Below, one piece after another: positions 1-64,000 of a DNA stretch of 64,000 nucleotides. The notes beneath the pieces were generated by a model. That model ran no database searches, had not been told where the DNA came from, and saw only the letters and a program-made list of their open reading frames with translations. Each line of letters starts with the position of its first letter. Within the stretch, counting starts at the first letter, position 1. Source of the stretch: an uncultured Erysipelotrichaceae bacterium (GTDB lineage: Bacteria > Bacillota_I > Bacilli_A > RF39 > UBA660). A program made the translations under genes and the position numbers. The stretch is taken from the NCBI GenBank assembly GCA_902801795.1, contig CADCJQ010000010.1, positions 2,358 to 66,357 of the forward strand. Reading direction: 5' to 3'.

Positions 1-650
1 TCTTCAATACTCATTAAGAATGGTTTGTCATTATCACGAACTGGTGTTGGAATCCATGTATCAACAGCATCCATAAGTTTGTCGATAGCTTCAACATATT
101 TAGCATCGCCTTCAAGAGCTTTAAGAGCTGATCCACGAATAATTGGAGTATTATCTCCATCAAATCCATATTCATTTAATAGATCACGAATTTCCATTTC
201 TACTAATTCTAGTAATTCTTCGTCATCAACCATATCACACTTATTCATGAATACTACCATTTTTGGTACACCAACTTGACGAGCAAGTAGGATATGTTCA
301 CGAGTTTGTGCCATAGGTCCATCAGTTGCAGCAATAACTAAGATTGCTCCATCCATTTGAGCAGCACCTGTAATCATGTTTTTAACATAATCAGCATGTC
401 CTGGACAGTCTACGTGTGCATAGTGACGAGTAGCTGTTTGATACTCAACGTGTGAAGTATTAATTGTAATACCACGTTCTCTTTCTTCTGGAGCCTTATC
501 GATGTTAGCATAATCAACGAATTGTCCTCCAAATTTTTCTGCTTGTCTTTTTGTGATAGCAGCAGTTAATGTAGTTTTACCATGGTCAACGTGTCCAATA
601 GTACCAATGTTAACATGGGGTTTACTACGATCAAATTTTTCTTTTGCCAT
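1..650 (-). CDS. tuf: Elongation factor Tu (5' part; runs off window start)
   Basis: Reverse complement from 650 reads [33 protein letters not shown]...; directly downstream of fusA; absent from ORF track because it is truncated. Confidence 0.98.
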
Positions 651-751
651 TATTATTTCCTCCTTTTTCAATATACTATTTTATTTTACCTAACAATTGA
701 ATTTTTTTCAACTGTTTTTTTAATAAAAGCAAATTATTTTACATTTTTTTA

Positions 752-2821
752 TTAATTACCACTTTTTTTAATTATTTCTTCAGCAATATTTTTAGGAACT
801 TCTTCATAATGATCAAAAATCATTTGGAATGTTCCACGTCCTTGAGTATTACTTCTTAGTGCGGTTGCATAACCAAACATTTCAGAAAGTGGTACCATTG
901 CACATAATGCAATAGCATTTCCACGAGATTCTTGACTTACTGGTCTACCTCTTCTTGATGGAATATCTCCCATTACTGTACCAAAATATTCTTCAGGCAC
1001 AACAATATCAACCTTCATGATTGGTTCAAGAATAACTGGTTTACATTTATTCTTCATTTCTTTAACTGCAAAACTAGCCGCAATTTTGAATGCCATTTCA
1101 TTAGAGTCAACTTCATGATATGATCCATCATGTAGCGTTGCTTTAACATCAATCATTGGATATCCTGCTAAAACACCACCTGCTAATGCTTCTTGAAGTC
1201 CTTTATCAACTACTGGAATATATTCACGAGGAACTACTCCACCAACAACTTCATCAACAAATTCATATCCCTTATCTGGATTTGGCTCAAACTTAACCCA
1301 AACATGTCCGTATTGTCCACGTCCACCAGATTGTTTGATATATTTACCTTCACAGTCACCTTCAACTCTTATTGTTTCACGATAAGCAACTTGAGGTTTA
1401 CCTATATTTGCTTCAACATTAAATTCTCTTCTCATACGATCAACTAGAACATCAAGGTGAAGTTCACCCATTCCAGCGATAACTGTTTGACCTGTTTCAT
1501 GATCTGTATGAACTCTAAATGTTGGATCTTCTTCAGCAAGTTTTTGTAAAGCAATTCCCATTTTTTCTTGATCTGCTTTTGATTTTGGTTCAACAGCAAG
1601 TTCAATAACTGGTTCTGGGAATTCCATTGTTTCAAGAATAACTGGTTTCTTTTCATCACATAATGTATCACCAGTTGTTGTATTCTTAAGTCCTACTGCT
1701 GCAGCAATATCACCTGTATATACATCACTAATTTCTGTACGATTATTAGCATGCATCAATAGAATACGTCCAATTCTTTCCTTAACATCTTTAGTACTAT
1801 TAAGAACATAACTACCACTTGATAAGTGTCCAGAATATACTCTAAAGAATGTAAGACGTCCAACGAATGGATCTGTCATAACCTTAAATGCTAAAGCACT
1901 AAATGGTTCATCATCTTTAGGATGTCTTTGACATGGTTTTCCATCTAAATCAACACCATCGATTGAAGCAACATCAACTGGACTTGGTAAATAATCGATT
2001 ACAGCGTCAAGTAAAGGTTTAACACCCATATTTCCTAAAGCTGTTCCACACATTACTGGGAAGAATTTAACAGCAAGAGTACCTTTTCTAATTGCTCTTT
2101 TAATCATTTCAACAGTAACTTCTCCTCCATCAAGGTAAGTTTCCATCATTTCATCATCATATTCAGCAACAGAATCAATTAAGTCTTCTCTTCTTTCTTC
2201 TGCAATTGCTCTTAATTCTTCAGGAATTTCTATTTCTTTTGCATCTTCTTCTTCTTTACCATCATATTCATATGCTTTCATGGTAACTAAATCGATTACT
2301 CCATGGAACTCATTTTCTGCTCCAATTGGCCACTCGATTGGTTTAGCATTAACACCTAAACGATCTTTAATGCTCTTTAGACTGTATTCAAAATTTGCCC
2401 CCATTTTGTCCATTTTATTTGCAAAAATAATTCTTGGAACCATAAATTCTGTAGCTTGTCTCCAAACAGTTTCTGTTTGAGGTTCAACACCAGCTTGAGA
2501 ATCAAGTAGTGCCACAGCACCATCCAAAACACGAAGTGAACGACTAACTTCAACAGTAAAGTCTACATGTCCTGGAGTATCAATTATATTAAAACGATAC
2601 TTTTTCCAATAAGCTGTAGTTGCAGCTGAAGTAATAGTAATACCACGTTCTTGTTCTTGTTCCATCCAGTCCATTTGTGATTCACCATCATGAGTTTCTC
2701 CAATCTTATGAATCTTCTTTGTATGGAATAAAACACGCTCTGTAGTTGTTGTCTTACCAGCATCAATATGTGCCATGATTCCAAAATTTCTTGTCATTTC
2801 TAATGACGTTTCACGAGCCAT
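752..2821 (-). CDS. fusA: Elongation factor G
   Basis: 689 aa; [25 protein letters not shown] motifs; str operon position. Confidence 0.99.
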
Positions 2822-2835
2822 AATTTATTTCCTTT

Positions 2836-3303
2836 CTACCAACGATAATGTGCGAAAGCCTTATTAGCTTCTGCCATTCTATGTGTATCTTCTCTCTTTT
2901 TAACAGCATTACCAGTACCATTACTAGCATCTATTATTTCATCTGCAAGATTTTGTGCCATTGTATGACCATTTCTTAGTCTTGCATAATTTACTAACCA
3001 TCTAAGTCCTAAAGTTTGACTTCTTGTAGCACTAACTTCAACTGGTACTTGATAGTTACTTCCACCAACACGTTTTGATTTAACTTCTAATTGTGGTTTA
3101 ATATTTTCTAAAGCTTTTTCAAAAACAGAAACAGGATCTTCTTTAGTCTTATCCTTTACAATATCAAAAGCTTCATAAAGTATTTTTTCTGCAACGCCTT
3201 TTTTACCATCTAACATAATTCTATTAATTAACTTTGTAACTACTTTAGACTTATATATTGGATCTGGTAAAACATCACGTTTAACTGCACGTCTTTTACG
3301 CAT
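2836..3303 (-). CDS. rpsG: 30S ribosomal protein S7
   Basis: [31 protein letters not shown]. Confidence 0.99.
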
Positions 3304-3333
3304 TTTAACTTCCTCCCTTCGGTTTATTTAATA

Positions 3334-3750
3334 TTATTTCTTCTTATCTTTTTTAGTTCCGTATTTACTACGTCCTTGTTTTCTATCCTTAACTCCTGCT
3401 GTATCAAGTGTTCCACGAATAATATGATAACGTACACCGATTAAATCAGGTACACGTCCACCTCTTATCATTACAACACTATGTTCTTGTAAGTTATGTC
3501 CTTCTCCTGGAATATAACAAGTTACTTCCAATCCATTACTTAACTTAACACGAGCATATTTACGAAGTGCAGAGTTAGGCTTCTTTGGAGTCATAGTTCC
3601 AACACGCGTACAAACACCACGTTTTTGAGGTGAATTAATTTTTGTTTGTTTTTTTCTAACATTATTAATTCCAACTAACAATACTGGTGATTTTGGTTTT
3701 CTAACTTTACTACCACGTCTTTTTTTAACTAATTGATTAATTGTAGGCAT
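3334..3750 (-). CDS. rpsL: 30S ribosomal protein S12
   Basis: [46 protein letters not shown]. Confidence 0.99.
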
Positions 3751-3842
3751 AAGTTCTCCTTCCTAACACATATCCTGGTGTGTCATTTTTCTTTATAAAT
3801 TTAAGGCTTAGATACACTAAACCCAAATTCACAAACGTTATT

Positions 3843-3871
3843 AATATACACTACTTCCCCTGTCTTGTCAA
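3843..3871 (-). promoter_or_regulatory. Sigma-A promoter of str operon
   Basis: Minus strand TTGACA-17 bp-TATATT with TG upstream of the -10. Confidence 0.8.
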
Positions 3872-4183
3872 TATTTTTTATGTATTTTCAGAAAAATATT
3901 ACATCACTTCATATTATTAATTCATATACAATTAAATATGTATCATCTAGCTTTCTTTTACTACATTCATTTTCTTTTCATCCTTTACTACAATAAAAAA
4001 TATAGTGTGTTTGTATTCTGGTATTTCAGAATTTACACACTATATTATACAAGGTCCTTTTGTTTTTATATTTCATCACTGTGCCTACACTTCGTCCCTT
4101 GTTCTTACGAATTTTTTCCTCATGCGCATTTTTGTAAAAAAATGCTTGATTCAAGATTTCAAGATGGAAACGCTGGCGAGCTA

Positions 4184-5563
4184 CTACCCAACAACGCCAC
4201 CGCCGCCAGGCTCAGGAGGGTCAAGCTCAATGCCACCGCCACCAGGCTCAACTGCTGACGACTCGAGGCATTCAAAGTTGCCATTCTGGTCCACGACACA
4301 GTGGTCATCACCAACGCCAGCAATGACGCGGCCATCAGTATCAGCGCGCGCAGAAACAGAGCCAGAATTATCCCGTGGTCCACATTCTGAATATCTATAT
4401 TCATTTTCGGTTCCTTCATCTTCTACTTTTTCTGTACATGTATTATTATATAGATTTGCTCCTTGTAATAATGTTTGATTTGCTGTATATTTTGATTCAT
4501 CACTTGTTCCTTCTATACAGAATGGCGTTCCATCTTTTACTCCACATGCATAGGCATTTGTTACTTCATTATTATTATTTAATTTTACTCCCAAGAAATA
4601 ATTTTTTCCTGTTGTTGCTATTAATTCTTCATAATTATCATATAATCCACTTGTTATTTGTGTTGGTGTTTGACGAACAAACTGACTATTTGTATCATCC
4701 CATATTCCCTGATTCCATGTTGTCAATTTTACTGTTGTTATATCACTAGGATCTGCTACATAATACATAAATTTACAATCTGGACATGACTCTATTCCCT
4801 TACTTGGTTCTTCTACCCATATTCCTTCATTACTTTCCGCTTTCATTTTAAAACTTATTGGTGTTCCACTTGTTTGGAAACTATTCCATTCAGTTGTTGT
4901 AAATACTGTCCTGCCGTTTACCCATGTACTAGTTGTTCCCATGTTATCTGTTCCTGGATTTGCAGAATCATATGTATCACTTATTGCTATTCTATCTGCA
5001 TCAATATATGCCTTAATAGTTAGTGTTCCTTCTATTCCACTGGCACTATTTTTGATATAGCCTACTAAAACTTGTTTGCCTTCTTCAACTTTTCCTGTTT
5101 CAGTTAGTGTATAAATATCAGCATTTTTACTATTTTTTGCATTCCAGTAATCATCACTTTCTTCTCCAATATTTTTTCCTGTTACTGCAGTATATGTTGC
5201 AATATAATTTATTGGTATTTTTTTACCATTTATTGTGTTTGTTACATCTACTAGAGTTATCTCAAATTCTTCTCCATCATCATATGTTGTATCTCCTACT
5301 ATTCCTACTGATACTGTATCAAGTACTGCATTATTTGTCTCTGTACTTTTTAATGGAAAAATATTTGTCATATTTAATGCACCATTTTGTGTCATATTAA
5401 AATAAATTCTTCCTGTTCCAATATTATTAGCAGCCCCTGTTCTAGTATAATTAAAAAATGAATATGTTACTCCAGCTACCGCTACAATTAATATTGCTAT
5501 ACCTATTAGTGAAAACATTATTTGTTTATTAGTTATATTTCTTCTATTATTTAATTCTTCCAT
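4184..5563 (-). CDS. Secreted/surface modular protein with SipW-type signal motif (VTYSFFNYTRTG) and Cys-containing, GC-rich C-terminal region
   Basis: 459 aa, N-terminal hydrophobic helix; N-terminal ~250 aa clearly paralogous to 20380..22434; RBS present. Confidence 0.8.
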   Translation of the reverse strand: MEELNNRRNITNKQIMFSLIGIAILIVAVAGVTYSFFNYTRTGAANNIGTGRIYFNMTQNGALNMTNIFPLKSTETNNAVLDTVSVGIVGDTTYDDGEEFEITLVDVTNTINGKKIPINYIATYTAVTGKNIGEESDDYWNAKNSKNADIYTLTETGKVEEGKQVLVGYIKNSASGIEGTLTIKAYIDADRIAISDTYDSANPGTDNMGTTSTWVNGRTVFTTTEWNSFQTSGTPISFKMKAESNEGIWVEEPSKGIESCPDCKFMYYVADPSDITTVKLTTWNQGIWDDTNSQFVRQTPTQITSGLYDNYEELIATTGKNYFLGVKLNNNNEVTNAYACGVKDGTPFCIEGTSDESKYTANQTLLQGANLYNNTCTEKVEDEGTENEYRYSECGPRDNSGSVSARADTDGRVIAGVGDDHCVVDQNGNFECLESSAVEPGGGGIELDPPEPGGGGVVG

Positions 5564-5844
5564 TTTATCTCTCTTTCCTTAATTTAAGAATTTTAAATAA
5601 TTAATTATTTCTTACGTTCCATCTAATTTAATATTCATCATACTACCGTTGCTTACAATAATACTATCATATTTTTTCTTCTTTATCAATTATAAATAAG
5701 TATTTTATTAAAAACTTTACACATAATATTCTGGTTCAATTATTTATCAATTATTTATAAATGTATTCTAACACATCGCTCGTATTATTGCAACTATAAA
5801 TTTTATTTTTTTATTTAATGAAACAATAGTTTTAGGTGAAAATA

Positions 5845-6303
5845 ATGAAAAATAAATTATTAGATATGAGAGAATATTTTAATGTAAATCAAGAAACAAT
5901 TGGTGAAATAGTAGGTGTTACAAAAACAAGTATTTCTAAATGGGAAACGGGAAAAGAAACAATACCATTAAAGCATCTTAATACTTTATCAAATTATTAT
6001 AATGTTAGTATAGATTATTTAGTAGGATTATCAAAGATAAAGAATTATGAAAATTATATAAAAATTAATGAATTAAATAAAATAGAAATTGGTAAAAGAA
6101 TCAAATTATTCCGTAATGAAAATGAATTATCTTTACGAGAACTTGCTAATATTCTTAATACTACTTCATCAACCATATCAGCATATGAAACTGGTAAAAC
6201 ATTAATACTAACTTCTTTTGCCTATCAAATATGTAAAGAATATCATATATCGCTTGACTATTTATGCGGAAAATTGAAAAATAAAATGCATTATGAAAAA
6301 TAA
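5845..6303 (+). CDS. XRE-family transcriptional regulator with two HTH domains
   Basis: Two HTH_3-like repeats (QETIGEIVGVTKTSISKWETG; LRELANILNTTSSTISAYETG); start after AGGTG RBS; divergent from 5563. Confidence 0.9.
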   Translation: MKNKLLDMREYFNVNQETIGEIVGVTKTSISKWETGKETIPLKHLNTLSNYYNVSIDYLVGLSKIKNYENYIKINELNKIEIGKRIKLFRNENELSLRELANILNTTSSTISAYETGKTLILTSFAYQICKEYHISLDYLCGKLKNKMHYEK

Positions 6304-6307
6304 AATT

Positions 6308-6868
6308 TCATAACACATTTTGTTTTTTTAATACCTTTTCATTGTCTAAATTAATAATAGGAATATCTAAACGATATTTATCTAATAAATAAGATACTAC
6401 TTTTAAATATTCTTCAATATATTCATCAGGATAATAATATTGCATTCTACTTAAAGATAACATAATTCCTCTTAGATAATTAAGAGAAACTTCATCCTTT
6501 ACTTGTACTTCATCAATTAAATCACTATATCTTCCCTTTATCCCATAATAATGCATCATATCAATAGAACCTAAAGTATTATAATCTACATATATATAAT
6601 CTGGTTCAATAACTTTTAATTCTTTGTCAAATAATAGCGATAACCCTCGTTTTACATAAAGATTATAAGCTGAATTCTTAGGATGATTTTTTTCTAAATC
6701 ACAAAGTGATATATAATCCATTCCGTTAAATAAAGCCTCTTCTTCGCTTAATCCTAATTTTCTTCTTGATAATAAAGCACCATTTTTTAAAATTTCTTCT
6801 AATTTCGTAATATCTAACAACATTAAATTATCTGTTTTATTAAATGAATGTGCATAATATTTTAACAT
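6308..6868 (-). CDS. Hypothetical protein, possible ADP-ribosyltransferase fold
   Basis: 186 aa; YAH...LEEILKNGALLSR...YISL...DEVQV pattern; RBS GGGGG. Confidence 0.55.
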   Translation of the reverse strand: MLKYYAHSFNKTDNLMLLDITKLEEILKNGALLSRRKLGLSEEEALFNGMDYISLCDLEKNHPKNSAYNLYVKRGLSLLFDKELKVIEPDYIYVDYNTLGSIDMMHYYGIKGRYSDLIDEVQVKDEVSLNYLRGIMLSLSRMQYYYPDEYIEEYLKVVSYLLDKYRLDIPIINLDNEKVLKKQNVL

Positions 6869-6906
6869 AAATCCCCCTTAACAAAAAATGATATGTTTCC
6901 ATATCA

Positions 6907-7206
6907 TTAATTACTACCATTAACACTTGTTGAAACTTCATCCATAAATTCTCTTCTATATGTTTCAACAACAGTATCTAAAAAGATTCCATAACTTCTT
7001 ACGTAAGACTCAAATTTAGGAAACTCTAATTCTAGTTCTTTATATCTCTCAAGATATCTTTTAGAGTTTTGATCACTCCATACATTATCAATACCTTCCA
7101 TTAAAGTCCCTAATCTCTGCATATAATTTTTTAATTCATCAGCACCATTTTTTACCTTATTGGCAGTATTAGTTAAATCTTGAGATTGTAAAATAACATT
7201 ATCCAT
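6907..7206 (-). CDS. WXG100-like (ESAT-6-type) protein
   Basis: 99 aa, helical pattern, central W-S-D at the WxG position. Confidence 0.7.
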   Translation of the reverse strand: MDNVILQSQDLTNTANKVKNGADELKNYMQRLGTLMEGIDNVWSDQNSKRYLERYKELELEFPKFESYVRSYGIFLDTVVETYRREFMDEVSTSVNGSN

Positions 7207-7218
7207 TTTATCTTCCTC

Positions 7219-7548
7219 CTATTCATCAAAATCCATTGATCTTGATATTTTTTCTTCTGCACTAATAATTTTTCTTGATGTTTGACATGCAACACCACCA
7301 AAGGATTCAATAACATCTATTAATTCATACATTTTAGGCATTGCTTGTTTAATTCTTTCTTCATATTTCAACTTATTTTGACTTACCCAACTATCAAGAG
7401 AACTCATAGATGCTTCAATATCACCTAATACCCCACGCATCTCTTTAGCAATTCTTAGTACTTCCTTTCCATCATTATCAAGAGCCTCTGGTGATATTCT
7501 AAAACTAAATCCACCATCAAATGATGATATTCCACCATTATATGCCAT
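7219..7548 (-). CDS. WXG100-like (ESAT-6-type) protein
   Basis: 109 aa, ISPEAL start motif, central W-V-S; tandem with 6907..7206. Confidence 0.65.
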   Translation of the reverse strand: MAYNGGISSFDGGFSFRISPEALDNDGKEVLRIAKEMRGVLGDIEASMSSLDSWVSQNKLKYEERIKQAMPKMYELIDVIESFGGVACQTSRKIISAEEKISRSMDFDE

Positions 7549-7639
7549 TATCTCACCTCCAAGTATTCTATAAGGTACTTTCTACCTTCTATAAAGATTA
7601 TAACATAATCTTTATCATTTTGTATACATTTTTTTATTT

Positions 7640-9145
7640 TTATTTTATTAATGAATCCCCATCTATTTCAACTGGAACTGGTAAGTTCATCAAATTTAAC
7701 ATTGTTGGGGCAATATCCGCTAGTTTTCCACCATTCTTTAATGCAATATTATCTCTTGTTACAATAAATGGTACTTTATTAGTTGTATGTGTTGTACATA
7801 AACTGCCATCTGGATTTATCATAACATCACAATTACCATGATCTGCGGTTACAATTAAAGTTCCCTCAATTTCCATAATTTTATCATACAATCTTTTTAA
7901 GCATTTATCCATAAATTCAACCGCTGTTTTAGCCGCTTCATAATTTCCTGTATGACCTACCATATCACCATTAGCATAATTAAGTATTACTACATCTAAA
8001 TAATCTTTATTAAGTTCTTCTAGTAACTTATCTGTTACTTCTTCTGCAGACATCTCAGGTTTTAAATCATAAGTTGCTACTTTAGGAGAATTTACTAATA
8101 TTCTTTTGGTATTAGGTAGTTCTAAATCTTTTCCCCCATCATAAAAGTATGTCACATGTGCATATTTTTCAGTTTCCGCAATACGAAGTTGTGATAAACC
8201 TAAACTTGCAAGATATGGTCCCATGGTATTATTAAGTACTAAATGATTAAAGGCATTATCACCTTTTACCGTATCAGTTATTGGCATCATCGATACTAAT
8301 TTAACATTTTCTAAATTCTTTGTTTCCATTGGAACTTCAGTTGGATTAGTTATCGCTGTGCACATTTCTCTTAATCTATCTGGTCGATAATTAAATACTA
8401 ATACCCCATCATTACTATCTAAAGTATGCTTATCAAAAATAGATGGTTTAATAAATTCATCAGTTATATCATTACTATATGAATCATCAAACATTTCTTC
8501 TGGTGTATTATATTCTTCACCAATATTTGATACAATAGCATCATACGCTATCTTTAATCTATCATAGTTATTATCACGATCCATAGCATAATAACGACCA
8601 GATATCGTTGTTATTTTTCCAAGATTAACTTCTTGTAATTTCTTTTCAACTTCAGTAACAAATCCTTTACCCGTCATAACTCCTGTATCACGACCATCAG
8701 TAAATAAATGTAAATATACTTCCTTAACATCATTTTGTTTACACATATCAATTAATGCTAATAAATGATTTATATGTGAATGAATCCCTCCATCACTTAT
8801 TAATCCCATAATATGTAATTTAGAATTATTTAATTTAACATGATTAATAACATTTAATATTTTTTCATTTTTAAAGAATTCTTTTGTCTCAATCGCATGA
8901 TTAATTAATTCTAAAGGTTGATAAACAATACGACCTGCGCCTATATTCATATGACCTACTTCAGAATTACCCATTTGTCCAAAAGGTAATCCAACAAGTT
9001 GTCCAGAAGCCTCCAGTAAAGTATGGGGATACTTTTTTACTAAATAATCAAAAGTTGGTTTATTAGCATTTTTAAAAGCATTACCGAAACTCTCTTCTCT
9101 TATTCCACATCCATCTAATATACATAAAACTAGTGTTTTTTTCAT
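7640..9145 (-). CDS. gpmI: 2,3-bisphosphoglycerate-independent phosphoglycerate mutase
   Basis: LCILDGCG, GQMGNSEVGH, AETEKYAHVT, ANGDMVGHTG, TADHGN. Confidence 0.98.
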   Translation of the reverse strand: MKKTLVLCILDGCGIREESFGNAFKNANKPTFDYLVKKYPHTLLEASGQLVGLPFGQMGNSEVGHMNIGAGRIVYQPLELINHAIETKEFFKNEKILNVINHVKLNNSKLHIMGLISDGGIHSHINHLLALIDMCKQNDVKEVYLHLFTDGRDTGVMTGKGFVTEVEKKLQEVNLGKITTISGRYYAMDRDNNYDRLKIAYDAIVSNIGEEYNTPEEMFDDSYSNDITDEFIKPSIFDKHTLDSNDGVLVFNYRPDRLREMCTAITNPTEVPMETKNLENVKLVSMMPITDTVKGDNAFNHLVLNNTMGPYLASLGLSQLRIAETEKYAHVTYFYDGGKDLELPNTKRILVNSPKVATYDLKPEMSAEEVTDKLLEELNKDYLDVVILNYANGDMVGHTGNYEAAKTAVEFMDKCLKRLYDKIMEIEGTLIVTADHGNCDVMINPDGSLCTTHTTNKVPFIVTRDNIALKNGGKLADIAPTMLNLMNLPVPVEIDGDSLIK

Positions 9146-9215
9146 TATCTCATCTCCATTTTAATATTACCATATTTTCTTTTTTTTATCTATTATTTTT
9201 TGACTAATTGACACA

Positions 9216-9992
9216 TTATCCTAACGCCACATCTAAAATCATCATAATTACAAAACCTAATGACAAACCAATAATTCCAAGATTAGAGTGTTTACCATTT
9301 TGGGATGAAGGAATTAATTCCTCTGCAACTACATAAATCATGGCACCAGCAGCAAATGATAATAAATAAGGAAGTATCGGAACAGCTAAATTTGTCAATA
9401 GTATCGTAATAATCGCTCCAATTGGTTCAACAATTCCCGATAATGTTCCATACAAAAATGACTTGCTTTTAGAAATTCCTTCTTCTTTTAATGGCATTGA
9501 TATAATTGCTCCTTCAGGAAAGTTTTGAATAGCAATACCGATTGCCAAGGCTAAAGCACTAGAAAAAGTAATATTTTTAGTACTTACCATTGCTCCGGCA
9601 AAAGTAACACCAACAGCCATTCCTTCTGGTATATTATGTAAGGTAACCGCTAAAACCATCATCGTTGTTTTAGCAAGTTTTGACTTCATTCCTTCTGGTT
9701 CTTTTTCTTTAACATGTAAATGCGGTATAACATTATCTAATATTAATAGAAAAATAATCCCTAATAAAAATCCCACACTCGCTGGTAACCAAGAAATCGT
9801 ATTACTTTCTTTAGCCATCTCAATCGAGGGAATTAATAAAGACCAAACAGAGGCTGCTATCATAACCCCACTAGCAAAACCTAATAATATTTTATCTAAT
9901 TTTTCATTTATTTTATTTTTCATTAAGAAAACCATCGCTGAACCTAACATTGTTCCTATAAATGGAATCATAATTCCTACAAATAATTTCAT
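9216..9992 (-). CDS. ZIP-family divalent metal (zinc) transporter
   Basis: HNIPEGMAVG and QNFPEG motifs, multiple TM helices; start chosen after AGGTG RBS. Confidence 0.93.
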   Translation of the reverse strand: MKLFVGIMIPFIGTMLGSAMVFLMKNKINEKLDKILLGFASGVMIAASVWSLLIPSIEMAKESNTISWLPASVGFLLGIIFLLILDNVIPHLHVKEKEPEGMKSKLAKTTMMVLAVTLHNIPEGMAVGVTFAGAMVSTKNITFSSALALAIGIAIQNFPEGAIISMPLKEEGISKSKSFLYGTLSGIVEPIGAIITILLTNLAVPILPYLLSFAAGAMIYVVAEELIPSSQNGKHSNLGIIGLSLGFVIMMILDVALG

Positions 9993-10042
9993 TTTCTTCA
10001 CCTAATATTATTATAAAACAAAAAATAATAGAAAAAAAGCCT

Positions 10043-11848
10043 CTAGTCACTATTTCTAGACGCTTTCTTTCTATCATCAGCATTAAGTATTTTCTTACGT
10101 AATCTAAAACTAAGAGGTGTAACCTCAACTAATTCATCTTTATTAATATAATCAAGACATGTTTCAAGACTCATTACACGAGGACGTTTTAAAACAACAG
10201 TATGATCACTACCTGATGCTCTAGTATTAGTAAGATTCTTTCCTTTAACAACATTTATAGCAATATCATTATCATGATTATGTTCACCAACAATCATACC
10301 TTCATATACTTCATCACCTGGTTCAATAAACATTGTTCCACGTTCTTCAAGTTGTCCTAAGGCATAAGCTGTTGCTTTTCCATTTTCCATTGATACTAAA
10401 ACACCTAATTTACGTTCACCAACCATAGTACCAGCAATTTTACGATATTCTTTAAAAGCATGATTCATAATACCATAACCTTTAGTTAAAGTCATAAATT
10501 CCGTAGTAAATCCAATTAATCCACGAGATGGAATAACATAAGTAAGTCTTACTTGATTTTCATGGTTAACCATATTCTCTAATATTGCTTCACGCATACC
10601 AAGATTTTCAATAACACCACCAACATAATCACTAGGTATATCCATTTGTAAATCTTCAAATGGTTCACATTTAATACCATCAATTTCTTTAATAATTACG
10701 GTTGGTTTAGAAACTTGAAGTTCAAATCCTTCTCTTCGCATATTTTCAATTAAAATAGATAAATGAAGTTCTCCACGACCTGATACAATAAAACTTTCTT
10801 GATCATATGGTACAACGCGTAAACTTACATCACGTTCACATTCTTTCATTAATCTTTCTTCAATTTTACGAACTGTTAAAAGTTTACCTTCACGTCCGGC
10901 AAAAGGACTAGTGTTAACTCCAAAAGTCATTTGAAGGGTTGGTTCATCAATACGTAATTTTTCTAAGGCTTCTTCATGACCTATTTCACAAACGGTTTCA
11001 CCAACATTAATATCAGGAAGTCCTGCAATGGCAATAATATCTCCCGCATGCGCTTCATTTATTTCAATTCTTTTTAGTCCTAAATAACCAAACATTTTCT
11101 GAATACGAAATTGTTTAATACTACCATCTAAACGTACACAAGAAGCCATCTGACCAACTTTAATATTACCACGCTTTACAACACCAATTCCAATACGACC
11201 TACGAAATCATTATAATCTAATAATGCTGGTTGAAATTGTAATGTTCCTTCACTTACTTTAGGCGCAGGAATATTTTGAATAATTGAATCTAAAATATAA
11301 TCCATAGTAGGTTCTTGTGTTGATAATTCAGGACTTAAACTTGATGTACCATTAATAGCACTAGTATAAACAATAGGAAAATCAAGTTGATCAATATCCG
11401 CTCCTAAATCAATAAATAAATCCATAACTTCATCAATAACTTCTTTTGGACGTGCAGACTCTTTATCAATTTTATTAACAACAACAATCGGTGTAACATG
11501 AGCCGCTAAAGCTTTCTTTAATACAAATCTTGTTTGAGGCATTGTTCCTTCATAGGCATCAACTACTAATAGAACACCGTCTACCATATTCATAATACGT
11601 TCAACTTCACCACCAAAATCTGCATGTCCTGGAGTATCTAAAATATTAATACGATATCCTTTATAATTAATCGCCGTTGGTTTCGCAAGAATCGTTATTC
11701 CTCTTTCATGTTCAATATCATTAGAATCCATTGACCCTATTTCTTCATTTTCTCTAAATGTTCCACTTAACTCTAACATTTTATCAACTAATGTTGTTTT
11801 TCCATGGTCAACATGAGCGATAATTGCAATATTTCTTATATTTTCCAT
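10043..11848 (-). CDS. typA: Translational GTPase TypA/BipA
   Basis: [39 protein letters not shown]-terminal LVEVTP. Confidence 0.98.
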
Positions 11849-11879
11849 ATAATTCCACTTCCCTTTTTTTAACCAAACT

Positions 11880-11909
11880 ATCTTAACATAAAAAAAGTAT
11901 CTATGTCAA
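11880..11909 (-). promoter_or_regulatory. Sigma-A promoter of typA
   Basis: TTGACA-18 bp-TAAGAT with extended TG on minus strand. Confidence 0.65.
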
Positions 11910-12028
11910 CAATTATTTTATTAAAATGAAAATATAAAGTAAAAGAAAAAGACAATCTTAGTTATTATTAATTTAAACATTACTCAAACTTTTTACATAT
12001 ATATTTTTATATAAGGCCATAGATTTAA

Positions 12029-13123
12029 CTATTTTGATATTGTTTTAGTTTTAATATCATATATAATTTCAACTGTTCTATCTTGTTTATCATCCAAATT
12101 AATCTTAATTTTCCCATTTTCCATCGGGAAAATAGCTACCTCACCTTCTGCACAAGGTAGGCCATTATATTCACTTGTTGTTCCAATCTTTATTGGTTTT
12201 AAATTTTCTACATTTGAATCAATAAAGAATATCTCACCATTACTAACAATTATAATATAAACACCTGTATCATCTGCCATTGCACCAATATCATAATATT
12301 CTGCCAAATTATATACTTCACTCGATTTAAAAACAATTTTACCATTAGAATCATACTTAACAATATTACCATCTAAAATATAAAAATTCTTTTTATCTGC
12401 TACTATATAATTAGTTCCTATTTTATTTAAATTTTCATCATAAATTACAACATCTCCATTGCCACATATATACTCCCTAAAATAGTAGTTATCATTAAAT
12501 TTAATTATGTCTAATAAATTTTTTGTATACAAGTCAACTAATGAATTAGTTTCTAAATTTACAATATAACTATATTCACCACATTGACTACTAACACCAA
12601 TTTCATATCCTTCAACCAATAAATATTTACCAAGTTTAGCAATACCTGCACCAATTTTTTTACCATTAAAATATGCATAATAATCTTCTTCACTTGGCTC
12701 AATAATTAATTCGTTTTTACTATTTTTTGATTTATATATTACTTTCTCAGTTATTTTATACTGTTTTAAATATTCTTCTCCAATATCTTGACTTGCAACG
12801 CTATTATTTGACTTTGGCGTAGGAGACGGTGTTGGTGTTGAACTTTTATTTGAATCATGTTTTGTAGGAGATGTCGTTGCCAAATCATTCTCTTTTTCAT
12901 TTTGCTTTGAATTATTATTATCCTGTTCTTGCATATTATTGTGTTTAGCTTCAGAATTATCAATTTTTTGGAGAAATTTAATATACACAATATACCATAT
13001 TAAAGTAATAATAATCCCAACAATTATTACCAATACTATTTTATTAGTATTATTATTTGGCATTTGCTGATTCAAATTATTATCTGTATTTACTTGATTA
13101 TTTAAGTTTTTATCATTTTCCAT
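12029..13123 (-). CDS. Hypothetical membrane-anchored protein
   Basis: 364 aa; single N-terminal TM helix, low-complexity N/T/P linker, beta-rich extracellular domain. Confidence 0.75.
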   Translation of the reverse strand: MENDKNLNNQVNTDNNLNQQMPNNNTNKIVLVIIVGIIITLIWYIVYIKFLQKIDNSEAKHNNMQEQDNNNSKQNEKENDLATTSPTKHDSNKSSTPTPSPTPKSNNSVASQDIGEEYLKQYKITEKVIYKSKNSKNELIIEPSEEDYYAYFNGKKIGAGIAKLGKYLLVEGYEIGVSSQCGEYSYIVNLETNSLVDLYTKNLLDIIKFNDNYYFREYICGNGDVVIYDENLNKIGTNYIVADKKNFYILDGNIVKYDSNGKIVFKSSEVYNLAEYYDIGAMADDTGVYIIIVSNGEIFFIDSNVENLKPIKIGTTSEYNGLPCAEGEVAIFPMENGKIKINLDDKQDRTVEIIYDIKTKTISK

Positions 13124-13176
13124 ACATACCTCTCTACTATATTTAAATTATATCAATTTACATTATTAATGTAAAC

Positions 13177-13204
13177 AAAAAACGTAACTTTAACTACGTT
13201 TTTC
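13177..13204. terminator. Bidirectional intrinsic terminator-like hairpin
   Basis: AAAAACGTA-N8-TACGTTTTT inverted repeat with A and T flanks. Confidence 0.6.
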
Positions 13205-13294
13205 ATTACTTCTTGTATACCATATTAATATTTTTTTTGGAAATTTAATTTATTACAATTGTTATATTGATAATTATATTTTATTATTAAAGTT

Positions 13295-13357
13295 ATGAAT
13301 CTTATTGCTATAATTATATTATTATTTACCTTATTAGTACTAGCAATACAAAAATAG
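13295..13357 (+). CDS. Possible 20-aa hydrophobic peptide (type I toxin-like), MNLIAIIILLFTLLVLAIQK
   Basis: Hand translation; stop codon overlaps an antisense terminator hairpin; no clear RBS. Confidence 0.35.
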   Translation: MNLIAIIILLFTLLVLAIQK

Positions 13358-13435
13358 ACACCCAATAGACTGAGTGCCAACAAATTTAATTGAGGCGGAC
13401 ATTCACTTACAAAACTGAATGTTCCACTTTTTTAT
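13349..13435 (-). ncRNA. Candidate antisense antitoxin sRNA
   Basis: Three consecutive hairpins ending in GGCACTCAGT-CT-ATTGGGTGTC plus T-rich tail; TATAAT immediately upstream. Confidence 0.4.
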
Positions 13436-13450
13436 TATAATCAAGTTCTT

Positions 13451-14878
13451 TTAATATTGAATACCCCAAACGACATGATATTTTGCTTCTTTACCACAGC
13501 AAACACACTTATCATCAATTTTTTTACCATCTTCAACAATACATCTTGATTTACAACCTTTAATTTCTTTAATTTTTAATTCACAAGACTCATCACCACA
13601 CCACATAGCATGAATAAATCCTGGTTGTGTATTTAATATTTTTTCCATATCAGTTAAATTATGTGCTTCAAAAGTTAATTTATTTTGTCTTTCTAAAGCC
13701 TTATTATACATATCTTTTTGAATTGTTTCTAATAAATTAGTTATATATTCAACCGTTAATTCATCCTTTTTAATATTAATTTTTTCTCTTGTATCACGTC
13801 TTGCTACCGTAACAGTTCCATTTACTAAATCTCTTGCACCAATTTCTATTCTAATTGGTATACCATTAACTTCAGCTTCAGCAAATTTAAATCCTGGATT
13901 TTTTTCTGAATTATCAATATAACTTACGACATTATTGTCATTTAATTTTTTATTAAATTCACAACATAAGTTATTAACTTCCGTATTATCTTTACCAATT
14001 GGAATAATAACTACTTGCTTTGGCGCAATTCTTGGTGGAAGTACTAAACCATAATCATCTGCATGAACCATGATAATTGCTGCAATCATTCTTGTAGTTT
14101 TTCCCCAAGTTGTGTAATAAGCATATTCATCTTTGTTATCTTTATTTGTAAATTTAACATCATATGCTTTACTAAATTTTTGACCAAAGTAATGACTTGT
14201 TCCATCTTGTAAACATACACCATTATACATTAAATCTTCACAAGTAATAGTATATTCAGCACCAGCAAATTTTTCTTTTTCCGTCTTTTTACCAGAAATA
14301 GAAGGAATAGCTAAAATTTCATGATTAAACCACATATATACATCCATCATTCTTTTAGTTTCCCATTCAGCTTCTTCAGCAGTTGCATGAACTGTATGTC
14401 CTTCTTGCCATAAAAATTCTCTACTTCGAAGAAAAGGTCTTGTTTCTTTTTCATATCTAAATACATTACACCATTGATTATAAAGTTTTGGTAAATCTCT
14501 ATAAGAAGTAAGATGTTTTTTATAATAATCACAAAAAACCGTTTCAGAAGTAGATCTTATTGCATATCTATCCTCTAATTTTCTATCCCCTACTTCCGTT
14601 GCCCAAACTAATTCTGGAGCAAATCCTTCTATCAATTCTTTTTCTTGATTAAACAAATGTTCAGGAATTAACATTGGCATTTGTACATTAACATGACCCA
14701 TTTCTTTAAATTTCTTATCTAATATTGACTGTATTCTTTCCCATATTGCATATCCATTAGGTTCAATTGCAATACATCCTTTAACAGAAGTATAATCAGC
14801 AAGTTTTGCCGCTCTTACTACATCTGTATACCATTTTGCAAAATCAGTATCTCTCGATGTAATACTTTCATTTTTCAT
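13451..14878 (-). CDS. proS: Proline--tRNA ligase (archaeal/eukaryotic-type)
   Basis: FAKWYTDVV, LYNQWCNVFRYE, TRPFLRSREFLWQEGHT, C-terminal Zn-binding CVCCG; start after GGTGA RBS. Confidence 0.97.
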   Translation of the reverse strand: MKNESITSRDTDFAKWYTDVVRAAKLADYTSVKGCIAIEPNGYAIWERIQSILDKKFKEMGHVNVQMPMLIPEHLFNQEKELIEGFAPELVWATEVGDRKLEDRYAIRSTSETVFCDYYKKHLTSYRDLPKLYNQWCNVFRYEKETRPFLRSREFLWQEGHTVHATAEEAEWETKRMMDVYMWFNHEILAIPSISGKKTEKEKFAGAEYTITCEDLMYNGVCLQDGTSHYFGQKFSKAYDVKFTNKDNKDEYAYYTTWGKTTRMIAAIIMVHADDYGLVLPPRIAPKQVVIIPIGKDNTEVNNLCCEFNKKLNDNNVVSYIDNSEKNPGFKFAEAEVNGIPIRIEIGARDLVNGTVTVARRDTREKINIKKDELTVEYITNLLETIQKDMYNKALERQNKLTFEAHNLTDMEKILNTQPGFIHAMWCGDESCELKIKEIKGCKSRCIVEDGKKIDDKCVCCGKEAKYHVVWGIQY

Positions 14879-14948
14879 ATTTATCACCAACCTGTTACAA
14901 TTATACCATATATTTCGTAATTATATACTTTTCTTTTACATAAATATC

Positions 14949-15075
14949 AAAAAAATCAATCATTTCTGATTGATATCTATCTAAAAATTCGAACAGACTC
15001 GTCAATGATGCCAATTAGGTGAAGATTCCATAACCAATTCTTTATTATGCAGCAATAAATTCACTAACTGATTTA
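14949..15075 (-). ncRNA. Candidate structured small RNA ending in an intrinsic terminator
   Basis: Relatively GC-rich, ORF-less stretch with hairpins; terminator ATCAATCA-GAAA-TGATTGAT-T7 at 14949..14974. Confidence 0.4.
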
Positions 15076-15215
15076 ATTACAAAATAATATAATTTAATTT
15101 ATTTTCTACAATAAACTTGTTTTATTAAAAATATTATGTAATAATGTCTTTAGGAATATCTAGTTATATAGGTACTATTCCCCTTTACTTTTTTGAAGTG
15201 AAAGGGGGTGACATT

Positions 15216-15308
15216 ATGAGAAAAACTGAGAAATATCTTTGTACTATCATAATACTCCTTATTATTGTGATTTTAATCTTTCTAATAAAAATAGTACCAA
15301 CTGTATAA
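15216..15308 (+). CDS. 30-aa type I toxin-like membrane peptide, MRKTEKYLCTIIILLIIVILIFLIKIVPTV
   Basis: Strong RBS (AAAGGGGGTG) locked in a hairpin with CCCTTTACTT; single TM helix; terminator at 15330..15372. Confidence 0.75.
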   Translation: MRKTEKYLCTIIILLIIVILIFLIKIVPTV

Positions 15309-15375
15309 GTCGGTACTAGACTCTTTATAGGGAATAGTACCTAGCACACAAAAACTAGGTATTCCCTTTTTTATT
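15285..15375 (-). ncRNA. Candidate type I antitoxin RNA
   Basis: Antisense terminator TAGTACCGACT-TATAC-AGTTGGTACTA-TTTTT overlapping the toxin stop codon; TATAAT upstream. Confidence 0.6.
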
Positions 15376-15629
15376 ATATTCAAGTTCCCTTGACACATTC
15401 ATGATATCATAAAAAAGAACTTTTTTCAAGTTCATTTATTACACTCAAGAACAAAATATCCGAGTTTCATACTAATATGGTGCGATACAAGAGCCTATTT
15501 TGAACACTTATATCTAAAAGAACAACTAATAAATATCAGTTCTATATATAATATACCACATTTTTTACTATTAGTATATAAAATCATGTATTTTACAATA
15601 TAATAAAAGACAGATTATTGCTCTGCCTA

Positions 15630-16568
15630 TTATTTTTTTCTTTTTACTGGTAAATCACCATCAAATGTTTCAGTATCTATTTCATTCATGGCTTTTTTCA
15701 TCATTTTTATAGAACGAATTCCCATCAATAATGCTATTTTTGTATATTTTAGTTTGGAAATACCAAGCAATTCACACATTTCTTTTATTTTTTCATCATT
15801 TTTTGATTTATCATTTCTATCATAACCAGCAATACCATATATTGCTCCCATTAACCATATTTTTTGTTCTATTTCTTTAAAACCGCCAAAAAATTGTTTT
15901 GTTTCTTCATCTGGAAAATCAATTAAAGATGTGTCTCCATTTCTCAATTGATTCATTAAATAATCCTTTGTAACTACCATCATATCACGTTTTAAATTAT
16001 TAATAATATCTTTTTCATTATAACCTTTTTCTAAACTATCTTTTAAATATTCTTCTAGTTTAATTGATAGCATATCTAAAATGCTATGTCTTAATCCTTT
16101 ACTATTTTCTTCACCATATAAATCAATAGTAGTAAGGAACATATTATTTATATATTCTCTAAATTGAGTCATAATATTAACTTTTGTATCTAATGAAATT
16201 GAATTAAATTTTTCGATTACATTTACATACTCACTGGCTTCAATAAATGAATTTAATTCATTTTCAAAAGTTTTAATAATTCCTTTTGCTTGCGGCATAC
16301 TAGATAATCTACTTTTTTTAAGCATTTGAAAATAAACTCTCATGAATTGTTCCGCACTAACACTTATATTATCTTGTAAATTTAGTCCAGCAACAACTAA
16401 TTCAAAAGTCTTTTCCATAAATGGTGCATAGTGTTGTATAAAATAATCATCTGCATGACCTAGTATATCATTATAAAATTCATTGTATAGTGAAAAAATC
16501 ATAAGTTTTTCGTTAATACAATTATTTGAGTTAATTAATTCAAGTTCTTTCTTAAAATTTTTAATCAT
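15630..16568 (-). CDS. Hypothetical helical protein
   Basis: 312-aa ORF with GGGGGG RBS; no motif recognised. Confidence 0.7.
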   Translation of the reverse strand: MIKNFKKELELINSNNCINEKLMIFSLYNEFYNDILGHADDYFIQHYAPFMEKTFELVVAGLNLQDNISVSAEQFMRVYFQMLKKSRLSSMPQAKGIIKTFENELNSFIEASEYVNVIEKFNSISLDTKVNIMTQFREYINNMFLTTIDLYGEENSKGLRHSILDMLSIKLEEYLKDSLEKGYNEKDIINNLKRDMMVVTKDYLMNQLRNGDTSLIDFPDEETKQFFGGFKEIEQKIWLMGAIYGIAGYDRNDKSKNDEKIKEMCELLGISKLKYTKIALLMGIRSIKMMKKAMNEIDTETFDGDLPVKRKK

Positions 16569-16829
16569 TTAACCCCCCCTTTGAATGCTGTATATAATAG
16601 CATATTATTGTTATTTTGTCAAATTTATTCTATTTTACTGATGATATTAATACTACTGGCACCTTATTAATTCTAAATAATAAAATATAATTAAATTATC
16701 TTTCCATCTCATCTATTTAACCCCCTTAAATAGATAGTTATCTCTGATTGGCTTATATTCTATCACTTTTTCATAAAATGTCAAATATTTGGCTTAAAAT
16801 CTTTATTTAAAATGGAATTGATAAGTTAT

Positions 16830-17101
16830 TTAAATACTTTTAATGTATTCTTCTAAATCTTTAATTAATATCTTATTACTTAAATTTTCTATATAGATAT
16901 TTGTTTCATAATTAAATGCTAAAAATGTTATTCCTTTAATAATTATTCTATGTGGTTCAACATAAGAAAGATTAGTTCTTTCTATTGTTCTGATTGAGCC
17001 TTTCTTAATTTCACACTTGGTATTACAAAAACTACATATAAACTCTAATTTTTTTTTAGTGCTTCTTCAATCTCTAAATCTTCTTTAATAATATTTACCA
17101 T
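16830..17101 (-). pseudogene. ~90-aa ORF frameshifted at an A9 tract (CxxCxxxC motif)
   Basis: RBS plus ATG at 17101; adding one A to the A9 run gives an open frame MVNIIKEDLEIEEALKKKLEFICSFCNTKC...KSI*. Confidence 0.6.
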
Positions 17102-17127
17102 TAAATCTTCCCTTTCTTTCACACAAC

Positions 17128-17156
17128 AAAAAATCAATTCCATTTCTAGAATTGAT
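17128..17156 (-). terminator. tmRNA terminator
   Basis: ATCAATTC-N8-GAATTGAT followed by T tract on minus strand. Confidence 0.75.
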
Positions 17157-17198
17157 ATTTATTAGTAAATTGAACCTAAGTTCAACCAGATTCTTTAA

Positions 17199-17539
17199 TG
17201 GTGGAGCTGAGGAGAATCGAACTCCTGTCCAAAATTACTGATAAATAGATTACTACAAGCTTAGTTAATTAAGAAATTTCACTATATAAGAAGCTAATTA
17301 ACAAACCAATATATAGCTAGTTTAGTTAAATTCATTATTTTACCTAAACAATAAAATAATATAGTCTACTAAAGATAAATCCCAGTAAATTCTCGTAGAC
17401 AAAGAAATTAAAGGAACGCTCTGCACTCTAAATTAGGCAAAAGCTAAAGCATTTCTGTTTCCAGATATTTGTAAATTTAACGTATTTCTACGACTTGCAA
17501 TCTAAGTCCACATAATCCTGTCGAAACCAAATCAGCCCC
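17199..17539 (-). ncRNA. ssrA: tmRNA; tag peptide (A)GNRNALAFA*
   Basis: 5' GGGGCTGATTTGGTTTCGAC, 3' GGAGTTCGATTCTCCTCAGCTCCACCA, internal ORF GGA AAC AGA AAT GCT TTA GCT TTT GCC TAA; promoter TAGACA-18-TATAAT. Confidence 0.96.
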
Positions 17540-17564
17540 GTATTTACATTATAACATAAAAAGA

Positions 17565-18257
17565 CTAGTTATGTCTAGTCTTCGTAATCATTTTAACATA
17601 CTTCTTATTAGTATTTAATTCTCTTTTTTGTATTCTTAAGAGTTTTCCTCTTTCTTCTAATAACATCTTAACATTCTTTGCTTGTTCAAATTTAGCAATG
17701 TCATCAACAAAATTAACTCTTTCTTCTTCTCTTATTCTTTCTTCATCAGGATAATCATAGATATATTCACCTTTAAGTAATAAGACATTTATTCCCTTAG
17801 CAAGTCCCCATCTTCTGAAGTTATGTAAACTATCTTCAATTAAAATAGCATCAACAGGATTAACAATTTCATCTTTATGTTCTTTTAATTTTAAAGTAAT
17901 AACTTCTATTCCAGGTAAAACTCTAGCAAAAAAGATTCTTTTAGCATCTTCTTCAGTTGGATTACCACCTAATTTAGTTAATATTTTAACATTATATTTA
18001 CCTGTATTAATTATTGCTTTAATTTTACTTATGGAATTATCAAGTTCTCCAGCTTCTTGAATAAGATAAGTCCAATCTACTCTTAAAAAGAATTCATGTA
18101 ATTCATCAAAATCATTAGGATTATAGCCTGCTTCTTTAGCAAGACGTCTTGCTGTTGCTATAGTATCAAGAATAACACCATCACAATCAAAATAAAGATT
18201 TACTTTCTTTTTGAAATATAGTCTATTATCTTTTTTTACAATATACCCTACTGCCAT
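17565..18257 (-). CDS. HAD-superfamily hydrolase-like protein
   Basis: Motif I YFDCDGVILDT and motif IV LIEDS; GGAGG RBS. Confidence 0.75.
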   Translation of the reverse strand: MAVGYIVKKDNRLYFKKKVNLYFDCDGVILDTIATARRLAKEAGYNPNDFDELHEFFLRVDWTYLIQEAGELDNSISKIKAIINTGKYNVKILTKLGGNPTEEDAKRIFFARVLPGIEVITLKLKEHKDEIVNPVDAILIEDSLHNFRRWGLAKGINVLLLKGEYIYDYPDEERIREEERVNFVDDIAKFEQAKNVKMLLEERGKLLRIQKRELNTNKKYVKMITKTRHN

Positions 18258-18269
18258 AACCAAAACCTC

Positions 18270-18626
18270 CTACTTATGATACTCTTTCTCTTCACGAAGT
18301 AACATCTTTTCAATTAATAGATGTTCTTTAGATGAGTCTTTCAAATAATTTCCACTACTTCTTATAGTTCTTATAGAAAACTTTCCATTTAGTACATTCA
18401 TTCTTGATGAATATCGCATAATTTCTTCAATATTTTGATCATCTAAAATAAATTTTAATGCCTCATATTCATTTTTTAAATTAAAATATTGAATAAATTC
18501 ATCATAACTTAAAAACCTAGCATTAATATTATTTAAACGAAATTTTAAAGATGTAGGTAACTTTTTTCCCTCATTAATTTCTTTAAATACCCCAGAAACA
18601 ATTTCAAATAATGATTTACTTTCCAT
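18270..18626 (-). CDS. Hypothetical protein
   Basis: 118-aa ORF with GGGGGAG RBS, operonic with the next gene. Confidence 0.65.
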   Translation of the reverse strand: MESKSLFEIVSGVFKEINEGKKLPTSLKFRLNNINARFLSYDEFIQYFNLKNEYEALKFILDDQNIEEIMRYSSRMNVLNGKFSIRTIRSSGNYLKDSSKEHLLIEKMLLREEKEYHK

Positions 18627-18687
18627 TTTCTCCCCCTTTTTTATCTTGCTTATTATACCACATTTTCACAAAAAAAGAAAGATTTTT

Positions 18688-19440
18688 TTATTTTTCTTTC
18701 CTTTTTTGAATATTATAAGTTATTTTTCTTATCATTTTTCTTGTTCCAAAACGTCTTAAAAACATCGTTAATTTCATTTTAAAACCTGGAACAATAACAA
18801 CCTTACCTTTAAACATACTATCAATAGCATAATGCGCTACCTCATCAGATGATAATGGTTTAACTGAAAACTCGACATTTGCAGTATTATTAAAATTAGT
18901 ATCAACAGGACCTGGGCATAAACTACATACAAAAACATTACTCTTTTCTCTTCTTAATTCTTCATTTATGGCTTCTGATAAATTATTAACATATGCTTTA
19001 GTAGCATAATAAGTTGCCATAAGAGGACCTGGTCCAAATGCTGCCATACTAGCAACATTTAAAATATATCCACTATTTCTTTTTTGCATATCACGAAGAA
19101 ATAATTTCGTTAATAAGTGAACTGCTTCAATATTTGTATGAATCATTTCTAATTCTTTATTAATATCTGTTTCATAAAATTTTCCAAATAAGCCAAAACC
19201 TGCATTATTAATTAAAATATCAATATCATCACTTTTAGTCATAACATAAACTTCTTTAACTCTAGTTATGTCTGACAAATCAGCAATAATAATTTTACTT
19301 TCAACAGACAAACTCTTTTGAAGTTCTTCTAATTTTGTTTTATCTCTTCCTACTAAAATTAATTGATATCCTAGTGATGCAAGATATTTTGCCATACTTC
19401 TACCTATTCCACTAGACGCTCCTGTTATTAATGCTTTCAT
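18688..19440 (-). CDS. Short-chain dehydrogenase/reductase
   Basis: TGASSGIG, NNAGFG, YYATK motifs. Confidence 0.95.
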   Translation of the reverse strand: MKALITGASSGIGRSMAKYLASLGYQLILVGRDKTKLEELQKSLSVESKIIIADLSDITRVKEVYVMTKSDDIDILINNAGFGLFGKFYETDINKELEMIHTNIEAVHLLTKLFLRDMQKRNSGYILNVASMAAFGPGPLMATYYATKAYVNNLSEAINEELRREKSNVFVCSLCPGPVDTNFNNTANVEFSVKPLSSDEVAHYAIDSMFKGKVVIVPGFKMKLTMFLRRFGTRKMIRKITYNIQKRKEK

Positions 19441-19556
19441 TTTATCACCTAATATAATTATACCAAATATTTCCTAAAATATCTAGGTATTAATAACACA
19501 CATTTACATTTATTTAGAATAATTTATATTAGATAACAAATAAAGGAGAGGATTAT

Positions 19557-19940
19557 ATGAATAATGAGAATTGTTTAGCCAATATTTTACGTGTAATAAA
19601 TGTCTTACAAAATAATGCTGAAGATAAGTGTGATACTAATAATAGTTGTACAAGACCATTTTTAGGTGATATCCCTAGTATTGTTTGTTTTAATACTAGA
19701 TTAGTTACCTTCTATCGTTGTGATAATACCCTTGTAACACTTCCATATACTTTTGAAGGACTAAGTGGAACAACAACTATTTTTCGTGTAGAAAATGTCA
19801 CAGATACTTCTGTTACAGTAAGATTAATTAGAGATAATACCGATGGTACATATACCAACACTAATACTTTTGCCACAATTAATTTAGGATGTATTTGTGC
19901 AATTCGTTGTATTGGAGACGTTAATCTTTTAAATGTCTAA
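19557..19940 (+). CDS. CotY/CotZ-like spore coat (crust) protein
   Basis: Cys-rich; CLANILRVINVLQ...NTRLVTFY...IFRVENV...INLGCICAIRC layout matches the CotY/CotZ family. Confidence 0.75.
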   Translation: MNNENCLANILRVINVLQNNAEDKCDTNNSCTRPFLGDIPSIVCFNTRLVTFYRCDNTLVTLPYTFEGLSGTTTIFRVENVTDTSVTVRLIRDNTDGTYTNTNTFATINLGCICAIRCIGDVNLLNV

Positions 19941-19953
19941 GAAAGGAGGATTT

Positions 19954-20346
19954 ATGAATAATAATTTAAATATAAGTGAAACACTTAATTTTATTTTAAC
20001 TCTACAAAAGAATGCATGTTGTAATAATGAAAACTGTACTGAAGGTTGTACTCGTCCTTTCTTAGGACCTACATCTACTTTAGTATGTTTTAATACAAGA
20101 CCGGTTACATTATTTACATGTTGTACAGGAACAAATTGGGTATTTCCATATGAAATAAATGGAACCGAAGGTACAAGTACTGTCTTTAGAGTAGAAAATG
20201 TTGAAGGTAATTGCGCTACTTTTAGAGTACTTATTCCTAATACTATTGGTGATGAAACAACATATACTTTAAGTAACTCATATTTTACAATTGATTTATC
20301 ATGCGTTCTAGCACTTCAATGCTTACCTGATGCTTATGTAATTTAA
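19954..20346 (+). CDS. CotY/CotZ-like spore coat (crust) protein, paralog
   Basis: NTRPVTLF...VFRVENVEGNCATFRVL...IDLSCVLALQC; start after AAGGAGG RBS. Confidence 0.75.
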   Translation: MNNNLNISETLNFILTLQKNACCNNENCTEGCTRPFLGPTSTLVCFNTRPVTLFTCCTGTNWVFPYEINGTEGTSTVFRVENVEGNCATFRVLIPNTIGDETTYTLSNSYFTIDLSCVLALQCLPDAYVI

Positions 20347-20372
20347 AAAGACCCAAAAGGTCTTTATTTTTA
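20347..20372. terminator. Bidirectional terminator
   Basis: AAAGACC-CAAAA-GGTCTTT between convergent genes. Confidence 0.75.
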
Positions 20373-20379
20373 TTATTAA

Positions 20380-22434
20380 CTATGCATTAGGGGTAAATGT
20401 GCCATTTGAGTCCCATGTTCCATTAGGAAATTTTGTAAATTCTGGGTGGACTGGTGTAGTATGAAACATATCTGTAAAAGTAATACTTGATTTAATATTC
20501 CAATTATTTATTGCTGATGCATCAGTAAGACTTACATTATCTTGAAACATAGCTGTCATATTTGTTGCACTTGATACATTCCAATTCTCAAGTCCATCAA
20601 GAGTAGTTACTGTTGATGCACCGGTTTGATTAAACATATTACTAAAGCTTTGTACTTTTCCTACATTCCAATTTGTAAATGTTTGATATGATAATATACT
20701 TACATTTTGAAACATACTAGCCATACTAGTTACACTTGATACATCCCAATTTGATAGCGCTGAGAAATCTATTACTGGATCTCCTGTTTTAGTAGTTCCA
20801 CTTCCAGCCATTCCAAACATAAAGTTCATATTAATTACGCTTGATGTATTCCAATTTGCTAATGCACTTATATCTGTTAAATTTGTACAATCTCTAAACA
20901 TATTAGTCATAATAGTTACACTTGATACATCCCAATTTGATAATCCGCTTATATCTGTTAAATTCGTACAACCATAAAACATATTACCCATATTTTCTAC
21001 TTTTCTGGTTTTAGTTGCCCAATTAGATAGTGCACTTATATTTCTTAAATTCGTGCAATTTCTAAACATAGCAGTCAAAGTAGTTACACTAGATACATTC
21101 CAATTTAATAATCCACTTATATCTGTTAAATTCGTACAACCATAAAACATACCACTTATATTTTCTACACTATATACATTCCAATTTATTAAACCTTTTA
21201 TATCGGCTAAATATGAACAATTATTAAACAACTGCTGCATATTCTCTACACTAGATACATTCCAATTTATTAAACCACTTATATCAGTTAAATTTGTACA
21301 GTTTTGAAACATTGATGTCATATTAGTAACATTTGATGTATTCCACTGTGACAAGAAGTTAATATCTGTTAAATTTGTACATTGATTAAACATATTTGCC
21401 ATATTTGTAACATTATCAACTTTGAAATTATTTGAATTAAAGTTTTTTAACATTGATAAACCAGCAAATAATCCTATACTAGACTCTGGTGCATATATAA
21501 CATCATCGGCAACTACTATAGCTTTATAGGTATTATTACCTAATCCATCATCTACTGTATATACAGAAACTGTTCCTTTACTCATTACATCGGTTGCATC
21601 AAATGATGATAATGGATTTGCTAGTGCTACTCCATCTTTATGAAACTCTATACTAGTAATATTAGCTCTTATACTAGTCCAATTACTATCAACAACTAAA
21701 TTTTTCATAACAAAGTATTTCTCTTCTTCTACCCATATTCCTTCGTTAGCTTCTACTCTTACCTTAAATGATATTCCATTAGTTGATAATGAATTCCATT
21801 CACTTGTTGTAAATACTGTTCGTCCTGCTATCCAATCTCCAGGTGTTTCGCCATAAATGAAGTTACCATCTTCTATTCTTGATACTGTATCACTTATTGC
21901 CACATTACTTGCATCAATAAAAGCTGTCACATCAACACTTCCATTTACTCCATCTTCTCCACTTGGTATATATCCTACTAAGATATATTTACCATCTTCT
22001 ACTTGGCCTGTTTCTGTTAAATTATATATTGGATTTTCTCCACCACGATTTGTATAATAACTGGTATCCTTAGTACCTAAATTGTTTGCAGTTACATTAA
22101 AACTTATTGGTACTTCTTTTCCATTTATTGTGTTATTAACATCTTCTAGGGTTACTTTATATTCGATACCTTCACTATATGTTGTATCTCCTGTTATATT
22201 AATGGTTACGGTATCTGAATTACTACTATTTAAATTAGTACTTGATGTTGGAAAGACATTTTCTAAGCTAATGGTATTATTCTGAGTTGAATTAAATGCT
22301 ATTCTTCCTACCTTTAATGTATTTGCTGCTCCTGTTCTTGTATAATTAAAGAATGCATACGTTACACTACCTAATGTTAATAATAATGTAAATATTGTTA
22401 TTACTAATAACATTTGTTTTTTATTTTTTATCAT
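20380..22434 (-). CDS. Surface protein with DUF285/BspA-type LRR-like repeats
   Basis: ~25-aa repeats (LSNWDVSSVTxMxxMFxxCTNLTDIS); N-terminal TM and VTYAFFNYTRTG motif shared with 4184..5563. Confidence 0.88.
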   Translation of the reverse strand: MIKNKKQMLLVITIFTLLLTLGSVTYAFFNYTRTGAANTLKVGRIAFNSTQNNTISLENVFPTSSTNLNSSNSDTVTINITGDTTYSEGIEYKVTLEDVNNTINGKEVPISFNVTANNLGTKDTSYYTNRGGENPIYNLTETGQVEDGKYILVGYIPSGEDGVNGSVDVTAFIDASNVAISDTVSRIEDGNFIYGETPGDWIAGRTVFTTSEWNSLSTNGISFKVRVEANEGIWVEEEKYFVMKNLVVDSNWTSIRANITSIEFHKDGVALANPLSSFDATDVMSKGTVSVYTVDDGLGNNTYKAIVVADDVIYAPESSIGLFAGLSMLKNFNSNNFKVDNVTNMANMFNQCTNLTDINFLSQWNTSNVTNMTSMFQNCTNLTDISGLINWNVSSVENMQQLFNNCSYLADIKGLINWNVYSVENISGMFYGCTNLTDISGLLNWNVSSVTTLTAMFRNCTNLRNISALSNWATKTRKVENMGNMFYGCTNLTDISGLSNWDVSSVTIMTNMFRDCTNLTDISALANWNTSSVINMNFMFGMAGSGTTKTGDPVIDFSALSNWDVSSVTSMASMFQNVSILSYQTFTNWNVGKVQSFSNMFNQTGASTVTTLDGLENWNVSSATNMTAMFQDNVSLTDASAINNWNIKSSITFTDMFHTTPVHPEFTKFPNGTWDSNGTFTPNA

Positions 22435-22537
22435 TTTTACTATCTCCTTTACTTAATTAATTATTCCTACATAATGAATTACATATCAGCTATCATTATA
22501 GAAAGGGATTATTGGTCTATAAAAATGACCCCCCCCC

Positions 22538-22637
22538 AATATTAGTATTAGTTAACATAACTACCTCCTACTTTTATACTTAAATAATATTAGTATTAGT
22601 TAACATAACTACCTCCTACTTTTATACTTAAATAATA
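22538..22637. repeat. Exact 48-bp tandem duplication next to a C9 tract
   Basis: AATATTAGTATTAGTTAACATAACTACCTCCTACTTTTATACTTAAAT at 22538 and 22586; C9 at 22529..22537. Confidence 0.92.
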
Positions 22638-22706
22638 CTATATTTTCCTTAACTTGTAAAGATAGTTTAAAAAAATAATAAGTCATATTAACTTAAAAAA
22701 AAGTGT

Positions 22707-22991
22707 CTATTTTGCATAAACACTTACTTTTGTTTTTTCTTTTCCTAAACGTTCAAATTTAACAACACCATCAACTTTTGCAAATAAAGTATCATCTGAT
22801 CCACGTCCAACGTTCATACCTGGATGAACTTTAGTTCCTCTTTGACGATATAAAATACTTCCTGCTGTAACAATTTCACCATCACTAGCTTTAGAACCTA
22901 ATCTACGACCTGCAGAATCACGTCCATTAGTAGATGAACCTTGACCTTTTTTATGAGCAAACAATTGAATATTTAACTCTAATTTCATCAT
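22707..22991 (-). CDS. rpmA: 50S ribosomal protein L27 with N-terminal extension
   Basis: LNIQLF|[15 protein letters not shown]. Confidence 0.99.
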
Positions 22992-22993
22992 TA

Positions 22994-23293
22994 TTAACTC
23001 TCCTTTACTTTAATATTTTTAGGATAATCTTTTTCTAAACTTTTGAATAACTCTATCATATTCTCTAATAATTTTAAAGTTATCTTATCATTTTTCTTAA
23101 TAATTATAGTTGACATGCTTTTATTTTCATCTCTTTTATATTCAAGAGACTTTAATTCTAGTTTATCAATTGCATTAATAGTTGTTATCATAATACTTGA
23201 TACCGCACTACATACAATATCTTTTCCTAGATCATCATAATTACTATGTCCTATAATTTCAATTTTTTCTTTTTCTACATTAACTTTAATCAT
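22994..23293 (-). CDS. prp: Ribosomal-processing cysteine protease Prp
   Basis: GHS...DIVCSAVS motif, located between rplU and rpmA. Confidence 0.92.
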
Positions 23294-23295
23294 AA

Positions 23296-23595
23296 TTAAC
23301 CAATTTTTTCAATTTTAACTTTAGTATATGGTTGTCTATGACCTTGTTTCTTTCTTGTAGAAGTTGTGTTAGGCTTATAAGTAAAGATTCTAATCTTTTT
23401 ACCTTTGCCATGTTTAACAATTGTTCCTGTAACTTTAGCACCAGAAACAGTAGGATTACCAATTTTATCTCCTAGCATTAATACTTCATCAAAAGTAACT
23501 TTATCGCCTTCATTACCTTCTAGTTTTTCTACGAAGATTTCTTGTCCTTCTTCTACATAGTATTGTTTACCACCAGTTTTAATTACTGCTTTCAT
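23296..23595 (-). CDS. rplU: 50S ribosomal protein L21
   Basis: [12 protein letters not shown]...[11 protein letters not shown]; true start at 23595 after GGAGG, not the 23697 start in the ORF track. Confidence 0.98.
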
Positions 23596-23611
23596 ATTTC
23601 CTCCTTTTACA

Positions 23612-23682
23612 AATTCACTCGCGCATGAATAAGGTACTACACAAAATACATAGTTTATTAACCCATCTGCTGCGGTTTGAAT
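23612..23682 (-). promoter_or_regulatory. L21 leader RNA
   Basis: CCGCA...GGGT...ACCTT...GCGAGT layout upstream of rplU, below a TTGACA-17-TAACAT promoter (23702..23730). Confidence 0.7.
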
Positions 23683-23760
23683 ACGAGGTTCAAACATTAA
23701 GATGTTACCATAAATAATACTTTATGTCAAACAAAAGATGATATTTTTGACATTTTTTGC

Positions 23761-24447
23761 TTATTTTTCTTCATTTTCTCCTAAAAATTCATTAATAACA
23801 TAACTTGTAAGCATAAGTCCAGCTACCGAAGGAACATACGCTATTGAACCGATTTTACCTTCATATGGAAGAGGTTTCTCTTTCGAATAAATAACTTTTG
23901 TGTTTAATAATTCTTTTTCATCTTTTAATAAAAACCTTAACTTTTTAGCAAGAGGATCATATTCTGTTTTCTTTAGTGTTGTAATACTAAAGAACTCTGG
24001 ATGAAATTTATTACCAGTTCCCATACTACATATTATTTTAATATTTCTTTTAAAACATTCTTCAATTAATAATTTCTTACTTTCTAGACTATCACAACAA
24101 TCAATTACATAATCAATTTTTTTATCAAATAAAATATCTTTATTATCAATACCATAAAAAATATCTAAAGTCTCAACTAAACAATTTGGATTAATATCTT
24201 TAATTCTTTCTTTAAAACAATCGGTTTTCTTTTTACCAATATTAGAATGTAACGCAATAATTTGTCGATTAATATTAGTTATATCAACAATATCATAATC
24301 AACTAATATCAAATGACCTATTCCACATCTTGCAAGAGATTCTGTTACATAACCTCCTACTCCTCCTAAACCTAATACCAAAATAGTTTTATTTTTTAGT
24401 AATTCTAGTTTTTCCTTAATCATTAACTTTTCTCTTTCAAATTCCAT
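23761..24447 (-). CDS. ThiF-family tRNA threonylcarbamoyladenosine dehydratase (TcdA-like)
   Basis: GLGGVG, DYDIVDITNINRQ, VIDCCD, SMGTGNK, VYSKE, GSIAYVPSVAG. Confidence 0.9.
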   Translation of the reverse strand: MEFEREKLMIKEKLELLKNKTILVLGLGGVGGYVTESLARCGIGHLILVDYDIVDITNINRQIIALHSNIGKKKTDCFKERIKDINPNCLVETLDIFYGIDNKDILFDKKIDYVIDCCDSLESKKLLIEECFKRNIKIICSMGTGNKFHPEFFSITTLKKTEYDPLAKKLRFLLKDEKELLNTKVIYSKEKPLPYEGKIGSIAYVPSVAGLMLTSYVINEFLGENEEK

Positions 24448-25150
24448 TTTTTAACCTCTTTTCTAACATTTTAACTTCATTTTTTAATTTCATAATACTA
24501 TCAATATTACCATTAATATATTCATCTAAACCTAATTGACTATTAGAATAATTTATCAATAATTTCAAAACACATATTACATTTTCATAAAGAATATTAT
24601 TATTTGTACCAAAAACTAATTGTGAAGGTTCAAAATCAATTAATTTAACTTGATTATTATATAATACAAAATTTCCCCCATGAATATCTAAATAAAATAT
24701 TTTATTATCTAATAACTCTTCCATTAAAGAAATAATCTCTAAATACAACAATATTAAATTCTTATAAGGATTATCATCATAAGCATAGTATTTAAATAAA
24801 TCCGTTATGGAATAATTACAAAATATTTTTTTTAAAGATATCGCATTATTATAATAATAAATAATTAAACCTCTTAATAAATCATCTTCTAAATAATACC
24901 CAATGGGAAAATCAATAGAAGGAATTTTACTACGGACTTCATTAAACTTATTTAACATATCTCTCATACCTATAATATCATCTGGAGATAAAGTTTGCAA
25001 ATTATATTTAATAATATATTCATTAGTACTAAAAAGATTATAAAAACGACAATATCTACTTTCTAAATTTTTAATACAATCATTTTTATTTATATCTTTA
25101 TCTAAATATAATATTCCCTTATTATCTATTTTTAGTTCTAATGGTATCAT
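24437..25150 (-). CDS. Protein-kinase-like fold protein
   Basis: YIIKY, YLDIHGGNF, LIDFEP motifs. Confidence 0.7.
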   Translation of the reverse strand: MIPLELKIDNKGILYLDKDINKNDCIKNLESRYCRFYNLFSTNEYIIKYNLQTLSPDDIIGMRDMLNKFNEVRSKIPSIDFPIGYYLEDDLLRGLIIYYYNNAISLKKIFCNYSITDLFKYYAYDDNPYKNLILLYLEIISLMEELLDNKIFYLDIHGGNFVLYNNQVKLIDFEPSQLVFGTNNNILYENVICVLKLLINYSNSQLGLDEYINGNIDSIMKLKNEVKMLEKRLKNGI

Positions 25151-25158
25151 AAATCCCC

Positions 25159-25875
25159 CTATTTTTTTATTAATTTTTTTATTTCTTTTTCCATTATTTC
25201 AAATTTACCTTGTGGATATATTAAATTATTTTCTATTTTAAAACAAAAATTTATCTTACTTATTAATTGAAAATATCTTTCAAGAATATGATATTCATTA
25301 ATCCTACTTTTATTATATTTAAGATACTTCGGTTCAAAATCAATAATTTTAAGTTGATTATGATAAAGCAAGAAATTTCCTCCATGAATATCTAAATAAC
25401 TTAGTCCTTCTTGAAACATTTCTTTAAATAACTCCAGAATTTCGAGATATAACTTAAAAATATTTTCTTTTATATTACTACCATGTCTATATAAAGTCAT
25501 GAATTTTTCAACATTATCATTTTTAAGAAGTTCTCTTAATGAAACACTATTATCATAATAAGCTATAACTAATCCTTTTACTTTACCATTTTCTTGATAA
25601 TAAGCAATAGGAAAATCAATATTAGGTATTTTATCACTAACTTCATAGAATTTTTTTAACATTCTTTTTATTCTTGCTTCTTCAAAAAAAATAAATTCAT
25701 TATATACTTTTATAATATAATTATCGTTACCTTCAATTTTATAAAATTTGCTTCTAGGTATAAAATCATTATATTCAAAAGTAATTTGTTTGATATTTGT
25801 TTTTTCTTTATCAAGAAACCAGATGTTATCATGATCAAGCATTAATTCTTTAGGAAAACTCTTCATATTTATCAC
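25159..25875 (-). CDS. Protein-kinase-like fold protein, paralog
   Basis: YIIKVY, YLDIHGGNF, IIDFEP; shares the IDFPIxYY block with its neighbour. Confidence 0.7.
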   Translation of the reverse strand: MINMKSFPKELMLDHDNIWFLDKEKTNIKQITFEYNDFIPRSKFYKIEGNDNYIIKVYNEFIFFEEARIKRMLKKFYEVSDKIPNIDFPIAYYQENGKVKGLVIAYYDNSVSLRELLKNDNVEKFMTLYRHGSNIKENIFKLYLEILELFKEMFQEGLSYLDIHGGNFLLYHNQLKIIDFEPKYLKYNKSRINEYHILERYFQLISKINFCFKIENNLIYPQGKFEIMEKEIKKLIKK

Positions 25876-25980
25876 TCAATTTCGTGCATATTATACCATA
25901 TGAATACAAGAAAATAAAGTTTTTCAAAAAACAAACTAAAAAAGCTACTAAATTATCTTTAGTAACTTTTATTATTAAAA

Positions 25981-28900
25981 CTATCTTTTTTCAACATCTA
26001 AATAGGTATCAATACCATTTAAATTAAATAATTCACCTTTTTTCTCATTAATTAATTTATCACATAGAGTTTCTTTCTTAATAAAATCAAGGTATTTAGA
26101 TAGTCTCTCTTCTAAATTAGTTTCACTAGAATAGTAAATATTAATACGATCCATAATATTAAAGTCTTTTGTCTTTCTTAAATTTTGAACTTTACTTATA
26201 AGTTCACGAACAATACCTTCATCAATTAATTCATCTGTTAAGTTCGTATTTAAAATAATAAAGTTATTATTCTCATAAGCAGCATCAAAACCTTCTTTAG
26301 CATTTATCCTTATTTCAACCATTTCTTTAGTAATTGATACATTATTACCACCAATTTCCATCGTAATCGTTTCTTCTCTTTGTAATGAATTAATTTCTGT
26401 TTCTGATAAATTCATTAATTTAGATTGGAACTCTTTAATATTAGAGCCAAACATCTTACCACATACTTTAAAGTTAGGTTTTACTTCAAAGGTCATATAT
26501 GTTGATAAATCATTAGTGTAATGTACTTCATGAACATTAAGTTCTTCTTTAATTAAGGATGTCAAATCACCAATTGTTTTTTCATTCTTGCCATCTAAAA
26601 CAACTTCAGAAAGTGGTTGACGTACTTTTATTTTAACATCTTCTCTCGCTTGTCTTCCAAGTGATATTAAATCTCTTACTAAATCCATTTTTGTTTCAAT
26701 TTTATCATTAATTAATTTTTTATTACACTTAGGGAAATCTTCTAAATGAACGGATTCTCCTCCCGTTAATCCACGATAGATTTCTTCACTAACAAAAGGA
26801 CAAACAGGCGCAATCAACTTTGATAATCCAAGTAATACTTCATAAGTTGTTAAATAAACACTTTTCTTAGAAGTAGTTAAAGTACTTGCCCAAAATCTTT
26901 CACGATTACGTCTTATATACCAATTAGATAAGTCATCTGAAACAAAATTAGCAAGATGATGAACAACCTTATTCAAATCATATTCTTTAAAATCATTATT
27001 AACATTTTCTACTAAACGATTATATTTAGATAATAACCATTTATCAATTTCTTCACGTTCTTTATAATCAACCTGAAAGTTAGTACTACAGTCTTCTTGA
27101 GTTATTTTATCAATATTAGCATACATTTGAAAGAATGAATAAGTATTCTTTAATGGATTAAAGAACTTAGAATAAACTTCTTTTAAACCACCTAAATCAA
27201 ATTTAAGAGGTGTCCATACAGGACTTACATAAGGAAGATAAAATCTTACGGTATCAGCACCATATTCTTTAATTGTACTAAATGGTTCAACGATATTACC
27301 ACGAGATTTACTCATTTTCTTTCCTTCAGCATCTAAAAGTAAATCATTTACTAAAACATTTTTAAATGGTGATTTACCTGTTAAGAAAGTAGAAATAACA
27401 AGTAATGTATAAAACCATCCTCTTGTTTGATCTATACCTTCGGCGATAAAGTCAGCTGGAAATTGTTCTTCAAAAATTTTCTTATTCTCAAATGGATAAT
27501 GATATTGAGCAAATGGCATTGAACCAGAATCAAACCAACAATCAAGAACATCTGGAATTCTTGTCATTTCTTTTCCACAACTAGAACATTTAATATGAAT
27601 ATTATCAATATAAGGTTTATGTAAATCAAAATCATCATTAATAGGTTCAAGAGCTTTTTCTTTTAATTCTTCAATACTTCCAATCATCTCATGATGACCA
27701 CATTCACAAGTCCAATATGGAATAGGACTTCCCCAATAACGACTTCTTGATACATTCCAATCTTTCGCATTAGCAAGCCAATTAGCAAAACGTTTTTCTC
27801 CAACATACGCTGGATACCAATTAACACTTTCGTTGGCTTTTACTAAATCATCTTTAAATGCTGATACTTTTATATAATAACTTGGCATTGAATAATAAAT
27901 TAAAGGTGTATGACATCTCCAACAATGTGGATAATCATGTTTAATACGTTGTTTTTTGAATAATTTATCATTTTCTTTTAAATATTTTATAACTTCTAAA
28001 TTAGCATCAAAAACGAACATTCCTTTCCATGGACCTTCAATATAACATCCATCTTTACCAACAGGGTTAATACCTTTAATACCATATTTTTCACATACTA
28101 AAGCATCATCCGCTCCAAATGCTGGTGCAATATGAACAATACCTGTTCCATCTTCCATCGTTACATAATTATCACAAGTAACATAGAAGGCTTTTCCTTC
28201 GGCTTGAACTTCCGGTATTAATTGTTCATATTCCATAAATTCTAATTCACGTCCTCGCATATCATCAAGAACTTCAACATCATCACCTAATACTTTATTT
28301 ACAAGTTCTTTTCCCATAATGAAGGTAATACCTTTACTTCTTACTTTCGTATAAACACTATCAGGATTAACACACAAAGCAACATTAGCAAGTAATGTCC
28401 AAGGGGTTGTTGTCCATGCAAGGAAGTATTCATCTTTATCTTTAACTTTAAATGGTACATAAACAGTATCTGTATCATCTAATTGATAATCTTGTGCTAC
28501 TTCATGAGAAGCAAGCCCTGTTCCACAATGAGGACAATATGGTACTACTCTTGTTCCTTCATAGAAATATCCTTTTTCATGAAATTTCTTTAATATCCAC
28601 CATTCTGTTTCAATATATTCATTCTTAAAAGTTAAATAAGGATTATCTGTATCAATAAATTGTCCCATCTTACTTGTTAAATCAGTAAATGCCGCTTCAT
28701 TTTCACGAACACTTTTTCTACAAGCCTCATTAAATTTATCAACACCCATTTTTTCAATATCTTTTTTAGATGAAATACCAAGTATCTTCTCAACATGATT
28801 TTCAACTGGTAAACCATGTGTATCCCATCCTACTTTACGAAGTACTCTTTTTCCACTCATTACATGATATTTACATAAAGCATCTTTTAAATTCTTTGCT

Positions 28901-29082
28901 ACCATATGATGAAGTCCAGGAAATCCATTAGCAAAAGCTGGTCCATCATAAAAAACAAAATTTTCACTATTTTTTCTTAATTCATTTTGTTTTTTTGTTA
29001 TTTCATTAATACCATTCCAACTTTTTAAGATTTCTTCTTCAACTTCAGATACTTTCTTTTTACTTAATTCTTTAAATTCCAT
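25981..29082 (-). CDS. ileS: Isoleucine--tRNA ligase (type 2, long eukaryote-like form)
   Basis: 1033 aa; YDGPAFANG, GWDTHGLPVE, WTTTPWTL, GTGIVHIAPAFG, KMSKSRGN. Confidence 0.97.
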   Translation of the reverse strand: MEFKELSKKKVSEVEEEILKSWNGINEITKKQNELRKNSENFVFYDGPAFANGFPGLHHMVAKNLKDALCKYHVMSGKRVLRKVGWDTHGLPVENHVEKILGISSKKDIEKMGVDKFNEACRKSVRENEAAFTDLTSKMGQFIDTDNPYLTFKNEYIETEWWILKKFHEKGYFYEGTRVVPYCPHCGTGLASHEVAQDYQLDDTDTVYVPFKVKDKDEYFLAWTTTPWTLLANVALCVNPDSVYTKVRSKGITFIMGKELVNKVLGDDVEVLDDMRGRELEFMEYEQLIPEVQAEGKAFYVTCDNYVTMEDGTGIVHIAPAFGADDALVCEKYGIKGINPVGKDGCYIEGPWKGMFVFDANLEVIKYLKENDKLFKKQRIKHDYPHCWRCHTPLIYYSMPSYYIKVSAFKDDLVKANESVNWYPAYVGEKRFANWLANAKDWNVSRSRYWGSPIPYWTCECGHHEMIGSIEELKEKALEPINDDFDLHKPYIDNIHIKCSSCGKEMTRIPDVLDCWFDSGSMPFAQYHYPFENKKIFEEQFPADFIAEGIDQTRGWFYTLLVISTFLTGKSPFKNVLVNDLLLDAEGKKMSKSRGNIVEPFSTIKEYGADTVRFYLPYVSPVWTPLKFDLGGLKEVYSKFFNPLKNTYSFFQMYANIDKITQEDCSTNFQVDYKEREEIDKWLLSKYNRLVENVNNDFKEYDLNKVVHHLANFVSDDLSNWYIRRNRERFWASTLTTSKKSVYLTTYEVLLGLSKLIAPVCPFVSEEIYRGLTGGESVHLEDFPKCNKKLINDKIETKMDLVRDLISLGRQAREDVKIKVRQPLSEVVLDGKNEKTIGDLTSLIKEELNVHEVHYTNDLSTYMTFEVKPNFKVCGKMFGSNIKEFQSKLMNLSETEINSLQREETITMEIGGNNVSITKEMVEIRINAKEGFDAAYENNNFIILNTNLTDELIDEGIVRELISKVQNLRKTKDFNIMDRINIYYSSETNLEERLSKYLDFIKKETLCDKLINEKKGELFNLNGIDTYLDVEKR

Positions 29083-29094
29083 TTTCTATCCTCC

Positions 29095-29310
29095 TAAATA
29101 AAAAAATCTATAAACATAAGGACGCTCTGTCGTGGTACCACCTTAATTTATAGATTTACTATTTCTCTTAATTATAACGCATTACCGTATTTATCTTATC
29201 CATAAATCGCACTTGAAAGTGATCCTAATTAAATAATTTTATCTATTTTCACCAATCATAGACTCTCTAAAAAATATCTTTAATTACGTCTTTCGCCATT
29301 GCTTTTATAC
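29095..29310 (-). promoter_or_regulatory. T-box riboswitch (Ile specifier AUC)
   Basis: AAGGTGGTACCACG antiterminator (29131..29144), AGAGAG/GGTGAAA stem I motifs, AUC at 29221..29223, terminator before ileS. Confidence 0.9.
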
Positions 29311-29391
29311 CTAAAGATATTAACATATTTTTTATCTTTCTTCAAGTGTTTTCCACATTTTTGTCGATATTTTAATAATAATTAATTAATA

Positions 29392-29889
29392 TTACTCTTT
29401 ATTTTTATTTTCTTTATTTAAAATATCTTTCATTAGATTACAAAATACATTAATTATTTGTTCTTTATTATCTTCTCTTTTTTCATAATTCAATCTAATT
29501 ATTGTACTATAATTATTACTTTCATTTTCTTTATTCTTTTCATAAATTGCTAAATAAACTAAGTCATCTTCACCATAAAGATTTTCTTCATCAATCTTTT
29601 TTAATTTACCAGTTACTCCAACACCATAATCAGAACCTGTAAATCTTTGAATAGCAGATGCCATTTCTATCGCTGTTTCCATACTATATACGGTATATTT
29701 ATCAATGATTTCTTTAGGTACTCCCATTTTTATTTTATATTCATTGGCATAAGTAACTGCGGAAAACTTTATTACTTTACTCGCATTTGGAATATTCGTA
29801 ATAGCATTGACAATCCCTCCACCAGTGCATGATTCCATTGTACTTATTGTTTTACCTTTTTCTATTAATAATTTAACTAATTCTTCCAT
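29392..29889 (-). CDS. CinA C-terminal domain / NMN amidohydrolase (PncC-like)
   Basis: STMESCTGG, YANEYK, VYSMETAIEMA, GVGVTG. Confidence 0.88.
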   Translation of the reverse strand: MEELVKLLIEKGKTISTMESCTGGGIVNAITNIPNASKVIKFSAVTYANEYKIKMGVPKEIIDKYTVYSMETAIEMASAIQRFTGSDYGVGVTGKLKKIDEENLYGEDDLVYLAIYEKNKENESNNYSTIIRLNYEKREDNKEQIINVFCNLMKDILNKENKNKE

Positions 29890-29939
29890 CTTATCACCTT
29901 AAAGTTATTTTACCATAAAATTAATAAAGAAAAAAGAAT

Positions 29940-31211
29940 CTATTGTTGATTCTCTTCTTTTGTAGTATTAATAGTAGTATCAGTTATAACTTCGGTACTT
30001 ACACTTTTTTCTACTTTAGTTTCTTCAGGAACAGCTACCTTAGGAACTTCTTTAGTAGTATTTTCTACTTTAATTTCTTCTTTTTTTGGTTCCTCATTTT
30101 TAACTTCTTCTACTTTTGTTACTTCATTTTTCGTTTCTTCTTGCTTAACTGTTTCTTGAGTAGAAACACTCACTTCTTCCTTTGTATCTAATACTTTAGA
30201 AGTAGTATCTTCTTTAGAAGTTTCAACAACATTTTCTTTTTCTTCTTTTTCTACTTTATTTGTATTATTAGTATTATTATCTACAACAACACTTTCTTCT
30301 TTTACCGTAGAAACCTCTTTATTTATAGAAGTATTATCATTAACAACTTCTGTTTTAGGTAATTCTTCTACTTTTTCAACATTATTTTCTAATTTTTCTT
30401 CTGTCGTTTTATTGTCCGTATTTAAAACAACATCTTCTTTTACTTCTTCTTTATTTGCTAATTCTTGAGCTTTTTCAGCTTCAATTTTTTCTTCAACCAT
30501 TTTAATAGCGGTACTATTAATAACCCGTCTGGCTGTAATATATTGCATCATATTTACAGAATTGATTTTAACACCATCTCGTGGATTAGATTCATGTAGT
30601 ACTTGTCCGTTACCTATATAAATACCAACATGTCTAACTACTCCATTACCATATCCGTAAAAGACTAAATCACCTTTCTGTAAATTAGACTTACTTACAT
30701 AAGTTCCATTACTTGCTTGCGCCCTTACAGCTCGTGAAAGCGTAACACCAAATTCTTTATAAATTAGTTTTGTAAATCCTGAACAATCAGTTCCTGTTGA
30801 TAAACTGTATCCTCCACTTACATAACGTAATCCTAAATACCTCATTGCATAATCAACGACTGCTTGTCCCGTTACGGCACTATATGACGCTGGAACATAA
30901 GTTTTTGATGCTTTTACTTCCTTTTTAGCAACTGTTGCAACTGTTTTTTTTGTAGTACTGCTTTTAGCAGTAGTAGTTGTTTTATTAGTAACATTCGTTT
31001 CTTTCTTAACTTCAGTTACTACCTTTTTATCTTCTTCCCCCTTTTGGGAGAGCGGCTCTACCTCCGTATCAAGAACAGCAACTTCACCATTTCCTGATAT
31101 TTCGTTTTCTGGCATTAAACAATAATTAATACCCAAAAAACTTGTTAATACGAAAGATACCATAACATTACTTACGCAATATAACTGCATCTTTCTTTTT
31201 AATAATTTCAT
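29940..31211 (-). CDS. NlpC/P60 peptidoglycan endopeptidase with long acidic low-complexity tail
   Basis: YVSGG, DCSGFT, HVGIY catalytic motifs; N-terminal hydrophobic segment; start after GAGGTG RBS. Confidence 0.92.
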   Translation of the reverse strand: MKLLKRKMQLYCVSNVMVSFVLTSFLGINYCLMPENEISGNGEVAVLDTEVEPLSQKGEEDKKVVTEVKKETNVTNKTTTTAKSSTTKKTVATVAKKEVKASKTYVPASYSAVTGQAVVDYAMRYLGLRYVSGGYSLSTGTDCSGFTKLIYKEFGVTLSRAVRAQASNGTYVSKSNLQKGDLVFYGYGNGVVRHVGIYIGNGQVLHESNPRDGVKINSVNMMQYITARRVINSTAIKMVEEKIEAEKAQELANKEEVKEDVVLNTDNKTTEEKLENNVEKVEELPKTEVVNDNTSINKEVSTVKEESVVVDNNTNNTNKVEKEEKENVVETSKEDTTSKVLDTKEEVSVSTQETVKQEETKNEVTKVEEVKNEEPKKEEIKVENTTKEVPKVAVPEETKVEKSVSTEVITDTTINTTKEENQQ

Positions 31212-31412
31212 TTTTTTACACCTCAATTGTATCTCATTTTTTTTTACGGACGTTTTCTATCATACCAAATTAATGAGATGATGTCAAATAAAATTTACAA
31301 ACTGATGTAAAATAAAGTTCACATATAAAGATATTAATCGATACTATTTTATGCAAAAATAACGTTTTTATTTAGAAAAATATTGCATCAAACTGATACA
31401 ATATTTAATATT

Positions 31413-32513
31413 TTATTGTGGTATTTTTATTACTTGACCAACCATTAAATTATTTGATAAATTGTTATTTATCGCTACAATTTCAGGAATAGTTGTATTA
31501 TAGCGTCTGGCAATAGAATACAAGGTATCTCCTTTTTGTACTTGGTATGTTTGATACTGAGTTTCCGTCATATCTAATGGTATTTGAATAACCTGTCCTA
31601 TTGATAAATTATTACTTGTTAAGCCATTATATGCTTTAATCGAATCAACTTTAGTATTATAACGTCTAGCAATGGAATATAGTGTATCACCTGGCATTAC
31701 TTCATATACAACAAAATTTTCCTCAGTAACTGGTTTTATAGGTATTACTATTTGTTGTCCAACAGATAAGATATTACTTGATAGATTATTGGCATTAATA
31801 AGATCATCAATCGTAACTCCATAGGTATTAGCAATACGATATAAAGTATCACCTCTTTTTACTATATAAACGTTTTCATTAGGATTAACCTCATTTCTTG
31901 GTATTTTTAGTGTTTCTCCTACTGTTAAAATAGTTGTTGGTAGTCCATTATAATCAATTAAATCAAGAACACTTATATTAAAGCGATTAGCAATCGAATA
32001 AAGACTATCGCCATTTTGAACCGTATATATTTCATACTCATCTTGCATTTCACCTTTTGGAAGTTCTAGTATTTGTCCAACAAATAAATTATTACTCGTT
32101 AAATTATTTAATCTCTTTAATTCATTAACTGTTGTTCCATAACGACTTGCTATTGAATATAAAGTATCTCCCTTTTGTACCGTATAAGAATCTCCACTAG
32201 CAATTGCTCCTGGTTGAATATAAGGAACACCAATATATTCAGAGACCGCTTTTACAACACCTTCTGCATAGTTTTCAATATTATTTTTTAATTTTGTTTG
32301 ATCTCTTGGATTATCAATAAACCCATATTCAATTAATAAAGCAGTTGTATTAGGTGTTTCTCTCATTATATAGTAATAATCTTTTTTAGGATTTTCTGGT
32401 AAAACCCGTTGATATACTTTACGTTTAATTTGGCCACGTGCCCCTATTTCATTTAAAATATTGTTAGCAAGAGTAGCACTTGAACGTAATGGGTAGACTA
32501 CTTCGGCACCTTC
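31413..32513 (-). CDS. 3' part of interrupted N-acetylmuramoyl-L-alanine amidase (Amidase_3 C-half plus 5 LysM)
   Basis: Open frame from 32513: EGAEVVY...YYYIMRETP...LLIEYGFIDN, then five LysM repeats; the ORF track shows only 31413..32366. Confidence 0.92.
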   Translation of the reverse strand, partial: EGAEVVYPLRSSATLANNILNEIGARGQIKRKVYQRVLPENPKKDYYYIMRETPNTTALLIEYGFIDNPRDQTKLKNNIENYAEGVVKAVSEYIGVPYIQPGAIASGDSYTVQKGDTLYSIASRYGTTVNELKRLNNLTSNNLFVGQILELPKGEMQDEYEIYTVQNGDSLYSIANRFNISVLDLIDYNGLPTTILTVGETLKIPRNEVNPNENVYIVKRGDTLYRIANTYGVTIDDLINANNLSSNILSVGQQIVIPIKPVTEENFVVYEVMPGDTLYSIARRYNTKVDSIKAYNGLTSNNLSIGQVIQIPLDMTETQYQTYQVQKGDTLYSIARRYNTTIPEIVAINNNLSNNLMVGQVIKIPQ

Positions 32514-32543
32514 GCCACCTGGCGTATGTCAAAATGTGATTAA
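32506..32543 (-). repeat. attR junction of integrated element
   Basis: Minus strand ACATTTTGAC-ATAC-GCCA-GG-TGGC-GAAGGT; core GGTGGC at 32514..32519. Confidence 0.88.
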
Positions 32544-32861
32544 TTACTTATTATTTTCAAATTCTTCACGATATACTTTAAAATATCCATATTTATCAAT
32601 AAATTTTATATTATCAACAGATTCATTAATTTCAAAAAATTTCATTGCTACTTTTGTAAAATCTAAATAGCCATGATCTAAATAATTATTTAAATTATCT
32701 TTTAAATATTCAATCGAATCATCGCTTTCTCCTTCAGCAGTAACAAAATCTAAATTATTGAAACATGTCTTTTCTCTATTGTATTGTGCAATATAAGTAA
32801 ATTCAATTTTTATTGTTTCGTTTTTTACTTTTATATCTCTTATTGAAGTTATCTCGGCCAT
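32544..32861 (-). CDS. Hypothetical protein (element cargo)
   Basis: 105-aa ORF, AGGTGA RBS, abuts the upstream gene. Confidence 0.7.
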   Translation of the reverse strand: MAEITSIRDIKVKNETIKIEFTYIAQYNREKTCFNNLDFVTAEGESDDSIEYLKDNLNNYLDHGYLDFTKVAMKFFEINESVDNIKFIDKYGYFKVYREEFENNK

Positions 32862-33452
32862 TTAATCACCTACTTCATATCCATTTTTAATATCCAGTAT
32901 TAATCCTTTTAATAAAGCATTATTGTTTTTTATATTAAAATTACGATAATCATATTTAATAGTTCTTTCATAACCAGGTGTAAAATAATGCTCAGAGTAT
33001 CCTTTCTTATCAACATCTTCAACTATTTCTTTCAATTCAAAATCGCATAAATCATCTAACATGCCACGACCAGCACCACTAATAATATATGGATAATGCT
33101 TACCATTATATTTTTCCATTTCTCTAGCACCTAAATAAGTGATTTTAAATGTAGTTGTTGATCCAAAGTCATACTCCATAGTCATTTTATTATTTTCATC
33201 AAAATTCACATCACTTAACTTTGTTCTAACTGCATCTTTAAAATTAAAATCATCTAACTCCAATGGATCAATCATGCAATCATATCTATCTTTTCCATGC
33301 TCTATATCATACAAATGATACGCAAGTGAATCAAATGTAGCAAGAATAGTATATGCTAAATCTGCAACTGTTCTTCTATCAGTTATTTCTATCTTTCTCC
33401 AAATTTTGTCTTCCACCCCTTCTATTCCTACTTGAAATGTTAGTACTTTAGT
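32862..33452 (-). CDS. Plasmid pRiA4b ORF-3-like protein
   Basis: KIWRKIEI...TVADLAYTILATFD...HLY...YDFGSTT pattern; start MTKVLTF after GGAGGT. Confidence 0.75.
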   Translation of the reverse strand, partial: TKVLTFQVGIEGVEDKIWRKIEITDRRTVADLAYTILATFDSLAYHLYDIEHGKDRYDCMIDPLELDDFNFKDAVRTKLSDVNFDENNKMTMEYDFGSTTTFKITYLGAREMEKYNGKHYPYIISGAGRGMLDDLCDFELKEIVEDVDKKGYSEHYFTPGYERTIKYDYRNFNIKNNNALLKGLILDIKNGYEVGD

Positions 33453-33473
33453 CATAAATCTTACCTCCAATTA

Positions 33474-33908
33474 CTAAAACATGTCATAATATGTGCCATT
33501 GTCAAAAGCATCTATTTGCTCCAAATAATGATTCATATTATCTTTTATTTCTCTACACAATTTCTTATAATTATCTATTGTCACATATGCTTTTTCACTC
33601 ATACATTCATAAAATTTCTTAATACTAGCAGCAGTCCCTTTTAATGAATGTCTTGATGACCATAAACATTTTTCTATAAACCATCCATCTAAAAATCCAT
33701 TAACAAAATGCACTCCATCTTCCATTGTTTCTGCATCATAATAATTTAAATAATCATTAATATATAAACTTGCATTATTAACGTGTTTTCTAATTATTTT
33801 CTTTGTTAAGGATTTTTCAATTAACCAGTTTTCAAATTCTTGAAGAAATTTCTCATTTCTTTTATGATTTTCTTCTTCTTTTTTCTCCCAATCTTTATAA
33901 TCATTCAT
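33474..33908 (-). CDS. Integrase N-terminal SAM-like domain protein (no catalytic domain)
   Basis: FENWLIEKSLTKKIIRKHVNNASLY...AASIKKFYECM pattern; only 144 aa. Confidence 0.55.
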   Translation of the reverse strand: MNDYKDWEKKEEENHKRNEKFLQEFENWLIEKSLTKKIIRKHVNNASLYINDYLNYYDAETMEDGVHFVNGFLDGWFIEKCLWSSRHSLKGTAASIKKFYECMSEKAYVTIDNYKKLCREIKDNMNHYLEQIDAFDNGTYYDMF

Positions 33909-33919
33909 ACTTTACTCCC

Positions 33920-35119
33920 TTATTTTAGTTCTATATTTTCTAATGGTTCCCATTTAATATATTTGAATATTTTAGCATCGCTCATGTGAATAAATTCAGT
34001 TGGTTTATATTTTTTAAAATATCCTCGACATTCAATTGGTATGATATCATTTGGAACTATACCTATATAATCAATACCTTTAAAGGCATTCTTAATCATA
34101 TCTACATTATATATTTCTAATGGTATATTATTTTTATTAAGCACAATAAATATTTTAGCGATTTCAACTTTTCTTAAAATTCTACTTCCACTAAGCGAAA
34201 GATAATATCCATTATCATCATGTCCTACTTGTAAATTAACTCTAGCAAAGGAATGACCTCTAATAATCTCCCAAGGATGTCCACCAAACCTTGTATCATC
34301 ATTATACCATTTATCAAATTCTTCACTACTATTCTCATCAATTTTGCTTAATCCTTCATCCCTACCATCAGCATACTTTAAATATAAATCCTTATCGGTT
34401 AATTCTCCTATTTCATAACCAATATTTTTATATGCCAATCCAACACATTCAAAATACTTACCAGATGTCATATCTTTTATTCTATTAGTTGTCTTTTCTC
34501 TAGCATTTTCTATAAAGTAATTCATTTCTTCTTGTGATATTTCACTTAATAGTTCTTGCCTAGTATCAGGAAACAAATTCCAATATTCATTTCGTTTTAT
34601 TACACCAAACCTATTTTTATAAGAATAATTACTTGATATATAATCATTGTAAGTACCTTTTTCAAGTCTTTGAATACATTCTTTTACTTTATCTATAAGA
34701 AAATCTAATAATTCTTGTAGTTGATAATTTTCAAAATTAGTATTCTCACTATTCATATCAGCATATATTATATTTTTTGAATTAATTGATATCATACGAT
34801 AGTTTTTATACATAGATGAAGTCATTTTATACCAAATAATTTCGTCTGGATAGTCTTCATTAAATCTATTTTCAAATTCTTCATAACTATCAACTTCACC
34901 ATCTATCTTTAACTCTTCAAAGTTGCCGTATTCTTCTATATTGCCTTTTTCAGCACTAAAATATAATACTTTATATTCATCATCTGATAATGGTTTTATT
35001 TTATCAAGTAAAGCATACAAATTATTTATCTTTTCTTTTACTTTCGTATCGTAACTCTCCGGGTTATAATTTCTACTATCCAACACTTCTAATAAAAAAT
35101 CTAATTTTGGAGCGGTCAT
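33920..35119 (-). CDS. Hypothetical protein (element cargo)
   Basis: 399 aa; contains GRDEGL and GGHPWEIIRG blocks; no family recognised. Confidence 0.75.
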   Translation of the reverse strand: MTAPKLDFLLEVLDSRNYNPESYDTKVKEKINNLYALLDKIKPLSDDEYKVLYFSAEKGNIEEYGNFEELKIDGEVDSYEEFENRFNEDYPDEIIWYKMTSSMYKNYRMISINSKNIIYADMNSENTNFENYQLQELLDFLIDKVKECIQRLEKGTYNDYISSNYSYKNRFGVIKRNEYWNLFPDTRQELLSEISQEEMNYFIENAREKTTNRIKDMTSGKYFECVGLAYKNIGYEIGELTDKDLYLKYADGRDEGLSKIDENSSEEFDKWYNDDTRFGGHPWEIIRGHSFARVNLQVGHDDNGYYLSLSGSRILRKVEIAKIFIVLNKNNIPLEIYNVDMIKNAFKGIDYIGIVPNDIIPIECRGYFKKYKPTEFIHMSDAKIFKYIKWEPLENIELK

Positions 35120-35138
35120 TTCAAAGTCACCTCCCTAC

Positions 35139-35396
35139 TTATTTTGTTATATATTTACTGATTAATTTTTTTGCTAATTCTTCTCCTTTAGGCGTTAAGA
35201 AAACTGATTTCCCTTTGCTATAATATAAATAATTCTCATCGGTTAATTTATTAATAATACCAAAATCATATCCTTTCCAACAAGTTTTAATTTTTGCTGC
35301 TTTAGGCATATCATTTTCATCAGCTACATATCCATCTTCTTCCCATGATGATAAGTACATTAATAATAATGTTAATTCTTCAACAATTTTCTCCAT
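35139..35396 (-). CDS. Small winged-helix-like protein (DUF6429-like)
   Basis: ELTLLLMYLSSW...WKGYDF...KSVFLTPKGEELA. Confidence 0.6.
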   Translation of the reverse strand: MEKIVEELTLLLMYLSSWEEDGYVADENDMPKAAKIKTCWKGYDFGIINKLTDENYLYYSKGKSVFLTPKGEELAKKLISKYITK

Positions 35397-35474
35397 TTAC
35401 TTCTCCTTCCTATTTCTATTATTTTGCTTTATTTATAATATATTTTTCAATAACAATTCTCGTTCTATATTTTA

Positions 35475-36005
35475 TTACTTTAATAAATCAGCTAAATATA
35501 ATTCATCTTTATTGTGCTTCTTCAAATGTTTATAATCATTTAAATTTTGAATTAGCATATTAATTCTTTTGCCACCATAATACATTTCTAAAAACTCTCT
35601 TGTTTGATCATATCTTCGATTATTATATACTATATTTCTTTTAGCAAAAGTTTTTGGAGATTCTTTTGATTTTAAAAACTGCTTATATAATCCTTCATTA
35701 ATTATTATAAGAATTTCTAATTCAGGCAAAGTACAATATTTATAAATTCTATCTTTAGATACAATATCACTTAAATCTTTTGGAACTGTAAACTTTTCTC
35801 TTTGGGTATCACCTATTCTTAATACTTTTACTGGATTATTATAAACTCTGAGTTCTGATTTTATAGTTGGATTAGTGAGTTGCCTTGCATGAAATGGTTT
35901 TAATGATACCAAATCATTTTGTGTAAAAATTAACTTCTTTTGATTTAATAACATATTAATAATACATATTTCGTTTGGACCTTCACACAAAATTAAATAC
36001 TTCAT
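35475..36005 (-). CDS. TOPRIM-like (RloB-like) partner protein
   Basis: N-terminal LILCEGPNE, LRIGDT, PELEILII; overlaps the ATPase stop by 4 bp. Confidence 0.6.
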   Translation of the reverse strand: MKYLILCEGPNEICIINMLLNQKKLIFTQNDLVSLKPFHARQLTNPTIKSELRVYNNPVKVLRIGDTQREKFTVPKDLSDIVSKDRIYKYCTLPELEILIIINEGLYKQFLKSKESPKTFAKRNIVYNNRRYDQTREFLEMYYGGKRINMLIQNLNDYKHLKKHNKDELYLADLLK

Positions 36006-37138
36006 TTCATTAATTCCCTTTTAAAATCCATTAATGATTCATAGTTAACATTTGTATTAAATGCATTACTATAAAATTTCTTACTTTTAGATAACTCTGG
36101 TCTAAAATTATAATCTCTATATACGTTCTCCAAACGAATTTTTTTATCATATTTTGTAATATAAATATTATCACTTCTATTAAACAAATCTAAAAGTTCA
36201 CAATAATGTGTAGTAAATATTAAAGTTGCATTTTTTTTGTTAACACTTTTATCTTTATACAAATTAACAAGATTTTCAACTAAAGTTTTATGAAAATGAT
36301 TTTCTATTTCATCTATCACTAAGTCTGTACCATTTTTAAGTGAATAAACAACATAAGTAAATAGCCAAATACCCTTTGATGTTCCACTTGATAGCATACT
36401 ATATAATTCTTTGCCAGTCACCTGGATTTTACTTTTATCAGTATAATATATTAAGAACTTATCTTCATTAATCATTTCAATATTATCTAAATGTTCATCA
36501 AGCATTTTTAAAATTGATTCAATGATTGTATGATTATTATTAATCATTTTATATACATTGAAAACATTAGAATATAATCTATAAATCAAATCGTCACTTG
36601 ATGTATAAAAGCCTCTAATAGTAATTTCTTTCAAAACATCATATAAAATAGAAGTATCATCAGGTAAATCAGTTGTAATAGGTAATTCAATATACTTATT
36701 ATAGTCAAAGATTTGTTTTGCTAAAGTCTTATAATATGGTCTTTTATATAACTTTTCATTTTTAAAATTAACAGTGTTATTTAGCGGATTATCATCTATA
36801 ACTAAATCAGTAATATATCTATATAAACTCCCCTCGTGATAAAAAGTAATATCCAAATTAACATCATTATGCCACATTAAAAATAAATTTAAAGTATTCT
36901 TAACCTTAAAGAATGAAAATATATCATATACTAGAGCTAACAAATCAACTGCTGTTGTTTTTCCTGATGCATTTTTACCAATAATACCTAACGTAGTATA
37001 TACGAATAGATTTTCATCAATTTCATGAAGTTCAAACTCTTTATCATCTGCTGTTTTATTTGCTTCTGGTACAAAAGATATTGTAAAATTATCTTCACAC
37101 AATTTAAAATTATTAGCAACAACCCTCAAAAGTTTCAT
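36002..37138 (-). CDS. ABC-type AAA ATPase (AAA_21/RloA-like), putative defence
   Basis: Walker A GKNASGKT, signature-like LSSGT, Walker B LVIDEIENHFH, FTTH. Confidence 0.85.
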   Translation of the reverse strand: MKLLRVVANNFKLCEDNFTISFVPEANKTADDKEFELHEIDENLFVYTTLGIIGKNASGKTTAVDLLALVYDIFSFFKVKNTLNLFLMWHNDVNLDITFYHEGSLYRYITDLVIDDNPLNNTVNFKNEKLYKRPYYKTLAKQIFDYNKYIELPITTDLPDDTSILYDVLKEITIRGFYTSSDDLIYRLYSNVFNVYKMINNNHTIIESILKMLDEHLDNIEMINEDKFLIYYTDKSKIQVTGKELYSMLSSGTSKGIWLFTYVVYSLKNGTDLVIDEIENHFHKTLVENLVNLYKDKSVNKKNATLIFTTHYCELLDLFNRSDNIYITKYDKKIRLENVYRDYNFRPELSKSKKFYSNAFNTNVNYESLMDFKRELMK

Positions 37139-37266
37139 ATAAATTTCCTCCTCACATTAATTATATCACTAAAGTTTAAAAAAATACATTTTTTTTGTTT
37201 TTTTTAAAATATATTTGTCTATAATACACTATATCATTAAAAAAATCAATATTTTTTTATATTTTT

Positions 37267-37448
37267 AAATTAAGCACCAGTGGAGCACAAGTTCATTTTC
37301 AAATAAAACATAATGTATAACTTCTGTCCAACTGGAACAGAAGTTAATGCGGAAGTTAACTTTGTATCCAGTGGAGACTAAGTTGTTTTTTTCTGCACCG
37401 TTGGTTGAGAAGTTAATTATTAACTTCGAACCCAGTGGGAACAAAGTT
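37267..37448. repeat. Array of five 27-bp palindromic units
   Basis: AACTT-N4-NCCAGTGGN-N4-AAGTT-like units at 37267, 37319, 37358, 37388, 37422. Confidence 0.8.
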
Positions 37449-37451
37449 AAC

Positions 37452-39035
37452 TTAAATATTATTTAGTAATGAAAACTTATAAAATATTTCAATATTTTTG
37501 TCTTTATCAATTACTATTTTATCAATAATTGATTGTAATAATTCACGAGATGGATTATCAAGATTAATTAGTTCTTTCATTTTTTCCTCGTATTCTTTAA
37601 TTTTCTTATTAGAATTTATTTCTTTTTTACTTGAATTTTTTATTTCATCAAGTCTTTTTTTTGATTGATTTAATAAAATTTCAGTTTCTTTTGATAATCT
37701 TAAATAAGTGTTTTCTGAAATATTTCCTTTAAACTTATCATCATAGAGCATGTCAATTTTACTATTACATTCTTTAATTCGATTATTTAAATAATTTATT
37801 TCATCATTTATTCTTTTATCATTATTATTTTTATTATTTATTTCTGTTGCTAATTCTTTAATATTCATTTTATCTAAATAAATCTTACAAGTATTTTTAA
37901 TAACATCTAATAAAGCTATTTCCAGTTTATCATAAGGCATAAAATGCGGATAGCACAAGTGTCTTCGGGGATCTCTTGAATATTTATTACAATTAATAGT
38001 CCAGTAATTATGTTTTTTACGATATGTTATTGTTAGAGAATTTCCACACTCTTTGCAAAAAAGTAAGTTTTCGAATAGTCTTTTTTCTCTTTTATTATGT
38101 GTAATTTTTGTTCTTTTAACATTATTTCTTACTTTATCAAAAACTTCTTTACTAACTAATGCTTCATGCGTATTTTCTACAATTATCCAAGAATCTCTTT
38201 GCAAAACAATCTTCTTTTGTGATTTATATGATAATTTAGTTTGAACATTTTGAATCATATTACCAGTATACATTTCATTTTTTAATATCTTTTTAACTGA
38301 TGATACTGTCCAGACAGGATTAATTCTTTGTTTAGAATTATCTTTTTTCTTATATAAACTTGGTGTAGGATATTTATTATCATTAAGAAAACTTGCAATA
38401 TCACTAACACTAATTCCAGAACTAGCCATTTCAAATATCTTTTTTACAATAAAAGCTGTTTCTGGATTAGGAACTAAATGCCCTTTATCTTCTTTATCAC
38501 GCATATAACCAAAAGATGGTTCGCTACCAATAAACTTTCCTTGTTCTTTCTTATTTCTTAAAATAGAACGAATCTTCTTAGATGTATCTTTACTAGTCAT
38601 ATCGTTAAATAAAGCTTTAAAAGGTGCTATATCGTTATTAGCTGTTTCTAAAAAAGTATCAATTTGATCAAGTATCGAAATATATCGTACTTTTTTAGCT
38701 AAAAAATAATCTTCAACATAATAGCCACATCTAATATAGTCTCTTCCTAATCTTGATAAATCCTTAGTTATTACACAATTAACCTTACCACTTTCAATAT
38801 CACTAATTAATCTTTTAAAACCTGGTCTATTAAAATTAGTTCCAGTAAATCCATCATCGACATATTCATCGATAAAAGTAAATCCTTTTTTCTTAATATA
38901 ATCCATTAGTAAATTTCTTTGATTAATAATACTTTCGCTTTCTGATTCGTAACTTTTGTTTTTATCTGCTTCAGATAATCTTATATATGCTGCTACCCTA
39001 TAAAAACTTGGTAATTCTAATGTTTTGTTATACAC
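37452..39035 (-). CDS. Large serine recombinase
   Basis: AAYIRLS catalytic Ser, DDGFTG...RPGF, TKDLSRLGRD, recombinase domain, Zn ribbon (CKECG), coiled coil; GTG start after AAAGGAG. Confidence 0.96.
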   Translation of the reverse strand: MYNKTLELPSFYRVAAYIRLSEADKNKSYESESESIINQRNLLMDYIKKKGFTFIDEYVDDGFTGTNFNRPGFKRLISDIESGKVNCVITKDLSRLGRDYIRCGYYVEDYFLAKKVRYISILDQIDTFLETANNDIAPFKALFNDMTSKDTSKKIRSILRNKKEQGKFIGSEPSFGYMRDKEDKGHLVPNPETAFIVKKIFEMASSGISVSDIASFLNDNKYPTPSLYKKKDNSKQRINPVWTVSSVKKILKNEMYTGNMIQNVQTKLSYKSQKKIVLQRDSWIIVENTHEALVSKEVFDKVRNNVKRTKITHNKREKRLFENLLFCKECGNSLTITYRKKHNYWTINCNKYSRDPRRHLCYPHFMPYDKLEIALLDVIKNTCKIYLDKMNIKELATEINNKNNNDKRINDEINYLNNRIKECNSKIDMLYDDKFKGNISENTYLRLSKETEILLNQSKKRLDEIKNSSKKEINSNKKIKEYEEKMKELINLDNPSRELLQSIIDKIVIDKDKNIEIFYKFSLLNNI

Positions 39036-39109
39036 GGCTTAAACTCCTTTCTTTGTATAACATTTAAAGCCTAACATTATACTACAATTAATATAGGCTC
39101 AAGACAAGT

Positions 39110-39205
39110 CTACGACTTGAGTAACGCACACTTGACAAAATCGCTTACCAATTCATAAATAGTAAAACCATCATCTTCTTTAAAGGTTTCTTTTATATTA
39201 AACAT
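39110..39205 (-). CDS. 31-aa ORF upstream of recombinase (MFNIKETFKEDDGFTIYELVSDFVKCALLKS)
   Basis: GAGGTG RBS, hand translation; not in the ORF track. Confidence 0.55.
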   Translation of the reverse strand: MFNIKETFKEDDGFTIYELVSDFVKCALLKS

Positions 39206-39263
39206 ATTTCACCTCTTAAAAAATTTTATGATTATCCTTTTCATTTTATTTCAATCCTCCTCT

Positions 39264-39746
39264 TTAATTAAAATCTTTTAGTACATTATTTAGTTCTTGC
39301 TGTTCTTCGCGAGTTGGTATTTCTTTCTTTAAAATCTTTCCATTCCAATATTCATTACCCAAATCATCTTTATAATACTTATTATTTATATTACTTTTAT
39401 TATTATATTTAAACTTAGGTTGAATACTGGTATTATAGTTTTCTTTAATACTATTTAAACTTTTAATTAATACTTGTGAAATTCTTATAATTCGTTTATA
39501 ACTATTATTATTTTCCATATGGTTTTCTAAATTAATATAACTTAAAGAGGCTAAATGATTAATACTTTTAGATATTGTTTGTTTGCTATATCCATAAATA
39601 TTCATAAAATACTTATTAGTAGCCCAACAATATCCGGCTTTTTTGCACAATGAAATAATGTTCACCAATAATAACTTTTCTAAAGATGATATTCTTCTAT
39701 CACTTAATACTGATATTGGTATAAGCGGTTTTATATATTTTTCCAT
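39264..39746 (-). CDS. HTH replication-initiator-like protein (phage replisome-organizer N-domain)
   Basis: EKLLLVNIISL...GYCWATNKYF...SKQTISKSINHLASLSYI. Confidence 0.75.
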   Translation of the reverse strand: MEKYIKPLIPISVLSDRRISSLEKLLLVNIISLCKKAGYCWATNKYFMNIYGYSKQTISKSINHLASLSYINLENHMENNNSYKRIIRISQVLIKSLNSIKENYNTSIQPKFKYNNKSNINNKYYKDDLGNEYWNGKILKKEIPTREEQQELNNVLKDFN

Positions 39747-39988
39747 AGCATTCCAGTTATAAGGTAAATATATAAAATATATCTTTATAAAAGTGCACTT
39801 TTACTTTTCCCTAGGTATTATCATCTTATATCAAGTGTGCAAAAAAATTAAATGTGCAAATTTCAAAATTACTCTCATTTTTGTACTCCCACTAGTATAA
39901 AAAGTATTACATGGTGTCATAGAGTATCATATAGTGTTATAAAATATTATTAAATTTTCCGAAAAAAATTAAAAATTTTTTATTTTTT

Positions 39989-40096
39989 TTAATTTTTAGT
40001 AAAAAAGAGCATAAATATACACTCTTCATTATAATTATCTAAAAATGGTTCATAATGTTTCTTGTATTCATACTCACTTTTGTCATCTCTAATCAT
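39989..40096 (-). CDS. Possible 35-aa ORF (MIRDDKSEYEYKKHYEPFLDNYNEECIFMLFFTKN)
   Basis: GGAG RBS, hand translation. Confidence 0.35.
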   Translation of the reverse strand: MIRDDKSEYEYKKHYEPFLDNYNEECIFMLFFTKN

Positions 40097-40192
40097 AAAT
40101 AACTCCATAAATATAATCTAATTTAGTAATGTAACTTTTTTTCACAACATCCTCTCATCTATATATTAGGCTTTAAATGTTATATATTTTTT

Positions 40193-40225
40193 AGTTACAT
40201 TTTGACCAATGCCACCGCCGGCATT
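40193..40225 (-). repeat. attL junction of integrated element
   Basis: Minus strand AATGCCGGC-GG-TGGC-ATTG-GTCAAAATGT; core GGTGGC at 40211..40216. Confidence 0.88.
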
Positions 40226-40477
40226 AATGTGATTAGATAAGACTATTACATTAGGATCAGTTCCAAGACTTCGCATGGTATTTAATCTTTCATTTCTAGT
40301 TAATGTTTTATCTGTATCACGAGTAATAGTTACTGGTACACCTAATTCTTTAAAACGATTGTACATGTAATTAGCGGCTTGCAAAGTAAAGTCTTTTTCT
40401 CTTAAATTACCTGATACTGCTCCAGGGTCATTTCCTCCATGACCTGCATCAACTACTATTCGATATTTATCATTCAT
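40211..40477 (-). CDS. 5' part of interrupted N-acetylmuramoyl-L-alanine amidase
   Basis: MNDKYRIVVDAGHGGNDPGA...LREKDFTL...SNHINAGGG; 89 codons up to the att core. Confidence 0.92.
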
Positions 40478-40523
40478 AATTATTTTCACCCATAATAGTT
40501 TATGTAATGAAAATAAATTGTTG

Positions 40524-40549
40524 AAAAAAAGATGGTAAAAACCATCTTT
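40524..40549 (-). terminator. Terminator between fibre operon and amidase gene
   Basis: AAAGATGGT-TTTT-ACCATCTTT plus T tract. Confidence 0.8.
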
Positions 40550-40562
40550 ATTATAAATATTT

Positions 40563-41783
40563 CTATGGATTATTTGAACCAGGTTCATCAACTTCAAATC
40601 CTAAATTAAATATTATTGTTCCACCAGATGCTTTATTTTCACAATCAACATCTTGTCCTTCAATCCACATATATATTCTTAATTTAGTAACACCAGGTTT
40701 TAAAGTTAATAATTCAGTATGAGTTCCACTTTGAGCAGTATCATTGTCTGATGCAATTAATTTATTAATAGTTACAGCATCAAATAATGATGAATAGTTA
40801 GCAGCAGTAGCATCTCCCCACTTAACACCAGTTTGTTCACTTGTTACATAATCAGTAGCAGTAGCAGCAATAGCAGATTTAACTCCAGAATATGCTAATG
40901 CAGGTTGATAAGTTACATTTGATGAAGTAGCAGTATTATAATCTGCTGTTGTGGTATAAGTAGTAATACCATAAACGTTACTTGCATGATTTACACCAGT
41001 AGCAGTATGAACATCATAATTTGGTTCAATAAATATTGCAGATGTACCATCATCTAATGCTTGCATTGTAGCAGTTGTAGAACTTGAAGCCGTATTTCCT
41101 TCATCGATAATAGCAATACGAGATGCATATTCAATATCAGTATCAGTACCACTATTTACTGTATAACCTTTAACACTTGTATTTTTTGTTAAATACAAAG
41201 TAGTATTTTCACTAAAATCTGATTTAATAAATACATCAAACGCTAAATAGTTACCAGAGTTACCATCATGATCACTTTCTGCAGTCGAAGTTAAAATATA
41301 GTTACCTAAAGCATTATTTGTAACTGTACCAAGGAACATATTTAATCCTTTTAAACTCTTAGTCGTTGTACCATCATTTTTATAACCATTAACAGCAGCT
41401 ACAGTATTAACTGTTGACACTGGGTTAAGAATAGTTCCTTGATTAACTCTTGTAGGAACTTGGTTAACAGCATCAGCATATGTTGTGTGAGCTGCTAATA
41501 ATTCAGAAGATGTTACAAGTGATTTCCAATTGATAGCATCAGTTGAAATTTGAATACCTGATCCACTAGCAACAGTAACATCCAAATCTGTTACAGATAC
41601 AACATAGTTTGCCGTAAACCATGCATAAACTGATGTGCTTAACAATACAACTGTTAATAATAGAAATAGAAGTAATACTAAACTCTTTCTTCCTTTCTTA
41701 TCACGATGCATTAAAACATACCAAAATCCTTTTTTCTTTTTCCTATTTTCTTTAGTTTTCTTTACTAAAGTTTCTTCATTCAT
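40563..41783 (-). CDS. TasA/camelysin-like secreted subunit with SipW-type signal
   Basis: Basic N-terminus, TM helix, SVYAWF; paralog of 55813..56811 (shared ISTDAxxWKS and WLEGQDVD.ENxAS blocks). Confidence 0.72.
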   Translation of the reverse strand: MNEETLVKKTKENRKKKKGFWYVLMHRDKKGRKSLVLLLFLLLTVVLLSTSVYAWFTANYVVSVTDLDVTVASGSGIQISTDAINWKSLVTSSELLAAHTTYADAVNQVPTRVNQGTILNPVSTVNTVAAVNGYKNDGTTTKSLKGLNMFLGTVTNNALGNYILTSTAESDHDGNSGNYLAFDVFIKSDFSENTTLYLTKNTSVKGYTVNSGTDTDIEYASRIAIIDEGNTASSSTTATMQALDDGTSAIFIEPNYDVHTATGVNHASNVYGITTYTTTADYNTATSSNVTYQPALAYSGVKSAIAATATDYVTSEQTGVKWGDATAANYSSLFDAVTINKLIASDNDTAQSGTHTELLTLKPGVTKLRIYMWIEGQDVDCENKASGGTIIFNLGFEVDEPGSNNP

Positions 41784-41991
41784 ATTTTCCTCCCTTATTC
41801 TAAATTACAAAATAATATTATCATACTTTTTTTTCAAATTCAATACATTTTATCAAAAAATTTCATTTTATGTCAAAAAAAAGATAATCAAGTTTCACAA
41901 AGATTATCTTCTAAAAATAGAATATCCTATTACTATTAACAAAGCACTAAATATTATATATATTTTTTTATAAAATACAATTATATTTATC

Positions 41992-42573
41992 TTAATCTGT
42001 TGACAAAATTTGTTGTGAATTTATCTTTATTTCAATCATTTCAAACAAATCTTGATAATCAGAATTATTATAACCAGTAGGAAAAGTAATTAACAAAACA
42101 TAATTATTTGTTTTATTAATATCAAAACTAAAATATTCCGTTGGAGTCTCAATCATCCTAAAAAAAGTACCATCATCATCAGTAATTACTTGGTTTGAAG
42201 TTATTATACTAGTATTATTATTAACCGTTTCCCCTTTAAATAAATCATATGTTATTGGAATATTAGTTGTCGTCCTAATAGATAAATCATATTTAAGATT
42301 TGTCTCTGTTCTTCTTTCTTCATTATAATTACTAACTGAAAAATAATATAAATACTGATTATTACTTGGAATAATTTTGGGTAAACTAATAGTTTGAGAA
42401 ATTACCGTATCCTCTAATACATAAATAGCATGTGGAATGATAATATCACCATTCTTTTCTGTCTCAAATCTTGAAAAAGTTGATGGCATAACATACAATA
42501 ATACAACAAGAATAATTAATAAAAAAGTAATTTTATTAAATTTGATAATTTTTTTTATATTAAACAAAGACAT
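41992..42573 (-). CDS. Secreted fibre-subunit-like protein
   Basis: TM helix followed by STFSRF motif; beta-rich body. Confidence 0.6.
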   Translation of the reverse strand: MSLFNIKKIIKFNKITFLLIILVVLLYVMPSTFSRFETEKNGDIIIPHAIYVLEDTVISQTISLPKIIPSNNQYLYYFSVSNYNEERRTETNLKYDLSIRTTTNIPITYDLFKGETVNNNTSIITSNQVITDDDGTFFRMIETPTEYFSFDINKTNNYVLLITFPTGYNNSDYQDLFEMIEIKINSQQILSTD

Positions 42574-42622
42574 AATATCACCTATTTTTTTAATTTTCTT
42601 ATTTTAATTATTTGAGTTGCAT

Positions 42623-43408
42623 CTAAGACTTTTTGGTTTTATTTTTTTCAGTCACCTTTTTTATTTCATTTATATCAATTATTTGAGTTGCATCTAAGAC
42701 CTTTTTGGGTTTATTTTTTTCAGTTGCCTTTTTTATTTCACTTATATCAATTATTTGAGTTGCCTCTAAAACTTTTTTCTTATTTATTTTTTCTACTTCA
42801 TTTTTAACTATTGGTTTTTCATCATTTTTTACGATATCATCTTGTTTATTAGTATCTTCTTTTATTACTTTAACTTTTTCTTTTTTGTTTTTTGATTCTT
42901 TAATAATTTTTTCTTTATTACCATTATAAGAAAATAAAAGACTTAAACAAAACAATGTAACAAAAATTAAAACAATTACCTTAGGAGATAGTAATACTTG
43001 TTTAATTGCACTAACATTAGGAATAATTTTAGTAACTTTTCCAAGAACCAAACTCTTATCTATAGGATTATCATTTGTATTATTATTATCACCCTTAGTA
43101 ATAATATAATCATCATTTTTTTCAACAACACGGTGTGTAACAAAATCATTACCAGAAATATATGTTACCACATCACCTTCGTTATAATCACTATTTATTT
43201 TAACAATTACAACATCGCCTTCATTAATGTAATCTTTCATACTACCTGTTGCTACTTGAAAATAAGAATAACCAAAAATATTAACATATTTATTTTGTAA
43301 TATTTTCAAACTAAAAAAACTATACAAACAAAAAAGAATAATAAGAATAATAATAAATATTAAAACATTAATTATCATATCAACGATTTTATGAGATCTT
43401 TTTAACAT
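42623..43408 (-). CDS. Signal peptidase I, SipW/ER-type (S26)
   Basis: TGSM catalytic Ser, VTHRVV, ITKGDNNNTND; C-terminal 24-aa repeat. Confidence 0.92.
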   Translation of the reverse strand: MLKRSHKIVDMIINVLIFIIILIILFCLYSFFSLKILQNKYVNIFGYSYFQVATGSMKDYINEGDVVIVKINSDYNEGDVVTYISGNDFVTHRVVEKNDDYIITKGDNNNTNDNPIDKSLVLGKVTKIIPNVSAIKQVLLSPKVIVLIFVTLFCLSLLFSYNGNKEKIIKESKNKKEKVKVIKEDTNKQDDIVKNDEKPIVKNEVEKINKKKVLEATQIIDISEIKKATEKNKPKKVLDATQIIDINEIKKVTEKNKTKKS

Positions 43409-43444
43409 TTTATCACCTCTTTTTATTCTTTTATTCTTTTATTC

Positions 43445-44029
43445 TTATGTATACTCTACAATAGTTTCCCCTAAATATTGACTAAAATTTATTATAACCG
43501 GTATAGTTACACTAGTATCATCATCCAACCCATACAAAGAATCAACTTGATTGTTCTCTTCATTATTTACCCATTCGATATATACTCTTATATGATGTAT
43601 ACTACTATTACTAATAGGAATTACACCAGTATAAGTTGCTTCATCTGTCATAATAATGTTATTATTATTTAATTCTTCAATATTAGTAATCAGGATACTA
43701 TCATTATTTAATAATGATAAATCAAGACTAATATCATATCTAACAGAAACAGAAGTATTATTAGGATCAATGTCAATATCAAAATATGCTCCAACACCAG
43801 GAGCAATTAATCCTTCTTTAACATTTGAATCTGTTGAAACAGCATAATTATCAACAACAAAATGAACACTATCATTAATATTGCTATTATTAACTTTTAC
43901 TTGCCACTTGGCAATATCATTACTAACTGTTATACTATTATTTGTCTCAAATAAGCCATAAGTACTACTTATTTCTAAAATTGTTATACACAATAACAAC
44001 AACACGACAAAAAACAACATTTTTCGCAT
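43445..44029 (-). CDS. Secreted fibre-subunit-like protein
   Basis: STYGLF after TM helix; IAKWQVKVN, IAPG, VRVYIEW blocks shared with 57807..58415. Confidence 0.68.
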   Translation of the reverse strand: MRKMLFFVVLLLLCITILEISSTYGLFETNNSITVSNDIAKWQVKVNNSNINDSVHFVVDNYAVSTDSNVKEGLIAPGVGAYFDIDIDPNNTSVSVRYDISLDLSLLNNDSILITNIEELNNNNIIMTDEATYTGVIPISNSSIHHIRVYIEWVNNEENNQVDSLYGLDDDTSVTIPVIINFSQYLGETIVEYT

Positions 44030-44032
44030 ATA

Positions 44033-44581
44033 TTACTCTTCTCTAACTTCTTTAAGAGTTTTCTTAAATTCTTTAACAATTACATAAGCCTCATACATAA
44101 ATACAATAAAGAATGGTAAAATTACTAAAAACAAAAATCCCCATTTTGATGTCATAGTTTTTAAAATACTTCCCACAAAAGCAATCTTATTGCTACCATT
44201 TACTTTACCAATTAAATACTCACTAGAAAAAGCCTTATCTTCATTCTCATCGTTTTTATAAGAAAAAGTGTGTTCTTTTTCATTAATATATTTATTATCA
44301 GTTATATTCGCTAATGTTACTGTATTCTTATTAAAAGCTGTATCATAAAATAACACAGGATCCCCTTTATTAATACTATTTAAATCAGGATATTTTGCAA
44401 TAACCAAATCTCCTTTTTTGTAATAATCCAATACATCATTTTCCATAACTACAAGAGATGTATTACCAAATTCTACAACACCATCATCATTTGTTTTTAG
44501 CAAACAAAATGTTGCAAAAGCACAAATAACTAAATACGCAAATAAAATTGTTTTAAAAATACTTCCTATTACCTTCATCAT
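44033..44581 (-). CDS. Degenerate S26 signal-peptidase-like membrane protein
   Basis: Same layout (TM, KGDLVI, IGKV, TM) but no GSM or THR catalytic motifs. Confidence 0.6.
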   Translation of the reverse strand: MMKVIGSIFKTILFAYLVICAFATFCLLKTNDDGVVEFGNTSLVVMENDVLDYYKKGDLVIAKYPDLNSINKGDPVLFYDTAFNKNTVTLANITDNKYINEKEHTFSYKNDENEDKAFSSEYLIGKVNGSNKIAFVGSILKTMTSKWGFLFLVILPFFIVFMYEAYVIVKEFKKTLKEVREE

Positions 44582-44626
44582 AATCACCATTAAAAGTATA
44601 ACATAAGATAAAATCTTATGCAATAA

Positions 44627-46204
44627 CTATTTTCCTTCTAAAATATCCTTTGCTTTTAATATAAAATTTATATCATCAAAATTAATATTAATATCATTCA
44701 TATAATAATAATATACAATATTATCAATAACTTTAATAAAATTATCAATATTTCCTTCTTCCAAATAATCTAAATTAATATTGAATCCTAATAATGTATA
44801 TTTATCAACAACAATTGAATTTAATTTTTCTAAATCACTATATATATCATTATTAATTAATGTAACATATGGACTATAAATTAATTTATTAATTTCTTCA
44901 ATAATATCATCAGTATTAATTTCTATTTGATGCTTATCTGACATTCTTTTTAAGAATAAATAACTACTAACACCAAGTTCTAAATATAATGACAAACTAC
45001 TATTCTCATTAATACTATTATATATTCGATCTTTTATGATATCCAAATCGTATTCATTATACAAATTCAATAAATCATTTAATAAAACATCAGATTTAAT
45101 AAAAAATTCACTACAATCACTATCACTATTTTTACTCAATATTTTTAAAGCCTTTGAATTATTTTTCTTAATTTCATTTGTTATTTTATCAATATCTTTA
45201 AATTTATTTTTCAAAATATTTTTATAATCATTTTTATTATTATATAATTCATGACATTCATCTATTAAATATCTATACTTACTAATTATTTGATATTCCA
45301 TAAGAGAATATCTTAAATTTATAAACATTCCTTTTTTATCATCAACAATAGAACTTTCAGTATAATCATTAATAATTTTATCTATCTTACTAGGATCAAA
45401 GTCTTTTATATCAAACTCCTTATTAAGAAATAGATCATAATACCTTTTCTTAGACTTATTTATTAAATTATCATAACTAATTACTTTACTTTGATATTCA
45501 TTTTTATATCTATCAAATGAATCATCCACATGTTTATTTAAAAATTTAAATAATCCTTTATTATTTTTATTTTCACTATATTTAGAAAATTTAATTTCCT
45601 TTTGTTTATTTATATAATTATCAAAATATTTACTATTTTTAAAGTATAAATCATAAAAATTGACAACAATATATTTTAATATATTAGGACACTTCCAATA
45701 TATTTTTTCAAAAAATCCATGAATTTTATCAACATTTTTTTCATTTAATAAAAAATCTATATATTGACTTGCATAAAAATTTAAATAAAAGGATTTTCCA
45801 TTAACAGGAGTTCCTACATTTTTAAATATTTCAATAATTTTTAAAATATTTTCATTAATAATATCAAGATTTTCATTTTCATAAGAATTAATAACATATA
45901 TCATTTTATCTAGTCCTAATATTTCCATCGGAGATTTAAACCTATTAAAATAACAAAAATCACTTAATAACATCTTACCATCATCTATTATTTTTTCTTC
46001 TTTTATATCGCATATATTATTATATCTATTTTTTATTTCTTCCAAAACATTTTGATAAATTGACTGATATTCAACAATTAAAGAAGATACTTTCTCATAA
46101 TATATTTTACGATTTTTTAAATTATTTTGTGGTAACACACCTAAAATTTCTTTATCATTTTGTATTTTGGTTTTTACATCATCTAACATTTTATTCACCA
46201 TCAT
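44627..46204 (-). CDS. Hypothetical protein
   Basis: 525-aa Lys/Asn-rich ORF within the operon; no motif recognised. Confidence 0.7.
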   Translation of the reverse strand: MMVNKMLDDVKTKIQNDKEILGVLPQNNLKNRKIYYEKVSSLIVEYQSIYQNVLEEIKNRYNNICDIKEEKIIDDGKMLLSDFCYFNRFKSPMEILGLDKMIYVINSYENENLDIINENILKIIEIFKNVGTPVNGKSFYLNFYASQYIDFLLNEKNVDKIHGFFEKIYWKCPNILKYIVVNFYDLYFKNSKYFDNYINKQKEIKFSKYSENKNNKGLFKFLNKHVDDSFDRYKNEYQSKVISYDNLINKSKKRYYDLFLNKEFDIKDFDPSKIDKIINDYTESSIVDDKKGMFINLRYSLMEYQIISKYRYLIDECHELYNNKNDYKNILKNKFKDIDKITNEIKKNNSKALKILSKNSDSDCSEFFIKSDVLLNDLLNLYNEYDLDIIKDRIYNSINENSSLSLYLELGVSSYLFLKRMSDKHQIEINTDDIIEEINKLIYSPYVTLINNDIYSDLEKLNSIVVDKYTLLGFNINLDYLEEGNIDNFIKVIDNIVYYYYMNDININFDDINFILKAKDILEGK

Positions 46205-46295
46205 GAAAACTTTCTTGATCTTTTGTTAAAACTTTTATGTAATCATCAACTAATTTATATATTTCTATTAAATCACTATTAGAAATTTCATTCAT
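46191..46295 (-). CDS. 34-aa ORF (MNEISNSDLIEIYKLVDDYIKVLTKDQESFHDGE)
   Basis: GGAAGGTG RBS; overlaps the start of the next gene. Confidence 0.55.
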   Translation of the reverse strand: MNEISNSDLIEIYKLVDDYIKVLTKDQESFHDGE

Positions 46296-46395
46296 GTTTT
46301 CACCTTCCATATTTTTTTATCAACAAAATTTAATTATCTACAAACCAAATTATATCATAAAATAATAAAAAATACACTATATTTAAGTGTATTTT

Positions 46396-49300
46396 TTACT
46401 TAATAACAAAATATTTATAAATATTTCCTACATTAACATCGCCATCATACAGATATATAACTAACTTATATGTTCCGGTTATCAAATTATCTTTTAAAAT
46501 ATATTGATTATTGACATTTGATCCTGGATTAGTAAAGAATTTATATACATTTTCATCACTAGTATTATTAAATGTTCCTTCTAAATAATCTTTAATATCA
46601 ACAAGTTCATATGATAAATCGTAAACATTATTATAAGTTCTTCTAAATAAAGCGATTCGAAGATTTGGATTAACTAAACTAGATGAATATAATATATTAA
46701 AATTAAACTGATTATTGTCATTTAAATTATGACTTGTTTCATGATCAATAATTAAATATTCATCATCTAGTACAATATCTAAACCATAATTTTTTTCCAT
46801 TATTCTAAAAGAAACATCGCATTCATCCGAAGAATCAATTCCATAGTATATACCATCTGGCGAATAGAATGATTCTACCTTAAGGGTATAATTGCCACCC
46901 GATAAATTACCATCAGTTGTATCAATAATAATCGAAGAATAAACATTAGCAACTTTTTCAGCTAAATTAATTCTTACTGTTCCATCACTTCTTGGATAAT
47001 GAGTTATTCCATTATATATAAAGGATACTCCCATAAGGTCTATTCCATTAACTTGATTATTATTTTCATCAAATATTGTTAATTTAATACCCAATTTATT
47101 ATCATAATAAGTTGTATCAAGAATATTATTGTTACTATTATCTTTTTCAAGTTCAAATGATGTTGTAACTCTTAAAGTTGTATCATTTCCAACATGAATA
47201 ACATTATCACTTAGAGTAGCAGAAACATCAATAACACCATCAGAATCATAATATAAATCATATTTCATACTATCATGTTGTGTACCTAAAACAGAATAAA
47301 TAGTTTGTTCGGTAGATGTACGTATTTCCATAAGTAATGATGTTTCAAGATAATTACTAGCGATTTCAGCATCACAAAAATCAACAATAAAGATAAATTC
47401 TTCCACAGCCATTTTATTAGTTTGATTATAATAAATATTTTTCAGTGTTTCTTCATCATATGTATTATTAACACTAGAACTTCCCATTTTAATAAATTTA
47501 CTTAAATCATACGAGTAAGTTAAATATAAATTATAATTATTAATAATATCTATATTATCATTAGCATTTGTTATGTAATAATAATACTCTGGACTAGAAC
47601 CACTAGCAAAATCTATCATAGTAATTTTAGTATTAACTGGTAATAACTTATCTGATACTAAAGAATGATGATATCCATTACGATATATACTTGTATCAGA
47701 ATTAACATACAAAGCATAATAAGCACTTAAACTACTTTTTGAAGTAATTCTGGTTGGGCTTGATGAGAAAAATTCATATTGCCTTCCTGGAGTCATCGCT
47801 GCTTCATAAAAATCACCTTGATATATCGCTCTTGATAAATTAACCACTATATCAATACGAGTTGTTTCTTTTTCCAAATCATTAATAGGTGTTATCGCAA
47901 GTAATTTAATTGTAACATAACCTAAATTTCCATTAGTAGCCAAATTCTTAGAATGATATAAGTAAAACAATAAACTAGGAGCCATTGAGGAGTTTTCCGT
48001 ATAATATGTCGTTGTACCAGATATATTATTATCACTTTCAGTTAAAAATTCAGTTGATCCTAAAGTAATCCATCCTTCTGTACCAGGTCTAATTGATAAT
48101 CCAAGTCTATTATCAGCATCATCTGAATTATTGGCAATTCTTGGAATACTATTAGGAGCTACCAACGAAACATCACTATCAAGATTTTCATATTGAAATC
48201 CTACAACAGTAAAATATGTATTAGCCGTTGTATAGTCAATTAATGGAAGTTCATATGTTCCCAAAGTAGAATATTTTGATGCAACAAGATCAACTTCATA
48301 TGACGTAACAGATGTACCAATTATCCACATATAATAACTTGAATCTTCTGGTGTAGGAACAATATATTTAACTTTTAAAGTATTTCCTTCACCTTCTTCA
48401 TCAGAAACAAAATTTGAATAGAACCCATCAACTTCAATATTATGATTATCTTCATGTAATCCTAAAACATAAGTTCCACCAGAAAAATAATATATATCAT
48501 TATTATTAGCCGTATCACCATAATTATAATCAGTATCATACATGGCAACAACAATTTCCCCAGTTCTTTCTTTCTTATACATTCCCAAGAAAGTCATACC
48601 ATCAACTTCACCATATGAAGTAATGTTTTGATTAGTAGCAATATTTAATATTTTATCTTCAAGCATATAAATACGATTATTAACGTTCTTTGTTACTGTT
48701 TCGTTATCCTCATCAATGGTAACTGTTGCTAATGTATTATTATCTTTCAAACTTCTGAATTTTTTCAACAAGTTAGCTCCATTTTGAAAATATAAAGTAC
48801 TATTATTAACTAGATCTAATTCATCAATACGACTTACACTAAATAAAACACTTGAATATTCATTAGTTCTATCCGTCGCTCCTGATAACTCTATATTAGA
48901 ATTATTTAATACAACTAAATCTGCTCTTTGAATAGATATATTCTCTTTAATATCACTCTCTGTTCCATAATTATTAATATATATTCTACTATAACCAGTA
49001 GTACTTGAAGCATTACCGCTTCCAAAGATGGAACCACCAATATCAAAATTATTATGTGTTGCTCCATCAATGTTGATTATAATACCTACTGTAACACTTA
49101 TAAATGAATAATCATAGTCTTCTGATCCACTAGCATTAGCTTCTCCACCACCAAAAACAGTTCCAGCAATATTAATATCAGATTTAACTAAATCATTAAT
49201 ATTTACTTCATTTCCTATATTAGCAACAACTGAATTATATCCTATATTAACCATTGTATCGCCATATAAAACTGAAGTATTAGCACCACCATAGACATTG

Positions 49301-52300
49301 CCACCAATATTACCACCAATTATATTAACTCTTCCTTTAGAATTATTACTTGTAAGAATTCCTGTATAAGCAGCATTACCTCCACCAAATACATGATGAG
49401 TAATTGTACTATTTCCCTCAACAAGAATATTTGTGTTTGTATGAACTGTTGCTGTAACACCATTTCCACCGGCATAGGCACTGCCTCCTATCGTAGTACC
49501 ATTGATAGTAACATCCGTACTTCCTAAAACCGCTGCATTATTACCTCCACCAAATACATTATTACTAATTGTACCCGTAGATGTTAAAACAGTTGTATTA
49601 CCTGTAACATTGGCATTGTTTCCACCACCATATATATTAGTAACGGTTGCAGTTGTGTAATTAACATTAGTATTAGTTGTTGTACCTCCAGCATTATTTC
49701 CACCATATATATCAGTATAAGTTCCACCTGTTACAATAACATTTGATGTTCCTACAACACCGCTTGTATCACTTCCACCAAAAACATAATTTGCAACACC
49801 ACTTGATAGATTAACATTTGTTGTAGTACAAGACGCTTTCTTTCCTCCACCAAAGATATATGAAGTTGGATTATTAGAGGTTGATTTAAAGTTTACATTT
49901 GACGTTCCATGATTAGCTTCACAACCACCACCATAGATATTACTTACTATTCCATTATTTATATCAACATTACTTACTGTTGTTGTTCCACCAGCATTAT
50001 TTCCACCATAAACGGTTGTAATTGTTCCACCATCTATATCAACATTACTAACTGCTGTTGTTCCACCAACATTATTTCCACCAAATACATTCGTAATTGT
50101 TCCATTATTTATATCAACATTACTTACAGGAACTGTTCCACTTATATTACTTCCACCAAATACATTTGTAATAGTTCCATTTTGAACATCAACATTTGTT
50201 GAAACTGTAACATCAGCACTTTCACCACCACCATAGACATTGGTAATTGAAGAATTTACTAATACATTAGTAGTTCCTGTACTAGCTAAACATCCTCCAC
50301 CATATGCTGTCGTTACATTTCCACCATTTATTGTTACATTAGAAACCGTTGTCGTTCCACCAACATTATTTCCACCATATACTTTATTTGCAACACCACT
50401 TGTTACTATTACATTACTTTCTGGAACAACACCACTTGTATTACTTCCACCAAAAACATTGGTTGTAGTACTACCATTCAAATTAACATTTGTATTTGTT
50501 ACAATACCCGCTTTATTACCGCCACCATATACATCTATTATATTACCACTATTTAAATTAACATTGGTAATATCCGTAGAGGCTTCATTGCCACCACCAT
50601 AAATAGTACCTACTGTAGATCCATTAGCTAAAATATTGCTATTTGTTGTTGTTCCACCAATATTATTACCACCATAAACAGTAGTTGCATTTCCACCTGT
50701 TAAAGTAATGTTAGTTGTTAATACATCACCTGATTCATTACTTCCTCCATATATATTAGTAAAATTACCACCTTGTAAATATACATTAGTTGTCGTTGCT
50801 CCACTCTTATTGCTTCCTCCAAAGACATCTATGGCTTGACCACCTTGTAAATATACATTAGTAGTAGGTACTGACGCTAAATTTCCACCTCCAAATACTT
50901 TCGTAATTGAAGAATTATTTTTAACATAAACTCTAACATCACTGCTTAAAGAATCGGCTTCATTACCACCACCATAGACATTCCCTATAGTAGCAGCATT
51001 AGTATATCCTCCTGTATTAACCGTAATATTTCCATAAGATCCTCCACCAGAATTATTACCACCATAAAAACTATTAGAGTAACTTCCTTCTTTAATATTT
51101 AAAGTACAACTTCCCATGTTATTACCTAATGTATTATCAAGAGAATTTCCCATACTTCCACAATAAGTATCTCCTTGTAAAGAAATTGTTGGCGTACTTG
51201 ATGTATCATCAATATCAAAATTAATATTACCGATAACGGTTCCTAAAGCACTACCACCATATGAATCTCCTTTAATAATTACCGATTTATTATCTTGTAT
51301 TGATACATTTATATTTCCAGCAACATTTGTATCTTCTCCATAACCTCCACCAAAAAGACTACTATTATTATTATCAGAATCATAATTTATTGTACCACCT
51401 AAAATATTTATTGTAATATCACCAGCAACATCACCAATTTCACATGATCCACCATAAAGTGCCTTTTTTATTTCTCCGCCTGTCATTGTGATATTAACAT
51501 CACCGTTTACTCTATTAGAGGCAGTTGCTACATAATTAGTTGCTACACTTTGTGTCTTAAAAGATAAATTATTTATAGTTGTATTGGTATTTGTTAATAC
51601 CCAATTGTTATTAAACCCTAAATAAAAAGTATCCGTTAATTCATTATGATTAACATTATATCTTGCAAAATAAAAGTTATTAGCATTAGAATTATTAGTT
51701 GTTGTTGTCCAACCATTATTATATGTTAAATAATAAGTTCTAAAAAATGTACTATAGTAGAAATTTCTTCCATCACTTTGCCATGTATTAGGATTGCTTC
51801 CTAATGTTAAATTATAACTAAAAAACCCACTAGATGCCATATAAAGATATAAACCGGTTGCAACATTTCTTATGGTATATTCTCCATCACTCTCCTCAAT
51901 AACCCATAGATTATTTGATGGAATAGTACTACTACTTAGAGTTGTATTAGAAACACTATTATTAGATACAGATATTGAATTAGCAGTATTTGAATTACTA
52001 TTAGTTATCAAGATTTCTTCACCTGTAATCATAGAAGTACTAAAATTATAAGAAACAGTATAATTATTATAGTAACTTGCTTGTTTATAAAAAGTTTTAT
52101 TATTAGAATCATATTGCCAAACAGTAGGATTATTATCCAATTTTAAAGTTGGATTATTTAAACTAGTTTCAGAATTTAAATATTGATTACTACTAGCATT
52201 CTTAATAGTATAACCATCATTTTCATTAGTAATTATCCAAAAACTTCTCAAAGAAGATGATGAATTATTTTGTAAAACTACATTATTAATATTATTATTG

Positions 52301-55300
52301 CTAGGAGAAGACAACGCATTTAATGTCGTACCATTTTCTTTAACAATTAAATATCCATTACCTGATACTATATTATCATGATTAACATATGATGTAACTT
52401 GTCCCGTTCCTGATTGAATATCTACTTCACCAATTCCATTTTTATTAGCACCACCATATACATTACCTTCAATAGTACCACCATCAATTTTTAAAGTAAC
52501 ATCATCAGTTACATTTCCATAATTTCCACCACCGTACACACTACCATATATTTTAGCATCGTTAGGAACATCATTATTACCATTTCCTGCTCCTAACACA
52601 GAACCATAACTAACACCATATAATTCACCACTACCAATTGTTCCAATTTTAGCTTTACCACCTATATGAACATTTGTACTTCCTTGCATTTTTCCAGATT
52701 GTTGTCCGGTAGAATCAGTAGCAAAAACACCATTACTTCCACCAGAAACACTATATTCTATATCTCCACCAGTAACAGAAATATATCTATTACCATAAGT
52801 TGTAGATACACCAGCGCCACCTACTATATTAGTAACCTTACCTGCTTTAACATATATCTTGGTAGCAACACTATCTTGGTAGCTTGAGTAAAGACGAAGA
52901 CCGCCTACAATATTAGAAACATATCCCCCTTCCATAACCAATACCCTAGGTGAAATATCAGTCGTAGAACTAGTTGCATTTACTGTAAGACCGCCAACAT
53001 ATATACCGGAATAAGCACGATTTTCATCAGTTGGATTATCATTAAAATACTTATATCCAATATTTCCACTTTTTACATTAATTAAATAAGCAGGTTCTGA
53101 AGAACTAGTCTTACCAACAATTCCGTAATTATTTGAACTTCCTGCACGATAATAAATTTGTAAATGATCATTCGTATTGGAAACTCGATCATAATCATTT
53201 CCTAAAACAAATGTCATTTTGCCATAATAATTAACGGCATTATTGGAACTATAATTACCATCATTAGCAATACGAACACCCATAATAGATGAATATCTTC
53301 CAGTTTCAATAACAAAACGATAATCATTATTATGACTATTACTACTTCCTAAAGAACTAGAATCACTTCCACCATAAGCAATACCAAAAATAGATGATGA
53401 ATTATCAGCCCATGAAGTAGGATTCATCCCTCTTCCAATTCTAACATTATTATAATTACCTTCTAATACGGCATATGTTTCACTATAATCAGTTGTTGTT
53501 GTTCCATTTGTTACCGCATTATATCCACTTGCAGCAATTGATAAATATTCAAGTTGTAAATCATTATAAGCTGAAACAAAAGCATAACCATAATCAACAT
53601 CATCTGTTAAATCTAAAGTTACATCATTTCTATAATCAACATGATTATATAAACTAGTTATTGTTACTGCCACATTATTACTACTTGTATAATTATTATT
53701 TGATGTCATATTACCAGTATTAGTTGTTCTTATTTCCCTTTCAACGGTATAAGTAGCAAAATTAAATCTATTATTAGAATCAACATCTCTTATCTCAAAA
53801 CCATTATTATATCTTAAATAATAATTAACTATATTACTAACATAATTGGTATCAACTGTTTTTAAAGATATTGTTGTATTATTTCCAATAGTATCAACAA
53901 GACCCCATTCGTTATTACTAAAAGATAGATAAACATTAGTATTTTGATAACTACTATTTGTAACCCTAGATGTAAAATATAATTCTGTCGCTTGATTTGC
54001 ATTGGTTGTTGTTGACCATGCACCATTATTATATCTTAAATAATATCTAGTATTAGTATTTCTTTGATAATATAAATAATGATTACTAGAATTATACATC
54101 CAAACTCTTTGTGTATTACTAGTTGATAATGTACCATTATTACTACTATATAAATACCTATTATTTCTAACATTTCTTACTGTATAACCACTACCGTAAT
54201 TATTTAATAACCACTGACTAGCATCAGTTGGTTCAGTATCGGTCATATCAAAATAAGTTAGAGCATTACCATTTACCGATAAAGCAATTAAATTACTATC
54301 ATTACCATTAGTTATATAATAATTACTTCCACTATTGATGTAATTAGCATGATTATATGAATATGTTATATAATTAATTAAAGTTTGTCGATAAAATGCA
54401 TTATTTACATTATCATAATTCCATACCGAAGGATTATTAACAAGTGTTAAATCCGCTCCATTATTACCATTATCAACACTTGATAAATATCTATTATTAT
54501 TATTTTTAAAAGTATATCCTCCGTTTTCATTGGTAACAGTCCATAAAGCACTTGCATCATAATTTCTATTATCAAAACTAACATTAGATAAATTATTATT
54601 TAAAGTATTACTTTCAGATGTATTGGTAACAAGATATTTTTCACCACTAACAATATTATCTACATCATTATAAGTATATTCATTATATGATAAATCAACT
54701 ACAGTATAAAATTTTCTACTCGTACTATCATAATCCCATAAAGTAGCATTATTACTCATATTTAAAGTTACATTATTACCATTTACTACAAAAGATAAAT
54801 ATCTATTTGTATCATAATTTCTAATAGAATATAAACCATTACTTTCCGTAATAATCCATTTAGTATCATCCGAAGGTTCAACCATAGTAGATAGTATAGT
54901 ATAATCAACACCATTATCATCTGTTAAAGCATACCTTGTATTACCAACCATATATTCAATAATATGAGGATTATTATCAAAAGTCGTTTTATCATTATAA
55001 TTAACAGTAATATTATATGTATGAGTGATGCTCCTAGAATAATTAGGACTCATTGACAAATCACCAATTAATACAATAATATTTCTTTCACGATCATTTA
55101 TATCAGTACTATTATTTTGTAAAAGACTAAAGGCTCTTCCCCAAGATCCAACGGCATCATCCGGTGTACTACCATCAAAATTATCATCACCCAATGTTCC
55201 TTTTAGATATACAACATGAGCATTAATCCAATTAGCATAAATATTAACAGTTTGATTATTACCAGATTTTGTAACCTTAATTGTTTGTACATTTGTCTTA

Positions 55301-55788
55301 TTATCTTTAGTAATAATACCATCAGTACTTGTCCAACCACCAAAAGCTTTATTATCTGGTCTATCACTAAAAGGATTATCTATAAGATCAATTGAAATTT
55401 CATTATTAACAACAGGGTAATATTTATAATATGTAAATTTATTTTGTCTTTCAGTAAGTGAAACATATCCGCAAACAGCTGGTGTACAACTATTAACATC
55501 ACTACCATAACCATGATATACAACAGTTACACTTGCTAAATTGCTATCACTATATGTCACACTATTAGAATTAATATCATCAACATAATTCATTCCCAAA
55601 TAATAGTAATAATCACTTTCCAAATCATTAACATAAACTGTATCACCATCAATATGAGAACGTGTATCAGTAACATCCTCAGAAAATGTTTTAAATAAAT
55701 TAATTGACAAAAAAAGAAGAATAGTAATAACGAAAAAAACTACTATTAAACGATTAAATAAATATTTATTATTAATAAGTTTTTTCAT
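46396..55788 (-). CDS. Giant 3,130-aa secreted repeat protein (putative adhesin)
   Basis: N-terminal TM helix; ricin-B-like motifs (N.YL...W.YD); more than 25 [NT][VI][YF]GG[GSN]N repeats; no LPXTG. Confidence 0.85.
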   Translation of the reverse strand: MKKLINNKYLFNRLIVVFFVITILLFLSINLFKTFSEDVTDTRSHIDGDTVYVNDLESDYYYYLGMNYVDDINSNSVTYSDSNLASVTVVYHGYGSDVNSCTPAVCGYVSLTERQNKFTYYKYYPVVNNEISIDLIDNPFSDRPDNKAFGGWTSTDGIITKDNKTNVQTIKVTKSGNNQTVNIYANWINAHVVYLKGTLGDDNFDGSTPDDAVGSWGRAFSLLQNNSTDINDRERNIIVLIGDLSMSPNYSRSITHTYNITVNYNDKTTFDNNPHIIEYMVGNTRYALTDDNGVDYTILSTMVEPSDDTKWIITESNGLYSIRNYDTNRYLSFVVNGNNVTLNMSNNATLWDYDSTSRKFYTVVDLSYNEYTYNDVDNIVSGEKYLVTNTSESNTLNNNLSNVSFDNRNYDASALWTVTNENGGYTFKNNNNRYLSSVDNGNNGADLTLVNNPSVWNYDNVNNAFYRQTLINYITYSYNHANYINSGSNYYITNGNDSNLIALSVNGNALTYFDMTDTEPTDASQWLLNNYGSGYTVRNVRNNRYLYSSNNGTLSTSNTQRVWMYNSSNHYLYYQRNTNTRYYLRYNNGAWSTTTNANQATELYFTSRVTNSSYQNTNVYLSFSNNEWGLVDTIGNNTTISLKTVDTNYVSNIVNYYLRYNNGFEIRDVDSNNRFNFATYTVEREIRTTNTGNMTSNNNYTSSNNVAVTITSLYNHVDYRNDVTLDLTDDVDYGYAFVSAYNDLQLEYLSIAASGYNAVTNGTTTTDYSETYAVLEGNYNNVRIGRGMNPTSWADNSSSIFGIAYGGSDSSSLGSSNSHNNDYRFVIETGRYSSIMGVRIANDGNYSSNNAVNYYGKMTFVLGNDYDRVSNTNDHLQIYYRAGSSNNYGIVGKTSSSEPAYLINVKSGNIGYKYFNDNPTDENRAYSGIYVGGLTVNATSSTTDISPRVLVMEGGYVSNIVGGLRLYSSYQDSVATKIYVKAGKVTNIVGGAGVSTTYGNRYISVTGGDIEYSVSGGSNGVFATDSTGQQSGKMQGSTNVHIGGKAKIGTIGSGELYGVSYGSVLGAGNGNNDVPNDAKIYGSVYGGGNYGNVTDDVTLKIDGGTIEGNVYGGANKNGIGEVDIQSGTGQVTSYVNHDNIVSGNGYLIVKENGTTLNALSSPSNNNINNVVLQNNSSSSLRSFWIITNENDGYTIKNASSNQYLNSETSLNNPTLKLDNNPTVWQYDSNNKTFYKQASYYNNYTVSYNFSTSMITGEEILITNSNSNTANSISVSNNSVSNTTLSSSTIPSNNLWVIEESDGEYTIRNVATGLYLYMASSGFFSYNLTLGSNPNTWQSDGRNFYYSTFFRTYYLTYNNGWTTTTNNSNANNFYFARYNVNHNELTDTFYLGFNNNWVLTNTNTTINNLSFKTQSVATNYVATASNRVNGDVNITMTGGEIKKALYGGSCEIGDVAGDITINILGGTINYDSDNNNSSLFGGGYGEDTNVAGNINVSIQDNKSVIIKGDSYGGSALGTVIGNINFDIDDTSSTPTISLQGDTYCGSMGNSLDNTLGNNMGSCTLNIKEGSYSNSFYGGNNSGGGSYGNITVNTGGYTNAATIGNVYGGGNEADSLSSDVRVYVKNNSSITKVFGGGNLASVPTTNVYLQGGQAIDVFGGSNKSGATTTNVYLQGGNFTNIYGGSNESGDVLTTNITLTGGNATTVYGGNNIGGTTTNSNILANGSTVGTIYGGGNEASTDITNVNLNSGNIIDVYGGGNKAGIVTNTNVNLNGSTTTNVFGGSNTSGVVPESNVIVTSGVANKVYGGNNVGGTTTVSNVTINGGNVTTAYGGGCLASTGTTNVLVNSSITNVYGGGESADVTVSTNVDVQNGTITNVFGGSNISGTVPVSNVDINNGTITNVFGGNNVGGTTAVSNVDIDGGTITTVYGGNNAGGTTTVSNVDINNGIVSNIYGGGCEANHGTSNVNFKSTSNNPTSYIFGGGKKASCTTTNVNLSSGVANYVFGGSDTSGVVGTSNVIVTGGTYTDIYGGNNAGGTTTNTNVNYTTATVTNIYGGGNNANVTGNTTVLTSTGTISNNVFGGGNNAAVLGSTDVTINGTTIGGSAYAGGNGVTATVHTNTNILVEGNSTITHHVFGGGNAAYTGILTSNNSKGRVNIIGGNIGGNVYGGANTSVLYGDTMVNIGYNSVVANIGNEVNINDLVKSDINIAGTVFGGGEANASGSEDYDYSFISVTVGIIINIDGATHNNFDIGGSIFGSGNASSTTGYSRIYINNYGTESDIKENISIQRADLVVLNNSNIELSGATDRTNEYSSVLFSVSRIDELDLVNNSTLYFQNGANLLKKFRSLKDNNTLATVTIDEDNETVTKNVNNRIYMLEDKILNIATNQNITSYGEVDGMTFLGMYKKERTGEIVVAMYDTDYNYGDTANNNDIYYFSGGTYVLGLHEDNHNIEVDGFYSNFVSDEEGEGNTLKVKYIVPTPEDSSYYMWIIGTSVTSYEVDLVASKYSTLGTYELPLIDYTTANTYFTVVGFQYENLDSDVSLVAPNSIPRIANNSDDADNRLGLSIRPGTEGWITLGSTEFLTESDNNISGTTTYYTENSSMAPSLLFYLYHSKNLATNGNLGYVTIKLLAITPINDLEKETTRIDIVVNLSRAIYQGDFYEAAMTPGRQYEFFSSSPTRITSKSSLSAYYALYVNSDTSIYRNGYHHSLVSDKLLPVNTKITMIDFASGSSPEYYYYITNANDNIDIINNYNLYLTYSYDLSKFIKMGSSSVNNTYDEETLKNIYYNQTNKMAVEEFIFIVDFCDAEIASNYLETSLLMEIRTSTEQTIYSVLGTQHDSMKYDLYYDSDGVIDVSATLSDNVIHVGNDTTLRVTTSFELEKDNSNNNILDTTYYDNKLGIKLTIFDENNNQVNGIDLMGVSFIYNGITHYPRSDGTVRINLAEKVANVYSSIIIDTTDGNLSGGNYTLKVESFYSPDGIYYGIDSSDECDVSFRIMEKNYGLDIVLDDEYLIIDHETSHNLNDNNQFNFNILYSSSLVNPNLRIALFRRTYNNVYDLSYELVDIKDYLEGTFNNTSDENVYKFFTNPGSNVNNQYILKDNLITGTYKLVIYLYDGDVNVGNIYKYFVIK

Positions 55789-55812
55789 TATTCATCCTCC
55801 TATATCTTTTTA

Positions 55813-56811
55813 TTATGGATTTAAGGTAAACTGTAAATTATATCTTATGTCACCAAAAGATGCATTATTTTCACTATCAACATCTTGTCCTTCTAACCAC
55901 ATATATATTTTTATTTTTGTAATACCTTTTTTTATATCAAATAGTTCTTTATTTTCATTATTTACACTTTTTGTATAAACCTTTACATTTACAGGTTTAA
56001 AATAATTTGGGTAATATGTACTATTAGCTTTTTTTATATTAATATTTTGAGAAAGCAATATTGGATTAATTAAACCATCATAAAGTATTATATCAGCATT
56101 CTCTTCTGTAGTTATGATATTAAATACAGATAAAGCATTGGATACACCACTTCTTGTATGAACATCATAATTAGGTTCCCAAATATAGACATCATCAATA
56201 CTTCCACCATTTAAATTTTGAACAGTATTAATATTAGTTTCTTTAGGAACATTTCCTTCAATAACAAAAGCAACTCGCGCGGAATTTTCAATACCAACAC
56301 TTTCTTCACCAAGATACGTTACAAAAGATTCGTTACTTAAATATAATTTTCTATCAACACTAGTTCGAACAAAGATATCAAAAGAAATAAAATTTCCTAG
56401 ACAATCTTCACCACTACATCTAGTTTCAACTTGTCTTTTGCTAGATAATATATATTCTCCACTATCAACATTTTCCAAGTTACCATAATACATATATAAA
56501 TAACCATTACCATCAGTTATACCTGCAGTTGACATTGGCATAAATTTAGATGGTACTTGATTAGTACATGTACTATATGTTCTATAAGCTTCAATAATAT
56601 CACTTACAGATAATACACTTTTCCAATCTAAAGCATCGGTAGATATTTCTATACCACCATCAGTTTCAACATGAACATCAACAAATTCTATATCAGTAAT
56701 TCTATTAGTAGAAAACCATGCATAAGTAGATGTACCTAAAAAAATCCCTACAACAAGAAACCATAACAATAAAAACCAAAATTTTCTTGTTCTCTTTTTA
56801 TCTTTTCTCAT
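55813..56811 (-). CDS. TasA/camelysin-like secreted subunit with SipW-type signal
   Basis: STYAWF after TM helix; paralog of 40563..41783. Confidence 0.72.
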   Translation of the reverse strand: MRKDKKRTRKFWFLLLWFLVVGIFLGTSTYAWFSTNRITDIEFVDVHVETDGGIEISTDALDWKSVLSVSDIIEAYRTYSTCTNQVPSKFMPMSTAGITDGNGYLYMYYGNLENVDSGEYILSSKRQVETRCSGEDCLGNFISFDIFVRTSVDRKLYLSNESFVTYLGEESVGIENSARVAFVIEGNVPKETNINTVQNLNGGSIDDVYIWEPNYDVHTRSGVSNALSVFNIITTEENADIILYDGLINPILLSQNINIKKANSTYYPNYFKPVNVKVYTKSVNNENKELFDIKKGITKIKIYMWLEGQDVDSENNASFGDIRYNLQFTLNP

Positions 56812-56819
56812 TATAGCAC

Positions 56820-57602
56820 CTAATCTTCCGTGACATTTAATTCAGTAGATACATCAGCATTAATAGTATCTTTACTATTTTCAATAAAATGTCTTGTTTC
56901 TTCATCAAAATGTTCATCAGTTATACTCATACTAATTTTTATTTCCCCACCAAGAAGTTTATCAACACATTCAGGATCATCACCTTCAAGCCAAATAACA
57001 ACCGTTATCTTATCAACCTCTCCTGGTTTTAATCTAGGTCTATTTTCTAAAACAGGAATATCATTTTTATAAAAGACTTTAGTACCTTTTTCTGCTTCTC
57101 CTGTTAATGGATTAGCCTTTGCATAAACTGTTTCGGTATCATTTAAAACAATCATAATTCTAATCGCTTCATCAACATTTTTTATAACATCTTCAATCAT
57201 AACTTTATACCAATAATCTTGAATTTCAGTACCTTGATTATCTACATAAAAAGTATAAGCAATATAATTATCACCATTATGACTACCACCAGTAAAATCT
57301 TTAATATTACTAGGCAGCCAATCAATAGAAATATTATCCATAAATTTAAGTTCTTCAGCATATAACTTTCTTACATGTTTATGAACTTCTTTTTCAGTAT
57401 AAATAGCAAGACCAGCCTCAAGTCTAAAATTAGGATCCAATGTAACAGTAAAACTACCTCCATTGTATGCAAGACTTAAAACAACAAATAAACTCATCAA
57501 AAAAATAATTAAAATAACAATTATTATGCGATATTTTTTAGCTCTTGCTTTTCTATTTTTTATTTTATCCGCTGTATAAACAACATACGCTTCTTTTGCC
57601 AT
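56820..57602 (-). CDS. Membrane-anchored camelysin-like protein
   Basis: N-terminal TM helix; C-terminal VVIWLEGDDPECVDKLLGG resembles the subunit C-termini. Confidence 0.65.
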   Translation of the reverse strand: MAKEAYVVYTADKIKNRKARAKKYRIIIVILIIFLMSLFVVLSLAYNGGSFTVTLDPNFRLEAGLAIYTEKEVHKHVRKLYAEELKFMDNISIDWLPSNIKDFTGGSHNGDNYIAYTFYVDNQGTEIQDYWYKVMIEDVIKNVDEAIRIMIVLNDTETVYAKANPLTGEAEKGTKVFYKNDIPVLENRPRLKPGEVDKITVVIWLEGDDPECVDKLLGGEIKISMSITDEHFDEETRHFIENSKDTINADVSTELNVTED

Positions 57603-57806
57603 AACCTACTCCATACTATATATAGTTTATCATACATGACCTTTTCTTTCAAGAACAAAAGACAAAAATAATAAAAAGACAAAAAAATAAAAAACTCTTA
57701 AAAATGCTAAAAATATCAAAATACAATATTATACGTTTCATTTTACATTATTTTACACAAAGATTTTACAATATTTAACTTTTACTATTTACATTAATAA
57801 TTATAT

Positions 57807-58415
57807 ATGGTATTCTACAATCAGGAGGAGAATATGAGATACAATAGAAAAATAATACTTTTAATGCTATGTGTTTCAATATTATTATGTATTCTAACAA
57901 TGCAAGAAACATATGCTAAATATTCAACCTCTAATAACGCAACAAGTAATATGTCAATCGCAAGATGGCGAATTCTTGTTAATAACTTTGACATTAGAAA
58001 TGATTTATCAGCATCAACAGTTATTCAACCAGTATTTAGTGGAAATAACAATATTAGTGATGGATATATCGCTCCAACCGCTAATGGTTATTTTGATATT
58101 TTAATTGATGCAACAGAAACTGATGTATCATTTAATTACCAAATATCTCTTAATCAAAACTCAGATAATGAAGTTATTGATTTAGCAATTACAGGTTATT
58201 CAATAAATAATGGAGCAACCCAAACATATAATAACAATATTACTGGTTCTATAAATAAAAATGATGTAAATAAAACAATGCAAATTCGTGTGTTTGTAAC
58301 ATGGAATGATGGTGAAGGCTCTGTGATGAACAATCAAGATGATACCAACACAACAGGCGAAAACGCTACTGCAAAATTAGATGTTAATTTAAATTTCATT
58401 CAACAATCTAACTAA
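57807..58415 (+). CDS. Secreted fibre-subunit-like protein (opposite strand)
   Basis: AGGAGG RBS; ETYAKY after TM helix; IARWRILVN, IAPTANGYF. Confidence 0.72.
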   Translation: MVFYNQEENMRYNRKIILLMLCVSILLCILTMQETYAKYSTSNNATSNMSIARWRILVNNFDIRNDLSASTVIQPVFSGNNNISDGYIAPTANGYFDILIDATETDVSFNYQISLNQNSDNEVIDLAITGYSINNGATQTYNNNITGSINKNDVNKTMQIRVFVTWNDGEGSVMNNQDDTNTTGENATAKLDVNLNFIQQSN

Positions 58416-58442
58416 AAAAATAAGTTCAAAACGAACTTATTT

Positions 58443-59057
58443 TTAATTTGCTTGATCAATATGAATTGTTAAGTTAATAGAAATACTTGGAGAATTGGGA
58501 TGAGTATGATTATAGGTATAAGCATTTTCTCCCCACAAAGTATCTACACTATCTAGATTTTCCTCAAAATTCCAAATTACATCAACAGAAAAAGTTGAAG
58601 ATGAAAAAGGTACAAGAATTGTATTATTTACACCTATTAATACTTTAAAAGGGAAATCATTTTCTAACATATCTAAAATATCATCACTAGAATTATTAGC
58701 ATCTACTGTATATGTAGTATCAAGAATTCTTACAGAATTCATTTCAAAACTTACAACAGCATTAGTATCACCATTATTCGTAATAACAACTTCATCATGA
58801 TAATTAGTCATTCCAGGATAAATATCATTAATATCAAATGTTAAAGATTGAGTAACATCCTCTTCATTTTGCAAAAAAGTAATATTCCACGCTCTAACTT
58901 TGGCTCCCATTTCAGTATCAACATGATTTGAAAATACAAACCACGCATAAGTATTAAAAGAAAGAAGAACAATAAGAATAAACAATGTCTTTAATCCTAA
59001 AGTTTTTCTTAATCTATTTAATACAATCTTTATTTCTTTTTTTTTCACATATATCAA
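58443..59057 (-). CDS. Secreted fibre-subunit-like protein
   Basis: NTYAWF; IYPG and ITNNGD camelysin-like motifs. Confidence 0.7.
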   Translation of the reverse strand: MIYVKKKEIKIVLNRLRKTLGLKTLFILIVLLSFNTYAWFVFSNHVDTEMGAKVRAWNITFLQNEEDVTQSLTFDINDIYPGMTNYHDEVVITNNGDTNAVVSFEMNSVRILDTTYTVDANNSSDDILDMLENDFPFKVLIGVNNTILVPFSSSTFSVDVIWNFEENLDSVDTLWGENAYTYNHTHPNSPSISINLTIHIDQAN

Positions 59058-59626
59058 CTCTCACTTTTTTCTTTATCAATTTCATTTTTTATACTAATAA
59101 CTTCATAAAAAACAAAAATAATAAAAGGAACAAAAATAACAAAGAAGAAACCATAAGTATTATTAATAATATGACTTACAATACTTAGTAATTTTAACTT
59201 AAAAGCATATTTACCAAGAATTTGATTACTATTAATTTCTTTATCCTCTATTTGATTAGCATCACCTTTTGTTATAAAATATAAACCATTATCTCTTTTT
59301 TCTTTTTTTATTATTCTATGGGTAACAATTTTCCCTGAAAAACTACCTTCTGTACCATTATATACAACAATATCACCAATATTCAAACTTTCAGGATCAA
59401 CCTTTTTGGATAATATCATATCTTTAACTTTTAATGTAGGATCCATACTTCCAGTAACAACAGTATAAACTCCATATCCACCTAAATTTATACTATTAGA
59501 AGATACTTTTTGTACAACAATAACTAAAAGCAAACAAAAAACAATTACTGTAGCTATATACTTTAATATTTTCATTGAAATTCTCAACGCCTTATTATTC
59601 TCCACTTTTTCTATCAAATTCTTCAT
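59054..59626 (-). CDS. Signal peptidase I, SipW/ER-type (S26)
   Basis: TGSMDP, VTHRII, ITKGDAN; start after GGAGG. Confidence 0.93.
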   Translation of the reverse strand: MKNLIEKVENNKALRISMKILKYIATVIVFCLLLVIVVQKVSSNSINLGGYGVYTVVTGSMDPTLKVKDMILSKKVDPESLNIGDIVVYNGTEGSFSGKIVTHRIIKKEKRDNGLYFITKGDANQIEDKEINSNQILGKYAFKLKLLSIVSHIINNTYGFFFVIFVPFIIFVFYEVISIKNEIDKEKSES

Positions 59627-60770
59627 CTTTATCCTCCAAATTATCATCTATTTTTAAATGAATAATTTTATTCATATATTTATTAATTGCATTATGAAAT
59701 AATTCTTTAATCTTATTATCACTTGCAACATATTTATTTTTAATTACAACAAATTGTTTAGCAACAATTTCACTTAATTGTTCTTCTGATATTTGATTAT
59801 CAATATCAATTATTTTTTCAACAATATTACCAACAAGTCTTTCTTTTATTTCCTCTTTAGAAACAGATGAATCTTTAAATTTATTTTCATCCAAAGTATT
59901 AAGAACTAAATAATCAAGTAGAAAACTTTCATCATAATATTGTTTTAACTTACTATTATCATAATAATCTTTATTTTCTTTATCCTCTTTATTCGTTTCA
60001 TCACTAAAATGTTCTTGTAAATAATTCCATAACTTTACTGCATATTGAAAATTAACATTCTTTAAAATTACATTAGTCTTTTTAATGGGAGATGTTACTA
60101 AAGCAATATGTAATTTATGAATCATCTTATATACTTCAGTACTTTTAAGATCTCTTATTCGCATTTCCACTTTACTAATTCTATCCTCAATACTTTGACC
60201 ATCTTCCATTATATTATTGGTCGTATCAATTAAACTATCAATCGAAAAGTTCATTTTAACATTTTCTCTACCAATTTTTGAAACAGCATTATATTCCACT
60301 TTTTTTATACATTTATTTTTATTCGCAGATACAATTTTTTGTTTTTTACGACTAATAAATAATGTTAAATTTTCAATTAAACTATATATAAAACGATTTT
60401 CATAGGTATTAAAACTTTCCTCTTTATTAATGTTTAATATTTTTGAAGGCTTAACATCACCTGTTTTACGATCATAATCTTGAATTAAATTAGTATTTCT
60501 TGATAAATGCTTAATACTATCAACTGTTATTCTTCTTGCAAGTTCAATTTTAACAACATCTTCGTCATTGATAATAAAACGATTAGGATTTCTTAAAATA
60601 TTATCTATATACACAATTGTATCTTCAATAATATCTAACCATTCATAATTAGCATTTACTCGGTCAATATTAAGTCCTACATGAACTTTAGAATCAACGT
60701 TATTTGAAAATTTATTTATGATAGAGCTATCAGTTTTATTATATAAATCAATAATATTTTCATCTTGCAT
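59595..60770 (-). CDS. DUF2357-like (McrC-associated) protein
   Basis: PSKILN...FNTYENRFIYSL motif typical of DUF2357. Confidence 0.75.
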   Translation of the reverse strand: MQDENIIDLYNKTDSSIINKFSNNVDSKVHVGLNIDRVNANYEWLDIIEDTIVYIDNILRNPNRFIINDEDVVKIELARRITVDSIKHLSRNTNLIQDYDRKTGDVKPSKILNINKEESFNTYENRFIYSLIENLTLFISRKKQKIVSANKNKCIKKVEYNAVSKIGRENVKMNFSIDSLIDTTNNIMEDGQSIEDRISKVEMRIRDLKSTEVYKMIHKLHIALVTSPIKKTNVILKNVNFQYAVKLWNYLQEHFSDETNKEDKENKDYYDNSKLKQYYDESFLLDYLVLNTLDENKFKDSSVSKEEIKERLVGNIVEKIIDIDNQISEEQLSEIVAKQFVVIKNKYVASDNKIKELFHNAINKYMNKIIHLKIDDNLEDKDEEFDRKSGE

Positions 60771-60785
60771 AAATACTACCTCCTA

Positions 60786-62306
60786 TTATGATAATTTCTT
60801 AAGTCTTAAAACATACTCCTCACATTCCTTCATTTTACCTTTACCAAATGTTTTATCTAAAAATTCGACAAATCCATCTATTTCATCACGAATATAAGAA
60901 ACATTTAATTGTTCAAATTTACGAAGAATTTTTCGAGCAATAAAATAATCAACACCATCTATTTCTTCCCCACCACATGCAACATATATTGGCACAAATT
61001 TTTTCATGTGCATAACAATACGGTTACCAAAAGCAATACGGAAATGTTGAATAACATAATTATCCATTTCCTCAATCTTATCAAGCATCTCTTTTGTCAT
61101 AGGATGTTCTTGCATACCTTTTTGAAACAATGAATCCAAATATGAATAATTAATATCTTGTGCTTCCGTATCAATAGGCTCAAATACTTCACCTTTATCA
61201 TTAATATCAATTGGCATCGCACGGTCATAAACTTTATCAGTAACCATAAAAGTTGAGTCATCGTTATTAATTGTACCAATATACCACATATTAGGTGGTA
61301 TTTTAAGTTTTCCATCCATTAATTTTTTAGGATCATTAGGCCAAGAACTAGATACAAGTTCTACAATCCATTCATCCTTATTAGGCATTTCAAGAATAGA
61401 TAACATTTCCGCAAAATAATATTCAACTCTGGAAATATTCATCTCATCTAGAATAACGGTATAAACATCATCCGTATAACCTGCTAGATACATTTCTTTT
61501 AAAACTTCTGTTTCATTAAACTTTTTAGTAAACTCATTAAAATATCCAAATAACTCAGTACGATCTCTCCATGATGGTTGAACAGAAGCAACACAAGAAT
61601 CATGTTTTAAAAATTTTCCCCAAGCATAAGCAAGAGATGTTTTACCAGTACCAGATATACCTTGTAAAATAACAAGTTTAGTACTAGCCAAAGATGAAAT
61701 AAATAATCTTATCATTTCTGTTTTATAATAAAGTCTTAATTTTGAAGCAGCAAAATTACGAAATAATTCCACTAATTCTTCCAAAGTAAAAGAATTATTA
61801 TAATTTTGTACTTTATAACCGGCCATTAATTCATCAATATTATTAAGTTTTGCAAAACGAATACCATCAGCATTTTGATTTTCATTACTTTCACTAGTAT
61901 CAACAGTAGCATCTTCATCAGGTTTAAGTCCAAGTTGAGATACTTTCATCGCTAATATATCTTGTTTTTCTTTCATTAGTACTTGAATATCTTTATTAAG
62001 GGTAGCAATTTCTTCTAACATTGATTCTTGCTCTACCAAGGTTTTTCTAAAACGAATATATTTTCTAATTAAATAAAAGATTAAAAATCCAATTGATCCC
62101 AGTAATATTAAAAGTATTAAAACAGCAATGACAACAAAAATCCATTCACTACCATTAAAATCATCATGATAAAAAGAAACAATTTCTGCATAATCAGAAA
62201 CATTAAAGATTTCAATTATCCCAGAATAAAAACCTTTAATTATTGTCCAAAATCCGCCAAAAAACTGTCTTAAAAATTCAAATAAAAATCGAAAAAACGT
62301 CTGCAT
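60786..62306 (-). CDS. Membrane-anchored McrB-like AAA+ NTPase
   Basis: N-terminal TM helix plus coiled coil; GISGTGKTS, LDEMNISRVEYYF, GTINNDDS, DRA. Confidence 0.85.
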   Translation of the reverse strand: MQTFFRFLFEFLRQFFGGFWTIIKGFYSGIIEIFNVSDYAEIVSFYHDDFNGSEWIFVVIAVLILLILLGSIGFLIFYLIRKYIRFRKTLVEQESMLEEIATLNKDIQVLMKEKQDILAMKVSQLGLKPDEDATVDTSESNENQNADGIRFAKLNNIDELMAGYKVQNYNNSFTLEELVELFRNFAASKLRLYYKTEMIRLFISSLASTKLVILQGISGTGKTSLAYAWGKFLKHDSCVASVQPSWRDRTELFGYFNEFTKKFNETEVLKEMYLAGYTDDVYTVILDEMNISRVEYYFAEMLSILEMPNKDEWIVELVSSSWPNDPKKLMDGKLKIPPNMWYIGTINNDDSTFMVTDKVYDRAMPIDINDKGEVFEPIDTEAQDINYSYLDSLFQKGMQEHPMTKEMLDKIEEMDNYVIQHFRIAFGNRIVMHMKKFVPIYVACGGEEIDGVDYFIARKILRKFEQLNVSYIRDEIDGFVEFLDKTFGKGKMKECEEYVLRLKKLS

Positions 62307-62308
62307 AA

Positions 62309-63298
62309 CTATACTCCAATCAATTCAGATATTATAACATTGTCTATATTTTTTAACTTTGATATTTTGGATATTTTTCCATTCAAAATAATAAATTCAA
62401 AAACTTCTAATAACTGAATATTTCCACTAAAATCATCATTTATAATGACTGCAAATTTATACCCATTCCTGATATATTCATAAACAACATCTTTATTATT
62501 CATAAAATCATCATATAATATTTCCATTATAACTCTATCTTTTAAAAGATCTAAATCAATTATTTTAAATAATTGATTACATTTATTTTTTTTAGATAAC
62601 AAATTTACATCAAATGTAACAATATATTTTTGATAATATACAAAATTATTAATATCTTCTAAAATTTTAATACTTATTAAAGTATACAAAACCAATAATT
62701 TATCTTCATTTACTGTACCACTTTCATATACTTTCTTTACAGCTGTAGCACTAAATAATTCTGGTATTTTAATATTACTAACAAGTTTAGTATAAAAAGC
62801 ATTTTTAATATTAGTTGTTTTTATATCTAATTCAAAATCTTTACATGAACATTTTTTTATAAATTTCTCTTTTGTTTTTTGATTATCTTTAATTATAGGA
62901 AACAAAAGAATTTTTAAGGCATCTGGCTTTTCATTTCTTTTATTTACTTTATCCTCTAATTTTAACAATAATTTTAATATTCTTTTATCATTTAAGGCTT
63001 TCTCAAAACAAAGAATATATTTTAAAATCCATAAACAATTATTTATTTCTTCTTTAATATTATCCGTTTTATAATTTTCTTCATCTATATAGTCGTAAGT
63101 TGCTTTTTTTACACCATTCATAATATTATTTATAATGTTTTTTCCTTCACCATTGTAACCATATCTTAAATCAACATAAGAACTAACCATTACATTAGAA
63201 ATATCTTTTGATGTTTTACCATTAAAAATCAATTTAAAATAACCAAGAATATTTTTTCGATCATATTCTATATAATCCTTAACAATATTACGACTCAT
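62309..63298 (-). CDS. Hypothetical protein with possible degenerate EAL-like C-terminal domain
   Basis: RVIMEI...GYKFAVIINDDF...FEFIIL echoes EAL domain strands. Confidence 0.5.
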   Translation of the reverse strand: MSRNIVKDYIEYDRKNILGYFKLIFNGKTSKDISNVMVSSYVDLRYGYNGEGKNIINNIMNGVKKATYDYIDEENYKTDNIKEEINNCLWILKYILCFEKALNDKRILKLLLKLEDKVNKRNEKPDALKILLFPIIKDNQKTKEKFIKKCSCKDFELDIKTTNIKNAFYTKLVSNIKIPELFSATAVKKVYESGTVNEDKLLVLYTLISIKILEDINNFVYYQKYIVTFDVNLLSKKNKCNQLFKIIDLDLLKDRVIMEILYDDFMNNKDVVYEYIRNGYKFAVIINDDFSGNIQLLEVFEFIILNGKISKISKLKNIDNVIISELIGV

Positions 63299-63312
63299 AT
63301 TTACTTCCTTTC

Positions 63313-64000
63313 TTAAGATGCTGTAAAACTAATTATAGGTGTATTTGTACCATAAGGATACGTATAATTCATACTGGCATCTTTTTTATAAAATCTTATC
63401 ATTTCACTCGATATTGGATCAACCTTAAAAGTTATGCTATTAACATACTGATATCCATCAATTTCTACTTCTGTATGAGATATAGCATCTTGGTAAAATT
63501 CACTAGTTAAATCCAAAAGTACAACATTTGGATTAAAAGATAAAGTTATTAAGGCTGATGCATAATTTGCTTTCTCAGCATCTGACAAATTTCGATATGC
63601 AGAACTTGAAATTTCCTCTCCAACAGAGTGATTTCCATATGCCCTAATTACCTTGTAAAAATCAAAAGTATTAGTAAGAGAAAAATTCAAATAAGGCCTA
63701 TTCTCTTCATCCATTATTTCATATGACAAACCAGGAATCCCAACATTTAATTGAATTCTACCACTTATCGTTTGTACATATGGACTAACCGAAGAAGAAG
63801 TAACATTTAACCATACAGAATCACCCTCTTGTAATGCAACAACAGGATGTATATTTATTGTAAAATAATCACGATTAGTTCTTGAATCAATAACCCCATT
63901 ATTTTTACTTGCCGTACAAGAAACATTACTAGAGCATGTATAACTTAAATTATATGAAATATCACTTTTAGATACGACAAGATTATTTTTTATACTATTC
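63313..64000 (-). CDS. C-terminal part of a large beta-rich protein (runs off window end)
   Basis: The frame of ORF 63313..63729 stays open to 63999 (NSIKNNLVVSKSD...GIPGLSYEIM...). Confidence 0.8.
   Translation of the reverse strand, partial: NSIKNNLVVSKSDISYNLSYTCSSNVSCTASKNNGVIDSRTNRDYFTINIHPVVALQEGDSVWLNVTSSSVSPYVQTISGRIQLNVGIPGLSYEIMDEENRPYLNFSLTNTFDFYKVIRAYGNHSVGEEISSSAYRNLSDAEKANYASALITLSFNPNVVLLDLTSEFYQDAISHTEVEIDGYQYVNSITFKVDPISSEMIRFYKKDASMNYTYPYGTNTPIISFTAS

Follow-up and report, generated by a model that had tools for sequence, protein, structure and literature searches.

The protein-coding gene at positions 4184..5563 (minus strand) of the window, the 64,000-nt stretch of DNA analyzed here, ends in a variable region (VR) that was very probably written by a diversity-generating retroelement (DGR), a reverse transcriptase system that rewrites the tips of proteins. 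The cassette found next to the corresponding gene in a close relative is absent from this locus, and the VR is probably an orphan, most likely frozen only recently. We put the probability of the explanation as a whole, namely a DGR-written VR, loss of the cassette at the locus, an orphan VR, and a recent loss, at roughly 0.6.

An adenine-poor 3′ end in the target gene

The genome is a MAG of 1.51 Mb in 81 contigs, 71% complete, with 26% GC. The features of the locus referred to in the following, with the strand in parentheses, are:

4184..5563 (−), target gene, a 459-aa ORF with an N-terminal hydrophobic helix, a beta-sandwich module of ~250 aa and a C-terminal domain, rich in Cys, whose end is the VR
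Upstream of 4184..5563 (−), RBS AAGGAAAGAGAG and promoter-like sites
4808..5542 (−), N-terminal module, residues ~8–252, by tblastn against the same genome
4259..4801 (−), C-terminal domain carrying the VR, residues ~255–435, from the AF2 model
4165..4367 (−), VR, TTCTGGCTCTG ... GGGTAGTAGCTCGCCAGCGTTTCCA, bounded by alignment to the template repeat (TR) of the related contig L010 and extending 19 nt beyond the stop codon
4224..4244 (−), 21-nt in-frame insertion relative to the L010 TR and VR, a second copy of GAGCCTGGTGGCGGTGGC-ATT, by pairwise and tail alignment
4181..4186 (−), tandem stop codons TAG TAG, of which the first is used
4079..4164 (−), 3′ flank, homologous by blastn to the VR-to-TR spacer of DGR-bearing loci (L010 and G007:C98)
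4126–4145, conserved small hairpin GCATTTTT....AAAAATGC within the 3′ flank
3993..4046 (−), hairpin (12+6 bp) followed by a T-run, a probable terminator (fold z-score −4.5)
3334..3750 (−), rpsL, followed by rpsG, fusA and tuf

The original prediction, made from the sequence of the window, had pointed to a run of codons ending in C or T, with no A, and to a local rise in GC, and both were confirmed. Of the 23 codons from 401 to 423 (GGC TCT GTT ... TGT GTC, window 4363..4295), 22 end in C or T, one ends in G (GCG) and none ends in A. Codons ending in C or T make up 39.5% of the first 395 codons of the same ORF (A 212, T 142, G 27, C 14), and at that rate the binomial probability of finding at least 22 in 23 is 1.9e-8. 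The GC content at codon positions 1/2/3 is 0.77/0.52/0.48 over the last 65 codons, compared to 0.39/0.41/0.10 before them, and the sense-strand A content is 0.14 in the tail versus 0.45 earlier in the gene. The VR itself, with its NNC/NNT codons, has 26 A in the 200 nt from 4168 to 4367. GC reaches 0.59 in the tail of this 26% GC genome; a 200-nt profile peaks at 0.555 at the 3′ end of the gene, and over 150-nt intervals the same island, at 0.607, ranks above all others in the genome, including those at the rRNA operons.

The exact target protein was seen on three contigs, and its 90% cluster consists of a single sequence. On one of the three (L022, from a second assembly record) the DNA is 100% identical to the window over 7.4 kb, and this contig therefore gives no independent strain information. 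The record ena:ERZ28613711 (rumen metagenome sample STEW19-1_SAMEA5384018) has a contig identical to the window. A total of 753 homologs were found at E ≤ 1e-3. None had a name from its source. Precomputed Pfam domains were absent from the part that they share, and PF13306 occurs in a few of the longer matches. In an alignment of the homologs, the last ~45 residues consist of a constant scaffold (SA.A.[ST].G.V.AGVG..D.C.V...G.F.C.ES) alternating with hypervariable positions, which differ even among otherwise near-identical homologs.

In a relative, this segment is the VR of a complete DGR

The closest homolog, P0004, is 78% identical to the target protein and was found on five contigs, of which four were examined, among them the rumen metagenome contig L010. 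A DGR cassette lies directly downstream of the P0004 gene on all three contigs that are long enough (L010–L012), and the 3.3-kb contig L013, which carries the same gene, ends within a MutS-like gene. Comparison of L010 with itself revealed a 185-nt repeat, giving the following features:

L010 10001–11287, target gene (P0004)
L010 11119–11303, VR, the 185-nt repeat shared with the TR
L010 11554–11738, TR, 185 nt, inside a called 64-codon ORF

The order of the elements is target gene, TR, a 143-aa MutS_I ORF, bAvd (NF033474, E 6e-11) and a 385-aa RVT_1 reverse transcriptase (RT), the last at 12826–13983. The L010 TR and its own VR have 27 mismatches, 26 of them at TR adenines.

When the window VR was aligned to the L010 TR, the only one available for the comparison, 22 of the 31 mismatches over 182 aligned positions fell on the 45 TR adenines (hypergeometric P = 1.7e-9), and identity was 93% outside the TR adenines but 51% at them. 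The alignment also required two in-frame indels (−3 and +21 nt) and left nine mismatches at non-A positions, both of which we counted against the explanation favored here. Two GC-rich elements, GAGCCTGG(C/T)GGCGGTGGC and (G/C)(C/T)(T/G)CGCCAG, which may be IMH-like stretches for target recognition, are conserved among the window VR, the L010 VR and the L010 TR. The 3′ end of the VR and its flank include the small conserved hairpin at 4126–4145, and the fold z-score of the region as a whole is only −0.6. Because of its homology to the L010 VR and the adenine-specific pattern of mismatches, the segment is very likely a genuine DGR-written VR. On this point the original prediction, a DGR-type VR at the C-terminal end of a surface protein, is borne out, since in P0004 the same segment serves as the VR of a complete DGR.

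It had also been proposed that the EPGGGG tail following the last Cys reflects a mutated stop codon, which the comparison with L010 does not support. The tail is templated in the L010 TR ORF, which encodes ...CIESEADEPDPSEPGGGDDDK followed by TAG TAG (its end is also given as ...EPDPSEPGGGDDDK*). The window ending, ...EPGGGGVVG-TAG-TAG, can be derived from that TR by A-to-N changes (GAC to GGC, GAT to GTT twice, and AAG to GGG) with the TAG retained. EPGGGG is doubled, with an extra EPGGGGIEL, because of the internal 21-nt duplication at 4224–4244. A protein search with the 64-aa ORF encoded by the TR recovered three relatives, none of which has a duplication of this type. A DGR-mutated stop codon does occur in L010, where the first of the two tandem stops reads TGG instead of TAG and the second is used, but not in the window.

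The cassette is absent from the window locus

Homology of the window to L010 and G007:C98 ends at position 4079, which is 105 nt past the stop codon and ~140 nt short of the point that corresponds to the start of the L010 TR. The terminator-like hairpin at 3993..4046 also occurs at L036 and G002:C15, two loci without a cassette, but not in L010, according to blastn and the sequence of L036. Beyond it, the housekeeping genes rpsL, rpsG, fusA and tuf occupy the place where L010 has its DGR cassette. The cassette is absent from this locus.

The statement in the original prediction that there is no retroelement in the window was correct: the sole RVT_1 match in the genome is at C3:80023–80679, on another contig. 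It belongs to the only DGR of this genome, a complete one, which also has bAvd and whose RT, of 491 aa, carries a C-terminal MutS_I domain. Its other features are:

C3:76627–78894, target gene
C3 78690–78809, VR, with 24 of its 25 mismatches to the C3 TR at A
C3:79147–79266, TR, matching its own VR only

The prediction had further suggested looking by BLAST for a copy of the segment that differs only at adenines and lies beside an RT. No such copy is present in the assembled 1.51 Mb (71% complete), and blastn of the segment against all 81 contigs yielded no cognate TR. An ungapped, adenine-tolerant scan of the same contigs, in which any mismatch was allowed where the genome has A, returned only the VR itself and A-rich noise; as a positive control, the scan recovered the TR in L010. 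An L010-type RT was not found in the assembled genome either, the best match being 38–40% identical. Contig C36, which has an 86% copy of the gene upstream of the L010 target, was considered as the missing cassette locus and rejected, as it contains a different element with another paralog. The VR is most likely an orphan, given that the locus has neither TR nor cassette and that the assembled genome yielded no TR or RT cognate to it.

Loss and decay of the cassette among related loci

Among the family loci examined, the cassette is adjacent to the target gene in the L010–L012 lineage only. It was not found at 10–11 other loci (L014, L036, L038, L039, L040, L041, L042, the P0029 locus, G002:C15 and G007:C50), for which 1.4–10 kb of downstream sequence was available. 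The adenine-mismatch test on 13 family loci gave a graded series, from L010 (P 8.5e-18) through L037, G007:C98, L036 and the window down to L041 (P 0.92), whose tail has decayed to background and which served as an internal negative control.

Two loci retain parts of the cassette. In G007:C98, from a genome of the same genus that is 94% complete, the first half of the TR is kept, fused to VR-like sequence, with no RT adjoining. Its VR is 97% identical to the TR at non-A positions despite the decay of the TR, and the only DGR-type RT of that genome (on C29) is 37% identical to the L010 RT. L037 carries a VR–TR recombinant followed by a truncated MutS-like gene, with no RT. The L037 gene runs directly into the TR's own 3′ flank, which is why P0003 ends with the unmutated ...EPDPSEPGGGDDDK.

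Broader searches gave a similar picture. DNA of the L010 TR or VR type is present in three of seven genomes of the genus, and an L010-type RT in none of the seven, three of which are 94–98% complete. The L010 TR matched no DNA in 400 sampled genomes of the family besides the window itself. An exact 29-mer from the TR had no match in JGI metagenome contigs and was found among GTDB genomes in RUG12925 only, the genome of G007:C98; a degenerate VR/TR pattern retrieved one more cassette-less VR from JGI metagenomes, that of L036. Cassette-less or decaying copies dominate the family.

The composition of the VR tail differs between these loci, against a background in the gene bodies of about 0.44 A and 0.31 GC:

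Window, A 0.14, GC 0.59
L010, A 0.15, GC 0.55
L037, A 0.20, GC 0.52
L042, A 0.26, GC 0.38
L041, A 0.31, GC 0.34

A comparison of the window with L010 showed that synonymous G/C third positions had been kept at 13 of 14 sites in the VR and at only 14 of 41 in the body of the gene (Fisher P = 1.4e-4). This indicates that the window VR was written from an L010-like TR recently, on the mutational timescale of this genome, or is still being written. Freshness does not decide between a frozen and a live VR, because the orphan in G007:C98, with its 97% identity at non-A positions, looks equally fresh.

Architecture of the target protein

The N-terminal module is common to dozens of loci in the 1.5-Mb assembly, with 37–52% identity over residues 8–252 by tblastn. 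Among the matches are C3:76648–77403, in the target of the C3 DGR, and C10:24081–24794, which corresponds to a second gene in the window (21724–22437). The full-length protein was modeled by AF2 with 89 homologs (mean pLDDT 86). In the model, a helix spanning residues 2–37 is followed by the invariant motif FFNYTRTG, a beta-sandwich, and the C-terminal domain, whose last four strands (residues 404–433) make up the VR, and then by a disordered Gly/Pro tail. Modeled by itself from a shallow alignment of nine sequences, the C-terminal domain had a pLDDT of 84 and a pTM of 0.79. Fixed and variable residues alternate along the predicted strands, which suggests that the variable residues would share one face of the sheet. 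This face presumably binds a ligand.

Neither Pfam, NCBIfam nor PDB sequences yielded a match for the target protein. For SipW-dependent or TasA/camelysin-type secreted fibers, no NCBIfam or Pfam model matched at E ≤ 0.01 or at E ≤ 0.1; the N-terminal helix, the FFNYTRTG motif and the beta-sandwich are the only features that speak for such an assignment. Two Foldseek searches of the PDB gave nothing significant. The one with the predicted C-terminal domain, run without a positive control, had a best E of 0.31 and TM ≤ 0.21, and its best 50 matches included no DGR variable protein; the best match in BFVD, also with the predicted model, was not significant (E 0.11). A C-type lectin or FGE-sulfatase fold was not recognized for the VR domain in the AF2 models (pLDDT 84–86, predicted structures, with nine sequences in the domain alignment). 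Annotated VR regions have been reported to be systematically C-type lectin folds (Roux et al. 2021, PMC8144416), which makes the lack of a fold match notable.

Origin of the VR and alternative explanations

In the explanation that we favor, a cassette of TR, MutS-like gene, bAvd and RT would, in this family's lineage, directly follow the gene. The RT would copy the TR RNA, misincorporating opposite adenines, and the cDNA would replace the last ~185 nt of the gene. TR codons AAC and AAT would thereby become NNC and NNT at alternate residues of the four C-terminal beta-strands (SA.A.T.G.V.AGVG..D.C.V...G.F.C). The present genome would have retained the gene with the first 105 nt of its 3′ flank and lost the TR and the rest of the cassette, so that the terminator and the rpsL operon now come next and the VR is frozen in the state in which it was last written. 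The undecayed DGR signature suggests that the loss was recent, and we infer that the cassette was lost rather than acting in trans from another copy.

The strongest competitor, which we nevertheless consider rather unlikely, is that the VR is a live remote target, rewritten in trans by an L010-type cassette of TR, MutS-like gene, Avd and RT that lies either in the 29% of the genome missing from the assembly or on a mobile element that escaped binning. Completeness of the MAG is only 71%, mobile cassettes are often missing from bins, and remote targets are documented for non-phage DGRs (PMC5758913). The window VR is as poor in A and as rich in GC as the DGR-linked VR of L010, its G/C third positions are conserved far above the rate of the gene body, and its GC-rich 3′ end, tandem stops and conserved 3′ flank are all intact; an undecayed VR is equally expected from continued rewriting. 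Against this stand the absence of a TR from the assembled 1.51 Mb, the lack of an L010-type RT in all seven genus genomes, including the three that are 94–98% complete, and the precedent of G007, a 94% complete genome in which a VR has persisted with 97% fidelity to the TR at non-A positions, next to a TR that has decayed and with no cognate RT. The original prediction had described the gene as a remote DGR target. The DGR-type VR on a surface protein stands, but a live remote target is the less likely status, as there is no cognate TR in the assembled 71%, the TR on C3 is unrelated, and related loci lose the cassette or let it decay.

The DGR on C3 could in principle have diversified the window VR as a second target. 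Its RT is the only one in the assembly and is 38–40% identical to the L010 RT; this DGR likewise has bAvd and a MutS_I domain, here fused to the RT, and its own target has the same N-terminal module as the window protein. DGR retrohoming, however, requires homology between TR and VR. The C3 TR matches its own VR only, the best local alignment between it and the window VR being gapped, of low identity and without a long exact stretch, and the VR-bearing domains of the two targets are unrelated (hhalign probability 0.1%). The C3 DGR as the writer is effectively refuted by this lack of homology, and we regard it as extremely improbable. Just as improbable is that the segment has nothing to do with a DGR and is instead a GC-rich piece recombined from a GC-richer organism, an assembly chimera, or a bias toward Gly, Ala, Val and Asp. 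The compositional jump is indeed abrupt, and G, A, V and D are frequent residues in the tail, but the same segment, in the same reading frame, recurs in hundreds of homologs and in assemblies independent of one another, and it aligns to a TR with adenine-specific differences. Amino acid content cannot account for the absence of A from the third positions of the codon run. A chimera was rejected, because the contig is reproduced at 100% identity over 7.4 kb in the second assembly record. An orphan VR, left behind when the cassette was lost, is the reading that we retain.

Comparison with known systems and implications

The Bordetella phage BPP-1 DGR (mtd-avd-TR-brt) is the prototype of these elements. 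It shares with the L010 element adenine-specific mutagenesis and a set of components, namely a TR, Avd, an RT and a target whose VR is C-terminal. The L010 element differs in its order (target-TR-MSL-avd-RT), in the additional MutS-like gene, in being cellular rather than of phage origin, in having its TR inside a called 64-codon ORF, and in a VR domain that is not recognized as a C-type lectin fold in the predicted structure.

DGRs with an MSL (MutS-like) accessory gene or with MutS_I-extended RTs have been described, and the Legionella DGR has an MSL (PMC5758913). With its 143-aa MutS_I ORF and avd, L010 shows no essential difference from these, nor does the C3 RT with its C-terminal MutS_I domain. 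In Treponema denticola, tvpA is accompanied by seven scattered DGR targets, and for the non-adjacent or remote targets of cellular DGRs, each VR has a matching TR in its own genome, from which it differs by A-to-N changes only (survey in Wu et al. 2018, PMC5758913). The window VR resembles such targets in lying at the 3′ end of a surface protein gene far from any RT, in its NNC/NNT variable codons, and in being part of a family of paralogs that share their N-terminal part. Unlike them, it has no TR in the assembled part of its genome, and homology breaks off at the place expected for the start of the cassette. Descriptions of remote targets, MSL accessory genes and MutS_I-extended RTs already exist (Wu et al. 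2018, PMC5758913).

The other family of DGR targets in this genome, recognized by YWSLSP...GLRP C-termini and comprising the C3 target and at least 12 paralogs, shares with the window protein the N-terminal module and a GC-rich, A-poor 3′ island. Most of its copies have no matching TR. It differs from the window protein in its unrelated C-terminal domain (hhalign 0.1%) and unrelated TR.

As an example of method, the locus illustrates that, where a genome is very rich in AT, a GC island low in adenine at a gene's 3′ end marks DGR activity even with no retroelement nearby, and that a TR from a relative can confirm a VR suspected on this basis. The family also displays stages in the loss of one cassette, from intact (L010), through a VR–TR recombinant with a truncated accessory gene (L037) and a half-decayed TR (G007:C98), to clean absence with a breakpoint (window). 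These stages are relevant to the question of how long a binding site written by a DGR outlasts its writer.

More tentatively, and with the odds somewhat against it, the models and the distribution of the loci suggest a broader proposal. The family may define a VR scaffold other than the C-type lectin, a small Cys-stapled sheet of four beta-strands in which alternate, outward-facing residues are those encoded by TR-adenine codons, and it may have spread in rumen Bacilli mostly as cassette-less copies, the retroelement being a transient writer that is repeatedly lost and leaves frozen, fresh-looking VRs behind. A non-lectin VR fold, if confirmed, would represent a new structural way of accommodating massive sequence variation. 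A VR domain without a recognizable fold relative would, if confirmed experimentally, add a scaffold to the short list of those that tolerate DGR hypervariation. For the organism itself, the finding means that one of its modular surface proteins, of which there are dozens, is probably a ligand binder that can adapt.

Decay of DGR cassettes at related loci

The segment L037:2067-2458, at a related family locus, is the product of homologous recombination between the variable region (VR) and the template repeat (TR). The target gene there runs straight into the 3' flank of the TR, which leads into the opening ≈35 codons of the MutS-like gene; beyond these, the sequence is no longer homologous to L010. 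L010 is a rumen-metagenome contig on which a homolog of the target gene is followed by the TR, the MutS-like ORF, bAvd and the reverse transcriptase (RT). The recombinant segment is a snapshot of a decaying DGR cassette. A locus from a same-genus MAG (L019, G007:C98) carries a hybrid repeat at 485-640, the first half an intact A-rich TR and the second half mutated and VR-like; it is followed by ABC-transporter genes in place of the MutS-like, avd and RT genes.

VR-like gene ends and N-terminal modules in the own genome

At least 13 more surface-protein genes of the own genome have a GC-rich island (GC 0.49–0.57) at the 3' end, encoding a YWSLSP...GLRP-type C-terminus that resembles the target of the C3 DGR, the genome's only one. 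No DNA-level match to the C3 TR was found among these genes, and they look like a second group of orphan or fossil VRs.

YWSLSP...GLRP-type gene ends
C3:84025-85524
C3:131413-133158
C4:1112-3418
C4:35681-38092
C7:2273-4729
C9:30503-32716
C11:13166-15196
C12:52544-54379
C13:2-289
C14:5999-8380
C24:5073-7376
C41:3474-5573
C54:1-1734
C61:2-721

The ≈250-residue N-terminal module of the target protein occurs at dozens of loci across the 1.5-Mb assembly, including a second gene in the window, whose C-terminus is unlike that of the target:

21724-22437 (C10:24081-24794), minus strand, N-terminal module, 49% identical over ≈250 residues

Elsewhere in the window, 6308-7548 (minus strand) encodes two helical proteins of ≈100 residues and a 186-residue ORF, immediately upstream of a divergent HTH gene; the label putative WXG100-like comes from the original, sequence-only reading.

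Mobility and the templated stop codon

When L010 was compared with the own genome (C10, C36, C59, C16 and C8), the target gene was 83% identical at the DNA level and the 267-codon gene upstream in L010 86% identical (to C36:2602-3538), whereas flanking housekeeping genes reached just 71–76%. This difference suggests that the target gene or the cassette may have moved horizontally.

In the DGR-linked homolog, the templated TAG stop, whose A is open to mutation, has become TGG (L010:11279-11287), and the protein terminates at another TAG in tandem with it. Having two stops in a row where the VR ends appears to guard against DGR mutation of the stop codon. The TR itself (L010:11525-11719) is annotated by gene callers as an Asn-rich 64-residue protein (MRLFSLLPFRSGSVSANANTNGNVNAGVGNNDNCNVNPNGNFECIE...), and using such a TR ORF as a protein-database query offers a fast route to an inventory of TR variants.

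What the first reader, a model, noticed from the sequence alone, without database searches (positions are those of the whole stretch)
31413..40477. Skin-like excisable element splitting a cell-wall amidase-LysM gene, with att sites readable in the sequence
Seen: the amidase 5' half (40477..40211) ends at ...HINAGGG and the 3' half resumes at 32513 with EGAEVVY, 7,697 bp away. The junctions share GGTGGC. Joining the element ends gives a symmetric attP, ACATTTTGAC-ATAC-GCCA-[GG]-TGGC-ATTG-GTCAAAATGT, with 10-bp inverted arms each 8 bp from a central GG, the geometry expected for a large serine recombinase (37452..39035). The restored attB, AAT GCC GGC GGT GGC GAA GGT GCC, rebuilds a 455-aa Amidase_3 plus 5xLysM ORF with all Zn/catalytic residues (GHG, EK, NHIN, LIEYG). 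Known: serine-recombinase elements interrupt sporulation genes and excise developmentally (skin in sigK, SPbeta in spsM, and elements in spoVFB and gerE). Inference: this is a gene-intervening switch controlling a peptidoglycan amidase, a target I do not recall for such elements. A mother-cell-type -10 box (CATAAACT, 40497..40504) before the amidase and CotY/Z-like genes in the window fit a sporulation link.
Basis: partly seen in the sequence, partly recalled or inferred. Interest (0 to 1): 0.92.

Follow-up and report, generated by a model that had tools for sequence, protein, structure and literature searches.

The report
Recombinase defence island splitting a sporulation amidase
A 7.7-kb mobile island with anti-phage genes and its own serine recombinase sits exactly inside a cell-wall amidase gene of an uncultured, probably spore-forming gut bacterium (order RF39), and sequence evidence suggests, without proving, that it is cut out in the spore mother cell to rebuild the gene.

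Summary
The amidase is split after codon 89. GGTGGC is shared at both junctions, and the insert is 7,697 bp. Joining the halves gives a 455-aa Amidase_3 + 5xLysM ORF. The attP is symmetric around a central GG, and the large serine recombinase (LSR) is intact.

New evidence:
- **Host:** an RF39 MAG with Spo0A, SpoIVA and sigma-K/E-like genes.
- **Sporulation link:** the amidase co-occurs with SpoIVA. Its only promoter space holds AC-N15-CATAAACTA, and CATAnnnTA recurs in 12 of 13 diverged orthologues.
- **Same site elsewhere:** related LSRs occupy the same codon in 31 other species. All 31 downstream halves are open frames.
- **Prevalence:** about half of 124 related genomes carry the split.
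- **Regulatory layout:** every related element examined has a 27-36-aa ORF just upstream of the LSR, with a CATAnnnT mother-cell-type -10. Most LSRs have an extended sigma-A -10. This matches the C. difficile skin logic.

Caveats:
- LSRs 95-100% identical sit in amidases only 50-75% identical. The islands therefore move horizontally, and insertions may be recent.

Verdict: a real element. It is probably (~0.6) a new gene-intervening element with an unpublished target. This scan has seen the pattern many times.

The parts
40211..40477 (-). Amidase 5' half: codons 1-89, with GHGG, Glu27 and the NHIN zinc-ligand His. The truncated frame runs on into the element to a stop at 40166.
40496..40521 (-). 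Putative sigma-K-type promoter of the amidase: AC (40521-40520), a 15-nt spacer, then CATAAACTA (40504-40496). It fills the ~45 nt between the upstream gene's terminator hairpin (~40524-40548) and the ribosome-binding site.
   Evidence: consensus from PMC3789822
40197..40216 (-). attL: shared core GGTGGC (40216-40211) followed by the element arm ATTG-GTCAAAATGT.
32514..40210 (-). The 7,697-bp inserted element, counted with one copy of the GGTGGC core.
   Evidence: the same element is in independent assemblies L075 and L076
39264..39746 (-). 160-aa HTH_36 protein resembling the N-terminal domain of phage and plasmid replication initiators. It is part of the conserved core of this sub-family of elements.
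39110..39205 (-). 31-aa ORF (MFNIKETFKEDDGFTIYELVSDFVKCALLKS), the candidate recombination directionality factor. A homologue sits immediately upstream of the LSR in all 30 related elements examined. It has its own ribosome-binding site and a CATAAAAT box at 39230-39223.
   Evidence: gene callers also called it in L075 and L076
37452..39035 (-). 527-aa large serine recombinase. A TATAAT box lies at 39081-39076. Most relatives have TGnTATAAT here.
37265..37450 (.). Array of about five ~27-bp palindromes (TTAACTT-N5-CCAGTGG-N5-AAGTTAA type) between the LSR stop codon and the cargo. Function unknown.
35475..37138 (-). Cargo: a 378-aa AbiLi-like AAA_21 ATPase (36002-37138) overlapping by 4 bp a 176-aa partner (35475-36005) that has no family match. 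Putative two-gene abortive-infection system.
32544..35396 (-). Further cargo: DUF6429 (35139-35396), 399-aa unknown (33920-35119), 144-aa unknown (33474-33908), PRiA4_ORF3 (32862-33470) and 105-aa unknown (32544-32861).
32514..32537 (-). attR: element arm ACATTTTGAC-ATAC-GCCA, then the core GGTGGC (32519-32514).
31413..32513 (-). Amidase 3' half: codons 90-455, with the catalytic Glu in LIEYGF and five LysM domains.

Best explanation
**What it is.** A horizontally mobile, non-phage island has integrated by LSR recombination at one GG dinucleotide. The site lies in the codons HINAGG|GEGAE of an Amidase_3-5xLysM gene. The island carries an LSR, a ~30-aa partner ORF, a replication-initiator-like protein and anti-phage cargo (here an AbiL-like pair). 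The host is an RF39 bacterium with a sporulation gene set. The amidase behaves as a late mother-cell (sigma-K-type) sporulation gene, plausibly for mother-cell wall lysis or spore-envelope work.

**Shown.**
- The insertion itself and its exact in-silico reversibility.
- Site specificity across more than 30 species.
- The domain content of the element.
- The link between the amidase and the sporulation genotype.

**Inferred.**
- The LSR is made constitutively from a sigma-A-type promoter and alone catalyses only integration.
- The small ORF, which sits behind a sigma-E/K-type CATAnnnT box, is made only in the mother cell and acts as the directionality factor.
- attL x attR recombination then removes the island from the mother-cell chromosome and rebuilds the amidase gene.
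- The forespore chromosome keeps the island.

This is the logic shown experimentally for C. difficile skin (CD1231 with CD1234) and for gin (GirC with GirX).
For: **Anatomy.** The split, the restored 455-aa ORF and the symmetric attP are confirmed.

**Host.**
- Related loci come from RF39-type MAGs.
- Spo0A is present in the own genome and across its family.
- SpoIVA is present.
- An intact sigma-K-like gene (290 bits) and a sigma-E-like gene are present.
- CotZ-family genes lie in the window.
- RF39 is predicted to form spores (PMC10868615).

**Link between the amidase and sporulation.** All 20 genomes with the amidase have SpoIVA. Only 6 of 20 genomes without it do (Fisher p about 2e-6 by my arithmetic).

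**Amidase promoter.**
- Only ~45 nt separate the upstream terminator from the ribosome-binding site, and they hold AC-N15-CATAAACTA.
- 12 of 13 diverged orthologues keep CATAnnnTA at that place, and 8 have AC 16 nt upstream.
- The background in this genome is 4.9% of ORFs for CATAnnnTA and 0.6% for the full motif.

**Site specificity and gene integrity.**
- All 31 related LSR loci that retain downstream flank abut an amidase 3' half starting exactly at E/D-G-A-E.
- All 31 halves are open frames of 253-451 aa and keep the EYGF Glu.
- About half of 124 related genomes have the gene split at residues 84-96, almost without internal stops.
- A redundant 3' copy in G003 has decayed, with stops and a deletion.
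- No second functional Amidase_3-LysM gene is present in this 71%-complete genome. The C18 paralogue lacks the catalytic motifs.

**Regulatory layout.**
- The small ORF sits upstream of the LSR in all 30 elements examined.
- It has CATA(A/G/C)nnT 8-14 nt before its ribosome-binding site in four otherwise unrelated upstream contexts.
- Most LSRs have TGnTATAAT.
- pN/pS is 0.12-0.5 in the indel-free pairs.

**Precedent.** In C. difficile skin the LSR is sigma-A constitutive and the 72-aa directionality factor is sigma-E dependent. GirX is a 42-aa directionality factor.
Against: - **No direct evidence of excision.**
  - The own assembly holds only the attL and attR arms.
  - The restored 455-aa protein is absent from 15 billion public proteins.
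  - The junction scan of metagenome contigs found only an unrelated intact gene.
- **Insertions may be recent.** LSR and amidase do not co-diverge. Intact gene halves are then weaker proof of selection than they look.
- **Some orphan copies are still open.** Orphan 5' halves in G006 and L077 remain open frames although an intact gene lies nearby.
- **Promoter calls are motif matches in a 26% GC genome.**
  - The -35 of the small-ORF promoter could not be assigned consistently.
  - CATAAAAT also contains a passable sigma-A -10 (TAAAAT).
  - In this window the LSR has TAGTATAAT, not a canonical extended -10.
- **The directionality-factor role is inferred.** It rests on position, size and conservation only. 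The small ORF matches no family.
- **Identity of the amidase.** It is neither a CwlD equivalog (73 bits against a 221.55-bit cut-off) nor CwlC-like in its C-terminus.
Confidence: 0.6

Rival explanations
1. Passive landing site. The island is an ordinary LSR integrative element that uses a highly conserved stretch of an amidase gene as attB because that sequence exists in many hosts. Insertion simply inactivates a dispensable hydrolase. Any excision serves only transfer and is not tied to sporulation.
For: - Near-identical LSRs sit in very different host alleles, so the elements spread fast and insertions can be too young for decay.
- The cargo is defence genes plus a Rep-like gene, as in other mobile islands.
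- Elements with LSRs at least 90% identical carry different cargo.
- Another active Amidase_3 gene exists in the genome at C29.
- Peptidoglycan hydrolases are often redundant (general knowledge; PMC10653849 is listed).
- An earlier agent read a sister element this way.
Against: - A mother-cell-type box is conserved before the small ORF in every related element examined, across unrelated upstream contexts.
- The gene is lost together with sporulation, which argues that it has a sporulation role under selection.
- About half of the species carry the split, yet the halves show essentially no stops, while a redundant copy has decayed.
- A dead target would erode the attB that the elements depend on.
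Confidence: 0.27
2. Regulated excision, but triggered by a cue other than sporulation, such as phage infection, DNA damage or stationary phase. The amidase would then be switched on as part of a lysis or defence response.
For: - SPbeta excises both on DNA damage and in sporulation.
- The cargo is abortive-infection-like.
- An operator-like palindrome array lies next to the LSR.
Against: - No repressor or SOS-type regulator was recognised in the element.
- The conserved box before the small ORF is CATAnnnT, not a sigma-A promoter with an operator.
- The amidase promoter itself looks sigma-K type.
Confidence: 0.08
3. Assembly or binning artefact: a chimeric contig that joins an element to amidase fragments.
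For: The genome is a 71%-complete MAG in 81 contigs.
Against: - The same element with the same attR, or with both junctions, occurs in independent Logan assemblies from other runs.
- The same architecture occurs in 31 other species.
- The junctions restore a frame that matches natural intact alleles.
Confidence: 0.02

Closest known systems
skin element of Clostridioides difficile (LSR CD1231 plus directionality factor CD1234, inserted in sigK; PMC5025042)
   Same: - An LSR element lies inside a mother-cell gene.
- The recombinase sits behind a sigma-A-type promoter.
- A separate small gene behind a sigma-E-type promoter would confer direction and cell type.
- Exact excision restores the ORF.
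   Different: - The target is a peptidoglycan amidase, not a sigma factor.
- The candidate factor is ~30 aa and unrelated in sequence to the 72-aa CD1234.
- There are no phage-like genes.
- The cargo is anti-phage defence.
- The element family moves between species and occupies about half of the related genomes.
- Excision is not demonstrated.
gin element in gerE of Bacillus cereus ATCC 10987 (GirC plus the 42-aa GirX; PMC5595907)
   Same: - A non-prophage gene-intervening element.
- An LSR plus a very small partner protein with no known motif.
- A short shared core at the junctions.
   Different: - gin carries three recombinase genes and sits in a 225-bp regulator gene.
- Its rearrangement was shown in vivo and in vitro. 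Here nothing has been shown experimentally.
- The host clade and the target differ.
SPbeta in spsM of Bacillus subtilis (SprA and SprB; PMC4191935, PMC5499854)
   Same: An active mobile element that is both horizontally transmissible and developmentally excised, with direction set by a separately regulated small factor.
   Different: SPbeta is a 134-kb functional phage (size from my own knowledge, not checked here). This island is 7.7 kb, has no phage genes and has no relative in IMG/VR.
Tn4451/Tn5397-type serine-recombinase mobilizable elements (TnpX, TndX)
   Same: - An LSR-driven integrative element of Firmicutes.
- TndX is among the closest annotated LSRs found (38.5% identity over 72% of the query).
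   Different: - No mobilisation gene was recognised.
- The crossover dinucleotide is GG, not GA.
- The element has one fixed target inside a conserved coding motif.

Membership tests
Sporulation gene-intervening elements (skin, SPbeta, vfbin, vrin, gin) | The element interrupts the coding sequence of a gene expressed in the sporulating mother cell. | tested here: inconclusive
   - The interruption is certain.
- Mother-cell expression is inferred from AC-N15-CATAAACTA, which is conserved in orthologues.
- It is also inferred from co-occurrence with SpoIVA.
- No expression data exist.
Sporulation gene-intervening elements (skin, SPbeta, vfbin, vrin, gin) | It encodes a large serine recombinase and has att sites whose recombination restores the ORF exactly. 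| tested here: met
   - The LSR domains are present.
- The joined junction gives a 455-aa ORF identical in register to natural intact alleles.
Sporulation gene-intervening elements (skin, SPbeta, vfbin, vrin, gin) | Excision occurs during sporulation, in the mother cell. | not testable with these tools
- The own assembly holds only the attL and attR arms.
- No attB or attP of this element was found in public contigs.
Sporulation gene-intervening elements (skin, SPbeta, vfbin, vrin, gin) | A separately regulated recombination directionality factor. | tested here: inconclusive
   - The candidate is a conserved 27-36-aa ORF with a CATAnnnT box, present in all 30 elements examined.
- It has no family match.
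- Its function is untested.
Large serine recombinases | Resolvase catalytic domain, Recombinase domain and zinc ribbon. attP is an imperfect inverted repeat around a non-palindromic central dinucleotide. | tested here: met
   - Pfam gives PF00239, PF07508 and PF13408.
- attP has 10-bp arms plus GCCA/TGGC around GG.
- The arms differ in relatives but remain inverted.
CwlD (spore-cortex amidase, TIGR02883) | Score above the equivalog cut-off. | tested here: not met
   73.4 bits against a cut-off of 221.55.
CwlC (Bacillus mother-cell lysis amidase) | N-terminal Amidase_3, a C-terminal SPOR-type wall-binding repeat and sigma-K dependence. The CwlC architecture is recalled from my own knowledge. 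| tested here: not met
   - Amidase_3 is present, but the C-terminus is five LysM domains with no SPOR.
- The promoter is sigma-K-like.
- The gene may therefore work like CwlC, but it is not filed as CwlC.
AbiL / PARIS-type ATPase-plus-partner defence pairs | Both components recognisable. | tested here: inconclusive
   - The ATPase hits AbiLi at 4e-37 and AriA at 2e-16.
- The 176-aa partner hits nothing in Pfam, PADLOC, PHROGs or NCBIfam.
Prophage or phage remnant | Phage structural, lysis or packaging genes, or relatives among viral contigs. | tested here: not met
   - The only PHROG hits are to replication-initiator families, plus one marginal hit (E 0.0014) to a family of unknown function.
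- No LSR relative is found in IMG/VR.
- The best phage-record LSRs are below 40% identity.
Tn4451/Tn5397-type mobilizable elements | TnpX/TndX-like LSR with a GA crossover, plus a mobilisation gene or oriT. | tested here: not met
   - The LSR is only about 38% identical to TndX.
- The central dinucleotide is GG.
- No relaxase or Mob domain was found.

The most novel reading that the evidence does not exclude
In RF39 gut bacteria, genes needed only in the disposable mother cell may serve as lineage-wide docking bays for interchangeable anti-phage islands. Several LSR lineages would use them. The late amidase is one such gene, and apparently spoIVA is another.

Under this reading a ~30-aa factor driven by sigma-E or sigma-K triggers excision in the mother cell, with two effects:
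- It rebuilds the wall-lysing amidase.
- It frees a circle that carries its own Rep-like gene and a constitutively expressed integrase.

Mother-cell lysis would then release that circle to neighbours. Sporulation would be the dissemination step for defence islands that have no transfer genes of their own.
Probability: 0.2. Interest if true: 0.85.

Novelty: new member of a known kind. Interest (0 to 1): 0.6.

Why it matters
**Scope beyond published cases.** Gene-intervening elements are known from a handful of cultured Bacilli and Clostridia, in sigK, spoVFB, spoVR, spsM and gerE. If the developmental reading is right, the same switch operates in an uncultured, genome-reduced gut order. Its target there is a peptidoglycan amidase. 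About half of the species carry the split, and the cargo is anti-phage defence rather than phage remnants.

**Why it would matter biologically.** It would link sporulation, cell-wall lysis and the spread of the defence pan-genome.

**Possible tools.** It would add a family of compact LSR, ~30-aa factor and attB/attP sets. These could serve as recombination tools.

**If the passive reading is right.** The case still documents a very specific, widely shared LSR landing site.

**Caveat on novelty.** This scan has already met the same phenomenon in dozens of genomes. This window is one more instance, not a first sighting.

Tried and rejected
- **Junction scan of metagenome contigs.** One degenerate pattern covering attP, attB, attL and attR gave a single hit. 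It was an intact amidase of another species, so it said nothing about excision.
- **Own assembly.** A regex scan of the genome found only the attL and attR arms, with no attP or attB.
- **Exact look-up of the restored 455-aa protein.** It is absent from the collection.
  - The closest intact allele is 96% identical in protein.
  - Its locus is about 87-90% identical in DNA, so it comes from a related species, not the same strain.
- **Co-divergence of LSR and amidase.** This was meant to show long residence. It failed (r=0.06), and showed horizontal spread instead.
- **Contig L076.** It ends 45-50 bp beyond both att sites, in two samples. I considered this as a sign of mixed empty and occupied alleles. 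The overhang exceeds k-1=30, so different host backgrounds explain it equally well.
- **Rfam on the element.** No match.
- **Sigma-70 and terminator scan.** Uninformative in 26% GC DNA: 93 sites found against 82 expected.
- **Prophage reading.** Rejected.
- **CwlD identity.** Rejected.
- **A redundant intact copy in the same genome.** None found; the C18 paralogue is catalytically dead.
- **-35 element of the small-ORF promoter.** The spacing differs between sub-families, so it is left open.

Full report
**1. The observation**

- The amidase gene lies on the minus strand.
- From ATG 40477 it reads MNDKYRIVVDAGHGG...LSNHINAGGG. After GGTGGC (40216-40211) it runs into foreign sequence and stops (IGQNVTKKYITFKA*).
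- A second GGTGGC lies at 32519-32514. It is followed by GAAGGTGCCGAAGTAGTC = EGAEVV and an open frame to 31413.
- Joining 40477..40211 to 32513..31413 gives 1,368 nt and a 455-aa protein.
- Pfam scores a full-length Amidase_3 domain (residues 7-180) and five LysM domains.
- The zinc and catalytic motifs align with solved clostridial Amidase_3 structures.
- The insert is 7,697 bp.
- Its joined ends form ACATTTTGAC-ATAC-GCCA-GG-TGGC-ATTG-GTCAAAATGT, a perfect 10+4-bp inverted repeat around a non-palindromic GG.
That includes the CATAAACT box (40504-40497) and the presence of two CotZ-family ORFs elsewhere in the window.

**2. What the element carries**

All genes run in the amidase direction. 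From attL to attR they are:
- a 160-aa HTH_36 protein that matches replication-initiator families;
- a 31-aa ORF (39110-39205);
- a 527-aa LSR (37452-39035; Resolvase, Recombinase and zinc ribbon);
- an array of ~27-bp palindromes;
- an AbiLi-like AAA_21 ATPase coupled to a 176-aa partner with no family match;
- DUF6429, three proteins with no informative match, and a PRiA4_ORF3 protein.

There are no phage structural genes and no relaxase. IMG/VR holds no LSR relative. The nearest annotated LSRs, such as TndX, are below 40% identity.

**3. The host**

- The window is contig C10 of a 1.51-Mb MAG that is 71% complete and 26% GC.
- Related loci come from MAGs labelled uncultured Bacilli, Tenericutes or Mollicutes, Acholeplasma sp. 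CAG:878 and Candidatus Faecimonas. These are the gut order RF39.
- The genome encodes Spo0A, SpoIVA, an intact sigma-K-like sigma factor (290 bits) and a sigma-E-like one.
- A published genomic survey predicts that RF39 forms spores (PMC10868615).

**4. Is the amidase a sporulation gene?**

- **Phyletic pattern.**
  - In some searches, relatives that lack SpoIVA and have at best a weak Spo0A_C match (G001, G014) also lack the amidase.
  - In a direct test, all 20 genomes with the amidase have SpoIVA, against 6 of 20 without it (Fisher p about 2e-6 by my arithmetic).
- **Promoter.**
  - The upstream gene ends in a hairpin plus T-run at ~40548-40524.
  - The only space left before the ribosome-binding site reads AC-N15-CATAAACTA.
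  - Across 13 diverged orthologues the surrounding sequence is not conserved. Even so, 12 keep CATAnnnTA at the same distance from the ribosome-binding site, and 8 have AC exactly 16 nt upstream.
  - In this genome only 4.9% of 700 ORFs with a ribosome-binding site have CATAnnnTA in their upstream 78 nt. Only 0.6% have the full motif.
  - Published consensus: sigma-E and sigma-K share the -10. [quoted passage not shown]
- **Identity.** The protein is not a CwlD equivalog and has LysM domains where Bacillus CwlC has a SPOR repeat. I call it a sigma-K-type, mother-cell amidase of unknown exact role.

**5. Related elements**

- Within the genus and family, G004 and G017 carry elements at the same codon.
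  - Their LSRs are 58-60% identical to this one.
  - Their arms differ (TTACACAATGA.../...TCATTGTGTAA) but are again inverted repeats.
- A scan of one genome per species found 33 loci with LSRs 62-76% identical.
  - Of these, 31 retain downstream flank, and each abuts an amidase 3' half starting exactly at E/D-G-A-E.
  - All 31 halves are open frames of 253-451 aa and keep the catalytic EYGF.
- Other element types with unrelated ends use the same GGTGG (L024, L027-L029).
- In an even sample of 150 high-quality genomes of the order, plus the window's own genome, 124 have the gene.
  - By my hand count, about 59 are continuous across codon 89.
  - About 55-60 show only pieces that end or start at residues 84-96, almost always without internal stops.
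  - The row list was truncated, so these figures are approximate.
- The closest intact allele is 96% identical in protein and about 87-90% in DNA.
  - It has the same downstream NlpC/P60 and CinA genes.
  - Its junction reads AAT GCA GGA GGT GGC GAA GGT GCT. This confirms the predicted attB.

**6. A conserved regulatory layout**

- A 27-36-aa ORF lies immediately upstream of the LSR in all 30 elements examined. Its consensus is M-x-I-x-E-T-F-D-x-D-K-N-L-x-D-L-I-E-E-Y-L-K.
- It has a strong ribosome-binding site.
- pN/pS is 0.12-0.5 in the indel-free pairs.
- Independent gene callers also called it.
- A CATA(A/G/C)nnT box lies 8-14 nt before that ribosome-binding site in every element. This holds across four otherwise unrelated upstream contexts. 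In this window the box is CATAAAAT at 39230-39223.
- Between the small ORF and the LSR, most elements have TGnTATAAT. This window has TAGTATAAT at 39081-39076.
- This matches the wiring shown for C. difficile skin: the LSR is constitutive from a sigma-A promoter, and the small directionality factor is under sigma-E (PMC5025042).
- It also resembles GirC with the 42-aa GirX in gin (PMC5595907).
- The directionality-factor assignment is an inference. The -35 element could not be assigned, and CATAAAAT also contains a weak sigma-A -10.

**7. Evidence that cuts the other way**

- LSR and amidase do not co-diverge.
  - Among 30 loci the Mantel correlation is r=0.06 (p=0.22).
  - LSRs 95-100% identical sit in amidases 50-75% identical.
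- The islands are therefore exchanged between species on short time scales.
  - Their cargo varies: restriction-modification genes in relatives.
  - Elements whose LSRs are at least 90% identical to this one carry different modules.
- Many insertions may be too young for decay. The intact halves are then weaker evidence than their number suggests.
- One internal control supports selection. A redundant 3' copy next to a functional gene in G003 is already broken.
- The orphan 5' copies in G006 and L077 are mostly still open.
- No excision product of this element could be found or sought.

**8. Verdict**

- It is certain that an LSR-borne defence island has inserted at one GG of a conserved amidase motif. 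Its exact removal would rebuild the gene.
- The best explanation, at about 0.6, is a gene-intervening element of the skin/gin kind. It would be excised in the mother cell by the LSR plus the ~30-aa factor.
- The main rival, at about 0.27, is a passive landing site with no developmental role.
- No paper in the held library reports an amidase as such a target.
- This scan has already recorded the pattern in many genomes, and those notes reached similar, equally unproven conclusions.
- I rate it a new member of a known kind, with an interest score of 0.6.

Noticed in passing
G017:C3:65-433 with G017:C10:61-414 (L081, L080); G064:C9:69-437 with G064:C2:296065-296418 (L079, L078); also G012 and G050: spoIVA is split at about residue 120-124 (...PRMVK-x-PW | Y-N/D-E...IPFIEAAE) in four genomes from different genera. 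In G064 and G017, the two checked at sequence level, the foreign ends are identical. They carry inverted arms (GTGATACCC / GGGTATCAC) about 14-15 nt from a shared TGG. Contigs break about 60 nt into the insert. This looks like another serine-recombinase element in a second mother-cell gene, and spoIVA is not among the published targets.
   Followed up: partly
L026 (G003:C211) 3647-6615 and 500-1121: In G003 the amidase lacks its first ~12 codons, and a different 533-aa LSR ends 40 nt upstream. This is a second insertion site at the GHGG motif. Downstream, a window-type attR arm is followed by a duplicate 3' half that has stops and an internal deletion.
   Followed up: partly
L024 1603-1896 and 2631-2918; L025 2690-2852 and 5609-5803 (G006); L077 2001-2356: Extra copies of the amidase promoter plus 5' half occur, each ending at the same GG with a third type of foreign end (GAGTTYTCTTATAG...), while an intact amidase gene lies elsewhere. 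In L077 the two copies bracket alr, the dlt operon and acpS. How they arose is unexplained.
   Followed up: partly
window 37265-37450: About five ~27-bp palindromes of the form TTAACTT-N5-CCAGTGG-N5-AAGTTAA lie between the LSR stop codon and the AbiL-like operon. They are unrelated to the att arms.
   Followed up: partly
window 39036-39075 and the equivalent place in L030-L058: A conserved 5'-UTR motif (GCTT-N4-6-GTTATACA) lies between the LSR -10 box and its ribosome-binding site in essentially all related elements. It may be a regulatory site for LSR expression.
   Followed up: no
own genome C16:24025-25626 (outside the window): A second LSR (39% identical) is followed 140 nt downstream, on the same strand, by a 255-aa ORF whose frame is closed just upstream of its start. 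This may be another split gene. Three more distant LSR-like genes lie on C9, C74 and C3.
   Followed up: partly
own genome C18:13295-14431 in minus-strand numbering, about plus-strand 9743-10780: A 378-aa paralogue has a degenerate Amidase_3-like N-terminus and four nearly identical LysM repeats. It lacks GHGG and has IKYGS in place of IEYGF. It is probably a non-catalytic wall-binding protein.
   Followed up: partly
window ~19554-20247: Two adjacent CotZ-family (PF10612) ORFs score above the Pfam cut-off, consistent with a spore coat or exosporium in this reduced genome.
   Followed up: partly
L076 (Logan SRR21150964 contig, 7,421 bp): A sister element with an LSR at least 90% identical is assembled with only 45-50 bp of amidase on each side, identically in two samples. 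It has extra cargo (a 508-aa ORF and DUF7695). The contig ends suggest a graph branch just outside both att sites.
   Followed up: partly

Follow-up and report, generated by a model that had tools for sequence, protein, structure and literature searches.

To our knowledge, centromere mimicry has so far been shown for one island/plasmid pair, SGI1 and IncC. Two parS mimics on SGI1 are bound by the ParB protein of IncC, its helper plasmid; they stabilise the island and drive out the plasmid (Muranyi et al. 2024, PMC10954446). This is the nearest published case to the locus described here. Among ParB-family CTPase clamps, KorB of RK2 loads at OB operators and controls promoters at a distance (McLean et al. 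2025, PMC11790492), and BisD of ICEclc is a similar clamp (PMC12409273). KorB and BisD both act on their own element, and all sites of each share one sequence. Sites for ParB can also be clustered, as in sopC of F, where near-identical tandem repeats lie next to the plasmid's own sopAB genes, or placed within a gene, as in Bacillus subtilis, where a parS lies inside spo0J. Canonical parS is 16 bp and conserved across species, and the KorB operator is an odd-length palindrome. Imperfect palindromes of 25-34 bp, such as res, hix and gix, cluster irregularly beside serine recombinase genes; they are of even length, with a central dinucleotide and one half-site consensus, and serine recombinases make a 2-bp staggered cut.

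The 64-kb stretch of DNA analysed here (the window) holds a 7.7-kb island that, like SGI1, appears to be integrated and excisable, to lack ParAB and to bear sites resembling the centromere of another element. SGI1 has two copies of one specificity, in Gammaproteobacteria, with ParB binding proven, whereas the window island has four to five copies (up to nine in its relatives) with different cores, in a serine-recombinase island of small-genome gut Bacilli. Unlike the operators of KorB and BisD, its putative sites would lie on an element other than the one that carries the ParB gene, and they differ from one another. They resemble sopC in being clustered and repeated, and the family resembles the spo0J site in lying within a parB frame; however, at 27 bp with a variable core, it is distinct from canonical parS. 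It also departs from res, hix and gix in its odd length, its variable cores and its presence in parB of tyrosine-integrase elements. A literature search found no paper on a mapped parS of this ParB clade or on such islands.

The insertion splits an Amidase_3-LysM gene between chromosomal housekeeping and surface-protein genes, and all genes concerned are on the minus strand. The island runs from attL through small ORFs, an HTH_36 gene, a large serine recombinase (LSR) gene, the palindromes, an AT-rich spacer, the gene for an AAA_21 ATPase with its 176-aa partner and five further genes to attR:

40201 to 40230, minus strand: attL junction, amidase ...AATGCCGGC GGTGGC (40216-40211), then the island arm ATTGGTCAAAATGT; read from the sequence
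39264 to 39746, minus strand: HTH_36 protein, 160 aa; PF13730, PHROG replication initiation protein (1e-15)
37452 to 39035, minus strand: LSR, 527 aa; Resolvase, Recombinase and Zn_ribbon_recom domains, PHROG integrase (1e-100)
37139 to 37266, minus strand: very AT-rich spacer, 13% G+C, that precedes the cargo operon and contains a promoter-like TTGATT-17-TATTAT (37249-37221); read from the sequence
36002 to 37138, minus strand: first cargo gene, AAA_21 ATPase, AbiLi-like; PF13304, PADLOC AbiLi (4e-37)
32544 to 36005, minus strand: remaining variable cargo (176 aa, DUF6429, 399 aa, 144 aa, PRiA4_ORF3, 105 aa); domain and gene calls
32511 to 32545, minus strand: attR junction, island arm TTAATCACATTTTGACATACGCCA, GGTGGC (32519-32514), after which the amidase continues with GAAGGTGCC; read from the sequence

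The arms at the two ends of the island, ACATTTTGAC and GTCAAAATGT, are mutually inverted, and in about 30 homologues the 3' part of the amidase likewise follows the element. Domain, PADLOC and PHROG searches of the island found no ParA/ParB genes and no tyrosine recombinase. The LSR, the readable attL and attR and the split amidase thus place it, as SGI1, among integrated and probably excisable elements that have no partition genes of their own, and we regard it as a likely small excisable defence island.

The palindromes occupy 37267-37448. On one side lies the LSR stop codon (37452-37454, minus strand), on the other the AAA_21 cargo gene, which starts at 37138; the array is about 130 bp upstream of the defence cargo. 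The initial annotation had described five 27-bp palindromes at this position; they are real, and the sequence is as described. On closer reading, four of the palindromes are good and one is degenerate, and the array also contains a truncated half-site that the earlier list of copies lacked:

37422 to 37448, no strand assigned: palindrome closest to the LSR stop, AACTTCGAACCCAGTGGGAACAAAGTT; 0 mismatches to the pattern, 10/13 arm pairs
37388 to 37414, no strand assigned: degenerate copy; 7/13 arm pairs, left outer pentamer gone
37358 to 37384, no strand assigned: palindrome AACTTTGTATCCAGTGGAGACTAAGTT; 0 mismatches to the pattern, 11/13 arm pairs
37346 to 37357, no strand assigned: truncated half-site AATGCGGAAGTT, abutting the next palindrome; read from the sequence
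37319 to 37345, no strand assigned: palindrome AACTTCTGTCCAACTGGAACAGAAGTT, the best hairpin former; 11/13 arm pairs, -8 kcal/mol as ssDNA
37267 to 37293, no strand assigned: distal, partly decayed copy AAATTAAGCACCAGTGGAGCACAAGTT; 9/13 arm pairs

The general layout is AACTT-N17-AAGTT, and good copies read AACTT-N5-CCA(N)TGG-N5-AAGTT. The copy nearest the LSR begins 4 nt past the stop codon. In the degenerate copy, the lost pentamer reads TTTTT on the plus strand and AAAAA on the LSR-sense strand, where the left half AACTTCTCAACCA is unbroken. On the LSR-sense strand, the half-site shows AACTTCCGCATT fused directly to AACTTCTG, which we interpret as a probable deletion or recombination scar, and the distal copy has GTGCT in both arms in direct instead of inverted orientation. 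Several window copies are decaying. The cores are moderately self-complementary and form mostly weak single-strand hairpins (-1.2 to -8 kcal/mol).

We scored the pattern AACTT-N5-CCAGTGG-N5-AAGTT at no more than three mismatches and found eight strand matches in the 64-kb window, all in the array, against 0.18 expected; none of 100 shuffles reached eight. Across the whole assembly (1.51 Mb, 71% complete), the motif occurs at the array locus only, besides one chance-like match with two mismatches. The initial annotation had excluded a CRISPR array, a simple terminator and a likeness to the att arms of the island, and we reach the same view on each: the spacing is irregular (30-52 bp), the repeat cores differ and some copies abut; there is neither a U tract nor a terminator call at the array; and the palindromes do not resemble ACATTTTGAC or GTCAAAATGT. 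Between 36900 and 39400, no terminator-like site was called apart from one elsewhere, and a permissive Rfam search of 36500-38000 gave no match in the array and just two chance-level matches outside it. An intrinsic terminator was further rejected on the ground that the cargo start codons of relatives closely follow the hairpin; in single-copy islands, the start codon lies within about 45 nt, so that the hairpin can be no efficient terminator there.

The same motif recurs inside parB genes. Allowing one mismatch at most, the family-wide motif matched in 31 of 400 related genomes, compared with two for the reversed control. About 13 of the single matches fell inside a gene of 300-350 aa with ParB_N and HTH_ParB domains, always at codons (L)TSxP/QxxxK(L), just before the ParB helix-turn-helix. 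Most of 30 parB genes picked by protein similarity alone had a 25-31 bp palindrome at the same spot, several of them perfect (for example TTAACTTCGACACAACTTGTGTCGAAGTTAA), as did homologous parB genes of an Enterococcus faecalis plasmid (LR962508), a Cohnella plasmid and Monoglobus. The neighbours of the parA-parB operons that contain the motif are an integrase (tyrosine or serine), a thioester (TED)/SpaA adhesin and a sortase, which is the layout of a conjugative element; only one site was found per 15-20 kb of each such element. The N-domain of these ParB proteins aligns with CTPase ParB, Noc and KorB structures. The window copies share with the parB-internal palindromes the 27-bp layout, the outer pentamers, C11/G17 and the centre types. 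By these features they belong to the site class associated with a ParB clade, a class that we read as parS from its position and from its covariation with the recognition helix (see below).

The parB-internal site also seems to leave a mark on the protein. In the ParB linker of L082-L111 and L171-L173, the mutually complementary outer blocks TTAACTT/AAGTTAA code for the conserved residues L-T-S and K-L, and the palindrome arms code for the variable ones; the linker sequence thus appears, as read from these genes, to be shaped by the DNA site. In the window, a 59-aa ORF covers the entire array (37265-37444, minus strand) and reads the first palindrome in frame as TLFPLGSKL. This likeness to a ParB linker is a by-product of the common DNA motif and no evidence of a gene.

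The two arms of a site vary together. In the parB set, 72% of inner positions paired within a site, compared with 35% when arms were shuffled between sites. Among 45 island copies, 84.3% of cells paired versus 69.7% in shuffles, with a covariation score of 0.389 versus 0.148 (0/500 shuffles), and sliding the partners by 1-3 columns left pairing at only 32-46%. Such covariation could reflect either hairpin formation or recognition of both half-sites by a dimer whose specificity differs between systems. The discriminating test set arm distance against ParB segment distance, controlled for the rest of the protein. In 31 related ParB/site pairs, arm distance correlated with the distance of the 10-residue recognition helix (partial r 0.32, 0/2000 permutations), whereas four equally close segments of 10-13 residues gave r of 0.01-0.07. 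Furthermore, the same helix went with the same arms even across orders: GESKNQ accompanies GTTCCC...GGGAA arms both in the window's family and in Cohnella. In these few, related sequences, the association points to recognition of the variable arms by ParB in duplex DNA; such reading would give each element a private parS and would also account for the symmetry of the site.

If the palindromes acted instead as single-stranded hairpins, in RNA where the recombinase message has its 3' end or in DNA made single-stranded by transfer or replication, some factor would bind them by their structure together with the conserved hairpin base, and the outcome could be message stabilisation or processing, insulation of the recombinase from the cargo, or priming. 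Stems that covary above a conserved hairpin base are a classic signature of a single-stranded structural element. The first hairpin always starts 3-6 nt past the stop, its stem can differ greatly (in some sister islands it is not of the AACTT type), and the RNA of the array folds better than shuffles (z = -4.7). However, the array has no U tract, no terminator call and no Rfam match, and most window copies are weak hairpins although their outer and central blocks are kept. Wobble mismatches showed no clear strand bias (G-T over A-C, 23 versus 16, not significant), and in parB genes coding-strand composition confounds this measure. Nor is there an obvious RNA role for a stable hairpin midway through the parB frame, and the link between arms and helix points to a protein that reads the duplex. 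Overall, we consider the hairpin explanation unlikely.

We assign a probability of about one half to the reading that the palindromes are orphan parS-like sites, of several specificities, for the ParB of other elements. The palindromes would then be double-stranded ParB-type sites made of AACTT, a symmetric variable core of 17 bp and AAGTT. Conjugative elements and plasmids of Firmicutes carry one such site in their own parB, where each ParB dimer would read its private arms through the helix-turn-helix, and the island offers four to five sites with different cores behind its recombinase gene without a ParA/ParB of its own. Most probably, ParB of a co-resident or incoming conjugative element would load onto these orphan sites, with one of three outcomes. 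The excised island might ride the partition machinery of the other element (a hijack); the sites might titrate ParB and destabilise that element (a jam); or a sliding ParB-CTP clamp might be placed beside the recombinase gene and the cargo promoter (a sense function). The initial annotation had proposed an operator array for a dimeric regulator. Its core idea, sites for a dimeric protein, is the best supported, given the motif shared with parB genes and the covariation of arms and helix, but the likely binder is the ParB of another mobile element rather than a regulator encoded by the island.

We use the label "orphan" because neither the island nor the 71% of the genome that is assembled has a cognate parAB or any intact ParB of the motif type. 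In the four array-bearing genomes that we checked, three of them at least 95% complete, this type of ParB was absent, and only chromosomal ParB/Noc paralogues were present. The host ParB/Noc was rejected as the binder, since the assembled chromosome has the motif nowhere else. On another contig, the window genome does carry an ICE-type parA followed by a truncated parB (G000 contig C5, about 52,889-53,858; L194 12889-13858). This parA is 60% identical to that of a related conjugative element; the parB breaks off after about 63 codons, far short of where the palindrome would lie, and is followed by a 1055-aa ORF.

We then compared island copies with ParB-internal sites. The mean distance to the nearest such site was 5.45 mismatches, against 6.14 +/- 0.23 in a column-resampled null (2/500 as low), and one sister-island copy is identical to the site in a G240 parB at 25 of 27 positions. 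Each window copy lies five mismatches from its nearest neighbour in a sample of about 34 ParB-internal sites, which is uninformative either way, and specific matching of window copies to known ParB codes was dropped. Several window copies are also poor palindromes, which counts against the ParB reading. The idea that island copies are captured parB fragments was rejected; by eye, the one closest pair, the first copy of L076 and the L088 parB site, has no likeness beyond the 27 bp.

The damage seen in the window might mean that its array is a decaying relic without present function. One copy is degenerate, one is a truncated half-site and one has a damaged outer pentamer; moreover, the assembly has no cognate ParB, and its sole ICE-type parB is truncated. 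However, in three copies the outer pentamers are undamaged and 10-11 of 13 positions still pair, values also seen among ParB-internal sites; many islands retain the feature, and the assembly is only 71% complete. A relic is thus highly improbable in our view.

The initial annotation had asked whether the motif occurs in homologous elements, and we found it in most homologous islands. About 40 LSR homologues are inserted in the same amidase codon; a search of viral contigs for relatives of the LSR found none. A first scan of LSR homologues with the strict window consensus recovered the motif in L007 only, and a search with a relaxed centre directly behind the stop recovered it in most islands of the window's clade. 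In this clade, HTH_36 always lies directly upstream of the LSR, variable cargo lies between the LSR and attR, and zero to nine palindromes per island follow the LSR stop at the same core/cargo joint: nine in L154, eight in L151 and L152, six in L076, five in L077 and L153, three in L078 and two in L007. Ten of 14 other islands fetched have a single palindrome 3-6 nt past the stop, and most sister islands have one at +3 to +6. The cargo behind it varies from the AbiLi-like module of the window to PDC-S13/Bro-N with a TPR protein in G129 and PDC-S01 (AAA_14/DUF4143) in G063.

This enrichment is also seen when sites are picked by their outer pentamers alone. Behind LSR genes, 37 distinct sites in 10.7 kb had 5.65 of 8 inner positions complementary, compared with 2.74 of 8 for 35 background sites in 222 kb, so that the density behind the LSR is about 22 times the background; the top three background sites are themselves parB-internal.

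An LSR clade of 63-67% identity (L008-L034) has neither palindromes nor HTH_36, and only about 140 bp separate its LSR from attR. These elements are inserted at the same amidase codon with the 5' part of the amidase more than 6 kb upstream, and they are probably prophage-sized elements that share attB.

In single-palindrome islands (L155-L170), a conserved (G/A)TACATA(A/G)A...GATAAACTACTTATA follows the hairpin, 40-60 nt past the LSR stop. Often a few to about 45 nt separate this conserved stretch from the ribosome-binding site and start codon of the variable cargo, which makes the core/cargo boundary very sharp. As a general joint mark this stretch was rejected: it marks the core/cargo joint of single-copy islands and is missing from the window's array.

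Comparison of sister islands shows how arrays differ. Between the LSR 3' end and the last palindrome that they share, L076 and L077 have about 91% identity, and they diverge right after it. The last palindromes of L076, together with its PDC-S13 cargo, correspond to the single palindrome and the same cargo in L168 and L162, and the first palindromes of L158 have their counterparts in the last ones of L153. Cargo modules therefore take palindromes along with them, and stacking can enlarge an array. It seems that an array grows when cargo modules bring their own palindrome, one per incoming module, and the half-site and mismatched-arm copies of the window fit such stacking events.

Stacking of this kind also bears on the other proposal of the initial annotation, a stack of recombination sites or scars left by serial cargo swapping, and on its stronger form, in which the palindromes are recombination sites or mere scars of cargo-module exchange and nothing more. 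The palindromes mark the core/cargo joint; the shared last palindromes and cargo of L076, L168 and L162, the match between L153 and L158, and the divergence of L076 and L077 at a palindrome edge all fit exchange, as do the truncated half-site and the hybrid-looking, mismatched-arm copies of the window. The scar idea therefore retains some support, from modules that carry their own palindrome, sister breakpoints at palindrome edges and the window half-site. On the other side, the palindromes are poor crossover sites for a serine recombinase: an odd length with one central base misfits a 2-bp staggered cut, and the palindromes are unlike the att arms. No genes separate the closely packed copies, as they would in an array of integron cassettes. 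We looked at internal cargo-cargo joints and found no palindromes there, and the conserved site inside parB is left unexplained. As an account of the palindromes in full, we regard recombination sites or scars as very unlikely.

Two specific classes of recombination site were rejected as well. Crossover or accessory sites of the att, res or hix type do not fit 27 bp with a single central base and unrelated att arms (ACATTTTGAC/GTCAAAATGT), and integron attC/attI sites do not fit an island with no tyrosine recombinase and no palindromes at internal cargo joints.

The palindromes are no better conserved than the spacers. In orthologous arrays, 76% of palindrome columns are invariant, compared with 80% of spacer columns and 92% at the 3' end of the LSR; core changes occur on both arms together, and cores turn over between close relatives. 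Palindromes that evolve about as fast as or slightly faster than the spacers fit an arms race and also fit weak constraint. One orthologous pair (L077 +248 and L151 +255) looks as if the core had been flipped, with mismatched C/T becoming A/G between collinear flanks; this may reflect inversion or template switching within a quasi-palindrome.

We next weighed whether the sites serve the island's own HTH_36 protein, either as iterons of a post-excision replication origin with the 13% G+C stretch or as an operator of the recombinase or cargo. The N-terminal domain of HTH_36 resembles that of replication initiators (the origin-binding domain of phage initiators), the protein matches PHROG replication-initiation families, and it is present in every island of the window's clade. 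Dyad-symmetric repeats beside an AT-rich stretch have an origin-like layout, L076, L077 and L151 have an AT-rich spacer between copies, and an unrelated element, L060, has a perfect palindrome 230 bp upstream of an HTH_36-like gene. Origin iterons would be several near-identical repeats that bind one initiator beside an AT-rich unwinding region; the island has an initiator-like protein and an AT-rich stretch. However, the copies of one array share the outer pentamers only, and their different 17-bp cores could hardly be read by a single binder. The cores turn over between close relatives while HTH_36 is conserved, many islands have a single copy only, and parB genes carry the motif even in elements and genomes that lack an HTH_36 homologue, such as G003. 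In addition, 20 more distant HTH_36-integrase pairs showed no such palindromes in 105 kb. We judge a role as HTH_36 sites to be rather unlikely.

Distant homologues of HTH_36 (L174-L193, 27-34% identity) lie almost always immediately upstream of a serine or tyrosine integrase, which suggests a conserved functional pair; HTH_36 could be its directionality factor, regulator or initiator. Some LSRs in this set (32-34% identity) also adjoin amidase gene fragments.

Returning to sites for foreign ParB, we consider tentatively a more specific form, which is possible though doubtful on the sequences at hand: the array may be a decoy or tripwire of several specificities, a set of centromere mimics in which each arm code fits the private ParB of a different element. 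The ParB of an invader would be captured and the invader destabilised, so that jamming of partition would serve as anti-plasmid defence. Alternatively, ParB-CTP clamps beside the recombinase or cargo promoter would let the island sense the invader and then excise, spread or activate its cargo. A corollary, if this were true, is that the ParB clade has diversified into many private specificities that are written into the parB reading frame.

If ParB does bind the orphan sites, centromere mimicry would extend beyond Gammaproteobacteria to widespread serine-recombinase defence islands of uncultured gut Bacilli, with several specificities instead of one. It might shed light on how small islands with neither transfer nor partition genes are maintained and interact with larger elements. 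The site in parB, with arms that track the helix, would offer a testable handle on the diversification of partition systems in Firmicutes conjugative elements. The palindromes also mark the exact joint at which defence cargo is exchanged and are a practical flag for cargo in metagenomes.

Two minor observations concern other elements. In L076, the sister island from G129, a reverse transcriptase gene (RVT_1, 411 aa, 14346-15581) lies upstream of HTH_36, so that cargo is also found between attL and the core. L058, L060 and L068 each have a single palindrome of the array's family, perfect or nearly so, which is intergenic and near the end of another integrated element, in one case beside tRNA-Asn; in L060, the HTH_36-like gene downstream of the palindrome is followed by a 151-aa protein with a shared C-terminal WNG...P.T.EEQ.EL motif.

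Follow-up and report, generated by a model that had tools for sequence, protein, structure and literature searches.

Is the locus at positions 40,563 to 64,000 of the analysed stretch of 64,000 nucleotides (the window) from an uncultured Erysipelotrichaceae bacterium an enlarged version of the TasA fibre loci of Bacillus, as a sequence-only reading had proposed, or a system of another kind? Our analysis favours, with a probability of about 0.6, a dedicated system for exporting, processing and assembling a structure at the cell surface, which is probably a fibre or a stalk that bears the lectin/solenoid adhesin G. The idea of an expanded TasA locus holds in so far as the cluster is far bigger than tapA-sipW-tasA of Bacillus, but the locus is better described as a distinct type of system (CoCoPALM) with a membrane McrBC-like GTPase pair.

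A recurring operon of fixed gene order

All open reading frames that had been listed between positions 40563 and 64000 are present at their places (Table 1). The gene cluster of about 25 kb is real and recurs across hundreds of small-genome gut bacteria. Synteny across related genomes, which had been named as a check, is retained: our conservation counts refer to 82 fetched loci (relatives of H were counted in 530 species genomes), and in these the core operon has the fixed order Q-P-O-N-M-L-K-(J)-I-H-G-s39-F-E-D. Local expansion, which had been claimed for the locus in general, is confined to C, B and A. These genes are a lineage-specific accessory set, in which A is paralogous to H (34% identity; A2 profile, E 1.7e-111); A is an extra copy that is seldom found downstream in other loci, and no ortholog of B was found among the 82 loci. 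The markers of the system occur in only about 25-31% of the species of the order RF39, and the system is thus accessory. The intergenic region between I and J is presumed to be the promoter region for the I-H-G-F-E-D-C-B-A unit and for J, the opposite orientation of which is conserved in nearly all loci. The locus extends past the end of the window, where the earlier account had stopped; on its other side, a defence island adjoins it at 31.4-40.5 kb.

Table 1. Features of the locus, with coordinates in the window
Feature	Description	Length (aa)	Coordinates	Strand	Remarks
A	secreted H paralog	406	40563..41783	-	TM helix, VYAWF; C-terminal WIEGQDVDCEN block
B	small secreted protein	193	41992..42573	-	TM helix, TFSRFETE; lineage-specific
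C	second active SipW-type signal peptidase	261	42623..43408	-	TIGR02228 E 1.1e-20, above cut-off
D	weakly TasA-like small subunit, D/J family	194	43445..44029	-	TYGLFET; model pLDDT 77
E	catalytically dead SipW paralog	196	44033..44623	-	sub-threshold SipW scores
F	conserved helical cytoplasmic protein	525	44627..46204	-	TM helix absent
s39	small acidic conserved ORF between G and F	39	46191..46310	-	overlaps F start
G	giant surface protein	3,130	46396..55788	-	N-terminal TM helix, TFSE
H	main conserved secreted subunit	332	55813..56811	-	TYAWFS, YMWLEGQDVDSEN block; model pLDDT 84, pTM 0.83
I	TM-anchored or secreted protein	260	56820..57602	-	present in 82/82 loci
I/J	divergent intergenic region, I (-) / J (+)		57603..57806	.	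no Rfam element found
J	weakly TasA-like small subunit, D paralog	202	57807..58415	+	TYAKYST; 32% identity to D
K	small subunit	204	58443..59057	-	TYAWF; full-length homology to D/J family
L	core active SipW-type signal peptidase	197	59054..59647	-	TIGR02228 E 9.8e-28
M	cytoplasmic McrC-N/DUF2357 protein	391	59595..60770	-	PF09823 E 6e-12, sole Pfam domain
N	membrane-anchored McrB-like AAA+ GTPase	506	60786..62306	-	TM helix residues 58-76
O	conserved cytoplasmic protein	329	62309..63298	-	in 51/82 loci
P	secreted or TM-anchored protein	309 (total)	63313..64000, cut by window end	-	TIARYVYN after TM helix
Q	second dead SipW paralog	167	outside window, upstream of P		contig ends after Q

Export signals and subunits

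As had been claimed, secreted proteins of the locus share a signal motif: in six of them a single hydrophobic N-terminal membrane helix ends in a motif like that of SipW-cognate proteins, [ST][YF][AGS]x[FY] (A, VYAWF; B, TFSRF; D, TYGLF; H, TYAWF; J, TYAKY; K, TYAWF). G, I and P also have one N-terminal membrane helix, and the peptidases have two. The motif is truly tied to its position: of the 70 genome-wide matches to [ST][YF][AGS][WLKRFY][FY], 45 coincide with the end of an N-terminal TM helix, where about 1.5 would be expected. Since about 40 other, unrelated surface proteins of the genome use it in the version TYAFFNYTRTG, the motif is no specific marker of fibre subunits. In agreement with the earlier observation that sortase signals are missing, a [LIS]PxTG-type motif is absent from all locus proteins; the four sortase genes of the genome all lie outside the locus.

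The main structural protein is likely H, which is about 50% identical across the order and has homologs in at least 384 clusters and 530 species genomes. The shared C-terminal block described earlier is indeed common to A, H and I (W[LI]EGxDxD[CS]xN), and in I (WLEGDDPEC) the likeness to H and A is limited to it. As a guess from its residues, this conserved acidic block could bind Ca2+, as in cannulae. P was found in 49 of the 82 loci.

Are the subunits TasA-like, as had been proposed? The answer is divided. For the model of D, Foldseek gave the TasA fibre 8aur as the best match (probability 0.99, E 2.4e-3, TM 0.35), followed by AbpA and CanA, whereas the model of H, a confident one, has no structural neighbour, TasA-like or other, in the PDB or BFVD. 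We consider the D/J/K subunits weakly TasA-like on the basis of this one weak Foldseek result, to which sequence and profile methods add no support. In the search for camelysin/TasA families that had been suggested, no subunit matched Pfam Peptidase_M73 or the NCBIfam TasA/SipW-cognate models, and a profile built from the genuine PF12389 proteins of the same genome matched no subunit of the locus either; the canonical camelysin (PF12389)+SipW locus of this genome is located separately, on contig C48. The D/J family has 2,932 representatives. K is related to it in hhalign (probability 94.7%, E 6e-8, 157 columns), and the alignment of B with the D/J profile is confined to the signal/FET region. 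Elsewhere, BspA-LRR, ephrin-receptor-like and 3,424-aa proteins carry a D/J-like domain as their N-terminal module. In the models of D and H the N-terminal segments that follow the signal have pLDDT values below 50; those of predicted TasA-superfamily subunits are likewise of low confidence (PMC12518558).

The giant adhesin G

The open reading frame of the 3,130-aa adhesin that had been noticed before is intact. It encodes five lectin-like modules (beta-trefoil-type), a solenoid in which 25-residue [YF]GG repeats make about 28 turns, and a C-terminal region rich in beta structure. A motif search of the locus proteins revealed no wall anchor in G, and its orthologs (2,300-3,280 aa) are encoded next to H in 75 of the 82 loci. 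This neighbourhood would also suit a system devoted to the export and anchoring of G with no polymeric fibre, a reading that we regard as doubtful. G would stay attached through its N-terminal helix, left uncleaved, or be released and then held by H/I, the small proteins would combine into a stoichiometric base or sheath complex, and translocation or folding of the protein of about 3,000 residues would be aided by the GTPase pair. Indeed, G bears an N-terminal signal like that of the other secreted proteins and no other anchor, the fold of H is not that of TasA, exposed pilins are usually less conserved than H and I, and an energy source is plausible for the export of a giant protein and unnecessary for donor-strand polymers. 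However, the export of G alone hardly accounts for at least three TasA-like paralogs (D, J and K) and for the dead peptidases, and members of the D/J family are also found in simple SipW loci that have no giant protein (C55).

Active and dead signal peptidases

The assignment of two active Ser-His peptidases of the SipW/archaeal type was correct: C and L both pass the curated cut-off of TIGR02228 and keep the Ser, His and Asp positions. The Ser-His dyad of L is kept in 55/55 orthologs. The lineage-specific C has in addition a repeated Lys/Glu-rich C-terminal tail. E is the degenerate peptidase recognized earlier, with both Ser and His substituted and two TM helices retained, and the dyad is kept in none of its orthologs; a second degenerate paralog, Q, is encoded on the same contig beyond the window end. 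An E/Q-like gene precedes P in most of the 82 loci. One or two dead paralogs (Q, E) are found at the flanks of the operon, and their inactive state is itself conserved. This is reminiscent of SipA/LepA of Streptococcus pyogenes, a signal-peptidase-like protein that lacks the catalytic residues and is required for pilus polymerisation (PMC4049620). In both cases a conserved dead signal-peptidase paralog is encoded within a surface-fibre operon, but SipA is of the bacterial (LepB-like) type and belongs to a sortase-dependent pilus, whereas E and Q are of the SipW/archaeal type in an operon that has no sortase; the analogy would be a functional one.

A membrane-anchored GTPase and its partner

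N consists of an amphipathic N-terminus, a TM helix, a helical linker that we read as a coiled coil, and a GTPase domain with Walker A/B and NNDD motifs. Its profile matches structures of E. coli McrB (6ut6, 7vsr, 6hz4; E 2.5e-4), the aligned part including Walker A and Walker B as well as the N..D signature, and M bears the N-terminal (DUF2357) domain by which McrC activates the McrB ring. N and M differ from McrBC in that a DNA-binding domain is missing and a PD-(D/E)xK nuclease was not detected, in the membrane anchor of N, and in the place of the genes within a secretion operon. The conserved columns of M contain no invariant D...(D/E)xK, and M has no TM helix. Of the whole operon, N with its partner M is the part that is most conserved. 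The start of L overlaps the end of M, and the two are therefore probably translationally coupled.

Judged by this core of a membrane McrB-like GTPase (N) and a DUF2357/McrC-like partner (M), the locus matches the CoCoPALM type, which was named by Bell et al. (eLife 2024; PMC11090510) in one paragraph, without a gene-by-gene description. Common features are an McrB-like GTPase in which an N-terminal TM helix and a coiled coil replace the DNA reader, a DUF2357/McrC-N partner in which a nuclease domain is not detected, tight linkage to genes of the signal peptidase family, and occurrence in Bacillota. To this the present analysis adds the 15-gene RF39 operon, the H/I family, for which no structural neighbour was found, the D/J/K family with its likeness to TasA, both conserved dead peptidases, the adhesin G, and the joint occurrence of N and the subunit genes in genomes where they are unlinked.

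Could the pair be a McrBC-type defence system that merely became inserted into a TasA/SipW locus of the ordinary, biofilm-matrix kind? In favour of this, the relatives of McrBC normally act in restriction, the neighbouring stretch is a defence island, and TasA is the top structural match of D. Yet, the position of N/M is fixed in the 55 of 82 loci that include the neighbouring gene K, N has a TM anchor and exceeds all other genes of the operon in conservation (68-80% identity across the order), and it is present in 10/10 genomes in which the J-I-H-G-F unit has no neighbouring Q..K unit. Together with the lack of a nuclease-domain match in M and the L-M overlap, these observations largely refute an insertion, and the lack of any Peptidase_M73 member among the subunits in a genome that has a genuine one elsewhere also speaks against it; we hold it to be extremely unlikely. 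A conflict or defence system similar to the CoCoNuTs, with the secreted proteins as phage sensors or decoys at the cell surface and the GTPase pair transmitting or executing the response, is very unlikely as well. It would agree with the membership of N in the McrB family, whose clade neighbours, the CoCoNuTs, are predicted defence systems, with the patchy distribution within the order, and with lectin-like and variable adhesin domains that could bind phage or competitors. On the other hand, a nuclease or other effector domain was detected in none of the 17 proteins, the size, adhesin architecture and peptidases better suit a surface organelle, and Bell et al. themselves treat CoCoPALM separately in their census, as linked to pili.

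A model for export and assembly

For the surface structure that we favour, we propose the following steps: (i) Sec would insert the subunits, and L (here also C) would cut them just after the motif. (ii) The freed N-terminal segment might serve as a donor strand joining D/J/K-type (TasA-like) and H/I-type subunits to a sortase-independent polymer. (iii) The dead peptidases may hold uncleaved or nascent subunits as a chaperone or anchor, as SipA does in S. pyogenes pili. (iv) An N6-M complex, tethered beneath the membrane by the TM helix and the coiled coil, would act with F, O and s39 and spend GTP on gating or driving export or assembly. Fibres that the TasA superfamily forms by donor strands are not known to require an NTPase, so that the TasA analogy does not account for the role of N/M.

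With the TasA/camelysin loci (B. subtilis tapA-sipW-tasA, B. cereus sipW-tasA-calY, Clostridium perfringens sipW-bsaA; PF12389) the operon shares a SipW-type Ser-His peptidase of its own, signal ends of the [ST][YFW]A type, the absence of a sortase signal and a beta-sandwich subunit best matching the TasA fibre. It differs from them in that no subunit scores with PF12389, in the fold of the main subunit H, and in its size: at least 15 genes are present rather than 3-4, and they include those for the GTPase pair, for three proteins of the cytoplasm and for one protein of about 3,000 aa. The archaeal filaments of the TasA superfamily (AbpA/AbpX bundling pili, CanA/CanX cannulae, the Sulfolobus 0406 thread) are built from subunits of jelly-roll fold in which the N-terminal donor strand is disordered, and are often encoded beside a class I signal peptidase. 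D matches AbpA and CanA, and the best filament match of H, a poor one, is the 0406 thread; however, the likeness is weak (TM 0.18-0.41), and the archaeal filaments assemble without chaperone or NTPase.

The operon membership of the predicted cytoplasmic components, i. e. F, O, M and the GTPase domain of N, had been overlooked in the sequence-only reading. Pfam and PDB searches gave no match for F or O, and a comparison of O with EAL by hhalign was not significant. F directly follows G in 63 of the 82 loci, and at the position of s39 the loci L001 and L002 contain called genes of 42 and 46 codons.

A conserved RF39 locus of the CoCoPALM class

Human and animal gut communities commonly contain RF39-type Bacilli, which are uncultured and have small genomes. 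In the genome studied here (1.51 Mb, 26% G+C, 81 contigs; the window is C10:2358-66357), about 1.7% of the 1.5 Mb is filled by one operon, which is a well-preserved RF39 member of CoCoPALM, a class that is named but uncharacterised. From 40.5 kb to the window end there are 17 genes: 16 open reading frames of at least 190 amino acids, A to P, and one of 39 amino acids, s39. All but one lie on the minus strand. The start of P, a secreted or membrane-anchored protein, falls outside the window, and the remaining contig sequence holds gene Q in front of P before the contig ends.

The gene order is conserved among relatives, as the sequence-only reading had proposed to check: In 82 fetched loci it is near-invariant and runs dead signal peptidase (Q/E-like)-P-O-N-M-L-K-J-I-H-G-small acidic ORF-F, with J on the opposite strand in almost all of them and often with a second dead peptidase and a D-type gene after F. 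The orthologs of the giant protein G span 2,300-3,280 amino acids, and acidic ORFs of 42 and 46 amino acids occupy the position of s39 in the loci L001 and L002. The genes C, B and A are seldom or never found in the other loci, and therefore C-B-A is an addition specific to this lineage, in which A is a paralog of H with 34% identity. The window locus and seven related loci showed no Rfam element or riboswitch.

The marker genes occur in roughly a quarter to a third of the species of the order. Among 301 sampled genomes, N was present in 93 and H in 76, with near-complete overlap of the two sets, and we therefore conclude that the system is accessory and patchy within the order. Relatives of H fall into at least 384 homolog clusters, none named and none with a Pfam domain, and are encoded by 530 species-representative genomes that are labelled as uncultured Bacilli, Tenericutes, Mollicutes or Clostridium sp. 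CAG:xxx. Some genomes of the order lack a close H and have an N of a more divergent type: this second clade of membrane McrB-like GTPases (E about 1e-200 to the N profile) is found in G020, G031, G059, G065, G116 and others (genus g20), and in some genomes both clades occur together. Three genes of the H family have one in-frame stop codon, TAA in two genomes of one genus and TGA in a third, and may be pseudogenes or subject to recoding.

Features of the locus and of related regions. Positions without a contig name refer to the window; identity across the order was measured against the window proteins.
Feature	Position	Strand	Identity across the order
s39, conserved 39-aa acidic helical ORF between G and F, 14-nt overlap with the start of F	46191-46310	-	
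N, McrB-like GTPase			68-80%
M, DUF2357/McrC-N partner			about 55%
I, secreted or membrane-anchored			about 53%
H, secreted			about 50%
L, SipW-type peptidase			about 47%
P, secreted or membrane-anchored			about 45%
K, secreted			about 35%
O and F, cytoplasmic			about 30%
Locus border with large serine recombinase gene and truncated Amidase_3-type gene	37452-40597		
Truncated Amidase_3-type gene, overlapping the end of A	40166-40597		
C-terminal tail of peptidase C	42623-42900		
FFNYTRTG-type genes in the window	4184-5563; 20380-22434		
Canonical camelysin/SipW locus	C48:1291-5930		
Small locus with D/J-family member	C55:2107-5013		
LepB-type signal peptidase gene	C3:116230-116691		
FFNYTRTG-type gene downstream of it	C3:116818-118377		
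H-family genes with in-frame stop	G110:C34:11655-12623; G040:C7:34796-35764; G256:C3:21342-22322		

The GTPase pair N/M

A literature search on DUF2357 led us to the study of Bell et al. (eLife 2024; PMC11090510), who named the CoCoPALM class and deferred its analysis to a later paper; our search found no such paper. According to these authors, the class comprises McrB-like AAA+ GTPases whose signature is reduced to NxD, in many cases with a D or E after it, and that are fused to an FtsB-like transmembrane and coiled-coil N-terminus, together with a DUF2357/McrC-N partner that commonly lacks a nuclease and with associated genes of the signal peptidase family. N, M and L fit this definition, with the NxD signature and the FtsB-like N-terminus as putative features of N. 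First, a profile built from the N orthologs matches E. coli McrB structures in their AAA+ GTPase domain (E 2.5e-4), over a stretch that takes in Walker A, Walker B and the N..D signature, and AAA_5 matches below threshold were obtained for 12 of 23 orthologs. The invariant N347-N348-D349-D350 of N can be read as NxD followed by D or as NxxD, and the HMMER alignment places it on NTAD of E. coli McrB without a gap. Second, residues 58-76 of N form a transmembrane helix, and a charged helical stretch comes next; this architecture fits an FtsB-like N-terminus, with homology going as far as FtsL matches in 7 of the 23 orthologs, all below threshold (best E 0.03). Since strongly basic residues follow the helix, the C-terminal domain should be cytoplasmic. 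Third, the only Pfam domain of M is PF09823 (DUF2357, the N-terminal part of McrC; E 6e-12), and no D...(D/E)xK nuclease pattern is present among its invariant columns; M has no transmembrane helix, nor have F and O. Finally, genes of the signal peptidase family are associated with N and M: L overlaps M, the dead paralogs E and Q flank the operon, and this order is conserved in the 82 loci.

The kinship of N and M with McrB and McrC might suggest a function in defence or a chance insertion of the gene pair, and both are unlikely. The position of N and M in the loci is fixed, the gene of L overlaps that of M, and the conservation of N is extreme, all of which argues against an inserted pair of defence genes. 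Moreover, N is kept when the J-I-H-G-F unit is separated from the Q..K unit: in all ten genomes that have housekeeping genes rather than Q..K upstream of J-I-H-G-F, an ortholog of N is present elsewhere. We thus rejected the idea that N and M are plain defence-island genes.

As for the cytoplasmic protein O, a degenerate EAL domain found no support: none of 23 orthologs had a Pfam match, and in an hhalign comparison with the EAL domains of related genomes the alignment had the expected register and a probability of only 1.8%. No canonical EAL gene is present in the genus.

Signal motif and processing peptidases

The signal ends listed in the sequence-only reading were confirmed: VYAWF in A, TFSRF in B, TYGLF in D, TYAWF in H, TYAKY in J and TYAWF in K each follow directly on a single N-terminal hydrophobic helix. 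Such a helix is likewise present in G, I and P, and in G orthologs it ends in T[YF][SG][DE]. The motif is a genuine positional signal: among the 70 matches to [ST][YF][AGS][WLKRFY][FY] in the whole genome, 45 lie at the end of an N-terminal transmembrane helix versus about 1.5 expected.

The two peptidases that had been taken as active, C and L, score above the cut-off of TIGR02228, the SipW/archaeal-ER type of signal peptidase I (74 and 97 bits; cut-off 51.85), and they retain Ser, His and Asp in intact GSM, HR and GD motifs. In C, but not in the core peptidase L, about 100 Lys/Glu-rich residues form a cytoplasmic tail with a tandem 23-residue repeat (KKVLEATQIIDISEIKKATEKNK / KKVLDATQIIDINEIKKVTEKNK). 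The one degenerate peptidase of the earlier reading, E, has a counterpart beyond the window end, Q: neither E nor Q has a TIGR02228 match above the cut-off, both have lost Ser and His, and both keep the two transmembrane helices. The Ser-His dyad is kept in 55 of 55 L orthologs, and the E/Q-type orthologs, about 60 in number and located either upstream or downstream, all lack it. In Streptococcus pyogenes, the dead signal peptidase paralog SipA is required for pilus polymerisation (PMC4049620), and this analogy offers a role for E and Q as putative chaperones or holders of signal-anchored subunits.

The genome encodes six SipW-type peptidases above the cut-off, one LepB-type enzyme and four sortases. 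The sortase genes are all on contigs other than that of the locus, and an LPxTG-like motif is absent from every locus protein, as had been noted from the sequence. Thus, the locus differs from those of sortase-dependent Gram-positive pili, which combine an LPXTG signal with a pilus sortase.

Two subunit families and a giant adhesin

The suggestion that the subunits are TasA-like met with a divided result. None of A, B, D, H, I, J and K matches PF12389 (Peptidase_M73) or an NCBIfam SipW-cognate model at E up to 0.1, so that the proposed HMM search for camelysin/TasA was negative for the subunits; as a positive control, C48_2429 of the same genome matches PF12389 at 2.3e-7. Apart from the peptidases and DUF2357, Pfam and NCBIfam scans of all 16 proteins gave weak signals for lectin and AAA domains and nothing else. 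In searches of PDB sequences with alignments of D/J, A/H, M, O and F there was no match, and N alone gave one, to McrB. D and J are paralogs that share 32% identity, and K shows homology to both along its full length (hhalign probability 94.7%). Against the genuine PF12389 proteins of the lineage, the D/J and K profiles reached probabilities of 6% and 3%; they also had no significant match to B. subtilis TasA, a result that serves as a lead. A deep profile search gave 2,932 representatives of the D/J family at 50% clustering; the 150 matches listed were all close family members, with no bridge to TasA among them.

The predicted structures gave a mixed picture. For the D model (pLDDT 77), the first Foldseek match in the PDB is the TasA fibre 8aur, although this match is weak (E 2.4e-3, probability 0.99, TM 0.35/0.30) and finds no backing from any sequence method; the archaeal bundling pilin AbpA (7ueg) ranks eighth, and the cannula protein CanA is found at ranks 11 (9hdi) and 44. 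All three belong to the TasA superfamily as defined in PMC12518558. In contrast, the confident model of H (pLDDT 84, pTM 0.83) has no neighbour in the PDB or BFVD, its best filament match being the Sulfolobus 0406 thread (7pnb; probability 0.38, TM 0.18). H, A and I have in common only the acidic C-terminal block W[LI]EGxDxD[CS]xN. In the monomer models of D and H, pLDDT is below 50 in the 12-18 residues that follow the signal helix. Low confidence after the signal helix has been reported for the donor strands of TasA-superfamily subunits (PMC12518558), and the predicted segments of D and H would be compatible with, and not diagnostic of, N-terminal strand donation.

The D/J-type domain also occurs as the N-terminal module of the larger surface proteins P0211, P0228 and P0231, with BspA-type leucine-rich repeats (440 amino acids), ephrin-receptor-like repeats (660 amino acids) and an FGE-sulfatase-type C-terminal domain (in a protein of 3,424 amino acids) among its partners. 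Two small loci were found elsewhere in the genome. The one on contig C48 encodes a 215-residue protein of the camelysin/TasA family with a GGAIAYFTD signal, an adjoining SipW-type peptidase and two more secreted proteins; its camelysin-type protein is 81-98% identical to the 120 best database matches, and the locus serves as an internal control for a plain TasA/SipW locus in this organism. The other, on contig C55, consists of a third D/J-family member (204 amino acids, profile E 7e-20), a 548-residue transmembrane protein and an active SipW-type peptidase, without GTPase or giant protein.

G, described previously as an adhesin of 3,130 amino acids, has an architecture typical of adhesins: It contains five lectin-like modules with Fascin and RicinB matches below threshold, about 28 turns of a 25-residue [YF]GG[GSN] repeat (residues 1445-2215) and a beta-rich C-terminal third.

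A candidate GTP-driven surface machine

The features read from the sequence are thus borne out, and the idea of an expanded multi-subunit pilus-like system is retained in part, but as a CoCoPALM member and not as a simple expansion of a TasA/SipW locus. Sec would insert the subunits, and L, here also C, would cut after the motif. The mature N-termini might then join subunits of the D/J/K and H/I types into a surface polymer that is independent of sortase and bears G or has it as a cap, while E and Q may retain subunits at the membrane and an N6-M complex, with F, O and s39, may couple GTP hydrolysis to export or assembly. What we observed in this scheme is its parts list, topology, conservation and family assignments; we infer cleavage, polymerisation and the role of GTP. 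It is tempting to speculate, with a probability of roughly 30%, that single-membrane bacteria possess a class of NTP-driven surface-filament machines that has so far gone unrecognised, with the membrane-tethered, nuclease-free McrB/McrC-N complex as its engine: A GTPase ring beneath the membrane, coupled via the dead signal peptidase paralogs, would control the extraction, ordering or retraction of processed subunits, including the structurally new major subunit of the H family and the giant lectin adhesin. The main alternative, itself rather doubtful, is that the system exports and anchors G and that no polymer is built; the presence of G beside H in most loci would suit this possibility, and the weak resemblance of D to the TasA fibre would favour a polymer. 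A filament driven by NTP would parallel type IV pili in logic, with every part of different origin.

If the fibre is indeed built, it would be an organelle that depends on signal peptidases and not on sortases, and its energy-coupling module would have been borrowed from a restriction enzyme. It would be a clear case of a defence motor recruited for cell-surface biogenesis and would give studies of CoCoPALM function their first point of entry. For structural studies, concrete targets are offered by the conserved pseudo-peptidases and by the H family, whose model is confident and lacks structural neighbours.

Related signal ends in the secretome

The signal motif is not exclusive to the locus: about 40 surface proteins encoded throughout the genome start with a helix that is followed by [ST][YF][AS]FFNYTRTG. 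These proteins, of 100 to more than 1,000 amino acids, have near-identical N-termini made up of basic residues, the transmembrane helix and [ST][YF][AS]FFNYTRTGxxNTxxxGxIxF, and are encoded in the window and on contigs C1, C3, C4, C5, C8, C19, C26 and others. They look like a genome-wide secretome class that combines a SipW-type signal end with a constant first strand, and this N-terminus may be a common docking or processing module. One of their genes is directly preceded by that of the genome's sole LepB-type signal peptidase (TIGR02227, E 8e-45).
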